Assembly (NCBI GenBank): GCA_963799845.1
Contig: CAWCYI010000006.1
Location: 1,248,001-1,312,000, forward strand
Direction of reading: 5' to 3'
From: an uncultured Nitrososphaerota archaeon
GTDB lineage: Archaea > Thermoproteota > Nitrososphaeria > Nitrososphaerales > CADDZS01
Length of the DNA: 64,000 bases
Positions within the stretch are counted from its first letter, which is position 1; each line of letters begins with the position of its first letter. Position numbers and translations under genes: made by a program. The notes under the pieces are model-generated. The model did no database searches, was not told the DNA's origin, and was given only the letters and a program-made list of their open reading frames with translations. This document shows, piece after piece, positions 1 to 64,000 of this stretch.

Positions 1-641
1 ACCTTGAAGCTTACCGGAAAGGTGGCTTCGGGAAGCGCATGGGCTTTGGAAGAAAACCATGCGTTTTAGTTATCGATATGACTTACGGATTCGTTGATCC
101 AAAGAATCCTTTAGCTCATGGGAGCATGGGGTTTGAAGCTGTAAAGAACTTGAAACCACTTCTCGAGAGAGCTAGAGCGTACGACATTCCGATCATCTAT
201 ACAACCGGGCTAAACAGCATCTCAAACGGACAGCCTGTTGGGATTAGCAGAAAAGTCATCGTCAATCCGGAGCGTTGGGAGAATGAGATAGTCGAGATAA
301 TCAAACCCGAGTCTCGCGATATTGTAATTCCAAAGGGAAAGGCTAGCGTTTTCTTTGGTACAACTATCTTGACGTTTTTGACTCATAATAATATTGACAC
401 TTTGATCGTGACTGGAGCGACTACAAGCGGATGTGTCAGGGCTACAGTTGTAGAGGCTGCATCCTATGATTACTATGTTGTAATCCCGGAAGAATGCGTT
501 GCCGATAGAGCGGAAGTACCGCATAAAGTAAATCTCTTTGACATGGAAATGAAATATGCGGACGTGATTCCTACAAAGGAAGTCATGGATTATTTTGATA
601 CATTGAGCAAGAGTGAAACTTCACTCGTCAAGGGCTCTTAG
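1..641 (+). CDS. Isochorismatase-family cysteine hydrolase (maleamate amidohydrolase NicF / N-carbamoylsarcosine amidase-like), 5'-truncated by window
   Basis: Frame is open from the window start (LEAYRKGGFGKRMGFGRKPCVLVIDM). Catalytic D..K..C motifs: VIDM, PKGKASVFFGT, GATTSGCVRATVVEA. Confidence 0.85.
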   Translation, partial: LEAYRKGGFGKRMGFGRKPCVLVIDMTYGFVDPKNPLAHGSMGFEAVKNLKPLLERARAYDIPIIYTTGLNSISNGQPVGISRKVIVNPERWENEIVEIIKPESRDIVIPKGKASVFFGTTILTFLTHNNIDTLIVTGATTSGCVRATVVEAASYDYYVVIPEECVADRAEVPHKVNLFDMEMKYADVIPTKEVMDYFDTLSKSETSLVKGS

Positions 642-715
642 ACTCGCTTCAACACTTTGTCGCATCGAGGTCACAAATCTTTCTATAGACGGTCATACAC
701 TCCGAATCGGAGTGT

Positions 716-2176
716 ATGATCCGAAACAGCTTATTTGATCGACTTTGCTCTATCGCCGGTGAGGATAACGTGAGCATTGATCCTCGAAACTTGCAGGCAC
801 ATTCCCGCGACCCAAGCCCATTTCCACCAATAACACCTGGAATTATTGTGACCCCGACCAGGACTGAGATCGTTTCTCAGATAATCGAAATGTGCAATGA
901 GACAAAGTCGCCAATCCTACCCTTCGGAGCGGGTTACTCATTCACTGGCTTGTCGAATAGAAGAGGTAGCTCCACGATAGTCATGGACATGAAGAAGATG
1001 AATAGGATAATCAGGATCGACGAGTCTAATCAAACCGTTAGAGCGGAAAGTGGAGTCATAGTGGGAAATCTTTCAGATCAGGTCAAGCAAAGAGGGTATT
1101 ATCTGAATACTGTTGCTGTTCCATACTACAAAGACACTCTTGGAGGGATGATTAGCGGCGTAGTAGCAGGAGGTCATCCCCTTTACTCTTCTTCTGCTGG
1201 TCTAAATAACATGGACATAATTGGCCTAAAAGTTGTGCTCCCAAAAGGGGCGATTATCGAAACGAACGGGTTTGGAATCAGTGCTTTAGCAGGTACACAG
1301 AATCAGTTTATGAGGGGAACAAATTCGCCAGACATGACTGGGATGTTTGTGGGAGATGGAGGGATTTTTGGGATAAAGACAGAAGCGATGATGGCCATGC
1401 ATCCGATGCCACCTTTTTGGAAATCTGGTGCTAACCTCTTTGCAAAATTCGATGACGCGTACACCGCGATCTGCGAAGCTTCCTATTTCTCAAAGGGGCT
1501 TTTGTGCGATTATCTTACAATTCTGAGTCCTGAAATCACAGAGATATACACTCCGAATATTAGTGGTCATGCGAATAATTGGGCGCTGATCTACTACGTA
1601 CATGGGTTCACCGAAAATGACATAGATGTTAGAATTCGAAATGTTGAATCAATCTTCCAAAGGCAAGGAGGAAAAGAGGGAACAGATGCCTTGCAGGAGT
1701 TCTCAGAGGGAATAAGAACGGGTGAAGTTTACTGGAAGACAAATGAGTACACCGAGACCATGATAAGACGCGCATCTTGCGCGTTTTTCTCGAGTAGTAG
1801 CTCATTCAAAAACATATTCTTGAGGCTTTATTCTAATTTGCAGAATAGGCTTCAAAGCTCGAAGTCAACCAAAGAACTAGGATTGACAACTGCTTATGTG
1901 ATACATTCGGTTCTCCAAAATTGCTTGTGGGCAAATATCATACTGAATTATGATTCACTGGAAGCGGAGCCGATCGCTTATGAGATAATTCGAGATTTGC
2001 ATAAATTAGCCGCACAACTAGGGGCGACTTTCGAAACCCATGGGGGTTATGCGGCCGACTTAATGGGAGCTGCTTGGTCGAAGGAGTTTCGGGAAATGAT
2101 GATAACCCTCAAAAAGACGTTAGACCCAAACGGGGTGCTGAATCCGGGATTGTGGTTCACAGAGTTTGATTCTTAG
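716..2176 (+). CDS. FAD-linked oxidase/dehydrogenase, GlcD / D-lactate dehydrogenase (VAO) family
   Basis: PFGAGYS FAD loop, TLGGMIS, GDGGIFGIKTE, C-terminal ETHG...LKKTLDPNGVLNPG. Confidence 0.85.
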   Translation: MIRNSLFDRLCSIAGEDNVSIDPRNLQAHSRDPSPFPPITPGIIVTPTRTEIVSQIIEMCNETKSPILPFGAGYSFTGLSNRRGSSTIVMDMKKMNRIIRIDESNQTVRAESGVIVGNLSDQVKQRGYYLNTVAVPYYKDTLGGMISGVVAGGHPLYSSSAGLNNMDIIGLKVVLPKGAIIETNGFGISALAGTQNQFMRGTNSPDMTGMFVGDGGIFGIKTEAMMAMHPMPPFWKSGANLFAKFDDAYTAICEASYFSKGLLCDYLTILSPEITEIYTPNISGHANNWALIYYVHGFTENDIDVRIRNVESIFQRQGGKEGTDALQEFSEGIRTGEVYWKTNEYTETMIRRASCAFFSSSSSFKNIFLRLYSNLQNRLQSSKSTKELGLTTAYVIHSVLQNCLWANIILNYDSLEAEPIAYEIIRDLHKLAAQLGATFETHGGYAADLMGAAWSKEFREMMITLKKTLDPNGVLNPGLWFTEFDS

Positions 2177-2273
2177 AGGGACAATTCAAATTCCGCGATT
2201 GTCCAACCATTATTTTAGTAAAACCAGACATTGACACCTTCCAGATCGAATTCTTGATCAGATTTCGACCGAA

Positions 2274-2600
2274 GGACTATTATCCAAATACGATCTTAGG
2301 GTTCCGAAGCAACGGATCTCAAGTTCCGAAGATGCTACAGAGGGTATCGCCGTAGATATCGGTAGTCCGGCAGTTCTGAAAAAAGTGGTGACGGTGTTGC
2401 TCAACAAAGTAGAACTTCGAGGAGTGAAACTCAGTCTTACAACTTATTTCGACCTTCGCAAATCATTCCACGAACTTGCCGGGAATTTTCCTTGTCTAAA
2501 GCTATTGGTAATAGATAGGGGGAACAATTAGTTCAGGAGATGGTCCAAGGTTCTCCCCAGTCGAGATCACCTTAGGCACTGAGAAAGAGACTTTGCTGGC
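2274..2600 (+). pseudogene. Decayed fragment of an NDP-forming acyl-CoA synthetase ATP-grasp domain
   Basis: Manual translation: GLLSKYDLRVPK...IAVDIGSPAVLK...NKVELRGVKLSL, then after a stop/shift LVQEMVQG..VEITLG. Matches the IGYPVVLK..HK.E.GGV / VLVQEMV pattern. No start codon. Confidence 0.55.
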
Positions 2601-2654
2601 AAAAAGTCATTAACTTTGAAGAAGTGAGAGACGAATGGGGGACGGACTAGTGTT

Positions 2655-4232
2655 TTGGTAAAAGACATGAGAGATTGGATAGCCACTCTTGAAGCAAAAG
2701 GTCTGCTGAATAGACATCGAGAATCCATTGATGTTCGCAATTGTTCAGAGATAATTTCCCGAAATTACAAGAACGCAACATTTTTTGAACATGTCGAAGA
2801 TTATGAAAATCCCGTTCTCGCGAATTCAATCTCCTCTAGACGAATGATGGCTTTAGCGCTTGAAACAAGTGAGTACGAAATTCTCTCTGAATATCTTCTT
2901 CGAATTTCACATCCAATTTCGCCGTTGTTTGTCAACTCGGGATCTGCAAGGTGCCAAGAAAAAGTATGTTCCAAAGAATCTGAAGTGGACCTGACATCCT
3001 TACCGATCCTGCTTCAACATGAATATGATGGTGCGCCGTACATTACCGCAGGTGTCATAGTAGCAAAAGATCCGGAAACTTCTGCGTATAATATCGGAAT
3101 CTATCGGTTAATGTTTAGGACCAGAAATGAGCTTGGTATTAACATCACTGCGCCGCACAAACTTCGATGGTTTTACCAGAAGGCATTCGAAAGAAAAGAG
3201 CCTCTCAACGTTGCAGTGTGTCTTGGACTTCATTCGCTTGATCTTTTAGCAGCTGTCACATCCTCACCAGAAGGCGTAGACGAGCTGGCTCTTTGGGGTG
3301 GCTTGCAAAGAGATGCAATTAGATTGGTGAAGTGTAAGACTAGTGACTTGTTTGTACCAGAACATACGGAAATTGTGCTAGAAGCAACAATGGATCCAAC
3401 TGGTTGGGTGGAACCTGAAGGAATGTACGGTGAATTCCCTGGAACTTATAGCGGAATGAGAAAGAACCCGTTTCTTAAGATTCAGGCGATTACCTCGCGG
3501 AAAAATCCCATCTATCAAAGTGCGACGCATGGGGGAAAACATCTAGCTTATACTGACTTTTTCGTGATCATTCCACAAATCGAACTGAGTATCCTACAGG
3601 CACTCAAGAGTGCTGGCGTTAATGCGAGGCAGGTCAGAATAGTTGAAGAAAGTGCAGGCATGATTTGTTATGTATCGATTCAAGCTAGAGCAGTTGGAGA
3701 TTCTATGAATGCCCTCAACATAGCACTCACGGGTTCAAGACAAAACTTTCCAAAATACTGCGTTGTGGTGGATTCAGACATTGACGTGTTTGATAATGAA
3801 GCGTTAACGTGGGCTATTGCGACGCGCTCTCAGCCTAAAGAAGACTCAATAATACTGGATGGGTTGCGCATACCTTCGTCATCTGATCCGTCGCTCAGGA
3901 CCGGAGTGCGTACGATGTCAAAACTGGGAATTGATGCTACTGTGCCGTTTGAAGCGGAGCGAGCAAGATTTGTTCATTCAAAGCCGCCACTTCTGAAAGA
4001 GTATTCAGTGGATAATAAGGGAAACGAGGCTGAGAATGCTGAGCAGAGGATAATAGATTTCTTAAGTGAAATGGGTCCTTCTTTTTTCTACGAAATATCG
4101 TCTAATCTTCAAGAGTTTAGCTTTCGAACGATTTTGATTTCGTGGGGAAAACTAAGAGGAAAAAAAGAGATAGAGCAAGGTATGGATGGGAAATATGCGA
4201 TTGGAATTCGAGAACATTCTGTGTCGAAATAG
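2655..4232 (+). CDS. UbiD-family (prFMN-dependent) decarboxylase with C-terminal winged-helix-like extension
   Basis: DGAPYITAG, NIGIYRL, EGMYGEFPG, VVVDSDIDVFD, WAIATR, KLGIDAT. About 80 extra residues follow the usual end. Confidence 0.9.
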   Translation: MVKDMRDWIATLEAKGLLNRHRESIDVRNCSEIISRNYKNATFFEHVEDYENPVLANSISSRRMMALALETSEYEILSEYLLRISHPISPLFVNSGSARCQEKVCSKESEVDLTSLPILLQHEYDGAPYITAGVIVAKDPETSAYNIGIYRLMFRTRNELGINITAPHKLRWFYQKAFERKEPLNVAVCLGLHSLDLLAAVTSSPEGVDELALWGGLQRDAIRLVKCKTSDLFVPEHTEIVLEATMDPTGWVEPEGMYGEFPGTYSGMRKNPFLKIQAITSRKNPIYQSATHGGKHLAYTDFFVIIPQIELSILQALKSAGVNARQVRIVEESAGMICYVSIQARAVGDSMNALNIALTGSRQNFPKYCVVVDSDIDVFDNEALTWAIATRSQPKEDSIILDGLRIPSSSDPSLRTGVRTMSKLGIDATVPFEAERARFVHSKPPLLKEYSVDNKGNEAENAEQRIIDFLSEMGPSFFYEISSNLQEFSFRTILISWGKLRGKKEIEQGMDGKYAIGIREHSVSK

Positions 4233-4247
4233 GCGAAGAAATAGGGC

Positions 4248-5835
4248 ATGTCAAAACCAAGGGTAGCTGATTTTTTCCGGGCCAAATGCTACGGTTGCTA
4301 ACTCTCCACCCCTCGTAACAAGTAACAAAGCTAGACTTCCTGGAGAGAGATTAATTCCTGGTCGTTTCGATCATCTTGTTCCTCAGATACTTTATGAAAA
4401 AGTTAAGGTAAAAATTAAGAAATTTAGCGCGCATCCACTTGAGCAGGACGCGGCATCTGTTTATGCCGATGATAGAAAGGACTACTACGAGGTCGAACTC
4501 TCTCCCGACGATGGTCCCTACCTCCTTCCGTATATGGCAAGAAGATCGGATGGTACGAAGAACGGTACTCCCTTTGAGGCTGTCGACATGTGGAATCCAT
4601 TATTGGGGTTTGGCGGAAGGCAATTCTTCTATCCCGACGCTTCGCGAATTTTTGACGATATCAATAGGACGATTTCTGGAAGGGACGCAAATGGGGAGGC
4701 TAATGTTCTAGACCGACTGGCCGATTACGAATTCATCAGAGTTCTTCCTCCAGGTGGATTCACTGCCCGAGGTGAGATCTCGGGAGTACACTATTTCCCG
4801 TACAGACCAGAACCTATCGCAAAAATAATTAGAGCGGGAGACTTGGCGACCGCTGCAAATATAGTTCAAAGATCGATCTCGACCAAAGAATTCGAGGGCG
4901 GAATCTGGCTAGATGGAAGCCCGCAACTTGAGGAATCTCTCTACTGGCTATCGCTAATGATAGACACCGAGCTTCCTTTGGTAGGCGTTGCTGCCCAAAG
5001 GCCCCACGGCGAGCTAGCAAACGATGGCGATCGAAACATTGTCGATGCGGTAGAATACGTCGTGTCTGGCAAGGGAAAAGGCCTTGGAGGAGTTGGCGTC
5101 CAAGATCAAGTAATTTACGCAGCTCGGGAATTCAAAAAGGCAGATGCGCGGCCGGGAAATTACAAGGCAACTGGCGGCCACGGTGGAATACTGGGGTCGG
5201 TGAAGGCAGGGATAACAATCTGGTATCGCCCTAACTATAAACACACTTCAACGTCCGAGGTGAATTTGACGAGACTGCCAGACAAAGTGGTTTTTCAAGA
5301 TAAATTTGAAAGTTCTGACATGGTTTCGATTCAGATAAAAGACTCAGAAGGGTACCTTTTGAATTCAACTATTCCACGCGTCAGTATAATCAAGTATGCC
5401 AGCTATTCCCAAGATGATGAAAAGGGAGACCCGGATCAGGAGATAGAAATCATGGCGAGAATCTCGAAGATCGAGTCTGATAGATCAAATCCTCAGGCAT
5501 CGAAACTTCACGGCATTGTCTACGAAGGTCTATCTCCCTATGCGGTTGGTTCTGTCTCACAATTAAGAGCGCTGTGGATCGCCGCGTTCTCCGGGATCCC
5601 TGTAGTCAGAGTAGGCAGAAGTGATCCAGGAGGCCGAGTAATCACGGATCCTAATGATCCAACAATCGAAGGAAGTAACCTAGACTCGAACAAGGCACGA
5701 TTGCTCTTGATATCTTCCATGCTTAAGCTCGGCCGACTGCCGAGAGCAAGAGATCCGAGGAATCCTACAAATGAAGAGAGGAGAGCTGTGTCTGAGAAAG
5801 TCGCTGAATTCCAAGAAATATTTGAAACGCATTGA
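4248..5835 (+). CDS. Asparaginase-domain protein, about 528 aa, with a +1 frameshift at 4269 (probably a sequencing error)
   Basis: Removing G4269 joins ATG4248 (MSKPRVA) to IFSGPNATVANSPPLVTSNKAR..., in frame with ORF 4534..5835. Asparaginase-like motifs: LDGSPQLEE, GVAAQRP, DGDRNIVDA, SNLDSNKARLLL. Confidence 0.75.
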
Positions 5836-5927
5836 CTAGATGCAAGACTTATTTCCAAAAAAGCTCTGGCCCTCATTTGCTCCTCTTTTGTTAGGGCATT
5901 ATTGTCGAAAAAATTTTCCCAAATTGA

Positions 5928-7016
5928 TAGGAGTTACGCGGTTGACCCAAGAAGATAGATTGGGTGTGCAATGTAACTCCTTATCGCATCTCTGACGATT
6001 CTCGCCTTCGCTTCGTACCAGCTTATCCCGGTCATCAATCTGCACAATTCTAGACGTATGAACGCCCTTATTGACATGTGGATGTGATTCAGAATGGATG
6101 TCGCCTTCCTGACCTGAGCCCTCTCAATGCCACAACACTGCTTGACTCCTCTGTGGTACTCCTCGATTCCCCATCCTTGGTCAGAGAGTTCATCTCTCTT
6201 TTCCTCATTCATCCCAACGTCATCGGTAGCCCAGTGTTCAATGTCTCCTTTCTTGGAGGCTGTCCTGAACACCCTGACCATTCCGAATCCCATGAGATGA
6301 ACCGTGGTTCCCTCAGGCGGGATCTCCACGTCCTTGATTGGTTTGTTTCCTTTTTTTCTGCCCGTTGGATTGACGAGCCTGTTCTCCTTGAGGCGGCAGA
6401 AGAAATGCCACCCGAGCTCCCTTGCGATGAGCTTCAGATTTTCCATGCTCGAGTACCAGCTGTCAAAGAGGACGTATTTTGGTTCCATCCCTCTCTGCTT
6501 TGCAACCAACAACATGTCCTGGAAGTGATCGTTCTTGGTGAGACCGTCTTTTGACGCATTGTAGAGTCTAAAGTCACATGGAATGAGGGCGTTACCATCG
6601 CTCCATAGTGTTGTGATGAGATTTATCCCCTTCACCACACTGTGGTGTTTTCCGCTCCAGTGGTACGTGACGTAATCCATCTTCTCCGCGTACGGTTTGT
6701 CCAGAGTTGAATCATCGACTATCGGTACTCCTCCCGCAGTAACGGCGATGATCCTCTTCGCCTCATCCCAGAGCGCTTCTGTATCCGCAGGCAGTCTCTC
6801 CAGAAGGCGGGTGAAGCTATCGTGTGCTGGCGGCGTGACTCCTGCATCATCATCAGGCTGACATCTAGCAGCTTCGGTGCAAGCGAATGATTTCTGGGAT
6901 GCTATCAGGAAGTCTATGTAGTCATTGTCATCGCATTTTGGAGGGTTCATGCAGCGTCTGATGAACCAGAGAAACAATCCTGGCCAAATTCTTTTCGGCC
7001 AAATGCGTAACTCCTA
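5928..7016 (-). mobile_element. IS701-family insertion sequence, complete
   Basis: TIR TAGGAGTTACGC (5928-5939) / GCGTAACTCCTA (7005-7016), flanked by direct repeat ATTGA (5923-5927, 7017-7021). An alternative reading is an 11-bp TIR with 7-bp TSD AATTGAT. Confidence 0.9.
5934..6950 (-). CDS. IS701-family DDE transposase
   Basis: MNPPKC...YIDFLIA N-terminus; DDE motifs IVDDSTLDKPY, VLFDSWYSS, WGIEEYHRGVKQCCGIE. Confidence 0.9.
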   Translation of the reverse strand: MNPPKCDDNDYIDFLIASQKSFACTEAARCQPDDDAGVTPPAHDSFTRLLERLPADTEALWDEAKRIIAVTAGGVPIVDDSTLDKPYAEKMDYVTYHWSGKHHSVVKGINLITTLWSDGNALIPCDFRLYNASKDGLTKNDHFQDMLLVAKQRGMEPKYVLFDSWYSSMENLKLIARELGWHFFCRLKENRLVNPTGRKKGNKPIKDVEIPPEGTTVHLMGFGMVRVFRTASKKGDIEHWATDDVGMNEEKRDELSDQGWGIEEYHRGVKQCCGIERAQVRKATSILNHIHMSIRAFIRLELCRLMTGISWYEAKARIVRDAIRSYIAHPIYLLGSTA

Positions 7017-7152
7017 ATTGATTTAGATTTCTAAATATCAAGAAATGCGTTCTGTCAACTCGCACAGAGGACGATGATTCGATTGGCTCTGTCCACGAAC
7101 CGAGTATACTCTTATATCGATGGTACTGGCTGGTTCTCAGCGAATTTTGAAT

Positions 7153-8250
7153 ATGAGCGGAGTAATCGGAGGTTACCCTGGGCATCATACATCCAGTCCA
7201 TTCATCTTGCCTCTGGTGCTTGAGGCGACTAGAAATTGTACCATGAATTTCTGCCAAGTAAAACGCGGTGAAAGAGTGTTGATTGTATCAGAATACGATA
7301 CCGATCCGCTCGTCACATCTGCCTTTGCTGCATCCGCCGCAGAAAGCGGAGCAGAAGTTGCAATGATCACTATTCCTCCTCTCGCCGTCGGCGGATGGGT
7401 GAGAAATAGCCCGAACGATATGCTCGTGGGAGCTTTCGAAAATTCCGACGTTGTGATCGCCTGTACGTACTTTGAATTTGCCCACAACGAGAGAACTTTC
7501 TTCAGCAAGATATTCGGAGGAAAAAGCAGAGTCTGTTCTGTCCTGATGGGTTCAACGCCTGGCTCGCTGATCTCAGCGGGTCGATTTCCTATAGCACTTT
7601 ATTGTGAGATTGGAGAAAGAGCCATGAAGGTTTTGAACACTGCAAGCACCATTCGGTACACTACAGCGTCAGGGACCGATGTTACTTTTGAGGGTCCTCA
7701 GGGAATCTCCTATGGAAAGCCCCTCGAGCCGGGAAACTGGGCAATTTTCCCGCCGATGGGGATAAACCTCTATCCGAAGAATTCAAACGGAGTGCTAGTG
7801 CCTGATGAGACAGCACTGACCGGAAAGCTTTCTTCCCCGATCAAGTTTGTGATTGAAAACAACTTTGTTGTGAAGATAGAGGGGGCATCTGGGGCAGAGC
7901 GGGCCGCTATAGAGGCTTTCTGCAATGGGAAATACTACGTCAGGCACACCGTCATCGGGTTAAATCCCAAAGTGAGAATGGTTAACGCACCCGAGTTTGA
8001 AAGGGAAAGGGCAGCGGGAACAACTTACTTGGGATTGGACGGAACCGGCCTATCAGGACAAATTGACAGAACAAAGCCGGGGTTCTCTCACCTCGACATG
8101 ATCTTTGATACTCCAACAGTATACGTCGACGGAGAGCTTTTCGTCAAAGACCGAAGATTGCTGTTACTAGAAGATCGGGAGCTCTTAGAGATAGCGAAAA
8201 AATACGGAGACCCGAAGAAGGTGTTAGCGCAGAATCCTCTTCTCTTCTAG
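7153..8250 (+). CDS. Peptidase M29-fold protein (leucyl aminopeptidase T / NicX 2,5-dihydroxypyridine dioxygenase-like)
   Basis: VKRGERVLIVS, GTDVTF, RHTVIGLNP, SHLDMIFDTPTVYVDGE. Start could be 7120 or 7153. Confidence 0.65.
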   Translation: MSGVIGGYPGHHTSSPFILPLVLEATRNCTMNFCQVKRGERVLIVSEYDTDPLVTSAFAASAAESGAEVAMITIPPLAVGGWVRNSPNDMLVGAFENSDVVIACTYFEFAHNERTFFSKIFGGKSRVCSVLMGSTPGSLISAGRFPIALYCEIGERAMKVLNTASTIRYTTASGTDVTFEGPQGISYGKPLEPGNWAIFPPMGINLYPKNSNGVLVPDETALTGKLSSPIKFVIENNFVVKIEGASGAERAAIEAFCNGKYYVRHTVIGLNPKVRMVNAPEFERERAAGTTYLGLDGTGLSGQIDRTKPGFSHLDMIFDTPTVYVDGELFVKDRRLLLLEDRELLEIAKKYGDPKKVLAQNPLLF

Positions 8251-8341
8251 ATGGATCGCTATTTGGCATAGATTCCCCATTTGTCGGTTCAGTAACAATA
8301 CCTTAATTTGACGTTCCGGCACGACAGAATTCGGCCTTGGA

Positions 8342-9460
8342 ATGCTGAACCAAGATTCACTAAATCTATCAGAAATAATTGATCATCTCATTACAGTCCC
8401 AGTTTTTTCCGGGTCGTCCCTCGCCTCCCGACCTGTTGTATTGGACTTGTATGAAGCTGCCAGAGGAAAATTTGGAAGACCGCTTTGCTTTGATGCAACG
8501 GAAAAAATCCTGCTCTCTTCAGAAAAGGAAGCGGTCAAGACTGTCATAATCACAACCGGGTTTATCGTTCCTCCATGGTTGGAGGCAGAGACTGACGGCC
8601 CCGTCGGTGCTGTAACGCTCGCCAGATCGTTGAATCTTGCTTTCGATGCGGTTCCAGTTCTAGTTACCGAGAAACATGCAGTTCAGAAAACAAAATCGCT
8701 GCTCGAAGCGACGGGATTCAGAGTTGGTGATATCGAAAATGCGAAGAAACCACTTGGTAAACGTACTGGACTCGTTGTTGGCTTCACAACCGATGTTGGA
8801 CAAGCTGTTAGAGAGTCAGAAGATCTGATATCGAAAACATCTCCGTTTAGCATAATTTCAATTGAGAAAGCATCTCCGAACAGGGTTGGAGTTTTCCATA
8901 GCGGCGTCGGAGTGGATGTTTCAAAGCTTTCCGCGAAGGTCGACAAGCTCGTTGAACATGCAAAGAATACTGGCATTCTGACAGTGGGGATCGGGGATGC
9001 TGGGAACGAAATAGGAATGGGTTGCATTGAGAAAACCGTCAGAGAAATCCTCCCCACGGGGTCTGATTGTGGTTGTCCTTGTCACCAAGGGGTGGCATCT
9101 GCTGTAGCGACGGACGGATTGATGGTAACCGGAACGTCGAATTGGGGGGCGTCGGCAATCGAGGCCCTATTGGCATTTCATTATAAGGTTCCAGAGCTTC
9201 TGCATGATGGCGCCACTGAAGTGAACTTGATCAGAAGGTCCGCCGAGCTCGGGTTCATCGACCCAGCTTCGGGATTTGCAGATCCGGGCGTGGACGCGAT
9301 ACCAGCGAAAATGCACGGTGCTCTGATCGAGTTACTGAATTTCATCACAAACTCTAGGATGAAAGATTCCTACTATATCAAAAAGTACAGGGAATATACG
9401 AGAGACAAAAAGAAACTGGCCGAGGAAATTGAGAAAGCTGGCGAAAGTCAAGCAATCTAG
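8342..9460 (+). CDS. D-glutamate cyclase family (DUF4392) protein
   Basis: ITTGF, ETDGPVGA, GIGDAGNEIGMG, CGCPC, SNWGA motifs. Confidence 0.85.
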   Translation: MLNQDSLNLSEIIDHLITVPVFSGSSLASRPVVLDLYEAARGKFGRPLCFDATEKILLSSEKEAVKTVIITTGFIVPPWLEAETDGPVGAVTLARSLNLAFDAVPVLVTEKHAVQKTKSLLEATGFRVGDIENAKKPLGKRTGLVVGFTTDVGQAVRESEDLISKTSPFSIISIEKASPNRVGVFHSGVGVDVSKLSAKVDKLVEHAKNTGILTVGIGDAGNEIGMGCIEKTVREILPTGSDCGCPCHQGVASAVATDGLMVTGTSNWGASAIEALLAFHYKVPELLHDGATEVNLIRRSAELGFIDPASGFADPGVDAIPAKMHGALIELLNFITNSRMKDSYYIKKYREYTRDKKKLAEEIEKAGESQAI

Positions 9461-10182
9461 TATCTTGCGAGAAGAGTGCCGAGTCCGCTTACACTTCCCT
9501 TTCTCTTCAAAGCCTTAAGCGATCGCCACAGACTCGCCGCGTTGCTCGTGACGACCGGCTTCCCCAGTTCTTCCTCAATTCTTTGAATTACTGTCATCGT
9601 CTTTAGGTCTGTACAACTCAAAAAAATTCCCTCCGCTTCCGGGCTATCTACAGCCCGTGCTAGTTTCACCGTCGTCTCTGGCGGTTCTGCATGAAGCGGC
9701 GCTCCCTTTGTGTACCCAAGGCCTTTGATTTTTGTAACTTCCAATCCATTTTCTTCTAGAAACCGTACTTCCGCGTCGTTGAGCTCCTTCGAGTAGGGTG
9801 TTCCAACCGCTATCTTTCGAAGCCCGAGCGTACTGAATGCATCGAGAACCGCCCCCGCAGTAGTAATCACTGGAACAGATGTCGCTTCCTTCATTCGATG
9901 CTCTAATTTTTCCTCCCATTTCTTTCCTCCTATCAAACTCCCCGTAGTGCAGGCATAGAGAACAGCGCTAACATCCGCGGAGTCGAGCATTCTGCAAGCA
10001 TTTTCAGTAGCGTCTGCCATGTCAACCAGATCTTTTCTCGTTCCGCTTCTGAGTAAGAGTCTTGTCGCGTGTATGGACACGTCTTCGGGAGCGACCGCAT
10101 TGAATTCTGGTTCTATCGTTACGTTAAGAGAAGGGACTATGATGCCAAGTCGGTACTTGGTGTTGTATTTTGGATTTTCCAA
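9457..10182 (-). CDS. Maleate cis-trans isomerase / Asp-Glu-hydantoin racemase family protein
   Basis: GIIVPSLNVTIEPEF; two catalytic Cys in YACTTGS and FLSCTDL; LGKPVVTSN. TTG start abuts the upstream UbiD stop. Confidence 0.85.
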   Translation of the reverse strand: MENPKYNTKYRLGIIVPSLNVTIEPEFNAVAPEDVSIHATRLLLRSGTRKDLVDMADATENACRMLDSADVSAVLYACTTGSLIGGKKWEEKLEHRMKEATSVPVITTAGAVLDAFSTLGLRKIAVGTPYSKELNDAEVRFLEENGLEVTKIKGLGYTKGAPLHAEPPETTVKLARAVDSPEAEGIFLSCTDLKTMTVIQRIEEELGKPVVTSNAASLWRSLKALKRKGSVSGLGTLLARY

Positions 10183-11541
10183 TTATTTCCCCGAAGTTTT
10201 CGCTTTTGCTTCTGAAACGTATTCTTTTAGATCGATTTCGTCTTGTCCTGGAACAAACTTTCGAACCTTTTCTTCCGAAGCATCCAGAGGTGCTGTTGCG
10301 TCGATCCCTACTTTAGACTGGTGTAAGTGATGGAGGTCCCTCGGGAATCCTTGAGCTTCTGCCACGATGAAGATTCCCTTGTCGGGCCTGCTTCTTGTTA
10401 CCATTGCCCACCAGACATCGTTTACGTCGTAGACATCCACATCCTCATCCACGACGACGCAATATTTTAGCCAAGAATAGGCACCAAATGCGCACATGGC
10501 GGCATTCTTCGGTTCGCCCTCGAACCTCTTCTTGATAGAAACAACGCACGACAATAACGAAGGCGTGTTGGAAACTGATCTGACGTCGTAACCCGCATAA
10601 TTCAAAGCTCGGTAGACCTTTGCCTCCCTAGATATGGCAAGGAGGTGAATGTCTTCCTTGCTTCCAGCTTGAATTGTGTGATAGATTGCGTTGTTTCGGT
10701 GGGTTATCGCCTTCAGCCGGAAGACATGATTTTTCGTTTGGGGGATGTAGAATTGAAAAACGTCGCCATACGGCCCCTCTTCCTCTCTGACGTTTGCCAA
10801 GACCTCGCCCTCAAGAACGATCTCTGCATTGGCCGGGACGTTGACATCAATCGTCTCGCACTTTACTGTCTCCACCGCTTCACCGGCCAGAGCGCCAGCG
10901 AGCTCAAAGTGATCAGTTCCATAGGGAAGGGTCGTGGAAGCTGCTATCATTTCAAAGGGATGAGACCCAATCACCACAGCAACTTCGAGATTACGTCCTA
11001 ATTTTTCTGCTTTGGACTGTATCACCCCTAGATGTTGAGGCGGCATCATTCTTATACCGAATTTCTTCGGTTCCTTGAATTGCATCCTGTTAAACGACAT
11101 GTTTGTGTATCCAGTTTCTGGGTCTTTGGCGATGGCCATCCCCGCCGTGATGAACGGTGCCACATCTCCGACCGCGTGTGTAACATGGGGGAGGACCCCT
11201 TCATCGGCATCGTCGCCAACGAATATCCTTTCCTTGACGGGGCCTGAGGATACCATTCTGGGCTTTACCAAATTTTCCGATCTTTTCACGAAATACGGAA
11301 CTGTCTCGGCCTCGGATGTTCCCAAAAGGAGTGCGAGCATCTTCCTCGAAATAACAAGGTTAGCGGTGACCTCAAAGTTCCCTCCCCTGACTTCGTGAAA
11401 CAAAACAGCCTTTCCTTCCTTTTCCGTCTGCTTTACCACGGCGGAAAGCTCGAACTTTGGATCAACTTCCTTTTCAATATGAAAGAGTAGGTCGTGCTTT
11501 TCGAGTAGATCCAGGTAGCTTCTAAGATCTCTTTTCAACAT
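10183..11541 (-). CDS. UbiD-family decarboxylase
   Basis: DLRSYL, PFITAG, NMSFNRMQ, EEGPYGD, VVVDEDVDV, KVGIDAT. Confidence 0.9.
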   Translation of the reverse strand: MLKRDLRSYLDLLEKHDLLFHIEKEVDPKFELSAVVKQTEKEGKAVLFHEVRGGNFEVTANLVISRKMLALLLGTSEAETVPYFVKRSENLVKPRMVSSGPVKERIFVGDDADEGVLPHVTHAVGDVAPFITAGMAIAKDPETGYTNMSFNRMQFKEPKKFGIRMMPPQHLGVIQSKAEKLGRNLEVAVVIGSHPFEMIAASTTLPYGTDHFELAGALAGEAVETVKCETIDVNVPANAEIVLEGEVLANVREEEGPYGDVFQFYIPQTKNHVFRLKAITHRNNAIYHTIQAGSKEDIHLLAISREAKVYRALNYAGYDVRSVSNTPSLLSCVVSIKKRFEGEPKNAAMCAFGAYSWLKYCVVVDEDVDVYDVNDVWWAMVTRSRPDKGIFIVAEAQGFPRDLHHLHQSKVGIDATAPLDASEEKVRKFVPGQDEIDLKEYVSEAKAKTSGK

Positions 11542-11728
11542 GACGACTGGCTAATTTAGAGTTTGATTCCCGTATTATCTGTTTTCGGGTGCGTCTATTC
11601 TTCTGGGATCCAAAAATCTTAGCATGTCGCACCACGTTCGAAGGAGATACGATCTAAACTCGTTACGGGTTTAAATCCCATCCATGTTAGAGAGTAGAAT
11701 GATGAAAATCGACTGAAAGTATGTGAAG

Positions 11729-11858
11729 TGTCGCTGGTGGGATTTGAACCCACGATCGAGAGGTGTCTGCTCTCACTCGAGAACCACAGCCTCCTATGCT
11801 AACCAAACTGCGCCTGGAGTGAGAAATTATCCACTTTAGCAGCCTGCACCATAGCCGA
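11729..11858 (-). tRNA. tRNA-His(GTG)-like gene with two introns (15/16 at 11808-11843; 37/38 at 11765-11783) and an imperfect acceptor stem
   Basis: Minus strand: D-stem GTGC/GCAT, anticodon stem GGAGG/CCTCT with GTG at 11787-11785, T-arm GTGGG-TTCAAAT-CCCAC. Both introns fold into BHB motifs. The acceptor (TCGGCTA vs CAGCGAC) pairs poorly. Confidence 0.75.
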
Positions 11859-12015
11859 TTCGCGGGTTCACTTTTTTCTTATGCTCCACTCCTTTATCAC
11901 GATGCAGACTGCGGGATATCCGTCGACATCAATTGCCATCGCCCTGTGGTCGTGTGTATAGTGGAAGAGCCTTGGCTTCGATACTCTTCTCCCTATGCAG
12001 CGAAGCCTCTCGCCC

Positions 12016-12378
12016 TCAATCTGATTTGGCTGGGGTACGTTGCTCAACCCTATCCTCGCTCCATAGCTTTTCTAAAATTTCATTCACAAAAACGATGTCC
12101 AACTTGAGCTCATCAGCAATGTCGCTAGTGAGAGCCCGGTCGTGAACCTTGAGGTAATCAAGAATCTCTTTTCTTGCTTGCTGTTTAGGAACTTCTCGCA
12201 GCTTTACTACTTCAAGTCCCTGCACTTCATCTGAATACGCTCTTATTGCATCTCTGATTGCTTGCGCTTTTGACGTACCAGTTCTTTCGGATAACTTTTC
12301 AAGTAATTTGTTATCTTCAGCGCCAAGTGAAATGGGGTATACCACTCTCGTTTTCCGAGTTGTCGCCTTTTGCATCAT
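12016..12378 (-). CDS. Ribbon-helix-helix (CopG-like) + winged-HTH DNA-binding protein
   Basis: ISLGAEDNKLLEKLSERTGTSKAQAIRDAI (RHH), then EILDYLK...TSDIADELKLD...EILEKL (wHTH). Confidence 0.75.
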   Translation of the reverse strand: MMQKATTRKTRVVYPISLGAEDNKLLEKLSERTGTSKAQAIRDAIRAYSDEVQGLEVVKLREVPKQQARKEILDYLKVHDRALTSDIADELKLDIVFVNEILEKLWSEDRVEQRTPAKSD

Positions 12379-12641
12379 ATACGCTGGTATAGGATTGTAT
12401 AAATAACATTTTATCACACCGTCTTTGGCCTCTTCTAATTCGGATTCTTCGTGCGAAGTATACTCGTTTTCCGAGTGGAGGAATGTTTCTATCTAGAGTC
12501 TAATTCTCTAAACAAATATCGACTGACACTCAGGAAAAGAGGGCCACCGGTGGATTTGAAACCGATTAGGGGGTTATCGCAGTCGGTTGGTAGTGGATTA
12601 ATTGCCGAATCCCAGTCAAGCGATAGATACGCAATCACATT

Positions 12642-13004
12642 TCAATGAGTGCCCTCTCTTGAATTTGGAATTAATTTGTCTCTCTTTAAAAAAACCCACA
12701 CGATTACAGCCCCGGCAATGATCATGAGGAAGAAGAAGACGAACAGATAGGTCGGTATGTCAGATGGACTGGAAGAAAAGATCGATGAAACAGTTATAAC
12801 TGCCGATTGATCGATTAAAGAGAACTTCACAGTGTCACAACACTGCGTAATATATAACAACGGAATCCCATTTGAACTGTATGTAGTTCTCCAGACTGTG
12901 CAGCCTGTGTCGTAATCAGTAGGACAACTAGAATTCGAAGACAGTTCATTGGAGATCAGCAGAATTGCAATGATTATGAAAAGTGATGATGTATGATCTA
13001 ACAT
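12642..13004 (-). CDS. Hypothetical small membrane protein
   Basis: Hydrophobic N-terminus, Cys-containing middle, C-terminal TM helix followed by KRDK. Confidence 0.35.
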   Translation of the reverse strand: MLDHTSSLFIIIAILLISNELSSNSSCPTDYDTGCTVWRTTYSSNGIPLLYITQCCDTVKFSLIDQSAVITVSSIFSSSPSDIPTYLFVFFFLMIIAGAVIVWVFLKRDKLIPNSREGTH

Positions 13005-13199
13005 AACCTGATTCTTTTCGATAGGATTGCGCCCTAATTCTTTGGCAAACGTGTCTCCTGAGGCCGGCAGGAAATGTTCTTGTAACAGTGGAATAGAAGC
13101 ACTTCGAAATGAATCACATCTCTTAACAAAAATCCTGTGATCCCGATTTCTTATGAATCAACATAATTCTCAAATCAACTGCCTTACAGCCTTTTTCAA

Positions 13200-13860
13200 A
13201 AACAAGAAGAGGGTTAATGTCTATTGCCTCTATTTCCTTAACGATTGTAAGAATTCTACCGATGCTTTTGATCACTTCACCACCGCGCCAACATCAAGAG
13301 GTTTCGATCCTCGGAATCCTTTGAGCAATGGTGCCGCCCTGATCTCTTGCATCATTTTGAGCGCGTCTGATTTGGATATCGGTGCGATCCTAAAGGAAAC
13401 ATCTTTGTAGAGTTCTACATTGATGCCTCCTGCTCCAAATATTACCGCGGCCCAAACTGAAGATCCCTTATGCCACCCACGACGAACCCATACTTACTCC
13501 GAACCATTTCTTGTACGTAGACTCCCGGATGTCGGGATTTCTGACTGCGTCTTTTGCTTTACTAATTATTTCTGCATATGCATTCTTGGTTTCAGAGTCA
13601 GAATTGATATTGACTTTCACGCAGCCGATATCACTCTTATGAAGAATCTCCGAAGAGACTATCTTCAACACTACAGGATAACCAATTTTCTTGGTAGGAG
13701 CTACTGCTTGGACGGCAATCTGCACCATGCCACCTCTTGCAAGGGGAATACCAAAATGATATCACTTCTTCTGCCACATCTTCCACTAAGGTGAAACGGC
13801 CCCGATTCACCGCATCCTTTACAAGCGCTAATGCCTTTGCCAGATTTGTTTGTTTCACAG
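13200..13860 (-). pseudogene. Acetate--CoA ligase (ADP-forming) beta-subunit-like pseudogene
   Basis: Fragments in several frames: KIGYPVVLKIVSSEILHKSDIGCVKVNI; QFGP..VIFGAGGINVELYKDVSFRIAPISKSDALKMMQEIRAAPLLKGFRGSKPLDV. Multiple shifts and stops. Confidence 0.8.
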
Positions 13861-14049
13861 GAGCTGCTCCAATTGACTGAGATTCCCATCGCATAATCTA
13901 TTTATTTTATTCATCTGGGCCTATGCCATGCCTATAGGGCTAAAACTGATCTACCTGACACTTGGCGAGATCAAAGCCGTCTGCTCAAAAAAACAAGGAG
14001 CGATTGAAGATAATTTGATTGTATCTCCGGATTCTTAAATCATCAGGAA

Positions 14050-14215
14050 ATTCGGCGTTCTCAAAAATTCCCCGGCCCATATATAACAGAGATTGGCTAA
14101 TCGTGAGTGGTCCCATGAATCTGAAAACGTTTTCATAATGGCCCAGGCATGCATCAAAAGTCCTTTCCGACATGATTCAAGAGGCGCTTGCTTTGCAAAA
14201 TAAGCCCGGAACCTC
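14050..14215 (-). pseudogene. Decayed C-terminal fragment of a class-III aminotransferase paralogous to 34885..36279
   Basis: GHYENVFRFMGPLTISQSLL vs GHYGNVFRFMGPLTISQSLI. Nucleotide similarity to about 34940-35055 is visible. Confidence 0.75.
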
Positions 14216-14438
14216 GGATTTCTCCGATGCTGCGAGATCTGTTAGCATCGTCTCGCAGTCTTTTCGTCACCTCTCTTTCCTCATTCAGATTTGAAATATC
14301 TGTGGGCTAGTGTTCAAGACAAAGTATAGACCTAGGGTTAATGGCATAGTTGCAAAAGAGCTAGAATTAATTGCCAAGTCTCAAAACTAAAACATTCATA
14401 AAGTGGAATCAGAAATCTGAATAGATCACAAGCTTCGA

Positions 14439-15713
14439 ATGTATGCGACACCTGATCAAATGTATCTCAAGCTTATTCCTTATTCGGAAGTTTTAGATAA
14501 AATAACGAAGGAACTCGCCCATTATAAAATGGGTACTGAAAAAGTGTCAACAAGCGAAGCGTTGGACAGGATATGCGCGATATCAATAACATCTGAGAAG
14601 GACATTCCCAGTTGCGATGTCAGTGCCATGGACGGTTATGCGATACACTCTTCTGAGACTATCAATGCTTCATTATCTAGTCCATCTGAGTTCGCTTGCA
14701 AAGCGAATTCGGATGTTGTCTTAAGAAGAAAGCTCAATTCTGACGAGGCATGCTACGTATCAACTGGATCGAGGATACCCAAGGGAACAGATGCGGTCGC
14801 ACGGATTGAGGAAGTACGTGTTCTCGGTCATTTAATCATGATCGCTAGGCAAGTCGAGAGAGGACGAAATATCAATCCAAAAGGCATTGATATAAGAAAA
14901 GGTCAATCGATCGCAGAAAAAGGCGCAAATCTAAATCCGGCGGAAGTCTCGCTCCTGATATCGGCAGGCGTTAGATCGTTATTTGTTTTGAAACGTCCTC
15001 GTATCGGAATTCTGTCAATTGGAAACGAATTAAGGGATATCGACCAAAAGTCCGTTCAAAATAAGGCAACTATCAACAATTACGCAGATCTCGTTGAAGC
15101 TCTGATTGATCATGTTGGAGCGAGTTCAGAGCGCCTTGGAATAAGCAAGGACTATCCTCAAGAAATAATCAAAGTAATCAAAAAGAAAATACCACATCTT
15201 GACATGATTGTTACTATCGGGGGGAGTTCCATCGGGCATCACGACCTCACGATCCAGGCCTTCACAACGTCAAAGAGTTCTAGGGTGCTGTTTCACGGTG
15301 TTAGAATAGTTCCCATAAAGCCGGCAGGATTGGCTTTAGTCGAAAAAAAACCAGTTGCAATACTTCCAGGCAACGCAATTTCAGTTGCTTTATCTTTCTT
15401 TCTGATTGTGGTTCCAGTCCTGAATACAATTTCAGGACTGCCATTAGAATCAGGACAAGCTAGAGTTGTTGCTACAGCTAAAGAGGATATCTCAAATCAT
15501 AGATCTATTGATTCGATATATTTAGTGCAGTTGTTTCTTAAGGAGTACGGTTTTCAGGCTACGGCTCTTCCTTGGGGATCCAACCTTATGTCTAGTTTGA
15601 AGATGGCAAATGGTTTCATGCTTCTAGAGAAAAATCAGATTGTTAAGAAAGGGGACAAACTCACAGTAACCCTCCTCAGCAATAATGAGATCTTGAGAAT
15701 TCCCAAAGAATGA
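14439..15713 (+). CDS. moeA: Molybdopterin molybdotransferase
   Basis: SAMDGYA, VSTGSRIPKGTDAV..IEE, LSIGNEL, TIGGSSIGHHD, LPGN. Confidence 0.93.
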   Translation: MYATPDQMYLKLIPYSEVLDKITKELAHYKMGTEKVSTSEALDRICAISITSEKDIPSCDVSAMDGYAIHSSETINASLSSPSEFACKANSDVVLRRKLNSDEACYVSTGSRIPKGTDAVARIEEVRVLGHLIMIARQVERGRNINPKGIDIRKGQSIAEKGANLNPAEVSLLISAGVRSLFVLKRPRIGILSIGNELRDIDQKSVQNKATINNYADLVEALIDHVGASSERLGISKDYPQEIIKVIKKKIPHLDMIVTIGGSSIGHHDLTIQAFTTSKSSRVLFHGVRIVPIKPAGLALVEKKPVAILPGNAISVALSFFLIVVPVLNTISGLPLESGQARVVATAKEDISNHRSIDSIYLVQLFLKEYGFQATALPWGSNLMSSLKMANGFMLLEKNQIVKKGDKLTVTLLSNNEILRIPKE

Positions 15714-15723
15714 CTCGCCGGAT

Positions 15724-16257
15724 TTGAAGATAATACAATTCTTAGGATATAGCGGTAGCGGAAAGACAAGTGCAATTTCCGCACTGACGACTGAACTTGT
15801 GAAAAGAGGTAACAAGGTAGGGACGCTTAAACACATTCACCACGATGAGCTCTCCATTGATCGAAAAGGAAAGGATAGTTGGATTCACAGAAAGTCCGGT
15901 GCCTCGGCCGTCATCATGATCACACCAAAGGAATTCGTTCTCATAAAGGAGAGAGCCAGTGAAGGAATCAAAATGAATGTAGACATTGAAGACGCATTCC
16001 AGTTTTTCAGAAACGAGGGCTTTGATTACGTATTCATTGAAGGATTCTACAAGTTCCTTAAGAATAAGCACCAAATCAAACAAATCCTTTGCGTAAGGAA
16101 CGACAGCGAAATACGCGAACTTTTAGAGCTGCACAAGAAACCTATTTGCATACTAGGGATTGTTTCAGATACCTATCAAGGCAAAGGCTCTTCTCAAAAT
16201 ATCCCACATCTAAACTTACGCAGAGACAAAGCTAAATTAATCGAAATAATTTCCTAG
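15724..16257 (+). CDS. mobB: Molybdopterin-guanine dinucleotide biosynthesis protein B
   Basis: GYSGSGKT, LKHIHH, DRKGKDSW, FIEGF. Confidence 0.92.
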   Translation: MKIIQFLGYSGSGKTSAISALTTELVKRGNKVGTLKHIHHDELSIDRKGKDSWIHRKSGASAVIMITPKEFVLIKERASEGIKMNVDIEDAFQFFRNEGFDYVFIEGFYKFLKNKHQIKQILCVRNDSEIRELLELHKKPICILGIVSDTYQGKGSSQNIPHLNLRRDKAKLIEIIS

Positions 16258-16922
16258 CTCATGAGGAAGGACAGGTTGATGCTACTCATACCTTGTTCAG
16301 CTGTTCGAGAATCGCTTTTGGAATTGACATTGATCAACGAAGTCAATAAAGGATCGATCTTTCGAAGCTCCATTATGTCGACATAATTGACATCAGATAG
16401 AAGAGAAATCAGTTTCTTGCAACCGATCAGTCCTTTCTTAATTGCTTCAGTGCTAGCGGCACGTATTTCTTGGACGTTGTAAACGCCAGATAGAGGTTCA
16501 GAAGATCTGTTTTTGTCCGCACTGTCCCAAGTGACCACTGCAGCCGAATGATTCCGAGCCTTTTCAGCAAGTAACTCAATAACGTTGCACTTCATCAGCG
16601 GAGTGTCACAAGCCAAGAATGAAACATAAGGGTTGGACAAATGGGGGATGGCAGAAATCATCCCTCCCATCGGATTCTCGATGTAATATTCGTCCTCGAC
16701 TACCTTGACAAGCTTATCAACTACTGATTGAAACTGTTTCTTCTCTTTTCTTCCCACCATCACCATGACGTCCGCAGAAATCTTGAGCATTTCATTAGAT
16801 ATTATTTCGATAAAGGGCTGTCCATTATATTTGAGAAACGCTTTGTCAGAACCCATTCTGTTGCTTTTACCGCCCGCAAGAATGACGACCGACAAATCTT
16901 GTAAAAGCAGAACACTCTTCAT
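16254..16922 (-). CDS. mobA: Molybdenum cofactor guanylyltransferase
   Basis: ILAGGKSNRMGSDKA, ACDTP, EPLSGVY, INVN. Confidence 0.9.
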   Translation of the reverse strand: MKSVLLLQDLSVVILAGGKSNRMGSDKAFLKYNGQPFIEIISNEMLKISADVMVMVGRKEKKQFQSVVDKLVKVVEDEYYIENPMGGMISAIPHLSNPYVSFLACDTPLMKCNVIELLAEKARNHSAAVVTWDSADKNRSSEPLSGVYNVQEIRAASTEAIKKGLIGCKKLISLLSDVNYVDIMELRKIDPLLTSLINVNSKSDSRTAEQGMSSINLSFLMS

Positions 16923-17323
16923 CTCCCGAGAGATTGATGCTAGCGTCGAGGAATTAGTCGAGTAACCATTTAATGCTCTAATTAAAGTAGTTTTCCCGAC
17001 TCCAATATATTTGGAATCCTATCAAGTTACTAAAAAATGTAGGAGATCACTGCACTTTTTTGCATTATCCGAATGAGCGTGACAAGGTTCTTCCAGAAAC
17101 GAAGAGATCCTTTCTTGCTATTCAGCCGCCTTATGATTGTTGAGTCTCTTCAGTCTCAAGCAATTTAATGATTAGCAGAATTAAATTGAGTGCCTAGTCC
17201 GATTCTTGGGCGATCAGAAATTCTCTTCGTTAATGTAACCAATGAATCATTGGGTCGCGTCTATTACTGGATCAAGAGTTTCATAGGACCGACCAGATTC
17301 TGCCGATCATGATTGTGATTTTA

Positions 17324-18499
17324 CAGTAGATGCGAATCAAGTATGCTTTTCTCGTATGTTAAATGACCCACTCATAATCAGACCGATGAGAGAGAGTTTC
17401 ATTTGTATTACTTCCACCGATTCGTTCGGATGGAGCAGCTCTTGGTTGGCATTGTACATGACCCACGAATTGTAGACAAGACATGCAAAGAGATAGTAGA
17501 ACAATCTTACCACGTAGTTCCTTGATGTTGTTTTTATCAGGAATTGATTTGACATTCGGTAGCTTGTCTCTATGCCCCAGCGGTTCTTGAATAGCCTTAG
17601 GATTGTTTCAGCTTTGTAGGGAAGATTTGTTGCAAACAGGTACTTGTAATCCTTTGTCTTGTCATATGCCACTACAACTTCAAACGAGGCTTGTTCAGAT
17701 TCCCTCCTCCTGTGTCCGCTAGTAGTGTACGTGAACCTCCTACCCTGCCAGAGCCTCATTTTCTTTGTCTTGTAGGTTGGAGCCATTCGCACGATGTACT
17801 TGAGTCCAGATTCCTCAAGAAATCTGAGTAGGTTTGTGTGAAAGAATCCGCCGTCAAAAACCAGATAGCGAATTCTTATTTTCAGCTCTTCTTGCAGTTT
17901 TCGCACAATTTGTGTGGTAGACGAGACAAGTTCCGAGCCTGATGCTAATCCTGTAACAGCTACGATCAGTCTTTCTCCATCTGCTAGAACAGAAGCTGTA
18001 AGGTACTTGAATGAATAATTGCTTCCGTCCCTGTGCATGGTTCCAATGACCATCGGTGTTTCTTCATGATTACCGTAGTACATGACATCATGCAGATCCA
18101 AAGCGACAGGGACTGGTACGCGTAATTTTCTTCTTTTTCTAAGATCCTTCACATTCCCGTCTATCAAATTATCGAAGATTTGTTTGACTCTCGCTTCTCT
18201 TTGTGATTTAATGTACGAAAGAAGAGTTTCTGCAGTCGGTGATTCGCCTAGAGATTTCGAAACACCTTCAGCAAATCCATTTACCAAGCTCGCCGAGATG
18301 AGCAGGTTTAGGTGTTCATTCTTGGAATAAATCGCTCTCTCCTTCAGCTCATATGTCAGCAGTCCTGAGATGTTTTTCTTTACGAATTCATACAGCTTTC
18401 TCGAATTGAACCTCAATTGGAACGTCGGAAACAAGCCCTAAGGCGGGCTGGCCATAATAATTGCGGCCGGAAATCGCCTAGATTCGTTCGCATCTACTG
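17324..18499 (-). mobile_element. ISH3-family (IS4 superfamily) insertion sequence, complete
   Basis: 13-bp TIR CAGTAGATGCGAA (17324-17336) / TTCGCATCTACTG (18487-18499); 4-bp TSD TTTA (17320-17323, 18500-18503). Confidence 0.88.
17337..18434 (-). CDS. ISH3-family DDE transposase
   Basis: VALDLHDVMYYG, YLVFDGGFF, RWGIETSYR. Confidence 0.85.
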   Translation of the reverse strand: MFPTFQLRFNSRKLYEFVKKNISGLLTYELKERAIYSKNEHLNLLISASLVNGFAEGVSKSLGESPTAETLLSYIKSQREARVKQIFDNLIDGNVKDLRKRRKLRVPVPVALDLHDVMYYGNHEETPMVIGTMHRDGSNYSFKYLTASVLADGERLIVAVTGLASGSELVSSTTQIVRKLQEELKIRIRYLVFDGGFFHTNLLRFLEESGLKYIVRMAPTYKTKKMRLWQGRRFTYTTSGHRRRESEQASFEVVVAYDKTKDYKYLFATNLPYKAETILRLFKNRWGIETSYRMSNQFLIKTTSRNYVVRLFYYLFACLVYNSWVMYNANQELLHPNESVEVIQMKLSLIGLIMSGSFNIREKHT

Positions 18500-18818
18500 T
18501 TTAGTTGTGGGATTGATTAGTAACAAGTATGTGGGGGATCGGCGAAGCCGCGCTTGCGTCATCATTTAGAAACTTAATGTTCAAGAGGGCCAAAATTGAA
18601 TCATCGACTGCCGATGGCTTCTAGAATACTATTTCAGGAAGCTTTGTCGAGCGGGGAGACCAAACACGTACCTTCCAAAGCTGGCTTGAATTAGCTTTCT
18701 CAGCCGCTTTTTGAGCCTTAAGAAATTCTTTGGGAGCATTACCAGACTAGGCGGCCAAGGTTAGGCACTGACTTTTATTGTGCGTTCTTCCAATAATAAG
18801 TGAGATCGGAACTACAAC

Positions 18819-20300
18819 ATGCAATTGGAAGAGGAGAAAACGGACATCACTGAGTATTTGAATTACATCGATGGAGAGTGGTCAAAGTCCTCGTCGGAAG
18901 AAAAGTTTGTGACTATTGACCCAGCAACTGGTGAGAGAGTTTCTACATGCCAGTCAAGTTCTCCTGAAGACGTGAAGATGGCAATCGAGGCCGCAAGAAG
19001 ATCGTTTGAGAACTCAAAATGGGCAGAGGACATCCAATTTAGAACGTCGGCACTGGTTAAGCTAGCGAGATTTCTTGCTTCTCAAGACATGGAACACTCT
19101 GCTTATGTAATGACTAGGGAATGCGGAGCTCCCTATAAATATAATTTGCCTCAGTACGCCAGTTTTCCAATAGTTGTTGAGAATGCTTCGTTTAGGGCAA
19201 AATCGTTAATGGGTGTATCTATCAACACCGGCCATGGCATTCTAGATTTGGCTTTGAGAGATCCCATTGGTGTCGTGGGCATAATTGTACCGTGGAATGG
19301 TCCAATTATTTTGCTTGCTCGAACGATTGCTCCTGCACTCGCAGCGGGTTGTAGCGTTGTAGTAAAACCAGCGAGCGCTACAGCCGGCTCGACTATGGAA
19401 TTAATGAAAATGATTGCGAAGTTTGATGAGATCCCCAAAGGTGTAATCAATTGTGTGACTGGTGCAGGTACCTCCGTCGGGTCAGAACTTGCTAGAAATG
19501 ACAAGGTGGACATGGTCAGTTTTACTGGTGATGTCAACACGGGCAAAGAAATTGCACGTTTGGCAACATGTAATCTCAAAAAAGTAACGCTGGAGCTTGG
19601 TGGAAAATCTCCGAACATTATTTTTTCGGATTCAAACTTGGAGGCTGCTGCGAAAGAGGCGGTCTCGGGTGCCGGGCTGTACCATGCGGGCCAGATCTGC
19701 TTTGCTGGCACAAGAATCTTGGTTGAAGAATCTTGTCATGAGCGGTTCATCAAGGCGTTTCAGTCAGTTGTGAGCGGGATGAAGGTCGGACACGGCCTTG
19801 ATCCATCATCTGAAATTGGTCCAGTAATTAGTGGCGGACAGCTGAAGAAAGTGATGGACTACATCGAAATCGGAAAAGAGGACTCGAAACTCGTAATGGG
19901 AGGTTACAAACTCAATGGTCCCGAATATGACAAAGGGAACTTTGTGGCTCCGACGCTCTTTGATGAGGTAGATCCTAATTCAAAGCTTGCACAGGACGAG
20001 ATTTTCGGTCCAGTCGTTAGTGCAATCAAATTCACAGATCTAGACGATGCTATATCTGTAGCAAACAATTCGCGTTATGGTCTTTCCGCAGTAGTATGGA
20101 CGAATGATCTTAGTAAGGCAGTACAAGTTACCCAGCGTCTGAAATCAGGAATGGTTTGGGTGAATTCATCTGGCAAGGGTTCTGGCTACTTCAACATGTT
20201 TGGGATCGCGGGCGCACCTTACAAGGAAAGCGGATCGGGCTCGATGGGCAGTGTAGATGAGTACACTCTCCAGAAGAGAGTACACATTCAGACCCTTTGA
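18819..20300 (+). CDS. NAD(P)-dependent aldehyde dehydrogenase
   Basis: IVPWNGP, SFTG, LELGGKSP, GQICFAGTR, DEIFGPV. Confidence 0.93.
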   Translation: MQLEEEKTDITEYLNYIDGEWSKSSSEEKFVTIDPATGERVSTCQSSSPEDVKMAIEAARRSFENSKWAEDIQFRTSALVKLARFLASQDMEHSAYVMTRECGAPYKYNLPQYASFPIVVENASFRAKSLMGVSINTGHGILDLALRDPIGVVGIIVPWNGPIILLARTIAPALAAGCSVVVKPASATAGSTMELMKMIAKFDEIPKGVINCVTGAGTSVGSELARNDKVDMVSFTGDVNTGKEIARLATCNLKKVTLELGGKSPNIIFSDSNLEAAAKEAVSGAGLYHAGQICFAGTRILVEESCHERFIKAFQSVVSGMKVGHGLDPSSEIGPVISGGQLKKVMDYIEIGKEDSKLVMGGYKLNGPEYDKGNFVAPTLFDEVDPNSKLAQDEIFGPVVSAIKFTDLDDAISVANNSRYGLSAVVWTNDLSKAVQVTQRLKSGMVWVNSSGKGSGYFNMFGIAGAPYKESGSGSMGSVDEYTLQKRVHIQTL

Positions 20301-20522
20301 GTTAATTTCAGTGTTAGAATAATTCCACGAAGCGAAGAATCTTCTTCCTCCCTTGGGTGCCAAACAGAATTTAGATTCTTGATTTGGTGAGTGGCTTAAA
20401 TTTGGTTTTCGACTATGCCATATTTCTATCGTGACGATCACAATCTAGGGAGATCGTCAAAGGAATAAATTACTGTCACCGAGCCGAACGAGTCACATGC
20501 GTCCAAGATATTAAACGTCTAC

Positions 20523-21068
20523 TTGCCTGAAGATGTTAAGTTCGATCTTGAAAGAATTAGTACACATGTAGACGCTTCGTCCAGCCGCTGTGTGTGTGGG
20601 AAAGGCTCCTTAGATCTAGTAAAGTCGAAGTCTTTCCCTTGGAAGTTTCGTATTATCGAGAGGGAAATTGGAATCTCTCTGACATCCTCCTCAATTCCCA
20701 GAACACATTATCTCGAATGGGGGTTCTGCACGCAAATGCACTCTTTGAGCGTATTGGGCAGTTGTTGGACTAAGAGAGGACTTGGACATCGCGACGCATC
20801 AGACGAGCTTTTCGGTTTGTTCGCTTCGAATCAGATTCCGACTTCAAACACCATACTGATGATAAGTGGAAGTGTGGGCTTCGAACTCGCTCTGAAAGCC
20901 GTACTGGCTGGCATTCCTTTCATTGCAGCTCTTGGGGCGCCTACTAACCTCTTCGTTGACTTGTATGAGATGGCATCACACATGTCGGTTTCTTCAGAGA
21001 GATTGCATTCAACATTTATTCCGAACCTAGGCTCATCAGCTGAGACTGGGCATCGTCTTTGCGCCTAG
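20523..21068 (+). pseudogene. Decayed fdhD paralog
   Basis: SSSRCVCGKGSLDLVK and NTILMISGSVGFELALKAVLAGIPFIAALGAP match the intact FdhD at 60136..61005. The middle section is out of frame and the N-terminus is missing. Confidence 0.75.
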
Positions 21069-21192
21069 GAACAATTTTTGCTAGGATCTCGAGTGAGATC
21101 AAGAGGTTCGATGAATCATCAGCCAAGAATGACGGTCCTAGTCGCTTATCATCTTCAAAGTCTAAATAATCTCTGTCAGCACCAGGTTCACA

Positions 21193-21822
21193 ATGAGCCA
21201 ACAAGATCGTGACCTCAGATCCTTGATCGTACAAGCAAAAGGCCATGCTGCATTTGAAATCCGGCACGGAAGCATACTACGTATCTTCGAGACCGAGGGG
21301 CCGCAAGTCGCGGATGTTAATGCATACAATCTTCATGATTTCAGAGAGAAATTGCAGTCAGCACTAAGCGCCCAACTGAATGAAAGCTACGAGAAATTCA
21401 ACGTTCTTTACAGCAACTCACCCAAAATCAATCCTATATTCACTGTGGTTTCAGACACTGTTGGTGTTCATTTCTTGAGCGGATCGGTTGGGTGCACGAC
21501 AAAGCATTATGAGAAATGGGAAGGGACGAAGAATCACCCGAATTGCTTTGACAATCTAGCTCAGGCAGTAAAACCGTGGGGCCTCAGTCATTACGATGTA
21601 CACGGGCCTTTCAATGCATTCATGCGGGTCAGATACGATGAAAAGGGAAAAATGGAGATTTTGCCTCCAGTGGCAAAGAAAGGTGACTATGTAGATCTCC
21701 GCGCGGAAATGGATCTTCTGGTAGCAATCTCAGCCTGTCCCAGCGATCTCAATCCTTGCAACGGCGAAGATCGCAAGCCTAAATCTCTCGGAATAAGGAT
21801 CTTCGAAAGGGCTGCGACGTGA
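21193..21822 (+). CDS. DUF1989 (urea carboxylase-associated) family protein
   Basis: EGPQVAD, DTVGVHF...GC, NCFDNL, FNAFM, GDYVDLRAEMDLLVAISACP..PCNG. Confidence 0.88.
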   Translation: MSQQDRDLRSLIVQAKGHAAFEIRHGSILRIFETEGPQVADVNAYNLHDFREKLQSALSAQLNESYEKFNVLYSNSPKINPIFTVVSDTVGVHFLSGSVGCTTKHYEKWEGTKNHPNCFDNLAQAVKPWGLSHYDVHGPFNAFMRVRYDEKGKMEILPPVAKKGDYVDLRAEMDLLVAISACPSDLNPCNGEDRKPKSLGIRIFERAAT

Positions 21823-21905
21823 GCATTCTTATTGTTCCAATCAAGCCATGCATATTCAGGCGAATGGAAAAAAGAGCTATTGGATTTGAAACTTGAATAC
21901 CAATG

Positions 21906-21936
21906 TAAGTATTCATCAGAAAGCTATGAATACTTA
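21906..21936. promoter_or_regulatory. Perfect 11-bp inverted repeat (candidate operator) upstream of livG
   Basis: TAAGTATTCAT-N9-ATGAATACTTA; the right arm overlaps a TATA-like CTTAAAT. Confidence 0.45.
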
Positions 21937-22000
21937 AATGAGAAGATAGAAATTCCTTTCAGAGCCTAGCTGCAGTCGTTCCGTTTAGTGAAATATCAGC

Positions 22001-22702
22001 ATGTTTTTGGAAGTCAAAGATATTACAAAAAGTTTTGGCGGCGTGGTTGCTGTGAAAAACTGTGGCTTGAGCCTAGATCAAAATACTGTCTGTGGTTTGA
22101 TCGGGCCCAATGGATCGGGGAAGACAACACTGTTTAATCTCATAACTGGTTTTCTAAAGCCTGATACAGGAGCGATCTTTTATAAGGGCGAGTCGATAGT
22201 TGGTCTGAAGCCTAGGCAGATCGCTCTAAGAGGGATCGTAAGAACATTCCAGCTCACTCGTATCTTCCCAAAGATGACAGTGCTGGAGAATCTGCTCGTC
22301 GCTTCGAACTTAAGTAGCACATATGCCATCCAAAGAAGCAGAGAGCTCCTGAAGATGTCGGATCTGGATGAACTAGAGAATGAACAGGCACGCAATCTCT
22401 CATTTGGTCAGAAGAAGCAACTCGAATTCGATCGGATGCTCTTGATGGAATCTGATCTAATTCTGCTCGACGAGCCGATGGCCGGACTCACGCATGCTAT
22501 GATTCAGCGAATGATTTCGAACATCAACTACGCGAAATCGAATGGGAAGACTGTCTTGATCATCGAGCACAACTTGCCTATCATTATGAATCTGTGTGAG
22601 AAGGTTTTTGTGCTTGAAAATGGGAAGAAAATAGCTGAGGGAACGCCAGAAGAAATCCAGGCGGATGAAAAAGTCATAGAAGCATACATTGGTGAATCCT
22701 AG
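22001..22702 (+). CDS. livG: Branched-chain amino acid-type ABC transporter ATPase
   Basis: GPNGSGKTT, RTFQ, LSFGQKK, LLDEP, IIEHN. Confidence 0.88.
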   Translation: MFLEVKDITKSFGGVVAVKNCGLSLDQNTVCGLIGPNGSGKTTLFNLITGFLKPDTGAIFYKGESIVGLKPRQIALRGIVRTFQLTRIFPKMTVLENLLVASNLSSTYAIQRSRELLKMSDLDELENEQARNLSFGQKKQLEFDRMLLMESDLILLDEPMAGLTHAMIQRMISNINYAKSNGKTVLIIEHNLPIIMNLCEKVFVLENGKKIAEGTPEEIQADEKVIEAYIGES

Positions 22703-23428
22703 TTGATTTTGGAACTCGATAGTATAGCCTCGGGTTATTCAGGTTCGGAGATTCTTCACGATGTCACGATTCAAGTCCGCGAGGGTCAAATAGTCTCGAT
22801 CCTGGGTCCGAACGGAGCAGGTAAGACTACATTGCTCAAAACAATAATGGGTGTGGTGAAAAGCAATAGAGGTCAAATCACTTTCGCTGGGAAAGACATC
22901 ACTCGTTTTTCGCCCAACAATGTACTGCGATCCGGAATCGCTTACGTACCTCAGGGCCGAAGTATATTTCCATGGATGAGCGTTCATGACAACATAGAGA
23001 TGGGGGCCTACATCATCAGGGATCGTGGATTGATAAGTGAAAGGATAAACAACGTGTACAAGCTTTTTCCAAGACTCTTTGAGAGAAAGTCCGCCGATGC
23101 TGGAGTTCTAAGTGGGGGAGAGCGGCAAATGCTGTCCATCGGCAGGGCGCTGATGCTCGACCCCAAACTAATCATGCTCGACGAGCCATCGCTAGGCTTG
23201 GATCCTCGATTTCTTAGCGCCGTCCTTCAGAAGATTGTTGAATTAAACAGCCTTGGCAAGACGATAGTCCTAGTCGAGCAGAATGTCAAGAAGGCACTAG
23301 ATATTTCTGCATTCGCTTACATATTGGAGGGCGGCAGCGTCAAGCTATCTGGCACGCCTACCGAGATCAATTCTCACGAAATGATTCGAGATGTCTATCT
23401 TGGCGGAATAGTGAAGAAAACCTCTTGA
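22703..23428 (+). CDS. livF: Branched-chain amino acid-type ABC transporter ATPase
   Basis: GPNGAGKTT, YVPQGR, LSGGERQM, LDEPSLGL, VEQN. Confidence 0.9.
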   Translation: MILELDSIASGYSGSEILHDVTIQVREGQIVSILGPNGAGKTTLLKTIMGVVKSNRGQITFAGKDITRFSPNNVLRSGIAYVPQGRSIFPWMSVHDNIEMGAYIIRDRGLISERINNVYKLFPRLFERKSADAGVLSGGERQMLSIGRALMLDPKLIMLDEPSLGLDPRFLSAVLQKIVELNSLGKTIVLVEQNVKKALDISAFAYILEGGSVKLSGTPTEINSHEMIRDVYLGGIVKKTS

Positions 23429-24413
23429 GAACTCTTTGCATCCGTAGTTGCGTCTGAGAAACTTCCGCTGTTTTTGTTCCCATTCTCCTCCGAGCTCTTC
23501 TCCTGACTAGTCCATAGATGTAGGGTAGTATACCCAGAGGGGCAAACGACAAAACAACCACAATTGATACCCCATAGATTATGAGATGATAAACACCCTC
23601 CCCTAAGAGCAATGATGAGGGAACGTAGAGTAAGAAAGTTCCAAGTATCGAGCCGATTATAGTGCCAACTCCTCCGACTACAGCCATAGTAATTGTTTGG
23701 AAGGTAAGCGTGTAGGAAAGAAAAGTGTTATCGACATGAGCTATGTAAAGAGTGATGAAAGAGCCTGCAACACCTGAAAAAAAGGAGCTCAACGAGAACG
23801 CGAACAACTTGTATCGGGTCGAGTTAATTCCGATCGCTTCAGCTATCATTTCATCGTCTCGAATTGCCTTAAACCTCATTCCGATACGAGACGCGCCGAT
23901 CAAATACATGGTTCCGCAGGAAACAATCATCAAGATAAACCCGAGATAGTATGAAGGCAAGGGCGCGCCGCCGAAGAGTTGCCGTATTCCTAGGCTAAGG
24001 CCTTCTTCTCCCGTTTTGATAATTGCAATTCCTTGCGCTACGATCGAAATTGCAAATGTTACAATCGAGAGATAGTTGCCCTTCATCCTTAGGCTAGGAG
24101 CGGCTAGCAACACACTAGCGCCCGTCGCAACGAGGGGTCCAAGAGCGAAAGCTGCCCAGTCAGGCAAGTTTGTGTGAATTTCTATTAATGCGGAGGTGAA
24201 TCCCGCTATTCCATAAGTGAATACCGTGCCTAGATTTACTTGCCCAGCATAACCATAAATTATGTCCCAGCTCGCGGCGAAGATCGAAAACGCGAATGCA
24301 AATGTAAAGACCTGAACCAAGAGTTGATTGTCATGGACAATTTCGGGAAAGATGCCGAAGAGAATGATTACCACAATCAGTGCGATCAATTTAACAGTGA
24401 TTCTTAGTCTCAA
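23367..24413 (-). CDS. livM: Branched-chain amino acid-type ABC transporter permease
   Basis: GYAGQVNLG, LRMKGNYLSIVT, AIRDDE..AEAIGIN, VVGGVGTIIG. Confidence 0.88.
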   Translation of the reverse strand: MRLRITVKLIALIVVIILFGIFPEIVHDNQLLVQVFTFAFAFSIFAASWDIIYGYAGQVNLGTVFTYGIAGFTSALIEIHTNLPDWAAFALGPLVATGASVLLAAPSLRMKGNYLSIVTFAISIVAQGIAIIKTGEEGLSLGIRQLFGGAPLPSYYLGFILMIVSCGTMYLIGASRIGMRFKAIRDDEMIAEAIGINSTRYKLFAFSLSSFFSGVAGSFITLYIAHVDNTFLSYTLTFQTITMAVVGGVGTIIGSILGTFLLYVPSSLLLGEGVYHLIIYGVSIVVVLSFAPLGILPYIYGLVRRRARRRMGTKTAEVSQTQLRMQRVLKRFSSLFRQDRHLESFREN

Positions 24414-24424
24414 TTTCTTTTCTA

Positions 24425-25312
24425 CTAGGCCCTTTCAATCAATGTCTTTCCAAAGAGGCCAGCAGGTCTTACGGATAATACAATTATCAGGATCGCAAGT
24501 CCGACTATGATATTATACTGCGAAATGTATATTGCAGCTATATTCTGAGCTAGGGCATATAAGATACCTGCCACTAGTGTTCCTTTGACGCTGCCTACGC
24601 CCCCCAGAGTGACAACCACGAGCGCATAGACGAGTATATTCCATCCGATAGAAGGATATAGCGAGTAGATCGGCGCGAGCAACGCACCAGAGAGGCCGGC
24701 TGTTGCTGCGCCGATTCCAAAAGTGAGCATAGCAATTAGACTCACATTGATTCCCAATATTACTGTAGACTCTCGGTCATAAGCGATCATCCGGATCGCC
24801 TTGCCGAGGCGCGACCGCAACATAAATTGAGAGATAAGAAATGATATGGTGATAGCGACTAAGGCACCCAAGGTCTGCTGCCAGCTTGCGTAAAGACCCG
24901 CAAATTGAATCTCGCCGTTCAGTAATGGAGAAATCGATTGAAAGACGCCTCCCCATTTCAACAGCGCCACTTGTTCTAAGAGATATGCTATGCCTACGGT
25001 CATGATGATTGCAGTATTGGGATCGCCTCGAACTCTTTCAACTGCGACAAGTTCTATTAGTATACCAAGGAAGAAGCACCCACCAGTCGCGGCCAATACT
25101 CCAGCCCATGGCGGCAGGCCAGCTGAGTACACTGTTGTGAACGCGAAGTACCCGCCGATCATGTAAAGGGCTCCATGAGCGCAGTTCAGCACATCCAGGA
25201 CTCCGAAAACGAGAGATAGTCCAACGCTCAATAAACCATAGGCGAGCCCGAGCTCGATACTGTCTATTGCGATTTGAGCCAGAAAGATTGGGGTCATTTT
25301 GGAAGGCGCCAA
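24425..25312 (-). CDS. livH: Branched-chain amino acid-type ABC transporter permease
   Basis: GLSLVFGVLDVLNCAHG, LGKAIR, LGGVGSVKG, RPAGLFG. Confidence 0.9.
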   Translation of the reverse strand: MAPSKMTPIFLAQIAIDSIELGLAYGLLSVGLSLVFGVLDVLNCAHGALYMIGGYFAFTTVYSAGLPPWAGVLAATGGCFFLGILIELVAVERVRGDPNTAIIMTVGIAYLLEQVALLKWGGVFQSISPLLNGEIQFAGLYASWQQTLGALVAITISFLISQFMLRSRLGKAIRMIAYDRESTVILGINVSLIAMLTFGIGAATAGLSGALLAPIYSLYPSIGWNILVYALVVVTLGGVGSVKGTLVAGILYALAQNIAAIYISQYNIIVGLAILIIVLSVRPAGLFGKTLIERA

Positions 25313-25337
25313 AACAGGCGCTAGTGGAATAGTTGTC

Positions 25338-26741
25338 TTACGGAGCTACATATGTTCCATCAGCGACGTTGCTTGGATATACTGTCACAGGACTGGCATT
25401 TTGCCACTCAAAGATCGCATCTGTTCTCGCGTTCGGTGATACAATCATCTGGTGCGAGTTATCAAATTGAATAATACCCGTGACTCCTACATAGTCAGTC
25501 TTCTCAAGGGCTGAGACGACTGCATCTTTGTTCTGACCTCCAGCTGCGGCAACAGCGTTGACAATGATATGTACCACATCCGCTGCGGCTCCATCGTCGA
25601 AGAGAGTCGAATTTTGGCCAGTTTGACTTAGGTATGTGGCCACATATGGAGCAGTTTTGTTACTTAAATTCATTGTATAATAGAGTGATTCGACAAGTAT
25701 TCCGTTGAGTAAACTGGGGTTTGACTTCTCAATGCTTGCGATCGAGCTTGGGTTTTCGAGTGGGCTACCAGTCGTGTCTATGAGAGGTATGTTTGCCATC
25801 TGAGGATTCTGCTTGTATTGCGTTGCGAAAGTAAGAGCATTGCTACCCGACATCACACATACTACTGCGCCCGGATTGAGACCTGCTAATTTTGTTATTT
25901 CGGCGCTATAATCAGGTGTGGATGGGTCGAAGTAATCTTGCGCTACCGCCGTTACAGTCCCGTTTGTTGCTTTGATTGTGTCGTTGACCTCTTCTGATGC
26001 ATAAGTGTAATCCTCTCCTACGAATGCTACGCTTTTAGCGTGAATGACTTGAGTCAAGACGTTAGCCATGGCTTCTCCATTCTGGGCATCGGTAGTTGCC
26101 ATCCTGAACATCCATTTGTATGACGAATAATTAGTTAGAACAGGATTGAAAAGTGAGTCCACAGAAGCAGTAGTCGTTATAACTATGGTATGAGTTTGAA
26201 TCATTTCTGGAAAAATTGCCTCCAAGTCTCCAGTAAAATCAGGCCCGATGATGTACGAGACGTTGTCTTGGCTCACAAGCTCATTGAAAGCGCTGATGGT
26301 TACGCTTCCCCCTGAGCCTTCATCGGCCGAGAAGATCTTGACCTGCATGCCGTCGACGCCCCCTGCGGCGTTTATCTGAGCCGCAGCAATCTGTGCGCCC
26401 TTCAAGATTACAGTGCCTTCTTCCGCAGCAGAACCCGTAAGCGGCTCCAGCACACCTATGTTGATTGTCTGTAAGCTAGGCGCGGTGCTCGACGAAGAAG
26501 ATGAAGAAGATGAAGAAGATGAAGAAGATGAAGAAGATGAAGAAGATGAAGAAGATGAAGAAGATGAAGAACTAGTCGCAGAAGAGGAAACGGTGGTGCT
26601 AGGCGTTGTTGAGGTCAAAGTTGAAGAACTAAGAGAAATTGCTGCATATGCACCCGCTGCAATTATGATAATAACTATTACAACTACAATTACTAGTGTA
26701 GTTCTACCGATCGCTTGCCGTAGTTTTCTTTTGGAAAACAT
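25338..26741 (-). CDS. LivK-type periplasmic-binding-fold substrate-binding protein with N-terminal anchor and Ser/Thr linker
   Basis: Basic leader KRKLRQAI + hydrophobic helix, poly-Ser, then IGVLEPLTG..A..G...INAAGG and GVTGIIQFD. Confidence 0.88.
   Translation of the reverse strand: MFSKRKLRQAIGRTTLVIVVVIVIIIIAAGAYAAISLSSSTLTSTTPSTTVSSSATSSSSSSSSSSSSSSSSSSSSSSSSSSSSSTAPSLQTINIGVLEPLTGSAAEEGTVILKGAQIAAAQINAAGGVDGMQVKIFSADEGSGGSVTISAFNELVSQDNVSYIIGPDFTGDLEAIFPEMIQTHTIVITTTASVDSLFNPVLTNYSSYKWMFRMATTDAQNGEAMANVLTQVIHAKSVAFVGEDYTYASEEVNDTIKATNGTVTAVAQDYFDPSTPDYSAEITKLAGLNPGAVVCVMSGSNALTFATQYKQNPQMANIPLIDTTGSPLENPSSIASIEKSNPSLLNGILVESLYYTMNLSNKTAPYVATYLSQTGQNSTLFDDGAAADVVHIIVNAVAAAGGQNKDAVVSALEKTDYVGVTGIIQFDNSHQMIVSPNARTDAIFEWQNASPVTVYPSNVADGTYVAP
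26494..26571. repeat. Tandem repeat (GAAGAAGAT)x8.7 encoding the poly-Ser linker on the minus strand
   Basis: Read directly: 8 perfect 9-mers plus GAAGAA. Confidence 0.95.
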
Positions 26742-26765
26742 AGCTTTCCCTCGACTCGCAAGGGC

Positions 26766-26773
26766 TATTTATA
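26766..26773 (-). promoter_or_regulatory. Archaeal TATA box for the substrate-binding protein gene
   Basis: Minus-strand TATAAATA about 25 nt before ATG 26741, implying a leaderless or short-leader transcript. Confidence 0.5.
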
Positions 26774-26899
26774 CTTTGAAAAACTCTGAGGAAACTATCT
26801 TATTCAGCTATCAACTGATCTCCATCGAATGGAGATTTTCTCAGCTGTGTATTCCATGGATAGAGACTCGATCTTCTCAGTAGAGATCGCTCAGCTAAG

Positions 26900-27087
26900 T
26901 TAACATCTAGGCGGTTGATCTTTCATAAGTTCTTGGCAAGCTTCGCTTCAGACGCGATGCATAATCACCACTTCCAGCCTTTGTTTTGAATTTGTTCTAT
27001 GCCGCCGTGGATCAACACCACAAAGAGTTTCATCTCGTCCACGTTAAAGCTCAGTATGTGGAGATTTTCCTGTCTTCAGTAGTTCAT
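26900..27087 (-). pseudogene. Decayed tandem paralog of the 65-aa ORF at 27553..27750
   Basis: MNY*RQENLHILSFNVDEMKLFVVLIHGGIEQ..GSGDY..CQELMK aligns to MDYKRDGNTHVLSVDKDEMLLLIALVHAGLDR..SGGDF..CRQLVT. Confidence 0.6.
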
Positions 27088-27403
27088 CTGTCGTACTCGA
27101 TACCCAATGGAGTGATCGATGTTACTTAACTTTCATATCCTTGACCCAAAAGAATCGCCAATTTTCATTTCTCTTCGCCAGTTTTCGATGGCTTCCCGGA
27201 AGTGAGCCAATAGGAGGAAAGTGGATTTTCTTCTCCCACCCTAACCTTCTCGTCAAGGTCCGCCATTTTGAAGTCTTTGTACTAAGAATAAATGGATACA
27301 TCACGGTGTTTCAATTCAGTCTGGATCCGGCCAAAGGTACCTGATGAGGAGAGTAAAAAGAGCGTGGAAGAAGTGGTTAAACGGAGCCGTAATGAATAGG
27401 CCC

Positions 27404-27505
27404 GCCTATCTGAGCTGCCGCAATCTGCGCTCCCTCAAGTATTAGCATACCTTCTTCGCTTGCAAAACGAGTTAGAGGCTCCAACTCCCCAATGTTGATT
27501 GTATC
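27404..27505 (-). pseudogene. Isolated fragment duplicating the N-terminal binding domain of the SBP
   Basis: DTINIGELEPLTRFASEEGMLILEGAQIAAAQI vs QTINIGVLEPLTGSAAEEGTVILKGAQIAAAQI. Confidence 0.75.
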
Positions 27506-27552
27506 TGAGCTAGAGAAAATATTCGAGCCATGCCCAGAAGATGACCAGTTCG

Positions 27553-27750
27553 TCAATTAGAAAGTATCTTGTGATTCATCTCGGTCACAAGCTGGCGACA
27601 ACCTTCAAACTTGGCTTTCTCGAAATCACCCCCGGATTCGGAGCTCAATCTGAACCGATCCAGGCCTGCGTGCACGAGTGCAATAAGTAGAAGCATCTCG
27701 TCTTTATCGACGCTCAGAACATGGGTGTTGCCGTCTCTTTTATAATCCAA
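27553..27750 (-). CDS. Hypothetical 65-aa protein
   Basis: TTG-start ORF with a TTTATA-like element about 35 nt upstream; supported by an adjacent diverged paralog. Confidence 0.55.
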   Translation of the reverse strand: MDYKRDGNTHVLSVDKDEMLLLIALVHAGLDRFRLSSESGGDFEKAKFEGCRQLVTEMNHKILSN

Positions 27751-27841
27751 ACGACTTTCGAAAAGAAATCTTCTCTTAAGTCGGTATAAAGTCTAGTTAG
27801 ATTGGAAAAAAGTCTTGGGCGAGAGTAATGAATTATTAATG

Positions 27842-28690
27842 TTAACCCTCTGATTCTGGCTTATCCTTCACTTTGTTGCTTCCGTCGAGCCAGTCAGGAT
27901 AGGTTCCCTTTGTCTTCTCTGCTCTAACTTTCTCTGCCAGTCCAGCCATTTCGAGTTTCTTGTAGTAAGGATAGTCTGAGATACCTCGAGACTTTAGCTC
28001 TGATTGGATCCTCCCGAAGTACCTCATAATAGGAGTGAGCAAAGCATGAAAGAAATGCGTAAATGGTGCTGTGACGAACAATGCTGCTACCACTGCCAGA
28101 TGGAAAGTGTAGCTGTAGAGTGCTAGCGGGCCCGAGAATATTCTGGTAACCTCAGTTAGGAACCCAGAGATGATCGCCACATAGAGGGTCACCAAAAATG
28201 TTAGGTCTCCTTTTGGATGGTCTCTGAATCTTCCGATCACAACATACCTTATAACGATCGCAGTCACCCCAACTAGGACGAGGCCTCCTCCGAGATTTCC
28301 AATGAAGTTACCTGGGTTCTCGGTCGCGAGCGGCGGCGGAAGCGCGCCACTCCTGAAGAAAATGTCGTCCCATATAGTGGCTATTATGAGGCAAATGAAA
28401 CCCCAGAAAACAACAAGATGGGTCACGAGCCTAGTCTTTGAATCTGTTATGACGTTCCTCTGAGCGATGACTCTGTTGATCAACTCCGAAAAAAATATTT
28501 GGAGCAGACCCGCAGTCCCGATGTGCTTCTTAGCATCACTCTTAAGTTGCGAGGGCACGACCCTAAGCCAAGCTCTGAGCTTAAAGGATACGGAGGCTAC
28601 GATGATGACAACAAGAATCAGAGCGGCAAGATCGATAATGATTACGGGAATGAATGTATTGAACTGGATAAGCGTTGGGAAAATCACCAC
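27842..28690 (-). CDS. NarI/HmeC-like membrane cytochrome b anchor
   Basis: About 5-6 TM helices; candidate heme ligands in THLVVFWGF and FHLAVV...PFTHFFH; operonic with the Fe-S and Mo subunits. Confidence 0.7.
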   Translation of the reverse strand: MVIFPTLIQFNTFIPVIIIDLAALILVVIIVASVSFKLRAWLRVVPSQLKSDAKKHIGTAGLLQIFFSELINRVIAQRNVITDSKTRLVTHLVVFWGFICLIIATIWDDIFFRSGALPPPLATENPGNFIGNLGGGLVLVGVTAIVIRYVVIGRFRDHPKGDLTFLVTLYVAIISGFLTEVTRIFSGPLALYSYTFHLAVVAALFVTAPFTHFFHALLTPIMRYFGRIQSELKSRGISDYPYYKKLEMAGLAEKVRAEKTKGTYPDWLDGSNKVKDKPESEG

Positions 28691-29337
28691 AGATAGGCGA
28701 CTTTGGGTTTTGTTTTAGCTTCCGGGCGCAAAATGAAAACTTGTCGACCTTTCTCATGAGCTTCTTCTAGATATCTCGAAGGAGGACTATTTTCTTTGTC
28801 TACATCTCCGAAGATCCTGCATTCCGCCGGGCAGGCTAGAACGCAGGCTGGAGTACCATCCCTATCAACTCCGGGCTCTAAACCATTGCTCAATGCATGA
28901 TTAATTCTATGCGAACAAAACGTGCATTTTTGTGCAGCTCCAATGCGATGCTTTTCATTTGCCTGCTTTTCGAGTGGAGTGACCGCACCCTCGTAGATCG
29001 GCTGAACTTCAGCGTCCCACATACTAATAGCGTCGTACGGGCAGGCAGTGATGCATGCCCTACTTCCTGCACACTTGTCTTCGTTGATTATAACCATGCC
29101 TTCTTTAGTTTGAGATATGGCCTTCGTTGGACATGATTTCATGCAGGGAGGGTCTTCACAGTGCATGCAGAGTGTGGGCAAGAAGGAGAGCTTTGCTTTT
29201 GGAAATTTCCCGATCTCGCTGTGAATTACAGGAGCCCACCAGATATTCCCTGGAGTTGCATTTTCGATCTTACACGCCACCGAACAGGCATCGCATCCTA
29301 TACACTTCGCAAGATCGATCAGCATTGAGAGTTTCAA
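28684..29337 (-). CDS. 4Fe-4S electron-transfer subunit (DmsB/NrfC/PadC type)
   Basis: CIGCDACSVAC, CMHCEDPPCMKSCP, CAGSRACITACP, KCTFC...PACVLACP. Start is probably TTG 29337. Confidence 0.9.
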   Translation of the reverse strand: MKLSMLIDLAKCIGCDACSVACKIENATPGNIWWAPVIHSEIGKFPKAKLSFLPTLCMHCEDPPCMKSCPTKAISQTKEGMVIINEDKCAGSRACITACPYDAISMWDAEVQPIYEGAVTPLEKQANEKHRIGAAQKCTFCSHRINHALSNGLEPGVDRDGTPACVLACPAECRIFGDVDKENSPPSRYLEEAHEKGRQVFILRPEAKTKPKVAYLW

Positions 29338-29344
29338 TTTGGGC

Positions 29345-31969
29345 CTACTCGACAAAACCAGAGGGAGCCTTCTCAACCTTGACGAGGATACAGGCATCCA
29401 CCGCACAACCGACGTAGTCAAGACTGTCCTCGTCCAACGCGGCAAATGTGTTAAAGTCGATCCCCATCTTGAATTTATGCTGAGATGAAGCTATGACCTC
29501 CGGATGGACCCTTTCGGTAAGGTAAGCAATCCCTTTCTGTTTCCTTCCCTTCTTGTCGGAAACCATGACCGAGTCTCCGTCCTCTATTCCGAGCTTCGTG
29601 GCAGTCTCGGGGTGAATCAAAACGCTGTCCAGATGCTTCCTTGAGTTAATTAGTTGCATCGGAACTGGGTTGAATCTGCCCACCGCGTGGGCCATTATCG
29701 GAATTTTGTAATTTATCAGGAATAAATTGTATTCTTGATCTCTATTTGTATAAGAGGGGCATGGCTTCCACTCGGGGATTGCCAAATAATCAGAGGTATC
29801 CCACCAGTCGAGGTCTAGCTCTTGCAAAACTTCTTCCAACTGTTTTCGGGCAGTAATCATAAACTCGAAGTACAAATGCACCCTTCCTTCTCGAAAAGCT
29901 CCCTTGAACCTATCTTCGACCTTCGCATCTCGCAATATCAGCCCTCCTTCGTCGCTCATCAACCACTCAAGTCCTTTGTCAGGTCCGAGCCAGGTCTTGA
30001 GCCGTCTGTCTACGAGGTCTTGATAGGAATACTTGGCGTTGATATCCAGTTCGTATGAAGTATTCTTGAGCTTCCAATTCTGGTTAACAACATCGTACAC
30101 CTCGCTCAGGAACCTGGCTTTTTCAGCAATTGCAAGAAATATTTCTCCGTTGCTCACCATCTTGTCCCAAGGCGGTTCGAATGGAGGTCGCACTGCGGGT
30201 TTTGCAGCGTACCAATAACCCGGCTCGTTGACTCTGAGGAAAAGGCCTTCCCCTAGCTTTTCCAAGTGATGCAAATCAGGAAAAACGATGTCTGCCAGGC
30301 TATTCGCAGTCTCGTCTAGGTCGACATTAAGCGCCACGATGAAAGGAATCTTGCTCAAACCTCTCACTACTTCAGTAGGTGAATATGTATTCTTGACTGG
30401 GTTATCTCTGAATATGAACATGATTTCCGGCCAAACGAAATCATTGAGATCAATTCCAAATTTTGTCGGGTCATTTAGGACAGCCGGAATCATTGGAGTA
30501 GAGTAAACAGCCACAGGGAATAGCTCGTATAGATCCATGCGCTTGGGTCTAGATGGCTTTCGCTGAGGGTATGGTGGGCCAAACCAGGGTTCAGATACCA
30601 TCATTCCGTCGGCGCTAACTCTCTCCGGAGCCCGAGGATGACCGTGTATGGATCCTGGTACTTGGATGGCGCCTAGAATGGTGGGAATCATCATCATTGC
30701 AAGCCCTGACAGGAAGGAGTGTCGATGCGCGCTCAATCCTCTGTACCAGACCACCGACACAGGACGGTACGGGAGCTCTTTTCCGTCTATAGTAATCGTT
30801 TGTCCGATGCAAGCGGCCTCTCCTAATTCCCTTGCGACACGCCTAATTGTTTCCACAGGGATAGTTGTAATGTTGCTCGCTCTTTCCGGTGTGTACTCAC
30901 GCACGTGTTCCTTTACTAGTTGAAACGATGGCTTGCACTTTTTCCCTGAGACGGAATAACAGCCCCCCAGAGCAACATCTTTTGCAGAGGAGTCATCAAA
31001 GGTCTTTGCCCTAGCCGCCATGGAATCCCAAACGAGAGGCTTTCCCGTGACCTCATCCCTCACATAGAGGCCGTCTTCGTCGACGAGGTAAGGTGAATTT
31101 GTTTTCTTCTTTAGGAAATCTGCATCATAAATATCGTACTCATTGACCAGCAAGTTGATGATGGCGAGAACGAAAGCCGCGTCTGTCCCTGGCCTGATTG
31201 GCACCCATTCTTCTGCCTTCGAAGCAGCATATCCCGCCATAGGATCTACCGATACTACCTTGATTCCCCCCGGCCTCATCTCCGCAAAATGCCTGGCCAC
31301 GTTCATTGTGTCATAATGTATTATGGAGCCGGCCTGGGCGCCGATCAATAAGACATAGTTTGAATATTCAGAATCAACGGTTATCTCGAAAGTTGAGGTG
31401 TTCAGGTACGAGGGTGGGTGTACCGCGTTCCCACAAAAGCACGAGGCACTTAGAGAGCAAACGTATGCGTCAAGAGACTGCAACCACGCGAGATGTATAC
31501 CTCCGTAGAGTGTCCAATGATCAAAAGTATCGAACAAGATTCGTTGGGACCAAGGGTTTAACTTTGTGAGCCTCTCGGACGGTTGAGAGGAGAGTTTGTG
31601 ACCTAATTCCATTTCTGCTCTGTCTTTTACTTTCTTCAACCTTTGGGCGACTATGTCTATGGCTTCGTCCCACGAAATTTCTTTCCATTTTGGATCTACT
31701 CCAATGCCTTTTTCTGGATTTGTCCTAATCAACGGGGCCTTTACGCGCTTTGGCGAATATGCATTGATGAAACCAGAAAGTCCTTTTGCGCACAAATGTC
31801 CATGGTTCCGAGGATTGTCTGGGTCGCCTTCAAGCTTTACTACCTCGCCATCCTGTACGTAAGCAAAAAGCCCACAAAAATTCTGGCATAGACTGCATGC
31901 TGTGCGAACCTTGCCATTTTTCTTCATTGATTGATCTACGATGTCATTGGAGTTTCCCGACAGCTGCAT
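29345..31969 (-). CDS. Molybdopterin (bis-MGD) oxidoreductase catalytic subunit, DMSO reductase family, no Tat signal
   Basis: CSLCQNFC...LCAKG Fe-S motif, ISWDEAI, PIRPGTDAA, IHPETA..LGIEDGD; no twin-arginine leader. Confidence 0.9.
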   Translation of the reverse strand: MQLSGNSNDIVDQSMKKNGKVRTACSLCQNFCGLFAYVQDGEVVKLEGDPDNPRNHGHLCAKGLSGFINAYSPKRVKAPLIRTNPEKGIGVDPKWKEISWDEAIDIVAQRLKKVKDRAEMELGHKLSSQPSERLTKLNPWSQRILFDTFDHWTLYGGIHLAWLQSLDAYVCSLSASCFCGNAVHPPSYLNTSTFEITVDSEYSNYVLLIGAQAGSIIHYDTMNVARHFAEMRPGGIKVVSVDPMAGYAASKAEEWVPIRPGTDAAFVLAIINLLVNEYDIYDADFLKKKTNSPYLVDEDGLYVRDEVTGKPLVWDSMAARAKTFDDSSAKDVALGGCYSVSGKKCKPSFQLVKEHVREYTPERASNITTIPVETIRRVARELGEAACIGQTITIDGKELPYRPVSVVWYRGLSAHRHSFLSGLAMMMIPTILGAIQVPGSIHGHPRAPERVSADGMMVSEPWFGPPYPQRKPSRPKRMDLYELFPVAVYSTPMIPAVLNDPTKFGIDLNDFVWPEIMFIFRDNPVKNTYSPTEVVRGLSKIPFIVALNVDLDETANSLADIVFPDLHHLEKLGEGLFLRVNEPGYWYAAKPAVRPPFEPPWDKMVSNGEIFLAIAEKARFLSEVYDVVNQNWKLKNTSYELDINAKYSYQDLVDRRLKTWLGPDKGLEWLMSDEGGLILRDAKVEDRFKGAFREGRVHLYFEFMITARKQLEEVLQELDLDWWDTSDYLAIPEWKPCPSYTNRDQEYNLFLINYKIPIMAHAVGRFNPVPMQLINSRKHLDSVLIHPETATKLGIEDGDSVMVSDKKGRKQKGIAYLTERVHPEVIASSQHKFKMGIDFNTFAALDEDSLDYVGCAVDACILVKVEKAPSGFVE

Positions 31970-32380
31970 CTGTTCTCATCTCCCCGAGCCTGACCCATTT
32001 ATCGCTTGTGCGTCGATCCCCATTGCCAAGAACTTCATGGAAGAGCCATATCTGGACTCCCGGGTTATTTGAAGAAGAACATCGATTCAAAGACAGAGTG
32101 GCATAGACAGACTTCTATTCATGTCGCTCACATTAAAGACGAAAGGGAACTTGCCTATAATCTCATTCGATATATGTTGGGCTGGGCAGGATACTTCAAA
32201 TCACTCGTTCGCATCTGAAATATACAATGTATTTCGTTGGTAGAATAGAAGTTCAGGAAATTGATGTGGTACCGGATTAATACAAACCAAGATAATAAAA
32301 CAAGAATTACATTACACTTCGCCAAAATTGCTTTTATACAATCACCGAGAGAAAGTTGTTCCCACTTGTCAGGGCAGATA

Positions 32381-34804
32381 GTGTTCGAGAAAGAAAAAGA
32401 TGAATCTTTCATTGGGTCTTATGTTCGTAGAGTAGAAGATCTAACCTTGATCACTGGTCAGGGCAGATATGTTGACGACATTCGATTGCCTGGCTGCCTA
32501 TTCGTTGCAATTGTTAGAAGCACATATCCACATGCAAGAATTATTTCGATTGATTCATCCAAGGCACTTGAAAGCTCTGGGGTCGTTGGGGTATTTACTG
32601 GAGAGGATGTAAGGAAGGAAACAAATCCTGTTTATGACATAGAACCGATTCCCTTTCTCAAGTCCGCCGACGTTTATCCGTTGGCCGTTGGAAAAGTTCG
32701 CTATGTTGGTGAACCCGTGGCAGCAGTAGTCGCTACCAGCTTAGATAAAGCTAAGGATGCCGTCGAGGAAGTTTCAGTCGAGTACGAACCCCTTTCGGTA
32801 GTGATCGATGCCGAGGCTGCCCTAAACTCCAAAGCAGCTCTTGTATACGAAGACTGGGGAAACAACCTCATGCTCCACTATAGATTCTCCGCTGGTAATA
32901 TTGAAGAGGCATTTGACAAAGCCGACGTGGTGATAGACGAAAGGATCTCAATTCACAGGCATTCACCGATGCCAATTGAGACGAATTGTTACCTCGCAAA
33001 CTATGACTCTACAGGGCTCACTCTTTGGGCGACGACCCAACAGCCACATGTATTGAGAACGGTCATAGCAGAGACCTTGGGCCTGCCAGAAGGCAAAGTC
33101 AGAGTAATCCAGCCTGACGTAGGTGGCGGATTTGGTGAAAAATGCCCGACGCATCATGAAGAAATTCTCGTCTGTTATCTCTCTGAGCTTTTGAGACGGC
33201 CGATTAGGTACTCCGAAGATAGGAAAGAACACCTAACCGCATCACATCAAGCTAGAGAGCAAGTTCATTATGTTCGAGTCGCGGCTAACAAAGATGGAGA
33301 GATATTAGCAGTAAAGGACAGGATCGTTGGGAACATGGGAACATACTTCCCAAATCCCGGTCCAACCTCGTTCATGACGACCGCGAGATTCATTCCCGGT
33401 TGCTACAAAATCAGAAATTACGCCGTCGAAGTGCTTGGGGCTGCCACAAATAAACCGGCGTATGGATCCTACAGGGGATTCGGCAAGGACTCTGCAAATT
33501 TCGTGATAGAGAGAATAATCGAGATTCTTTCGGAAAAAATAGGAATGGATTCAGTGCAACTTCGCTTGAAGAATCTTATTCGCAATGAAGATTTTCCATT
33601 TAGATCTGTCACGGGAGCCCTCTATGACAAAGTCGACTATTCAAAGAACTTGGAAAAAGCACTGACAATGTCAAATTATGATTCTCTGAGAATGAGGCAG
33701 GCAGAAAGCAAGTCTTCCGAGAACAAGCGAATCGGAATCGGTCTCGCCGTCGTGATTGAACCTTCTTCCCCACACCACCCGGGTACATTAGCGATGGGGT
33801 TTGAAGGCTCGCGAGTAAGGTTAGAACCTTCAGGAAAAGTCAGCGTGTATACAGGTATCACATCTTCAGGAACAGGTACTAGAACTTCTTTCACTCAAAT
33901 TGCAGCTGATGAACTATCCGTCAAAATTGAGGATGTGACGGTTGTCCAAGGAGATACTTCGGAGACTCCGTACGGTTACGGAATGTGGGGATCAAGGTCA
34001 ATAGTCGCAGGGGGAAATTCCGTATTGCTTTCGTGCAGAAAGCTCCGAAATAGAATTCTTTCACTGGCTGCATATTCACTTAATGAGGAAGAGAGGAATC
34101 TGGGCATTTCGGACGGTGTTATATCAAGCGCTCGTAACAGAGAACTTCATATATCATTTAGCGAAATAGCAGCGGCGTTTTACCGGGCAACAAGACCGAT
34201 TCCGTCAGATCTCCTAGAAGATGGGCTTGAAGTAACCTCGTATTATCTGCCGCCCGCAGTAGAAAGTTTGCCGAACAAGGATGGAGTAAGGAACGTATAC
34301 TCCGCTTATGGAAATTCAGTATGTATTTGCGTTGTTGAGACAGACTTTGAAACTGGCGTCATCAAGATAATAGATTACTTTACAGTTGTCGACGAAGGCC
34401 GGATCATAAATCCAGTGATCCTCGAAGGACAGGTCCATGGTGGTGCAGTGCAAGCTATAGGAGGAACGATTTTCGAAGAGAACGCCTATGACAATGAAGG
34501 CCAGCCTCTCGCCACAACATTTATGGATTATTTGATTCCCAGCGCTTGCGAATCTCCCAATATTATCGTATCACTTCAGGAAACCAGATCGCCCGCTACG
34601 CTGCTTGGGGCAAAGGGAGCAGGCGAAGGGCCGGTGGAAGGAGCTTACGCGGCGGTAACCAACGCGGTCGAGGATTCACTTAGGCCGTTCGGAGTACGAA
34701 TTCGCGAGCTTCCGCTTAAGCCAGAAAACATCTGGCGTCTACTGCGCGCTTGTGATCGTTTCGCGAAGCCAGATTCCAAATTAAGGACAGTAGTCGGCAA
34801 CTAA
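32381..34804 (+). CDS. Xanthine dehydrogenase / CoxL-like molybdopterin large subunit (not form I CODH)
   Basis: RVED...GRYVDD, DVGGGFGEK, active-site loop SYRGFG (not AYxCSFR), GAKGAGE. Start is probably GTG 32381. Confidence 0.9.
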   Translation: MFEKEKDESFIGSYVRRVEDLTLITGQGRYVDDIRLPGCLFVAIVRSTYPHARIISIDSSKALESSGVVGVFTGEDVRKETNPVYDIEPIPFLKSADVYPLAVGKVRYVGEPVAAVVATSLDKAKDAVEEVSVEYEPLSVVIDAEAALNSKAALVYEDWGNNLMLHYRFSAGNIEEAFDKADVVIDERISIHRHSPMPIETNCYLANYDSTGLTLWATTQQPHVLRTVIAETLGLPEGKVRVIQPDVGGGFGEKCPTHHEEILVCYLSELLRRPIRYSEDRKEHLTASHQAREQVHYVRVAANKDGEILAVKDRIVGNMGTYFPNPGPTSFMTTARFIPGCYKIRNYAVEVLGAATNKPAYGSYRGFGKDSANFVIERIIEILSEKIGMDSVQLRLKNLIRNEDFPFRSVTGALYDKVDYSKNLEKALTMSNYDSLRMRQAESKSSENKRIGIGLAVVIEPSSPHHPGTLAMGFEGSRVRLEPSGKVSVYTGITSSGTGTRTSFTQIAADELSVKIEDVTVVQGDTSETPYGYGMWGSRSIVAGGNSVLLSCRKLRNRILSLAAYSLNEEERNLGISDGVISSARNRELHISFSEIAAAFYRATRPIPSDLLEDGLEVTSYYLPPAVESLPNKDGVRNVYSAYGNSVCICVVETDFETGVIKIIDYFTVVDEGRIINPVILEGQVHGGAVQAIGGTIFEENAYDNEGQPLATTFMDYLIPSACESPNIIVSLQETRSPATLLGAKGAGEGPVEGAYAAVTNAVEDSLRPFGVRIRELPLKPENIWRLLRACDRFAKPDSKLRTVVGN

Positions 34805-34884
34805 ACCGTTTTCGCTATTTCTAGCAATATGAATATCAACAAAAAGAAAGAATCGATAGAAGGAGCAAAATTCCAGATCTCCTT

Positions 34885-36279
34885 CTATGCGCGCTTTGAG
34901 ATTACGGTGCTCTCGAAGATGTCAAGACCTTTGTCTATTAGGGATTGACTGATCGTAAGTGGTCCCATGAATCTAAAGACATTTCCGTAATGGCCGCAGG
35001 TATGCATCAAAAGCCCTCTGTGGCATAATTCTAGACGTGCTTGCTTTGCGAAATCAGTTGCTGGTGATTTGCTCCTGAGGTCATCAACAACTTCTATTCC
35101 GATCATGAAGCCCGAACCCCTGACTTCTCCTATGTTGCGAGCTTGGCTAGCATCTTCTCGCAACCGATTCATCATCTGTCTTCCCAAGCTCATCGCTCTC
35201 TGTGGAAGCTCGCACTTTTGCAGAATATTCAGAACTGCGGTGCCAGCAGCGAGGCCAAGCACATTGCCCCTGTAGGTCCCAAGGTGAAATCCCGCGGGTA
35301 ATTTTTCGTCGTATTCAGATCTGTAGGCAATCATAGATACAGGTATTCCGCCACCTATGGTCTTTGAAATTAGAATTATGTCAGGAGTTGTGTCCGTAAG
35401 CTCGCACCCCCACATTTTTCCAGATCGACCCAACCCACATTGTATTTCATCGGCGATCAAGGGAACATCGTATTTCGTTGCAATCTCTCTCAAGCCCGGA
35501 AGGAAATTCTTGGGAGGGACGATGTACCCACCCTCTCCCTGAATAGGCTCAACTAATATCCCAGCGAGGCTGTTCAAGCCCGAATGTTGATCTCTAATCG
35601 AGTGCTCCAGGTAATCTAAAATGAATTGGGCGTACTCTTCTGGACCCTTATCTACGATAGGTCTATAGCTGTATGGATAGGGAAATCTGTGTACGCCATA
35701 ATCTGGAACTGCGGCGTAATCCTTGTAGTGACCCGTTGAGGTCATACTTACTATGCCCTGCGCAACTCCATGATAGGCTCCCTCAAAGCAAACAATAGTT
35801 CTCTTGCCGGTCAACCATCTTGCCATGCTGATCGCAGCTTCTGCAGCATCACCTCCGGAAACCGTGAACAGCACCTTCGAGTGATACTTCAAGTCGCCCG
35901 GCAAAACGCCACTTAGGGCCTCCAAGAAATCGATACGAGTTTGAGTCGGCAATTCCAAACTATGCCATATCTTGTCCTCCTGCGCCCTAACTGCCTTCGT
36001 TATCTCTGGATTTCGATGACCGAGATTAAGAACCGAGACTCCAGAAACCCAATCGATGTAACAATTCCCGTCGACATCTTTGACTGTAGAACCCTTGCCA
36101 GTGTCGACGGCTATGGGCCAGTAATTTGGATAGACGACGGCTCTTGTTTCATACCTCCTCTGGGAATCGAGGAGCGCCTTTGACTTTGGCCCAGGAGGAG
36201 CGACCACTATTTTTGGGGCATCGAAATTTTCGTATTCCAACTCTGAATCGGCGATTTGCATTGTTTTCAGACCCTTCAT
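34885..36279 (-). CDS. Class-III PLP aminotransferase (4-aminobutyrate / beta-alanine type)
   Basis: DVDGN.YID, NLGH, EPIQGEGG, IADEIQCGLGRSG, SKTIGGG, GTYRGN. Confidence 0.9.
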   Translation of the reverse strand: MKGLKTMQIADSELEYENFDAPKIVVAPPGPKSKALLDSQRRYETRAVVYPNYWPIAVDTGKGSTVKDVDGNCYIDWVSGVSVLNLGHRNPEITKAVRAQEDKIWHSLELPTQTRIDFLEALSGVLPGDLKYHSKVLFTVSGGDAAEAAISMARWLTGKRTIVCFEGAYHGVAQGIVSMTSTGHYKDYAAVPDYGVHRFPYPYSYRPIVDKGPEEYAQFILDYLEHSIRDQHSGLNSLAGILVEPIQGEGGYIVPPKNFLPGLREIATKYDVPLIADEIQCGLGRSGKMWGCELTDTTPDIILISKTIGGGIPVSMIAYRSEYDEKLPAGFHLGTYRGNVLGLAAGTAVLNILQKCELPQRAMSLGRQMMNRLREDASQARNIGEVRGSGFMIGIEVVDDLRSKSPATDFAKQARLELCHRGLLMHTCGHYGNVFRFMGPLTISQSLIDKGLDIFESTVISKRA

Positions 36280-36282
36280 TTA

Positions 36283-37722
36283 TCAATCGGCGAGGTTAAT
36301 ACTTGTTACTTTTGGCTCCGTCATCTCCAGCATACTATCTCGCACGCCTTCGCGACCAAATCCTGAGTTCTTGACTCCTCCAAACGGAAGTGCATCCCAC
36401 CGCAATCGGGTAGAGTCATTTATCATGACCGCACCAGCTCTTATCTCTCGCGACATCTGAATCGCTTTCTTTGTGTCTCCCGTAAAGATAGCGCTTTGCA
36501 ATCCATACGGCGAGCTGTTTGCAATCTTAATCGCTTCATCCACTGAATCAAACACAGTTATTGGAGCAACTGGCGCAAATACTTCTTCGGTTAGAACCAT
36601 TGCGTCTTTTGGCACGTCCGCTAGGACTGTCGGAGTGAAGAAATAACCTTTGTCAAAGGCTCTTTTGCCTCCATACAAGAGATTTGCTCCTTTCTGTATT
36701 GCATCGCGCGTAACACTTTCTGCGAATTCGACACTTTCCTCGTTTATGACTGGACCAATATCTGTAGCCTCATCCATTGGATCGCCTAATTTGAGTTGTT
36801 TTGTGTTCTCGACAAACATTTGAGAAAACTTCGAAACGATGGACGAATGAACGAGAAGACGTTTAGTCGAGTTACAGTTTTGTCCTGCATAGTCAAACCT
36901 GCCCCTCACTACAGTCTTCACGACTTTAGAAAGATCCGCGTCGGACATCACTATTGCAGCATCCGAACCTCCCAATTCCATGATAGTCCGCTTCGCTTTC
37001 GCGGCCGCTCTTGATGCTATCTTCAGTCCCACGCTTGTCGATCCGGTAAAAGTAATCAGTCCAATCGAAGAATGATCTGTTAGATAGTCACCTATCTCCC
37101 GACTATAACCGGTAACCACTGACACGCTTCCGTCTGGTGCTCCTGCTTTCTTCATGAGCTCTCCGAGCTTGATTGCAGATAACGGTGCGGATTGACTAGG
37201 CTTCACAATCACAGCATTCCCAGTGACAAATGCTGGACCAACCTTATGCGCAAATGAATTAGAAGGAAAATTAAATGGAGTAATAGCAAGTATGAGTCCT
37301 ATGGGTTCCCTCGTAGTCATCACCATCCTGTCTTCGTTTCCCAGAGGGTATTCGTAAGCGTCTACCCTGTGCACTCTACCTTCTAAGATGTTTTTGCTTT
37401 CTTCGGCACAGAAAGTGATTACGTGAATAGCTCGCAAGACTTCTACACGTGAATCCTTTATGGGCTTCCCTGTTTCCATTGCTAATGTTCTCGCAAGATC
37501 TTCCTGGTTCTGCAGCATAAGTTCTGCTGTCTTCTTTAGGACTGATGCTCTCTTGGCGAGTGTTGTCTTTCTCAGCTGAGCGGACCCAACGACAGCCGCC
37601 TCAATAACCGATCCTAATGAATCCGTGGTCATACGTGGAACTGTAGCAAATGAAGTCCCTGTTGCCGGATTCACAACTGGGATGTTCGTCTTTGGGTCAG
37701 ATACTTGTTGAGAAGTTTGCAT
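36283..37722 (-). CDS. Aldehyde dehydrogenase (succinate-semialdehyde / lactaldehyde type)
   Basis: ITPFNFP, FTGS, MELGGSD, GQNCNS, EEVFAP, PFGGVKNSGFGREG. Confidence 0.92.
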   Translation of the reverse strand: MQTSQQVSDPKTNIPVVNPATGTSFATVPRMTTDSLGSVIEAAVVGSAQLRKTTLAKRASVLKKTAELMLQNQEDLARTLAMETGKPIKDSRVEVLRAIHVITFCAEESKNILEGRVHRVDAYEYPLGNEDRMVMTTREPIGLILAITPFNFPSNSFAHKVGPAFVTGNAVIVKPSQSAPLSAIKLGELMKKAGAPDGSVSVVTGYSREIGDYLTDHSSIGLITFTGSTSVGLKIASRAAAKAKRTIMELGGSDAAIVMSDADLSKVVKTVVRGRFDYAGQNCNSTKRLLVHSSIVSKFSQMFVENTKQLKLGDPMDEATDIGPVINEESVEFAESVTRDAIQKGANLLYGGKRAFDKGYFFTPTVLADVPKDAMVLTEEVFAPVAPITVFDSVDEAIKIANSSPYGLQSAIFTGDTKKAIQMSREIRAGAVMINDSTRLRWDALPFGGVKNSGFGREGVRDSMLEMTEPKVTSINLAD

Positions 37723-37880
37723 CTTATCATCTGTCCAACTGATAAGCTGCTAGAAATACATTATCAGACAGAAATTACTGAACGCAGTGGTTCAGCGTGG
37801 CTTTCTCACGTGTCTAAAAAGTGACCGTATGTCGTTCGCGATGATATCGTCAACGAATTTGTGATGCAAAAATAAGAGAC

Positions 37881-38690
37881 TTACACGTCCCAACCGCCAT
37901 CAACGACAATATCGTGCCCACTGATCTGGCGCCCCCCGTCCGAGACGAGAAACAGAGCAGCGCGAGCTATGTCTTCAGCTAGTGTGAATCTTCCAAGAGC
38001 CATTTCCGAAACATACTTATCGTAAACGTCTTGCTCTGAACAATTCCATGCTTTTGCCTTTTTAGCAATGATGTTCGACATCCTCTTTCCCTCGACGACG
38101 CCGGGGCAGATTGCATTTACATTAATGTTGTATTTGCCAACTTCTAGGGCGAGAGTCCGCGTCATTCCTCTGACAGCCCACTTCGACGAGGAATAGGCAG
38201 CTCGATTAACGTAACCCCTGAGGCCAGATGTCCCTGCTATATTGACAATTTTTCCATGTTTTTGCTTAATCATGATTGGCACGATTGCTTTGCAGACAAG
38301 AAATGTTCCTTTAACGTTCGAACCAATTACGTAATCCCAATCCTCTTCACTTATTTCGTGCAGTGGGGTCTCAACTGGTCCTGTCACGCCTGCTGCATTT
38401 ACGAGAATGTCGATTGCACTGTACTTGGAGAGAACATTGTTGACCGATTCTTGTATCGACTTCTGGTTTGTAACGTCCGCGAATGTGGTAATGGCATTTG
38501 CCCCGGTCTCCCTGAGTTTTGCTTGGACTTCCCGCATCTTTGCTTCGTTTCTAGCAGCAATAGCCACATTGGCCCCGCACTGACCAAAGGCGTCGCAAAT
38601 CGCAGCTCCAATGTCAGAATCCGCGCCTGTGACATAAGCCGTTTGTCCTTTCAGGCTCACTTGACCATATTTCGTGGTCTGCTCGAGCAT
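37881..38690 (-). CDS. Short-chain dehydrogenase/reductase
   Basis: VTGADSDIG, LVNAAG, YSSSK, NAICPG, VDGG. Confidence 0.9.
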   Translation of the reverse strand: MLEQTTKYGQVSLKGQTAYVTGADSDIGAAICDAFGQCGANVAIAARNEAKMREVQAKLRETGANAITTFADVTNQKSIQESVNNVLSKYSAIDILVNAAGVTGPVETPLHEISEEDWDYVIGSNVKGTFLVCKAIVPIMIKQKHGKIVNIAGTSGLRGYVNRAAYSSSKWAVRGMTRTLALEVGKYNINVNAICPGVVEGKRMSNIIAKKAKAWNCSEQDVYDKYVSEMALGRFTLAEDIARAALFLVSDGGRQISGHDIVVDGGWDV

Positions 38691-38721
38691 TGCTTCTTCA
38701 CTTCAATTTGAAAGAGTAGTT

Positions 38722-39618
38722 CTAATTAATCCCCAGGATTTTTGCTGGATTCTCGCTTAGCATTCTGACCAAATCCTTGTCATTCAAGTCTTCGTCCAGC
38801 AAGGAAGCACAAAGCATTCTTAAACCCTCAGGATGAGGCGGACCAGAATATTGCCCCAAGTCCGATGATAAGATGAGCTTGTCACTTCCAATCGACTTGA
38901 TCCATCCAGCCAGCTCCTTCGGAGTCTGCTCATAGAAGATTGGAGAAACACACGAGACTGCAACGTATTCGAGATATGCGCCCTTATCGATGTAAAATTT
39001 CTGCTTCTCGAGTGGGAGCTTGCAAAGTGCCCAATTCGCATGAGTCACGATCATGCGCTTTACTCCCTTCTTCACTGCCGCGTCTAGCAACTTATCGATC
39101 TCGGGTTGGCTAAGATGACCCGTTGCAAGACACACATCATTTTCCGCAATTATCTCCAGAGTCTGCAAGGCTTCTGGCAAAAGCTCGCCGGAGTCATCCA
39201 AGACAGTGACCCCGTTGCCTTTTAGCTGCTTTTTAGGCCTGCCCAGCTGGGGATAGTCTGAGATTCCAAAATATTCAGCGTGATGCTTCGAGTGGTTGCT
39301 AGGCATCCAAATTACTTTGGCACCATAGTGAATAGCTGACTGCACCACATATGGGTTTATGCCGCCGACCGATCGGTTTAGTACAACCCCTCCAAATACA
39401 GCCAAGTCGGGATAGTTTTTCTTAACATAGTAAGCTCTTCCACATGTCATCATATCATGATCTTTCAGCACAAAGCCTCGCATTCCGTATTCCTTTGCAT
39501 ATTTTGCAAGCTCCATATCATCAATTGGTCTCCGAAAGAGAGCGGGAGCTGTATGGGCGTGCATATCAATTCCATTTTGCAAAACTTCGTAATCTTTTCG
39601 CATGCCATCCGCACCCAT
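38722..39618 (-). CDS. Amidohydrolase/PHP-like TIM-barrel protein (DUF6282 type)
   Basis: IDMHAHTAP, LKDH, VGGINP, ATGHLS, VTHA, LSSDLGQ. Confidence 0.75.
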   Translation of the reverse strand: MGADGMRKDYEVLQNGIDMHAHTAPALFRRPIDDMELAKYAKEYGMRGFVLKDHDMMTCGRAYYVKKNYPDLAVFGGVVLNRSVGGINPYVVQSAIHYGAKVIWMPSNHSKHHAEYFGISDYPQLGRPKKQLKGNGVTVLDDSGELLPEALQTLEIIAENDVCLATGHLSQPEIDKLLDAAVKKGVKRMIVTHANWALCKLPLEKQKFYIDKGAYLEYVAVSCVSPIFYEQTPKELAGWIKSIGSDKLILSSDLGQYSGPPHPEGLRMLCASLLDEDLNDKDLVRMLSENPAKILGIN

Positions 39619-39741
39619 CAGACCACATTAATAAGCAAAATGAATCTTGTGAGTGGTAGCCTGACTCATTACTCCAGTACAATTGAATCAAATTGCGCCA
39701 CACATATAAATCAAAATACAAGAATGCAAGACAGCGGAACA

Positions 39742-40617
39742 ATGTCCGGTCCGAACAATGGCTTGCTCAAGGAAAGGCTCGACGAGGTTGTTGAGCTAGG
39801 CCTTTCACAAGCTCAGGCTTACGTTTACATTGTGTTGCTTTCTCTTGGGCCATCGGTTGCTAGGACCATTTCCCGTGTATCGAGATTAGGCAGAGAAGAT
39901 ACCTACAGAGCGCTCAGGTTCCTCAAATCACTCGGAATGGTAGAAGTCATAATGGACAAGCCGTACACATTTGCGGCTGTCGAGCCCAACGTCGCTGTGA
40001 GGATCTTGACTTCGCAACTAGATAACAAATTTGCGGTATTGCGAGATAAAGCTGTGAAGGTAGGGGAGTGGCTCGAAGGTCTTGACAGAGTGAAAACCAC
40101 GAATGATGTTCCGCCTGATAAAATGGTATTCAGGCTCGAAGGTGGTTCACAGATTTTCGAAAGAATGTCAAAGCTTATTCTGAGTTGCAGATTCGAGCTT
40201 GTGAGAATCACATCTTCAACGGGGATATCACAGAATTACGTTTTAGGAGTTTTCGAGCAGGAGAAACAAATCGCAGAGAACGGTGTCAAGATAAGGGCAA
40301 TAACTGAAGAAAAGTCTAGCAATCGCGACATCTTAACAGAATATTCACAGTTTGTTGACTTGAGATTCTTGGAGGGTTTGAGATCATCACTAAAATTTAT
40401 TATAGGCGATGATTCTCAAATGATCTTCTTTACGACAAATCCTACGCAAAATGTTAGAGACTTAGGCGCTGTTTGGACAAACAACAAACCATTGATTGAA
40501 GGCTTTAAGAAACAATTCGAAGTATGTTGGGCTTCCGCGCGGCCAGCCGCTGAGGTCTTGACCAGCGTTGAATCTCAAAGTGTGAGTGGCAAGACGCCAC
40601 ATCTTTCTGGGATATAA
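39742..40617 (+). CDS. TrmB-family transcriptional regulator
   Basis: LGLSQAQAYVYIVLL...TYRALRFLKSLGMV...P..F.AVEP wHTH plus a PLD-like effector domain (FIIGDD...VWTNN..F...W). TATA-like TATAAA about 30 nt upstream. Confidence 0.85.
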   Translation: MSGPNNGLLKERLDEVVELGLSQAQAYVYIVLLSLGPSVARTISRVSRLGREDTYRALRFLKSLGMVEVIMDKPYTFAAVEPNVAVRILTSQLDNKFAVLRDKAVKVGEWLEGLDRVKTTNDVPPDKMVFRLEGGSQIFERMSKLILSCRFELVRITSSTGISQNYVLGVFEQEKQIAENGVKIRAITEEKSSNRDILTEYSQFVDLRFLEGLRSSLKFIIGDDSQMIFFTTNPTQNVRDLGAVWTNNKPLIEGFKKQFEVCWASARPAAEVLTSVESQSVSGKTPHLSGI

Positions 40618-40645
40618 ACTGCTTATCTTTCCTATCGGATGCAGA

Positions 40646-41560
40646 ATGAGTAGGAATATTCAGACCCTAATCAGAACACTGGGATCACTAAATTATCTTG
40701 ATTCGAGACTGATTCGTCCCTCTGAACTTCAGCTCAGAAAATCCCAAGGAAATCTCGACGACTTGGTCGAGTCGATAAAGCAGAATGGATTACTTCAACC
40801 AATAGTTGTCCGCCCTAAAAGCGAGTACTTCGAAGTTGTAGCAGGAAACAGACGATTCGCCGCGTGTAGGAGCTTACGAATAACCAAAATTCTCTGCATG
40901 ATTAAGGAACTGTCAGATAAGGAGGCGTATGAGGTATCACTCGTTGAAAATGTCCAACGCGAAACCCTTGATCCGATCGAGGAAGCTATGGCGTTTGAGA
41001 ATTACGTTAAGAAATTTGGATATGGAAGCACGACCGAGCTCAGCAAGCAAATTGGCAAGAGCGAGGAGTATGTATCGCATAGAATCCTCCTTCTTTCATT
41101 ACCTAATGATGTGCTCAAGAATGTAAGTAGTCGACAACTCAGTCCAACAGTCGCAGAGGAGCTGATTTGGTTGAAAGATCCTATGAGGCAAACTGATCTT
41201 GGAAAAGAACTTGCGCAATTCAAACTTTCTGCGAAGAAGGTCCGGCAGGTCGTGAAGCTGGTTAGGAAGAACATCGAAGTTTCGCAAGCGATCACCGAGG
41301 TGTCAGATTCAACTCCAGACTTTGGCAAGCAGAGCCACGAAATAGAACGAAAGAGTGATGATGTCAAAATTATCAGCGAAGCAACGCTGGTCTTCAAGAG
41401 TACTCTCATTCATCTGGATTCGTTGATAGACCGCATATCTGATGAAAGCCGCCTTAAGAAAAACTTAATCGGGAAGAGATACCTAGTACATCAGATATTG
41501 GATGAACTTATCAGAATGAGGAATGACAAGATAAAGATAACTGACACGGCGAATTTCTGA
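40646..41560 (+). CDS. ParB/RepB/Spo0J-family protein (CTPase fold + HTH), no parA nearby
   Basis: LVESIKQNGLLQPIVVRP, VAGNRRFAA, ENVQRETL.PIEEA, HTH ELSKQIGKSEEYVS. Confidence 0.9.
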   Translation: MSRNIQTLIRTLGSLNYLDSRLIRPSELQLRKSQGNLDDLVESIKQNGLLQPIVVRPKSEYFEVVAGNRRFAACRSLRITKILCMIKELSDKEAYEVSLVENVQRETLDPIEEAMAFENYVKKFGYGSTTELSKQIGKSEEYVSHRILLLSLPNDVLKNVSSRQLSPTVAEELIWLKDPMRQTDLGKELAQFKLSAKKVRQVVKLVRKNIEVSQAITEVSDSTPDFGKQSHEIERKSDDVKIISEATLVFKSTLIHLDSLIDRISDESRLKKNLIGKRYLVHQILDELIRMRNDKIKITDTANF

Positions 41561-41619
41561 TAAAGTTCAATACGCTATCTAATTAGTATTTTTTTCTTGG
41601 GATTCAGGAAGTACGAAAA

Positions 41620-43049
41620 ATGCCGGTGGACCTAGTGATCAAGAACTGTGTTGTAGTTAACTCTTGGGGGAGTCTCAATGGAGGAGTCGCGATAGAAGAT
41701 GACAAGATAGTAGCGGTAGGATCTGAATCTAGCCTACCAAAGGGTGAAAAGACGATCAATGCGAACGGCCGACCTTTGCTTCCAGGAATCATCGACCCAC
41801 ACGTGCACCTGAATCAAGGTCCGGAAATGCCAGACCTAGACGCTGCGGAGAAACGCGCCTTTAAAACTGAAACAGAGTCAGCCGCCTTTGGAGGCGTTAC
41901 TACCGTTATGACATTCCTTTACAAGACACAGCCCTTGCTAAAGATCTTTGAGGAGACCAAGGCTGAGTGCGAGAAAAAGCTATGGTCAATGTCGTCTTCA
42001 ACGGCACTGTCCTAATAGATCAGCACATTGTGGAGATGGAGGAGGTCGCAAAGAAGACTGGGATCACTGGCTGGAAGTATCTCATGCCGTATAGGCAAAG
42101 CGAAGCTGCTTCTTTGGGGCTAAAGGATTCTTCGGGTGTGGACGATTATTCGCTTTATCTCGGCATGAAAGAGATCAGCAAACTCGGCTTTCCGGCGATC
42201 GCAATGATTCACACAGAAAACGTCGAAATCTTCTGGAGGCTCAGCAAGGAGCTAAAGGCAGAAGGTCGCTACGACATTGACGCTTGGTGGGAGGCTCGCC
42301 CCAAATTTGCTGAAGAGGAATACATGCACAGGGCAGTCTATTTCTCAGAACTCACTGGCTCCAGAATCTATATTGTGCACCTGAGTATCGGCAGCGGTGT
42401 AAAGATTATCAAAGAGGCACGAGTGCGAGGCGTAAAAGCCCATGTTGAGACCTGTCCTCACTATCTTACGCACACCAAGGAGGAGGTGAAGGGGATGGGT
42501 AAGCTTGCAAAACTTAACCCGCCGTTGAGGGACAAAGAGGATCAGGATCTACTGTGGGACGGAATATTCTCAAGGGAAATAGACTCGATGGGGACAGACC
42601 ATTGCGCCCTAACAAAAGAACTGAAGGATAGGACAGGCGACATCTGGAGTTGCGTTCCAGGCTTTCCCGGAGTCGCAACAATGCTTCCAGTAATGCTACA
42701 CGCGGGGGTGAATCAACGAAAGCTTCCGCTCGAGACGGTAGCGCACGTTTGTTCCTACAAGACCGCACAAGTGTTTGGTCTCTATCCAAGAAAGGGAGCA
42801 ATTCAAGTCGGCGCTGATGCGGATTTGACGCTCGTTGATCTTAAGAAAGAAGTCAAAGTCACGCCCGAGCTTCTTCGAAGTGTATCGGATTATACCCTGT
42901 ACGATGGATGGACTTTCAAGGGTTGGCCAGTATTGACTGTCGTCAACGGCAAGGTCGTCATGGACGACCTACAGATAGTTGGTAAGCCTGGAACAGGAAA
43001 ATATGTTCCCAGAAAATTGGGCGAGCCACCAAAAATCGTCGGAAAATAA
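41620..43049 (+). CDS. Dihydropyrimidinase / allantoinase-family cyclic amidohydrolase, frameshift at about 41978
   Basis: PGIIDPHVH, GGVTT in the first frame; HTEN, IVHLS, ETCPHYL, NPPLR, GTDHC, KGAIQVGADAD in the second. Adding one A at 41974-41978 restores ECEKKAMVNV. Confidence 0.88.
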
Positions 43050-43063
43050 TCGAACCAAAGATC

Positions 43064-43960
43064 TCAGGCGCGTCTTACTAACGAGTCGTATAACTCGGGC
43101 CGTCTGTCTCGGAATACGAAAAGGGAGCGGCGCTGGTTCTCTACTTGAGAGAGGTCCAGTGAGGCGGAGATTACCTGATTCTGGCGATACTCTGGAGCTT
43201 GGGCAAGAATATTACCAGCAGGGTCAGCTATGCAGCTTAACCCGTAATATCGAGCTTCTTCGTTCCCTACTTTCTCAGTTCCCGCCTTGTTGCAGGCGAC
43301 AGCGAAAACGCAATTTTGAGCTGCGCTCGAGCGTAATAACGGAACAAACATCTTGTTGACATAGCCTGAGGACGCGTTCGGATTGAATACAATTTCAGCC
43401 CCGCCCAACGCAAGAACTCTCCAAGCCTCAGTGAACCATCTCTCATAGCATATCAAAATTCCAACTTTCGCGTGAGCCGTCTGGAATATTGGATGACCGG
43501 GTCCAGCAGAGAAAAACAGTTTCTCGTTGTTGTATCCACTGTCCCAGGAATATTGAGAAACGTAATTCTTCCTGGCTGTTCTCACCTTGGCACCGGTTGG
43601 CAGGGCTCCGTCGACAACCTCGCCACTCGAAGAAATCACTGCGACTGAGTTGTAATATTGACCCTTTAGCTCGCCTCTTTCATAAAATGGCAGGATTATG
43701 TTTGTCCCGTATTCTTTCGCTGCTTTCTCAAATCGCTGGATGGTCGGACCGTCAATTGATTCCGCCCAATCGAAGAATTTCTTGTTACGCACCCCGATCG
43801 CGAAGAAGAGAGTCGTGCAGAGCTCCGGGAATAGCGCATAATCAACGCTCGTCTTGCTGCATGCATTTCGAAGAAGGCCTAGACATTTCATGATGTTCTT
43901 CTCCTTTTCTTCAAATAACGGACCAACCTGAAAGGCGCTTGCAGTGATTTCCTTCTTCAA
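43064..43960 (-). CDS. Nitrilase-superfamily C-N hydrolase (beta-ureidopropionase / N-carbamoylase-like)
   Basis: E-K-C triad: FPEL, RK, ICYERWF; C-terminal FRDRRPELY. Confidence 0.85.
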   Translation of the reverse strand: MKKEITASAFQVGPLFEEKEKNIMKCLGLLRNACSKTSVDYALFPELCTTLFFAIGVRNKKFFDWAESIDGPTIQRFEKAAKEYGTNIILPFYERGELKGQYYNSVAVISSSGEVVDGALPTGAKVRTARKNYVSQYSWDSGYNNEKLFFSAGPGHPIFQTAHAKVGILICYERWFTEAWRVLALGGAEIVFNPNASSGYVNKMFVPLLRSSAAQNCVFAVACNKAGTEKVGNEEARYYGLSCIADPAGNILAQAPEYRQNQVISASLDLSQVENQRRSLFVFRDRRPELYDSLVRRA

Positions 43961-45027
43961 TTCGAATGTTTGCCACTTTTCCTTTTCGCAGTAGTGCTTG
44001 ATTTCTTCTTCTGTGTGACCTGCTCGAAGTTTCGCAAGCCAGAGCTATGCGCTTCGTCGATCTCGCTGTAAGACTTTGGGCTATACTTAAGCCAAAGATT
44101 CGGCGGGTAGATTGTTGAATCGTACATCGACCTGAATAGTTCGGTTCTAATCTCTGCAAGGAAGTTCCATGGCGGCATTGATCTTTTCTTCCGCAATCTG
44201 TCAATGTCTATAGTAGCTGAGATTATGGTTTCGTTTGCAGAACTCGCTTCCGCGATAATTACTCCGTTATAGTCTACTATCATCGAGCTTCCCACCGAAT
44301 AGGAGACAGGGTGCGAACTATCCTTCATCCATGCTGCATTGGGTGCGACAAGATAACACAAATTCTCTTGTGCCCTCGCACGATTGATTACCGACCACCA
44401 GTCATTTGGAGGCGACATCCATGGCTCCATAGCAACTGAAGGCATGAGAAAGATTTCGGCTCCCTTTAAGGCGAAAGCCCTTGGGATTTCCGGAAAGTGT
44501 CGATCATAAGAGATGAAGCAGGCCAGGTTCCCAATTTCAGTCTTAAGAACTGGAAATATCTCTTCTTTGTAATCGGACAAAATATCATGGGGGCTTGTCG
44601 CAAGTGTAAGGTTCATGTTCGTTGTGCTTATCTTTCGGTATCTTAGGGCAACCTTTCCTCTCGGGTCGATAATGAAACCCGTGCTAAAAAACCTGGATGG
44701 ATAGTTGTCGTCGATCTCAAGCGCGTGCCCGCAAATATACAACCTGTTCTTCGTTGCAACTTCTGCAAGCCTGTCTGTCTCCTCGCCGGGAATCTTCACG
44801 CATATCTTGAAAAAATCAGCCTTGTTCTTGTAGTGCGATCCTTGCAAGAACCACTCCGGGAAGGTGACTATCTTGATTGGGTACGAGAGCGTAAAAAAGC
44901 GAAAAGTGGAAAGGTGCTCTAAAAGCTCGAGCGAACGAGAAAGATTTGCCTTTATGGGAGAAGGGTGTGTCTCCGTGGAAAACGCCACGTTCGGCTGTAC
45001 GCAAAATGCCTGATATGGTTCGACCAA
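43957..45027 (-). CDS. Nitrilase-superfamily protein with Ser at the nucleophile position
   Basis: FPEW, YRK, FISYDRHFPE (ICYD expected), RARAQEN. Confidence 0.8.
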   Translation of the reverse strand: MVEPYQAFCVQPNVAFSTETHPSPIKANLSRSLELLEHLSTFRFFTLSYPIKIVTFPEWFLQGSHYKNKADFFKICVKIPGEETDRLAEVATKNRLYICGHALEIDDNYPSRFFSTGFIIDPRGKVALRYRKISTTNMNLTLATSPHDILSDYKEEIFPVLKTEIGNLACFISYDRHFPEIPRAFALKGAEIFLMPSVAMEPWMSPPNDWWSVINRARAQENLCYLVAPNAAWMKDSSHPVSYSVGSSMIVDYNGVIIAEASSANETIISATIDIDRLRKKRSMPPWNFLAEIRTELFRSMYDSTIYPPNLWLKYSPKSYSEIDEAHSSGLRNFEQVTQKKKSSTTAKRKSGKHSN

Positions 45028-45119
45028 ATTGCCTGGGCACGCAAACCAGATTTTCGATCGGAGTCTCTATAACAATTTTGTGTCTAGCAATCCAAGACCT
45101 TTGACCTCATTGAACGGGA

Positions 45120-47481
45120 TTAGGCTGCGCCCTTCAGTCCTCTCAAAATCTTCTCTGGCACGAGTGGATAGTCTTTGATCCTCACTTTGACTGCATCGTT
45201 TATCGCGTTCGCAACAGCTGGACCTGTGACGATCAACGTGACCTCGCCAACCCCTTTGGCCCCATAGGGTCCGTCTGCACGATTTGATTCGACGATGATA
45301 GATTCTATTGTCGGGACTTCCTTTGCAGTTATCAGCTTATAGTTCAGGAAGTCGGAGTTGATCGGTTTTCCGTTATCAAAAACGAGCTCCTCGTAGACCG
45401 AGCCACTCAGTCCCATTGCAGTTCCCCCCTCTATCTGACTAATTACCCCTTGCGGATTGATAGCTCTCCCAACATCACAGGCATTGATGAAGTGGAGGAG
45501 TTTCAGCTGTCCCGTTTCGATATTGACTGCGACAACTGCGGCCTGAGCCGAAAATGAATAGAATGCACTAACTCTTTCCCCGAGCGCTTGCCCAGTTTCC
45601 TTGTCGGTTCCCTGCGCCCGCGTATACCAGGTAGCCTTACCCAGAATTTCTCCGCCGACGGGAAGGAAATATCCTACTTGGTTTAGCACCTCAAAGCAAT
45701 CTGTAATGGTGATGTACTTGTCCGGTGAGCCATTCTCAAAAATCCTCCCCTCCTTCGTTTCAAGCTTTATGGCAGATGTGCCAAGTTTCTTTGCTGCAAT
45801 TTCAAATAATTGACGCTTCGCGTCTTGACAGGCCAGACGTACGGCATTTCCTACATTGTAGGTTGATCTGCTCGAAATAACTCCATGGTCGTACGGCGTT
45901 ATCGCAGTATCGCAGCCAACGATCTTGATCTTATCCAATGGCATCTTGAACTCTTCACTTGCGACCTGGGCAAATGTGGTGAAAGAGCCTTGACCTATCT
46001 CAACGGTACTCGTCCGCACCTCGATTGTCTGGTCGTGATGGACCTTGACCAAAGCCGCTGAAACGCTTGGTGCCAGACTGTACTTGTTCCCGATCGCAAT
46101 ACCCTTGCCCATTCGCCAAGGTCCGTCTACGGTTTGCTCGAGCTTGTACTTAGAAAGAGAATTTCTTACTGCCGACAGGCACTCTTTTGCTCCAACAGAT
46201 TGCATCACTTCCCCCATTGCATTTTTTTCACCCTCGTCGAGGAGATTTTTCATCCTGAAATCAAACTTGTCCATTCCGATTTTTTCGGCGTCGACGTCCA
46301 TCTGCTGCTCTATCGCCGCTTGAACCTCGGCAGATCCGAATCCCCGAAAAGCGCCCCCCACCGGCAGATTGGTGTAGACGCAATAGCCGTCGGCTAGGAA
46401 GTTTTCGAACCTGTACGTGCATGCGGCGCCAAAAGACGCGTTTCTGGTGACAGCATAACTATCCTCTGTATATGCCCCCGTATTCAAAATATATCTCACA
46501 TAACGTGCCTTAATGGTCCCGTCTTTCGTAATTCCATCTTTAACGTAAACAATGAAAGGCTGTCTGACAACCGTGTTCGTAAATTCTTCTTCTCGCGTCA
46601 TTGTGATCTTTACGGGCCGCTTCGACTTTTTGGCGAGAACTACAGCGAATGGTTCAAGCTTCATCTGCGTTTTCCCCCCGAACCCGCCCCCCACTGGCGG
46701 GATGATTATTCTTATCTTCGAGGGAGGTATGTCAAGAGCGAAACTCATCTGAGTAAGCAAAAGGTAAGGCTGCTGGGCTGATGTCCAGATTGTAACATTT
46801 CCATCCGGCATTACTTCAGCTATGCAAGTGTGGACTTCGAGCGGTGCCTGCTGAATCATTTGCACCTTGTACGTATTCTCCAGGACATAGTCGGAGTCTC
46901 TTGAATCCAGAATCAACTTCTCCCTTCTTTATCCTCATGTGAGAAGCCACATTCGGCAGGTCCGGTTCATCCTTGCTGTATACCAAGGTCTTCTTGTAGG
47001 TACTCAACTCTGGATGAATAGCGACACGAGGATTGCGACCCATTGATTCCTCTGGGTTAAATATTGCGGGAAACTCCTCGTACTCTACATCAATTAGGTC
47101 AATTGCTTCCTCCGCGATATCCTCAGTATCCGCCGCGACAGCTGCTACCGGTTCTCCGATGTAACGAACTCGGTCCCTAGGGATGATCGCTTCGTCGTTT
47201 AGTCCGTATCCAAATTTCCTATCAGGAATATCCGCGCTCGTCATGATCGCGCGCACACCCTCGAGCTTCTCGGCTTTGCTCGTGTCAATTTTCAGAATCT
47301 TACCGTGGGCTACGGTACTCCTTTTGATTTTGGCGTACAGCATTTTCGGCAATTCCATGTCAAAAGTGTACTTTGTTTCTCCTCTGACTTTGTAGATTGA
47401 ATCTATCCGTGGCAGGGACTTGCCAACAGCATAGGTTTCTTCGGCCTTTTCAAATACTGAGACCGTTTCGAGGTTGCTCAA
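45120..47481 (-). CDS. Xanthine dehydrogenase-family molybdopterin large subunit (nicotinate dehydrogenase / 4-hydroxybenzoyl-CoA reductase alpha-like), frameshift at about 46897
   Basis: Removing T46897 joins ORFs 46816..47481 and 45120..46916 (..SGFKSSDYVLE..). Motifs: VGGGFGGK, AFRGFG, EIGQGS, GAKGVGE. Confidence 0.88.
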
Positions 47482-47521
47482 AACTTATCGAACACTATCC
47501 TACCCAACAGCGCGAATTTAA

Positions 47522-48133
47522 TTATTTTCGCTCGATGACTTCTATCTTTAATCTCTTTGCTTCGAACGCGTTGTATGCACTCAGTTCATCGGGACATGCG
47601 CTTACCGCGACGAGGCTGTCCATCTTTGCTTCCATTTCCACATAGTCACCCTGTTTCACTGGCGATTCCAAAAATTCGTAGGTACCGTCCTCGTGGAGTT
47701 TCGCGTTCATGAATAGGTTGACTACTTCTGGTACGTCAAAATCTGAAAGGCCGTATTCCTTTATGCAACCCGCAAGTATGTCCTGGCAATTCTTGTGGTA
47801 ACCATGGACTCCTTTGTTCATTTCATAACTGAAACGATTACACCGCCCGGGAGACAACCAGAACACTCCATCAAGTTGTGTGAGTACTTTGAACATCACG
47901 TTGCCAGCGGGAAGCTTGGTGTATAGATATTCCGCTTTGGTGAAACTGTGATTCAGGTGTCTGCTCAACCACGCAGAGAGAGACTCACGCATGTCGTGGG
48001 GGTTGAACGCAATCAAATCTGCTGCCTGGGGACCATCAATTGCGATCAATCTGAGAATCTGTCCTTTATTTACTCTGAAGGATTTTCCTTCGCATTTTGG
48101 AATGATTATCTCTTTCACGACTTGTTGCGACAT
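47522..48133 (-). CDS. DUF1989 family protein
   Basis: GQILRLIAIDGPQAAD, GRC, NCQDIL, VNLFMN, GDYVEMEAKMD.LVAVSACP. Start is probably ATG 48133. Confidence 0.85.
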   Translation of the reverse strand: MSQQVVKEIIIPKCEGKSFRVNKGQILRLIAIDGPQAADLIAFNPHDMRESLSAWLSRHLNHSFTKAEYLYTKLPAGNVMFKVLTQLDGVFWLSPGRCNRFSYEMNKGVHGYHKNCQDILAGCIKEYGLSDFDVPEVVNLFMNAKLHEDGTYEFLESPVKQGDYVEMEAKMDSLVAVSACPDELSAYNAFEAKRLKIEVIERK

Positions 48134-48600
48134 ATCAAAACATTTCCAATCCATAAAGCCCTTAAACGCATCGTGGAGCAAAACCGAGATTGACCCTTGA
48201 TTCGTTAACATTAATTGACGTCTAAAATCATGTTGAGATTTCGGTAATGGATTTTGTTTCTGCACCTTACAAAGTCAATATGATGCAAAACCGACTAGCC
48301 GAAATCATGAATCTGGTTGATGGCATAACTTTTGCGAAGCTCAAAGAAGGATATGATGCTCGGAGACTTTTACGCTTGAGCGCTTAGTCATACTCAAAAT
48401 CTACATCTAACAAAGAAACAGATCTTAATCGATTTTCTGTACTCGGCGCAATTTTTTTTCGTGAGATCCCTACCGAGCCCTTTAGGGCTGCTGTGAATGT
48501 GATCAAAATGTTGTCGCCCGAGCTTCTAAGCTGCTGCAGCTAACTGTCATCGTGCAGCCGTGGAATGCTAATAAATAGTGCAAACCGTTTCTATCCGAAC

Positions 48601-49962
48601 ATGCCCTTTGAGGATTTGAGGGAATTTCTAGATTTCCTCGATAAGGAGAAAGAGCTGGTCAGAGTTAACGATCCGGTCGATGCAAAATACGAAATATCGG
48701 CCTTCATAAGAAAGACTTGCAACACAGGGGGCCCTGCTATTTACTTTGAAAATGTTAGAGGGTATGATTATCCAGTTGTGGGTGGCATATTCTCAAAACG
48801 GAAGCGCGTCCTTGATGCGCTCGATGCAAACGAGCAAAATGTTATCGAAAAATTCGTTCAAGGTCTCACGAATCCGATAAAGCCGGAGATCGTAAGGTCT
48901 GGGGTATGTAAGGAAGAAATCTTTGTTGGGGAAAAAGTCGACCTTCTCAAATTACCAATACCGACGTATAGTGAGCTGGACGGTGGCCCTTTCGTTACGC
49001 TAGGCGCCGTAATAACCAAAGATCTGGAGACTCGAGTGAGAAACATTGGAATCTATAGGTGCCAGCTGAAAGGAAAGAGCAAGCTCTCAATCATGGCGCA
49101 GCATTCGCAGCATGCAATGGTGCATTATGCAAAAGCGGAATCGAGAAACCAGGCACTAGAAGTTGCAATAGCTATCGGACTTGATCCAGCAATAGTTCTC
49201 GCTGCTGGAGCAAAACTCCCTTACAATGTTGATGAATTCGATGTGGCCGGTGGGCTCCGTCAAACAGCTCTGAGGCTTGTAAAGTGCGAAACAGTGGACC
49301 TTGAGGTTCCAGCTTCTTCAGAGATCGTGATTGAGGGAAGAATACTCCCACATGTCAGGGAGGATGAGGGACCTTTTGGAGAATTCTCCGGTTACTATGC
49401 AGGAGGAGTCCTAAAAATGCCAATAATTGAAGTCTCTGCCCTTACGCAACGTGCGAACGCAATTTACCAAGCAGCAAATACGGGTGTCCCTATAACTGAG
49501 AACCATGTCATAAAAGAGATACCCTGGGAAGCAGCGACATTTTCTGATATAAGAAAGAAATATCCCGAAGTTAGGGCACTTCACTACCACCCGGCCGGAT
49601 GCGCTCAATTCTTGCTTTTTGTCTCCGTGAAGCAGAGGTACAAGGGACTCGCAAGAAACATAATCACGAGCCTGCTCGGGAATCCACTACCTCCTAAGAT
49701 TGTCGTAGTCGTTGATGAGGATATAGATGTATTCGATCTCAATCAGGTAGTCTGGGCAATTACCACGAGATCGCAGCCGGACGAGGACTTGATCGTGTTG
49801 AGCGGGATGGCTGCCGGGCAGCTGGATCCTTCAACGAAAGAGAATGAAATTTCTTCAGTAATGGGAATTGACGCTACACGACCTTTTGGAAAGAGCTTTC
49901 CAGAAGTTGTCAGCGTACCCGGAGTAGACAAAGTACCGGACTTCCAAAAGTACATTCGCTAG
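48601..49962 (+). CDS. UbiD-family decarboxylase
   Basis: DLREFL, DGGPFVT, NIGIYRCQ, EGPFGEFSGYY, VVVDEDIDVFD, MGIDAT. Confidence 0.92.
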   Translation: MPFEDLREFLDFLDKEKELVRVNDPVDAKYEISAFIRKTCNTGGPAIYFENVRGYDYPVVGGIFSKRKRVLDALDANEQNVIEKFVQGLTNPIKPEIVRSGVCKEEIFVGEKVDLLKLPIPTYSELDGGPFVTLGAVITKDLETRVRNIGIYRCQLKGKSKLSIMAQHSQHAMVHYAKAESRNQALEVAIAIGLDPAIVLAAGAKLPYNVDEFDVAGGLRQTALRLVKCETVDLEVPASSEIVIEGRILPHVREDEGPFGEFSGYYAGGVLKMPIIEVSALTQRANAIYQAANTGVPITENHVIKEIPWEAATFSDIRKKYPEVRALHYHPAGCAQFLLFVSVKQRYKGLARNIITSLLGNPLPPKIVVVVDEDIDVFDLNQVVWAITTRSQPDEDLIVLSGMAAGQLDPSTKENEISSVMGIDATRPFGKSFPEVVSVPGVDKVPDFQKYIR

Positions 49963-50130
49963 CACCATCCATCATTAAATGCAAAGAACCGCATTTCTTC
50001 GGTAACAAAAGTTGGTGTTTTTTCCCCCGGAAGAGGCTTTATCCCCCTATTGACTGTCAAATTTCCCAATCTTTCATAGTTGTCCCCTACGACGAAATGA
50101 CTAATAACGTCAGATGCATCATTCGGTAGC

Positions 50131-51516
50131 ATGCCGAAGGATCTACGAACATTTCTGCAGCAAATTCACGAAAACAATCCTGATGAGTATGTGGAGATCG
50201 AAAAGACAGTTGATCCACTTTTTGAACTCACGCAAGTGCTCCAAAAGTTTCAAAGTTTGGGAAGAAATCCCGCAGTCGTCTTCAATCACGTCGAAGGATC
50301 AAGACATAGGGTCGTGTCCAATGTCAATGCGAGCCTTCGCAAGTTGGCCGCTGCTTTTGATTCTGACGAACAGAACATGATGCAGGAGTACATAAAGCGT
50401 GAAGCGAATCTCATCCCCCCGATAGAGGTGGTGCGCGGGCTAGTTCAGGAGATTGTAATGACAGATGAGGCCGTTGATCTTGGTCTGTTACCGATTGTGA
50501 AAAATTGTGTAGGTGATAGTGGGCCATTTGTAAACGCTGGTGCAACAATCTCCAAAGATCCTGAATTAGGTCACTTTAATTCTGGAATATATCGAATGCA
50601 GGTCCATGATAAAACCCATCTTGGATTTTGCATTGAACCTCACAATAAAGTGTCGCACATATTCAACAAATACGAATCGAAGGGGGAGCCAATGGAAATT
50701 GCCTGCGTCTTAGGGCATCATCCTGCTTGTATAATTGCCTCACAATCAAAGCTTCCCTTCGGGACCGATACCTATGCAATCATGGGGGCATTGTTGAAAG
50801 AGCCGATCCGATTGGTAAAGGCAAAAACGGTCAACCTGATGGTACCCGCTGATGCTGAAATAGTGATCGAGGGAAAAATTCTACCCAAGGTTCGAAAAGA
50901 TGAGGGGCCTTATGGAGAGTACACTTGGACGTACGGGCCCGCAAAGCATAGCCCTGTTTTTGAGGTGACGGGCATCACCATGAGGAGAGATGCAATATAC
51001 CAACACGTCTTTGCAGCGAGACGCGATCACAATTACACGGCTCTTCTTCCCAGAATGGCTATTATTTACAACAAAGTGAAAGCTGCGATTCCCTCTCTTC
51101 GCGCAGTGCACATGCCTATAGGAGGATTGTGTCGTTTTGTCGCTTATATTTCGATTAAGAAGGAGTTCGAGGGGGCTGGAAAGAATGCGGCTCTTGTCGC
51201 CCTTGGTTCAGACCCTTTCATAAAGCAGGTCGTTGTCGTTGACGACGATATCAATATTTTCGATGAAACAGATGTTCTGTGGGCAATTGCAACTCGAACA
51301 CAGCCTGATCGCGCTATATTCATGATACCCGAAGCAGCTGGATCATGGCTGGACCCATCATCCTACACTATTGTTAGCAGGGCTGAAAGAGGACTGCTCA
51401 ATACGAAATGGGCAATCGACGCCACCAAGCCGCTCGCGATTCCTTTTCAGGAGAGAGCGGAGGTTGCGCCAGGCTGGGAGAAGATTGATCTCGACGCTTA
51501 TGTGAAAAGTCGCTAG
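50131..51516 (+). CDS. UbiD-family decarboxylase
   Basis: DLRTFL, DSGPFVNAG, NSGIYRMQ, EGPYGEY, VVVDDDINIFD, LDPS, IDATKP. Confidence 0.92.
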   Translation: MPKDLRTFLQQIHENNPDEYVEIEKTVDPLFELTQVLQKFQSLGRNPAVVFNHVEGSRHRVVSNVNASLRKLAAAFDSDEQNMMQEYIKREANLIPPIEVVRGLVQEIVMTDEAVDLGLLPIVKNCVGDSGPFVNAGATISKDPELGHFNSGIYRMQVHDKTHLGFCIEPHNKVSHIFNKYESKGEPMEIACVLGHHPACIIASQSKLPFGTDTYAIMGALLKEPIRLVKAKTVNLMVPADAEIVIEGKILPKVRKDEGPYGEYTWTYGPAKHSPVFEVTGITMRRDAIYQHVFAARRDHNYTALLPRMAIIYNKVKAAIPSLRAVHMPIGGLCRFVAYISIKKEFEGAGKNAALVALGSDPFIKQVVVVDDDINIFDETDVLWAIATRTQPDRAIFMIPEAAGSWLDPSSYTIVSRAERGLLNTKWAIDATKPLAIPFQERAEVAPGWEKIDLDAYVKSR

Positions 51517-51526
51517 CTACAGGGTT

Positions 51527-51958
51527 TCAAATCTTCGAAGAAATGCAATTCGCAAACCGACTCACAAAACCGTCTAGCTGATTCTTGATCACTTGGTTCA
51601 CGATCCATTGGAATGGTCCTTTCGCATCCAAATTCGCGACAAACTTGACCTGGGTTGAATTCTGAGCCTTCTCGCTTAAATCAAGACGAAACTCGCCGTT
51701 AATGTCACCATCGACACTTTCTATCTTTATCGCAAGCTGGTTTGGCTCCGTTCTCTGGATTATCTTTGCCTTTGCATCGATTCTTCGCGCAATGACTCCC
51801 ACAGAGATCTTTACTTTCCAACGCGACTCGACGTCGCTTATTACAGTCACCTGTTCACAACCAGGAACGCAGGCCCCAAGAACATTGGGATCATTCAGCG
51901 CTTTCCAAACACTTGAAAGAGATCCTTTAACCTCAAAATCCCGAGAAATTTGTGGCAT
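51527..51958 (-). CDS. coxG: CoxG / SRPBCC-domain protein
   Basis: VWKALNDPNVLGACVPGC; last gene of an L-M-S-G operon. Confidence 0.8.
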   Translation of the reverse strand: MPQISRDFEVKGSLSSVWKALNDPNVLGACVPGCEQVTVISDVESRWKVKISVGVIARRIDAKAKIIQRTEPNQLAIKIESVDGDINGEFRLDLSEKAQNSTQVKFVANLDAKGPFQWIVNQVIKNQLDGFVSRFANCISSKI

Positions 51959-52000
51959 AGTAACTTATCACATTGATGTTCAATGATCTAAATCAACTAA

Positions 52001-52478
52001 TTACCTCTTTTTGTTCGTTCGATAAATAACTTCTCTTATAGCATCGAGATACGGAATGTATCCGGTACATCTGCAAAGAACGCCGCAAAGGCCGTCCCGG
52101 ATTTCCTCTTCAGTTGGAGAACTATCGCTAGAATTTTCAATCAGAGCTTTTGAAGCTGAATAGCATGGCAGGAGTGCAATATCCACACTGCGGAGCGCTG
52201 TTCCTCAGAAAAGATTCTTGGAGCTCGTTGTACTTGCCTTGTTTTTGCAGGCCTTCAACTGTCATTACCGATTTTCCTTCTGCCTTCCAGAAGGGAGTCA
52301 TGCACGAGTATACACACTTCCCCTCCAACATGATCGTGCACATTCCGCAGCCACCAGAATCGCAACCTCTCTTGACCCCTGTCAAGTCAAGCTGGTTTCT
52401 GAGGACTTCTGCGAGGGAATCACCCGCTCCAGCATCGAGCAAACGTTCTTCATCGTTCACTCTAACTGATATTTTCAT
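52001..52478 (-). CDS. 2Fe-2S small subunit (CoxS/XdhC type), frameshift at about 52158
   Basis: GCDSGGCGMC..SC, QCGYCTP, LCRCTGY. Removing G52158 gives PAMLLASKALI. Confidence 0.88.
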
Positions 52479-52481
52479 TCT

Positions 52482-53372
52482 CTAACTCGCCGATTCCCTA
52501 CTCTGGGATCTCTCTAACGCGTACAGAAGCGCATCTCTCACCAAAACCGGTATCACCTTCTTCTTATACGCTGACGAAGCGTGTACAGAGGGAGTAGGTT
52601 CGAGCTCTAACGTAGCGACTTGCGCTGCTTGGACTATCGTTTCCTCGGAAGCATTTTGTCCCGCTAGAAATTCTTCCGCCCGTTTCGCCCTAATAGGTGT
52701 GCCCGCTACAGCACCGAGCGCGATTCTCGCTTCCATAATCGATTTCTTCTCGTTGTCCAGCATAAGTTTGGCGGCGACGTTCACCACGGCAAAGTCGACC
52801 GATGTTCTCCCAAGCTTCACAAAAGCGGCACCGCAATTTGGATAATCGCGAACTTGAATCTCTACGAGAAGATCTTCAGGACTGAGTGCAGTAATGAAAT
52901 AATCGATGAAGAAATCATCGATCGCAAGTTGACGTTCTCCATTATCGTTTGCGACTATCAACTTTGCATCCAACGCAAGAAGAGTCACAGGCATGTCGTA
53001 AAACGGGATACCACTGCACAGGGATCCACCAATTGTTCCCATGTTTCGGATCTGGGGTGGGGTAATTTTCTTTGCTGTTTCCCGCAATGCTAACCAAGGA
53101 TTTCTTGTTGTGAAATCTGACTTTGCTATACTGCTGAATGACACGGAAGCCCCTACTCTCAACAAGCTGTTTTCAAATATAATTCGATCGAGACTTAACC
53201 TACTAACATCAACCAGTTTGTCAACGTCGGCGAGCGCACCTTGTTTCGATAATTCATAAAGCGTTGTGTTGCCTGCTACAACTCTAGCACTGGGCCCATA
53301 TTCTCGGAGAATCTTCACGGCTTCAGAAATTGATGTTGGTTTCAGGACAATGGACGGATTATACGCGGGCAT
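52482..53372 (-). CDS. FAD-binding medium subunit (CoxM/XdhB type)
   Basis: VAGNTTL, QIRNMGTIGGS, DFAVVNVA, ARIALGAV. Confidence 0.9.
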   Translation of the reverse strand: MPAYNPSIVLKPTSISEAVKILREYGPSARVVAGNTTLYELSKQGALADVDKLVDVSRLSLDRIIFENSLLRVGASVSFSSIAKSDFTTRNPWLALRETAKKITPPQIRNMGTIGGSLCSGIPFYDMPVTLLALDAKLIVANDNGERQLAIDDFFIDYFITALSPEDLLVEIQVRDYPNCGAAFVKLGRTSVDFAVVNVAAKLMLDNEKKSIMEARIALGAVAGTPIRAKRAEEFLAGQNASEETIVQAAQVATLELEPTPSVHASSAYKKKVIPVLVRDALLYALERSQSRESAS

Positions 53373-53376
53373 TTTT

Positions 53377-55733
53377 TCACGCTCGATGATCAATGGCCGC
53401 GAGGATTCTTTCCGGAGTCATTGGAAGATCGTTAACCCAGACGCCCACGGCATCATGAATTGCATTTCGAGTAGCAGCCGCCGTCGGGAGGATTGAAGGC
53501 TCACCTACACTCTTCGCCCCGTATGGCCCGTCTTTGTAGGGAGTCTCTATGATTATTGGCTCGACTATGGGGGCGTCAACTGCCGTCAAAATCTTGTAAT
53601 CGGCGAGATTGGTATTCGAGATTCTTTGGTTTTCTATAACCATTTCCTCGCTCAGAGCTGCACTGAGTCCCATCATCACCGAACCAATTATCTGATTTCT
53701 GACGATCCCGGGGTTGATCGCCTTTCCAGCATCATGGGCAGCAACAATTCGATGCACGCGAACTACGCCAGTTTCAACGTTCACCGACAATTCAACCGCT
53801 TGGGCTACACTCACATAATAAGGAGAGACGCGCCCGCCAATCGCGTGTCCCGTTTCGGGATCCATCTCTGCTTCTTTTTTGAAGACAGATCCGTATCCGA
53901 TTAGTTCGCCACCTTCGGAGACCATACCAAATCTCCCGTAACCAAGCTTGGACCCCCTTGTAAATAGCTCGGAGATTGAGATAGACTCTTTCGGATCTCG
54001 TTTGGAGTAAATTCTTCCAGATTTTACCTCGATACTTTCTGGCGGAATTTTCAAACGCGTTGATGCAGCTTCAGCTATTCTCCTCTTCGCGTCATAACAG
54101 GCGAGCATCAAGGCTTTTCCGATGTTTACGAGCTGTCTGCTGGCAGAAGCGCCTTCGGAAAATCCGCTTGAGGCAGAATCAGATCCGTACACGAGAGGTA
54201 GAAGAATGATATCATTGCTCGATACTCCGAACTCGTTCGCAGCGATTTGAATTAGGCTTGTGTATATTCCCTGTCCATTTTCCACAGCATCTCAGCTGCA
54301 CTTCTATTTTCCCAGTGTCTCTCACACGGACCATAGCCTGATGAGGACCGCCCGCTGCCCACTTGGCGGCAAGTGCAACTCCCTTCCCTTTTCTCCACGG
54401 CCCAGTTTCCCGAACTCTCTTGCTGTACTCAATTGCGCTCGCAACTTCGAGTAGGCATCTCTCGTGGCTGATACTTTCCATTGTTTCTCCAATCGCATTC
54501 CTCTCTCCTTCGTGGATTACGTTGCGCAACCTGAATTCAACGGGATCGATTCCTAAAACAAAGGCATTGTACTCCATTTGGCATTCGATGGCCCAAACCA
54601 TCTGCAAACCCATCGGAGACCTCTTAGGAGTTCCCGGCACAAGATTCGTGTAAACGCGGTAAGAGTCAATACTCAAGTTAGGAATATTGTAAACATCGAT
54701 AGACTGCGAGCAGACCCTTTCTTAACAACCCATTACCTAGAGTCCCAAAAGCGCCTCCGTTGTAGATCGCTCTTATCTCCCGTGCTATTATCTTTCCTTC
54801 ATTCGTTACCCCATCCTTGATTCTAATGATTGAAGGGTGCCTGACACCTGTTGCGTTCATCGATTCTTCTCTCGATAGGTTTAGCTTAACAGGCCGGTGC
54901 GATTTCATAGCAAGCTTAGCGCAGATCGCTGCAATGTGCGACTCTTCTTTGCTTCCGAACCAGCCCCCCAAGAGCTGCACTTTGACTCGCACACGATAAG
55001 GATCTATTCCAAGACACCCCGCGACCTCGATCTGAGTCTTGTGAGCTCCGTGACTGGTGCACCAGATAGTCACTCCACCGTCCGCATCCTCGCTCGCAAG
55101 AAAAGAAAGCGGTTCTAGTTGGAAGTGAGATTCCATCTGAGTAGTGTATCTCTTCTCAATGACTTTGTCGGCTTTCGCGAAGGCCTGTCTGGTGTCACCC
55201 TGTCTAATTTTCAAATACCGACCCACGTTCGGGCGACTGTTATTTACACTCGGATGAGTGATTATCGTTGGAGGATTGTCAGACATCGCTATTTCCGGAT
55301 CAGACATCGAGGGAAGCTCTTCGTACTCGATGTCAATTGCATTGGATGCAGTTTCGGCGAGCTCATTAGTCTCCGCCGCTACAGCTGCGATGGCCTGATT
55401 TGCGTAAAGTGCCTCTTTGAATGCCAGCGGAGGAGTGTCCTCGTTGATTGGCGAGGGAAAGTCGTCCGGAGTTACTATTGCCCTAACACCAGGCAGCTCG
55501 GTCGCTCTAGAGACGTTGATATTTACGATCCTAGCGTGAGGATAGGGACATCTCTTTATTTTGGCAAAAAGCATTTTGTGCATTTTCATGTCGTGAGTGT
55601 ACACAAGCTTCCCTGTTACCTTCATTGCGAGATCGACTCGAGGCGCTGAGATTCCAATAAGTTTCTCTCGATCCTCGACGAGGAGTATGTTTTCTTGAGA
55701 ATGCATTTGATTTTTAGGCAGATTTCCGTCCAA
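53377..55733 (-). CDS. Xanthine dehydrogenase-family large subunit with atypical active-site loop, frameshifts at about 54693 and 54293
   Basis: Three ORF pieces join after single-base removals (..LLAAIDVYNIPNL..; ..EVQLDAVENGQG..). Motifs: LGGWFGSK, loop PKRSPMG, GAKSVGE. Confidence 0.85.
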
Positions 55734-56329
55734 TAAGAACTTTCTTCAGAGCAACGAAAAAATTAGTTCAGATTCACGATTTATTGAATAATCACATTTC
55801 CCGGCTATTCCTTTGGGATAACTGTCAGAGGCTTTTCTCGCATTACGACATAGGTTGTAGTCTTACCGCAACCAAAGGGTCAAAACAAACAAATGACTTC
55901 CTTGCCCACCACAAATGAAACATCATTTACAGCAGCTGACTTTGAACCCTTAACACATCTCTGGTGGGGTGTCTTGCATTAATGACGGGGGTTAAAGACG
56001 AGATTTACTTTTGTCCCTCTTTCAAGATAATCAATTAACTGCTAGACTCTGATTTTGATTTTCTATGATATTACATTTCATGGGGTCCCTTCTCGGCCTA
56101 AATCTTTGGGGATTTTTTCCGATAAATCCAGGCCAATATGCTACATTTCGTTCGGCAGACTTCCGAAGCAATCGTAGCAATACACATGATCCTTGATTCT
56201 GACTAAGTTCGAAGTCGTAAGTTGACTTCCACAGATTTCGCAGGTGAAGCTCTCCGAATCCATTTCTGTCGAATCTCTTCTCACTTGTTTATGAGGTAGA
56301 TCCTCGAGATTTGTTATCTTGGAGTTTCT

Positions 56330-57802
56330 TCATCTTACGTTAAGATGATTCAAAGGCGATTCAAGAATCGCATTTCTTCCGGCGATCCTCCCGGACGCAA
56401 GAGCTTCCGAGACGTTTCCATCGCTCTGGTAGATAATTCCCCAAATTGATCCTAGCTCACCTGCCGAGTAAAGCCGCTTGATTGGCTCTCCAAATGAGTC
56501 CAAAACTTGCCCCTTGTCGTTCCGTTTCGGGCCTCCCTGAGTGTTCAATAAAGAAGGCCAGAGCTCTATTGCGTAAAAAGGCGGATTATTCAGAGGCATG
56601 AGATCTGGTTTCCTTCTTCCAAATTCCTTGTCGTAGCCTAATTTGCAAGACTCATTGTAGACGTGTAATGTTCGCGACAAAAGTTCGGGGTTCAGACCGA
56701 TCTTATTTCCGAGATCAGCAAAATCGTATCCTTCGATAATCCAGCCCTTTTCCAACTCTTTCTTGTTGTCCACACTCCATTCTCCATAAAGCGACCACTC
56801 AGGGCATAATGTCTTCGATGATAAATTTGTATTGTCAAAAATCAAGTAACATGGAATCCTCGGATAATCTAGTGCTACAGGATCGAAATATGTAACTGAA
56901 AGGCACATGAGATGAGCTTCTATCTCTCCTTCGTTCACGAATCGCTTTCCATACTTATCCACGAAAACGAACGAAGACTTCGATAGTCCTAATGGAAAAG
57001 CATGGTCATATTCTGGTTTCTTAACGGCTGGATATCCCGCGACGCAATTCATGTGCCATAACGCGGCTCCTAGTTTGGCCGCCATCTTTATTCCATCTCC
57101 AGTGTTGGTGCGAGCACCAATCGCATAATATATCCCGCCAGGTAGGTACTCAGCCTTCAAATCTTCTGAATACTCAAACCCACCGCTTGCCAGAATTATT
57201 CCTCGCCTCGCTGCAAATCGAGCGATGGCGCCCTCGTCTTCAGCCTGGACACCGATGACTTCCCCAGAATTATTCGTTAGAAGCTGTGTCGCCCTAACTT
57301 TGAACAAGACTTTGATACCATTTTTTTTGACGTTTTCGTCCAATAGTCTGAAGAGATTTTGGCCACCACGATCGTGTCCCTTTACGCTGTAGATTCTAAT
57401 CGATTTAGCCCCTGGTAGTTTCGGATAACCGGGACCGGGCGGAAACTTCGGGTAACCCGGTGTCCCCGCAAATTCCGCGATTTCGCCCCCCAAGCTTTTG
57501 AGCCAATCGTTGTTCTTCGTGTTTTCAAGAGCAAAAGCTCTGATGAGATCTCTATCATCTTTAGATATGCGAGGCCCTTCCAGTTTTCTTATTGCTTCAA
57601 TGTAGTCGACCGTTGCCTCACAATCGTCTGAGCAAAAATATGCGTATGAAAGCCTAGTATTGCCTCCCGCAGCTTCTGCCTTCTCAAGGACGAGGACTTC
57701 AGCACCCCGACTAGAAGCCTCGATAGCTGCACTTGCCCCAGCTCCGCCATAACCTACAATGATCACATCCGCAATCAAATCCCAGCTTCCATTCTCGCCC
57801 AT
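56330..57802 (-). CDS. FAD-dependent oxidoreductase, fumarate reductase flavoprotein / 3-ketosteroid dehydrogenase (FAD_binding_2) family
   Basis: VGYGGAG, GGNT, LASGGFE, NTGDG, GKRFVNE, NTQGGP, LYSAGE. Confidence 0.85.
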   Translation of the reverse strand: MGENGSWDLIADVIIVGYGGAGASAAIEASSRGAEVLVLEKAEAAGGNTRLSYAYFCSDDCEATVDYIEAIRKLEGPRISKDDRDLIRAFALENTKNNDWLKSLGGEIAEFAGTPGYPKFPPGPGYPKLPGAKSIRIYSVKGHDRGGQNLFRLLDENVKKNGIKVLFKVRATQLLTNNSGEVIGVQAEDEGAIARFAARRGIILASGGFEYSEDLKAEYLPGGIYYAIGARTNTGDGIKMAAKLGAALWHMNCVAGYPAVKKPEYDHAFPLGLSKSSFVFVDKYGKRFVNEGEIEAHLMCLSVTYFDPVALDYPRIPCYLIFDNTNLSSKTLCPEWSLYGEWSVDNKKELEKGWIIEGYDFADLGNKIGLNPELLSRTLHVYNESCKLGYDKEFGRRKPDLMPLNNPPFYAIELWPSLLNTQGGPKRNDKGQVLDSFGEPIKRLYSAGELGSIWGIIYQSDGNVSEALASGRIAGRNAILESPLNHLNVR

Positions 57803-57942
57803 TAGATTACGGATCTTTTCCTCGATAATGCCAAGCTTTTGAAGTTACCGAAAATACGGTGCTAGGTTACGTGATTCTTTTCTTGCTATCCCTAGTAACT
57901 TCAAAGATCTTTAATAATAATTGAAACAGTTTCTCGCAGGCC

Positions 57943-58566
57943 GTGAAAAAACAAGAGATACCAATCGAAGGTCTATACGGGAAGCGTTTTTTTCCTCCGA
58001 CGCCCGTTTGCATAGTTTCCGCGGTGAATGAGAAAGGCTGGGCGAATATCGCACCGGTATCTCAGCTGCTTTATTTGAGCTATCATGGCAGCGGAATCCC
58101 GAAAGCTCTGATTATCGGATTATCTTCGTATCACGACGGGAAGCGAAAGGTCATGAGAATTTACCAGAACATACTTGAGACAAGGCAGTTTGTGGTCAAC
58201 ATTCCTCCCAGCAGTTTGGCAGAAACTATGAACAAACTAACAAAGGCATATCGAGACGGGTTCGATAAGTTCAAGGCCTTTTCGCTCACGTCAATTCCAT
58301 CTCTCAGGGTAAAGCCGCCGTCCGTGAAAGAATGCACAATACATCTCGAATGCGAGATGATTGCTCAGGAGTACTTAGGTTTCCAACATGACATCATCTT
58401 GGGCAATGTTGTCGCAACAAGAGCTGATGAGAACCTTTTGAAATGTAAGGATGAGGACCGAGTAACCCTCATGAATCCGGTGTACTGGTATGGAGTGTCT
58501 CCAGCCTATGGGAAGTATTACACAATCGGATCCGCTGTCGGAAATAGAGTCTTAGATAACGAATGA
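57943..58566 (+). CDS. Flavin reductase-like FMN-binding protein
   Basis: NIAPVS, NILETRQFVVNIP, VKPPSVKEC..HLEC, HDIILG.V. Confidence 0.85.
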   Translation: MKKQEIPIEGLYGKRFFPPTPVCIVSAVNEKGWANIAPVSQLLYLSYHGSGIPKALIIGLSSYHDGKRKVMRIYQNILETRQFVVNIPPSSLAETMNKLTKAYRDGFDKFKAFSLTSIPSLRVKPPSVKECTIHLECEMIAQEYLGFQHDIILGNVVATRADENLLKCKDEDRVTLMNPVYWYGVSPAYGKYYTIGSAVGNRVLDNE

Positions 58567-58724
58567 ATAACAGATTTGACTTTCCAAATGTGGAAGATGG
58601 GGCCCAAGAATCATGACAGGCCCTGCGGAATAACTCTTCTTAGGGCATATCGACAGTACTTTTTCCCGTTTTTCCTGGTGAAAGTCATGCACTACAATCG
58701 TACTTGATATCGGGTGCTGATTGG

Positions 58725-60149
58725 ATGGAACACAAGTGGACTGTTGTAGTGATTGCATCAATGGGCACATTGATGGCGGGGATCGACGGAAGAATTATCG
58801 TTATTGGGATTCCCACAATAGCCAATCAGCTGCATGCGGAAGCTGATCAGGTGATTTGGATCAGTCAAGCGTATCTGCTTGCGAGCACTGTCGGCCTCCT
58901 ATTCAGCTGGTCGGCTCTCGGATATCTATGGAAAGGTCAGGCTCTACGTTATTGGATTTCTCTTATTCACAATCGGGTCTGCTATTTGCTCATTGTCCCA
59001 GAATTTTTCAGAGTTAATCATGTTCAGAGTCGCGCAAGGGATCGGAGCAGCCGTTCTCATGACTAATAGTTCGGCGATAGTTACCGATGCAGCTCCGAAA
59101 GGAGAGCTTGGAAAGATGCTGGGCATCAGTCAAACCTCTTGGCGAGTAGGATCGATTGCCGGGTTGACACTTTCGGGAATTATTCTTTCGATAACGAGCT
59201 GGCGAGGACTGTTCTATGTGAACATACCAATTGGAATCATTGGTACCATCTGGTCTTATTACAGACTTCGAGACACGTCAGTCAAAGATTCTTCAAAGAA
59301 GATTGACTGGTCTGGCTTATGTTGCTTCTGCGTCTCCCTTACGACGATACTGCTCTCATTGACATACTTCAGCTGACGGCCCCTCGGGCTACCTCGGAGG
59401 GATTGGTCTACTGTTCGCGGGCATCCTTTTGTTGGGGATCTTTCTGAGGATAGAAACGAGAACTCCTCAGCCGTTAATTGACTTGACATTGTTTAAGAAC
59501 CGAGTATTTGCGACCGGTAACATCGCGCAGCTGCTGAACGCTCTAGTGTGGGGAGCGATTATTCTTCTGATGGCATTTTATCTCCAGATAGGTTTGGGGT
59601 ACGGGAGCTCTAGAGGCAGGTTTGGCGATAGCCCCCCTCGAAATTACTTATGTAGTGGTATCAGTTGTTTGTGGAAGGCTCTCCGACAGATACGGCTCGG
59701 TAATCCTTTCAACAGCCGGTTTGATAACAATAACTTGCGGCCTGCTCATTTTGTCGCTGTTCAATGGAGAAACAAGCTACTTGCAGATAGCAGTAGGCTT
59801 GTCAATTCTCGGAGTAGGAAATGGCATGTTTACCTCGCCAAATTCGAGTGCGATAATGGGATCAGTTCCAGCCGACAGAAGGGGTATTGCGTCCGCTTTC
59901 TGGAATATGATGTTTCAAATAGGATTGACTGCAAGCTATGGACTGGCTGTCCTAATGATTGCATCAGTCGTACCATACAATGCATTCTCGACCCTCCTTC
60001 AGGGTTCTATTGCGAGCTCAGTTGCATCCATTGCAAGAAACGAATTCTTTAATGGCTTCAGACTGGTGACGCTAATATTTGTCGCAATTGATTTGGCTGC
60101 GATAGGGATTGTCTTTGCAGGCTCTCGCGCACGGATTATTCGTTATTGA
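58725..60149 (+). CDS. MFS transporter (DHA2/EmrB-like), frameshifts at about 58904, 59375 and 59605
   Basis: WISQAYLL, GRLSDIYG, RVAQGIG, WRGLFYVNIPIG, PLIDL.LFKNR, PNSSAIM spread over four frames; each break is fixed by one base. Confidence 0.85.
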
Positions 60150-61005
60150 GAATCCTCTCCTCTCCGGAATAGAGATTGAACCTGTCATTACGCAGAAATC
60201 CGACAAGGGTCAAACCATACTCTCTCGCCAAATCTACAGCTAGGCTACTTGGTGCACCGACCGACGCTATCGCGGGGATTCCAGCGAGGACCGCCTTCTG
60301 GACGAGTTCGAAGCTCGCTCTGCCACTCAATAGGAGAATAGTATTCGAGGCAGGAAGTTTGCCAGAGAAAAATGCCGCCCCTACGAGTTTATCAAGCGCG
60401 TTGTGCCGTCCTACATCCTCCCTCAACAAAACCAAATTACCATCTTGATCGAAGAGGGCTGATGCATGGAGTCCGCCAGTACGGGCGAAAACTCCTTGGG
60501 ACTTTCGAACAATATCAGGGAGTTGCCGGAGCATTTTTGTTGAAACAAAAATATCGCCGACAGGCCGTGTCTCGCAAACCGCTTTGACTAGCTCTAGAGA
60601 ACCTTTGCCGCATATTCCGCAACTAGAAGAAGTGTACACGTTCCTGCTAAGTTTCTGGTGGTCGAACAATGTGTCATCTGAAAGGAATACACTGACTATG
60701 TTGAATTGCTGCTCAACTCCTGGGTCTTTGCAATAAGATATCTGAAGAATCTGATTCTTGTCTTTGACAACGCCCTCGGAGAATAGAAAACCTGCTGATA
60801 ATTCGAAATCGTTGCCCGGGGTTCGCATAGTTACCGCGATTGAAAATGAAACCCAACTTCCTCCGCCATCCCGGTCTCTCCGCAGAACCCTTATCTCTAA
60901 AGGTTCTTCAGTCGCCAACTCATCTGTCTTAGATGTTATGTGATTGTTAGAAAACTCTTTCAAGTTAGTGCTGACGGTGCTTGCTGGTCTGGGTGATGTT
61001 TCCAT
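60136..61005 (-). CDS. fdhD: Formate dehydrogenase accessory sulfurtransferase
   Basis: EEPLEI, TMRTPG, SSCGICG, TGGLH, EDVGRHNALDK, SGRASFE. Confidence 0.93.
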   Translation of the reverse strand: METSPRPASTVSTNLKEFSNNHITSKTDELATEEPLEIRVLRRDRDGGGSWVSFSIAVTMRTPGNDFELSAGFLFSEGVVKDKNQILQISYCKDPGVEQQFNIVSVFLSDDTLFDHQKLSRNVYTSSSCGICGKGSLELVKAVCETRPVGDIFVSTKMLRQLPDIVRKSQGVFARTGGLHASALFDQDGNLVLLREDVGRHNALDKLVGAAFFSGKLPASNTILLLSGRASFELVQKAVLAGIPAIASVGAPSSLAVDLAREYGLTLVGFLRNDRFNLYSGEERILNNE

Positions 61006-61258
61006 TCAGGTTTCAGCTAAACCCTCAGATGTATTTTTGCTTGATATTGATATTCTCCCTCCCCCATTATGCAAGGTTTTTTCAGCAACCCTTTGATAGA
61101 TTGATAAAGATATTATTCCGTGCATTTCTCTTATGAACGCCGGCAAGACTTGATGCATGATCGGTTAGGATTATTGCTCCCCGCTTTCTGAAAATCAGCT
61201 CGATAACGGGAAATCGTGCTAGATATGTTTAATATGAATTGGCTGGACGTGAGAATTT

Positions 61259-62137
61259 ATGGCGAGATTTCGGCCGGACGAATATGTTTCTCCCGCGACT
61301 TCTGAAGAAGCCGTTTCACTGCTAAGGACTCAGGGATCGAAAGCGCGAATCCTGGCCGGCGGTACGACATTTTATGAATTGGCAAAAAGGGGCATGATGC
61401 CTGAAGTCCAGCAGATATTAGATCTAAGCAAATTACACCTTGACTATGCCAAGAAAAATGATGATTCTATTTCAATCGGAGCCATGCTCACTCTGACTGA
61501 TTTGATGAAATCAGAAGTGGTGAACGACCGAGGATACGAAGCGATTGTAGATTTCTTAACGAGATTTGCTCCGATCCAAATAAGAAACCTGGCGACGGCC
61601 GGAGGAGAGATCTGCGCGGGCGTACCATTTTTGGATTTACCCACGATCACGTTAGCGATGGAGGCAAAGTTCAAGATCGTCGGATCGTCAGGATCTCGCG
61701 TCGTGGCGGCAGAGAAATTCTACCTCGACTACTTTCTAGTCGACTTGAAGCGCGGCGAATATCTCGCTGAGATCAACATTCCAAAGCCGAAACCGAAAAC
61801 GGGATCAGCATTTGTTAATATAAAGAGGACAGCGACTGATCTTTCACTTGTTAATGCGGCAGTGAGGCTACAGTTAAGTAACGACGGTAAAATCGAAGAA
61901 GCATCCGTAGGGCTGGGGGGAATGGGTAATATCCCGATAAAGGCAAATGCAATTGAGCGTTCTCTTCGAGATAAGAAACTTGAACAGCTGGATCTAAATC
62001 AGGTTCGAAAATCAATCGACGATCTTAGCCCAACTAGCTCCGTTCACGCATCTCCGTGGTACAAGAAAGAGATTTGCAAAGTTATCGTGAAAGAAGCGGT
62101 CGTCCTTGCTGGCAAGCGTGCAACTATGGTTGGTTAG
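61259..62137 (+). CDS. FAD-binding medium subunit (CoxM/XdhB type)
   Basis: LAGGTT, QIRNLATAGG, DLSLVNAA; clear paralog of 52482..53372. Confidence 0.9.
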   Translation: MARFRPDEYVSPATSEEAVSLLRTQGSKARILAGGTTFYELAKRGMMPEVQQILDLSKLHLDYAKKNDDSISIGAMLTLTDLMKSEVVNDRGYEAIVDFLTRFAPIQIRNLATAGGEICAGVPFLDLPTITLAMEAKFKIVGSSGSRVVAAEKFYLDYFLVDLKRGEYLAEINIPKPKPKTGSAFVNIKRTATDLSLVNAAVRLQLSNDGKIEEASVGLGGMGNIPIKANAIERSLRDKKLEQLDLNQVRKSIDDLSPTSSVHASPWYKKEICKVIVKEAVVLAGKRATMVG

Positions 62138-62142
62138 GAATC

Positions 62143-62627
62143 ATGAATACGAAGACAGTCACTTTTAGAGTTAACGGAATGGAGCAAAAGATCGCAGTGG
62201 GCCCTATGATCTCTTAAACAAAGTTTTGAGAGATTACCTAGGATTGACCGGAACAAAGCGAGGATGTGACTATGGAGGATGCGGATCCTGTACTGTGTTG
62301 CTTGATGGGCGCGCAGTGTACTCTTGCATGGTACCCGCCGGCCGACTAGATGGGAAAACTGTCGAGACAATCGAAGGACTCACTGATACCAACGTTCTTC
62401 ACCCCATCCAAGAATCGTTCATGAAAAATTCGGCGCTTCAATGTGGTTTCAGCACTCCCGGCACGATAATGTCTGCCTTAGGGTTACTAAGAGAGAACCC
62501 TAAGCCAACTGAGGATCAAATCAAACAGGCAATTTCTGGGAATCTCTGTAGATGTACTGGATATGTTTCGATAATCAAAGCAATTTCCGACGCAGCTAAA
62601 TCAATAAAGACCACTTCATCGCGTTAG
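62143..62627 (+). CDS. 2Fe-2S small subunit (CoxS type), frameshift at about 62203
   Basis: MNTKTVTFRVNG... joins LRDYLGLTGTKRGCDYGGCGSC after adding one C in GGCCC. QCGFSTP (Ser at one Cys position) and NLCRCTGY. Confidence 0.85.
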
Positions 62628-62654
62628 CGTCATTTTTCACTTTCACCCAAAAAC

Positions 62655-63059
62655 ATGTGGTCCCAATTGGGAAGGCTTATGGTTTTAATGAAACTATTTA
62701 CTAGGTTTTCATCTGGAAACCAGGAAGCCCTTTCAAATCTAGACGAGGAAGACACCACTTATCAGTTCAATTTGAAGGGTGAGAAACCGTTTTACATAGT
62801 CGCCAACACAAAGGGCATGAGACTTCATGAGGGAATCCATCCCGCACCAGATGCGGCTTTCTTTGCCGACAAGGAAATTTTCTACAAGATATTTTCAGGT
62901 CAGTTGTCCCAGGATGAGGCTTTTCTAAACAGAAAGCTCGAAGTCAAGGGAGCCATGATGGCGTCAGCCAAATTTAGGCGAGTATCGAATATGATGCTCG
63001 AATCTCACAAGACATCTCTGAAATTTCTGCGCTTCTTTGTGCGAATAATACCGTTATAG
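62655..63059 (+). CDS. SCP2 sterol-carrier-domain protein
   Basis: YQFNL, PDA.F..D...F..I..G.L....AF...KL.VKG pattern. Confidence 0.75.
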   Translation: MWSQLGRLMVLMKLFTRFSSGNQEALSNLDEEDTTYQFNLKGEKPFYIVANTKGMRLHEGIHPAPDAAFFADKEIFYKIFSGQLSQDEAFLNRKLEVKGAMMASAKFRRVSNMMLESHKTSLKFLRFFVRIIPL

Positions 63060-63905
63060 TTCGGTTTGATTTGGCATCCATCAATAGTTCATCTTGTGGA
63101 GAGATAGTCGTCAACAACTAACTCGAACGATCCATTATCACGATTACATTAGATGAAACGTACTCGAGTCCCTCATGGACTTCTACTCGGGCGGTATCTC
63201 TTTGAAAACTAGGGACACATCTAAGTTGTCACGCTTCATGTGGTAGTACTTCGATCCCAAGTATTCTAGAGCACCAGCTATCCAACCGCCCACAGCGAAA
63301 GAGTAGCTCAACGCGTTCCCACCCCATATTCCTGAATTACCGACGATTTCGTATAAAACGAACCCGAATATAGTTATGTTTAGTAAACCAGCGACCAGTG
63401 ACCACTGACAAAATTCAGAACTAATTTAATTCAAGCTTCTAACCGCTGGTCGTGGATATGATTGGAGGCCAAGGCACGGTATTCTGCTTGGCAGAGTTGT
63501 TGGCATTCTTATCGTTGAAAGGATAAATGATCACATTGGTAGCTCGGACTGGATTCACTACCTTCTGGGTGTGAAATTGACAACGCCTGCGGGAGTCTGA
63601 CTGGAGAAAAAAGATACGATCCGATGATGAGCAAAATTCCGAACAGGATTACGTATTCGGATATCTTCAAAGCTGTTAATTTGCTGACAAAACATAGCGG
63701 TTGCTGAGCTTTCACAATTTTCAGCTGAAGTGAAGCAGGCTACTGATTGACTCGAAGATGAAACAAAACAAAAAGTTATTCGGTTTCGAAACCGCGTGTT
63801 ATTCCGAACCGATGAAGGTGTTTCGTATCCTATTCAGCTTGAGCAGCTTGTATCGACTGTTGCTAGCTGACTCCGGGCCAAAATTACAGCGACTTTCTTG
63901 ACTGC

Positions 63906-64000
63906 TTACGGCCAGACGCCCAGAGTCTTTATTGCATCGGCCACTCGTCCAATAGAAAGAGCGAGTGCGCCTTCTCTCATTCCAACGCCGTACTTTTCTG
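63906..64000 (-). CDS. gdhA: C-terminus of a Glu/Leu/Phe/Val (glutamate) dehydrogenase, truncated by window
   Basis: Manual translation EKYGVGMREGALALSIGRVADAIKTLGVWP*, a typical GdhA C-terminus. Confidence 0.7.
   Translation of the reverse strand, partial: EKYGVGMREGALALSIGRVADAIKTLGVWP

Follow-up and report, generated by a model that had tools for sequence, protein, structure and literature searches.

Single-base frame breaks at AGCT in a soil Thaumarchaeota assembly are consensus errors that most likely reflect AGCT modification

Genes and single-base breaks in the window

The window, meaning the whole 64,000-nucleotide stretch of DNA analysed here, contains at least seven genes whose reading frames are interrupted by single-base breaks. 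These are an asparaginase-like gene (4245-5835, + strand; Pfam Asparaginase), an amidohydrolase gene (41620-43049, + strand), a gene for a CoxL-like large subunit of molybdenum hydroxylase (45120-47481, - strand), one for a CoxS-like 2Fe-2S subunit (52001-52478, - strand), a second CoxL-like gene (53377-55733, - strand), an MFS transporter gene (58704-60149, + strand; Pfam MFS_1) and a second CoxS-like gene (62143-62627, + strand). A preliminary description, made from the sequence alone, had listed ten one-base breaks in otherwise intact genes, nine of them in or beside AGCT, and all ten are present in three-frame views of the window. An Rfam search of the window returned no matches. The sites are listed below with the evidence for each, including an intergenic indel and a substitution found by comparison with read contigs.

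4265-4270, unstranded: AGCTGA with one surplus base (frames; orthologue; N-termini of relatives)
41974-41981, unstranded: run of five A ending in AGCT, one A short (read contigs, paralogues, Pfam)
46895-46899, unstranded: AG[T]CT, surplus T at 46897 inside AGCT (read contigs, paralogues, Pfam)
48364-48368, unstranded: AG[A]CT, surplus A at 48366 inside AGCT (read contigs, ORF list)
52154-52159, unstranded: AGCTGA, surplus G at 52158 (read contigs, paralogues, Pfam)
52229, unstranded: single substitution, T in the assembly versus C in all three runs
54292-54297, unstranded: TCAGCT, surplus C at 54293 (read contigs, paralogues, Pfam)
54701-54705, unstranded: AG[A]CT, surplus A at 54703 (read contigs, paralogues)
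58903-58908, unstranded: TCAGCT, surplus C at 58904 (read contigs, paralogues, Pfam MFS_1)
59371-59376, unstranded: AGCTGA, surplus G at 59375 (read contigs, frames, paralogues)
59603-59609, unstranded: GGG run abutting AGCT, one surplus G (read contigs, paralogues)
62174-62217, + strand: interval holding a one-base shortfall in the second CoxS-like gene (frames, paralogue N-termini, Pfam Fer2_2)

The break at 4269 cuts the first seven codons (start at 4245) off from the rest of the asparaginase-like gene. A same-genus orthologue (89% DNA identity) has one base fewer at this site, directly after AGCT, and in five further relatives the protein opens with this short N-terminus in a single frame. 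The stretch compared with read contigs (41900-61899) does not include site 4269, whose correction rests on these orthologues. The break near 62203, also outside that stretch, had been described as the exception to the AGCT pattern. It is real in the frames, where one more base is needed within 62174-62217, and this interval indeed holds no AGCT. Candidate positions are an A4 run and GGGCCC (about 62200-62205), which paralogue N-termini from the same genome fit alike. Searching five genomes of the genus for orthologous DNA gave short, weak matches only, and we treat this break as a candidate error.

Homology within the genome traces most of the breaks independently. In tblastn searches with paralogues, the frame switches within the window formed 10 clusters, eight of which coincide with described sites (41.9k, 46.9k, 52.1k, 54.29k, 54.7k, 58.9k, 59.38k and 59.6k). 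The remaining two (6455 and 17938) do not reflect breaks in this DNA; they arise from frameshifts within near-identical transposase copies located elsewhere. The window has 14 ORF junctions at which each half spans at least 100 codons; five are described sites and the other nine resemble ordinary gene boundaries, three of them lying within 41900-61899 at places where the read contigs show no indel.

Comparison with accurate-read contigs

Positions 41900-61899 were compared with contigs from three accurate-read runs (X1-X3), which derive from three samples of one soil study; X3 carries transposase-type adapter ends, which we take as the sign of a short-read library. Over these 20 kb the read contigs differ from the assembly by nine one-base indels and one substitution and by nothing else, although contig cover has gaps whose sequence is uninformative and could hold more errors. 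Seven of the nine indels are supported by two or three runs. In the amidohydrolase gene, all three runs carry an additional A behind 41973, in agreement with the paralogue frame switch. The T at 46897, which splits the first CoxL-like gene, is absent from X1, an X2 contig end concurs, and eight paralogue queries switch frame there. At 52158, where the first CoxS-like gene is split, and at 54293, the first of two breaks in the second CoxL-like gene, the surplus base is absent from X1 and X2 and a paralogue frame switch is found; the same two runs lack the surplus base of that gene's second break (54703), at which 12 paralogue queries switch frame. Three breaks divide the MFS transporter gene: the surplus C at 58904 is absent from X1 and X3, the G at 59375, which itself creates the TGA ending ORF 58879-59376, from X1 and X2, and the surplus G of the 59603 run likewise from X1 and X2, with paralogue frame switches at all three. 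The ninth indel, at 48366, is intergenic and absent from X1. The substitution at 52229 lies five bases after an AGCT (52221-52224).

The frame breaks are thus absent from the DNA of the organism at eight genic sites, and the orthologues indicate the same for 4269. Accordingly, the earlier assignment of nine breaks to AGCT holds, as does its view that these apparent pseudogenes are intact, with contigs of the same population covering eight of the ten sites and orthologues supporting a ninth. The change of AGCTA to AGCT[G]A was correctly described at 52158, 54293, 58904 and 59375, and at 4269 by way of the orthologue and the relatives' N-termini; the homopolymer slips abutting AGCT were likewise borne out, an A being added at 41974-41981 and a G dropped at 59603-59609 in the read contigs. 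Both reconstructions of a base inserted inside AGCT match the read contigs, but AG[A]CT lies at 54701-54705 and not at 54691-54695 as first placed, and the site list was incomplete in that it missed 48366.

All nine read-verified indels lie in or abut AGCT, whereas only 3.2% of positions in the stretch are in or within one base of this word, and the probability of such a coincidence is about 3e-14, in line with the original judgement that chance was unlikely. At long homopolymers in the rest of these 20 kb, the contig comparison showed no error.

These contigs also bear on whether the indels could be genuine, arising from site-specific mutation or slippage at AGCT or from a hypermutated strain, so that the assembled population would carry true pseudogenes. 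The breaks do stand in the deposited assembly, and the one near 62203 falls beyond the read-compared stretch. However, over 20 kb the contigs of three runs show just one substitution relative to the window and carry none of the nine indels, whereas a strain difference would bring substitutions too, and several genes carry two or three breaks yet are otherwise conserved. Real mutation is refuted for the nine sites by the read contigs, and we regard it as very improbable overall.

Association of frameshifts with AGCT across the genome

Enrichment was measured in 190 paralogue-supported frameshift windows (171 non-duplicate) against shifted controls. AGCT ranks first among all 256 4-mers, with 138 occurrences versus 72.5 in the controls, and is present in 96 of the 171 non-duplicate windows (control mean 53.4, range 46-62). 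The top 6-mer is AGCTGA/TCAGCT, found in 56 of the 171 windows versus 8.9 in controls (range 6-12), and other NNNTGA words show no comparable enrichment in the frameshift windows. Among the 16 palindromic 4-mers AGCT alone stands out (ratios for TCGA, GATC and AATT are 1.03, 1.26 and 0.82, respectively), a comparison that the preliminary description had proposed. With 96 windows found against about 53 expected, AGCT accounts for only about a third of the paralogue-supported windows, so other error sources or false windows must exist. An earlier count of junctions from ORF geometry without homology gave only a 1.41-fold AGCT enrichment, because true gene boundaries dilute the signal, and was replaced by the paralogue-supported windows together with a split by direction.

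The direction of the errors is consistent with the forms seen in the window. Where restoring the frame requires the removal of one base, AGCTGA/TCAGCT is present at 81 of 545 junctions, compared with 22 of 485 where one base must be added; runs of A or T on AGCT have the opposite bias (2 at removal versus 14 at addition junctions). A comparison of repeat copies at least 98% identical yielded 14 private indels of at most two bases, 10 of them at AGCT, comprising four AGCT[G]A, two AG[A/T]CT, three homopolymers touching AGCT and one G just 5' of AGCT. The sister copies carry the uncorrupted sequence, and such private indels in near-identical transposase copies are a further argument against real mutation.

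The fivefold recurrence of the AGCTGA hexamer could suggest a signal for programmed recoding, that is, ribosomal frameshifting or transcriptional slippage at AGCT-containing sequences. However, the surplus and missing bases are absent from the accurate-read DNA contigs, so there is nothing to recode, and this refutes the idea; moreover, the word occurs in either orientation relative to the gene (48 AGCTGA and 41 TCAGCT windows), and one of the nine sites is intergenic. Recoding is therefore scarcely credible. The breaks are an artefact of the assembly, with recurrent signatures that are linked to AGCT throughout the genome.

Host organism and methylase genes

The small-subunit rRNA is archaeal, and the organism belongs to the Thaumarchaeota (Nitrososphaeria), in an order that holds ammonia oxidisers and amoA carriers. 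Archaeal amoA was found in two of four same-order relatives searched (E-values 1e-105 to 1e-107); no match was found in the organism's own genome, which is 4.6 Mb in size, 86.7% complete and derived from a soil metagenome.

A search of the genome for an N4-cytosine or C5 methyltransferase targeting AGCT had been proposed. The N6_N4 methylase family (N6_N4_Mtase) is represented in the genome by 12 matches, and a family search gave no C5 methylase match, which may argue weakly against m5C at AGCT. Three of the 12 genes carry the SPP[YF] motif, which would mark N4-cytosine enzymes. The one methylase shared with order-level relatives G013, G015 and G019 (43% identity) has a DPPF motif, which would point to adenine rather than cytosine methylation. 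Assignment of an AGCT methylase by NCBIfam gave generic adenine-methylase models only, below cut-offs, and solved structures gave generic beta-class matches only; assignment by elimination failed, as the amoA-positive relative G019 has no Dam-family (PF02086) match. No methylase among the genome's matches is assignable to AGCT.

The lack of an assignable enzyme would be compatible with errors tied to the AGCT sequence itself, a word that the basecaller, assembler or polisher would mishandle on any DNA. The present measurements do not separate sequence context from modification, and the fraction of AGCT sites that are wrong in the read-compared stretch (about 9 of roughly 109, or about 8%) is allowed by both models. 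However, generic long-read error contexts are repeats and homopolymers, and AGCT is neither; palindromes of similar composition (TCGA, GATC and AATT) lack its enrichment; and methylation of AGCT is documented for this group of archaea. We therefore consider an effect of sequence context alone unlikely.

Proposed origin of the breaks and implications

We infer, with a probability of roughly 80%, that the breaks are long-read consensus errors, most likely from Oxford Nanopore sequencing, that the errors most likely stem from modification of AGCT, probably as m4C, and that the genes are intact. Two contigs of the assembly reach 2.1 and 1.75 Mb, which for a soil metagenome implies long reads. The archaeon would modify AGCT on both strands, probably by N4-methylcytosine, as its ammonia-oxidising relatives do, and the modified base may distort the signal such that the basecaller and consensus step insert or drop a base at a minority of AGCT sites. 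The errors, nearly all of them at AGCT, take three forms, namely a surplus G after AGCT when the next base is A (AGCTA to AGCTGA), a surplus A or T splitting the word at its centre (AGCT to AGACT or AGTCT), and a miscounted homopolymer touching AGCT.

For annotation, at least seven genes of the window, encoding the asparaginase-like protein, the amidohydrolase, two CoxL-like and two CoxS-like subunits (the one at 62143-62627 with a candidate error) and the MFS transporter, should not be called pseudogenes. Across the genome, roughly a hundred gene breaks or more show the same signatures, and the AGCT errors probably lower the completeness estimate. For method, an assembly by itself suffices for guessing a methylation motif, and the three error signatures could be targeted by polishing. 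The results also hint that AGCT methylation extends to thaumarchaeotal lineages beyond the ammonia oxidisers. A more tentative idea, which we rate as unlikely, is that AGCT modification is an older trait of the whole order that was retained by this lineage with its large genome and no amoA match, and that the unusual indel signature could mark a modification for which current basecallers were untrained (m4C or bulkier). If this were true, methylation motifs of uncultured microbes could be mined, without raw data, from the error footprints that public long-read assemblies contain.

Comparison with known systems

The earlier statement that AGCT m4C methylation occurs in Thaumarchaeota proved right. 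AGCT m4C is reported in thaumarchaeotal genomes and MAGs at 82-96% of sites (PMC6329791, PMC8919816, PMC11033074), including two marine MAGs (PMC8919816), and the methylases named are M.NspBD3I, an AGCT N4-methylcytosine methylase (PMC6329791), and M.Nca01I and M.TarMY3I (table in PMC11033074). These methylomes share with the present case the same 4-base word and the archaeal group, at order or class level. The three enzymes are described there as orphan type II methylases; AGCT is not depleted in the window (314 observed versus 247 expected from base composition), which fits the absence of a cognate nuclease, as with those enzymes. The published methylomes come from PacBio kinetic measurements on ammonia oxidisers whose genomes are 1.5 Mb in size, whereas here modification is inferred from error footprints in a genome about three times as large.

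Three of the ten breaks of the window resemble ordinary long-read homopolymer errors (41974-41978, 59603-59605 and probably about 62200), but these runs comprise just 3-5 bases, and AGCT adjoins two of them. A literature search found no published description of indels at AGCT. The closest precedent is the account by Lohde et al. (2024, Genome Res; PMC11610573) of methylation-induced errors in Oxford Nanopore bacterial assemblies. Those errors are A/G and C/T ambiguities, that is, substitutions, in bacterial assemblies; the words 'indel' and 'insertion' are absent from the main text and no literature motif is named, whereas here the metagenome-assembled sequence of an uncultured archaeon from soil shows frame-breaking one-base insertions and deletions at a clean 4-base palindrome. 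In both cases, however, the errors are systematic, follow a short pattern (strain-specific in that study), are absent from accurate reads (Illumina data there) and are ascribed to modified bases. The artefact at AGCT is of a kind already known and represents no new kind of system.

One-base breaks in the window

All ten one-base breaks claimed in the preliminary description, each in an otherwise intact gene, are visible in three-frame views of the window. Nine of them lie in or beside AGCT, as had been stated, the break near 62203 being the sole exception, and one site, AG[A]CT (the bracketed base is taken as inserted in the assembly), had been placed ten bases off and belongs at 54701-54705. 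The G+C content of the window is 46%, and AGCT occurs in it 314 times, on average every 204 bases or so, versus 247 predicted from base composition. The genes hit, named on the basis of Pfam, are as follows.

Genes of the window affected by breaks
Asparaginase-like gene: broken
Amidohydrolase gene: broken
CoxL-like molybdenum hydroxylase large subunits (two genes): broken, one of them twice
CoxS-like 2Fe-2S subunits (two genes): broken
MFS transporter gene: three breaks

Molybdenum hydroxylase genes of the CoxL/CoxS/CoxM type are very strongly expanded, both genome-wide and in the window (29345-34804, 45120-47481, 52001-55733 and 61259-62627), which alone holds several such operons. One CoxL fragment has 22 matches in its own genome, and similar numbers occur in same-family relatives.

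Breaks were also detected by homology: tblastn searches of the window with every long ORF of its own genome yielded ten frame-switch clusters, of which eight coincide with sites already described, while those at 6455 and 17938 were rejected as by-products of shifted, near-identical transposase copies elsewhere. Two transposase genes of multi-copy families are present in the window.

Transposase genes in the window
5934-6977, minus strand: DDE transposase (Pfam DDE_5/DDE_Tnp_1), at least 8 other copies with protein identity of 99.4% or more
17337-18434, minus strand: DDE transposase (Pfam DDE_5/DDE_Tnp_1), 3 copies with 97.8-100% identity, further copies at about 83%

Recently active insertion sequences are abundant in the genome.

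Comparison with contigs of three sequencing runs

Window positions 41900-61899 were compared with contigs of three runs (X1, X2 and X3), derived from three samples of one public soil metagenome study; X1 contains 94% of the sampled words of this stretch. X3 contig ends carry transposase-type adapter remnants, which we take to be a sign of a short-read library. Where covered, the run contigs are identical to the assembly except for nine one-base indels and one substitution.

One-base indels between run contigs and assembly
Behind 41973: one extra A in the run contigs
46897, 48366, 52158, 54293, 54703, 58904, 59375 and 59603: one base absent from the run contigs at each

Seven of the nine indels are supported by two or three runs, and at 46897 a clipped X2 contig end concurs with X1. 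Eight match exactly the corrections that had been reconstructed from the sequence; the ninth, at 48366, is an additional AG[A]CT that was absent from the preliminary description and undetectable by frame reading because it is intergenic. Each of the nine falls inside AGCT or directly next to it, versus 3.2% of positions in the stretch (chance about 3e-14 by simple arithmetic). Since the run contigs lack these indels and every one falls at AGCT, the breaks that they cover are assembly errors rather than mutations, and for these the earlier view of artefacts in intact genes is thereby shown. Contig cover of the 20 kb has gaps, so further errors may be hidden. The only substitution in this stretch, at 52229, where the assembly reads T and X1, X2 and X3 all read C, sits 5 bases downstream of AGCT and immediately before GTAC.

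Two breaks lie outside the compared stretch. At 4269 (AGCTGA, asparaginase-like gene), orthologues of five relatives open with a short N-terminus and run in-frame into the conserved FSGP segment, and in a same-genus orthologue (89% identical at the DNA level) exactly one base is missing right after AGCT. These comparisons took in loci of the unpublished relative G001, and the claim stands on relatives G002, G003, G006 and G014 alone. At the break near 62203, a putative error, the CoxS-like gene would have to gain one base at some point within 62174-62217, an interval devoid of AGCT. The two candidate positions there, GGGCCC and an A4 run, are both compatible with the paralogues; no close orthologue of this region was found in five same-genus genomes.

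Genome-wide association of frameshifts with AGCT

All-against-all ORF tblastn on the 4.6-Mb genome gave 341 clusters, reduced to 190 frameshift windows by an ORF-geometry and score filter. The enrichment anticipated from the ten breaks holds genome-wide: AGCT ranks first of 256 4-mers, with 138 occurrences versus 72.5 in controls (windows shifted 300-600 bases), and is contained in 98 of the 190 windows versus 56 in controls. After removal of duplicates, 96 of 171 windows contain AGCT (control mean 53.4, range 46-62), and 56 contain AGCTGA/TCAGCT versus 8.9 in controls (range 6-12). The latter is the leading 6-mer by a large margin, other NNNTGA words showing no comparable enrichment. Neither of the palindromes GATC (80 vs 66.5) and TCGA (66 vs 74) is notably enriched.

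GGCC (49 vs 31.0) and GGGG (64 vs 42.2) are mildly enriched, for which errors in G/C homopolymers or another modified motif are possible reasons; GGGCCC is a candidate position of the one non-AGCT break in the window.

Direction was assessed at 1,030 ORF junctions with at least 100 codons in each half. AGCTGA/TCAGCT occurs in 81 of 545 junctions needing removal of one base versus 22 of 485 needing addition of one base, whereas A or T runs on AGCT follow the opposite trend (2 versus 14). This directional bias agrees with the error model down to the single base. Repeat copies sharing 98% identity or more contain 14 indels of at most 2 bases that are private to one copy; 10 of these are at AGCT, with the uncorrupted sequence present in sister copies.

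Private indels at AGCT
AGCT[G]A: 4
AG[A/T]CT: 2
Short homopolymers touching AGCT: 3
G just 5' of AGCT: 1

Within 41900-61899, errors account for 4 of the 20 AGCTGA/TCAGCT words, while 25 true AGCTA/TAGCT words remain intact. About 9 of some 109 AGCT sites there are wrong; the whole genome has 20,817 such sites.

The organism and its methylase genes

The small-subunit rRNA is archaeal, and archaeal amoA is present in two of four same-order relatives searched; the organism therefore belongs to the order holding ammonia-oxidising Thaumarchaeota. Its own genome is large, contains many CoxL-like paralogues and gave no amoA match (86.7% completeness).

The earlier proposal of basecalling artefacts at a modified AGCT site is supported, the modification itself being inferred from the error footprint. 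Regarding the responsible methyltransferase envisaged earlier, the genome has 12 N6_N4 methylase-family matches, no C5-family match and none assignable to AGCT. Three of the N6_N4-family genes have the SPP[YF] motif, which would point to N4-cytosine enzymes. Candidates for the AGCT methylase are C8:12137-12907, C6:1380725-1381642, C4:1979761-1980627 and a conserved DPPF methylase gene at about C4:1427655-1428320 (L017, minus strand), whose product shares 43% identity with enzymes from three order-level relatives. This last gene is split in the assembly (C4:1428100-1428200) with its frame switch at an AGCTGA word; judged from this sequence context, the split is probably an error of the AGCT type and the gene likely intact.

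Besides any AGCT enzyme, the genome encodes numerous further DNA methylases, including two adjacent Dam-family (PF02086) genes (contig C5:11711-13331) and three long N6_N4-family genes (616-653 aa, DPPF motifs; C4:33901-35847, 210552-212513 and 213679-215529), two of which are 1.2 kb apart. A further pair (C4:1977992-1980627), encoding proteins of 433 aa (long N-terminal extension, DPPY) and 288 aa (SPPF), may represent a methylase module that is mobile or viral.

Relation to known systems

The earlier statement that AGCT m4C had been reported in Thaumarchaeota is borne out by three sources: a Nitrosoarchaeum genome has m4C at 96% of AGCT sites, plus GATC m6A, with an orphan type II enzyme held responsible (PMC6329791); 82-91% of AGCT is modified in two marine Thaumarchaeota MAGs (PMC8919816); and a review table lists additional thaumarchaeotal cases of m4C at AGCT (PMC11033074). 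Modification-linked nanopore errors are likewise in print, so both the kind of artefact and the link between motif and phylum are known. The finding thus falls within a known class of assembly artefact and is not new biology; it has practical value for annotation and gives a modest hint that methylation extends beyond the ammonia oxidisers to other thaumarchaeotal lineages. A literature search found no publications on indels at AGCT, and these exact indel signatures may be undocumented so far. One paper on modification-linked nanopore errors (PMC11610573) reports substitutions of the purine/pyrimidine type, and its main text uses neither "indel" nor "insertion", whereas the errors described here are one-base indels.
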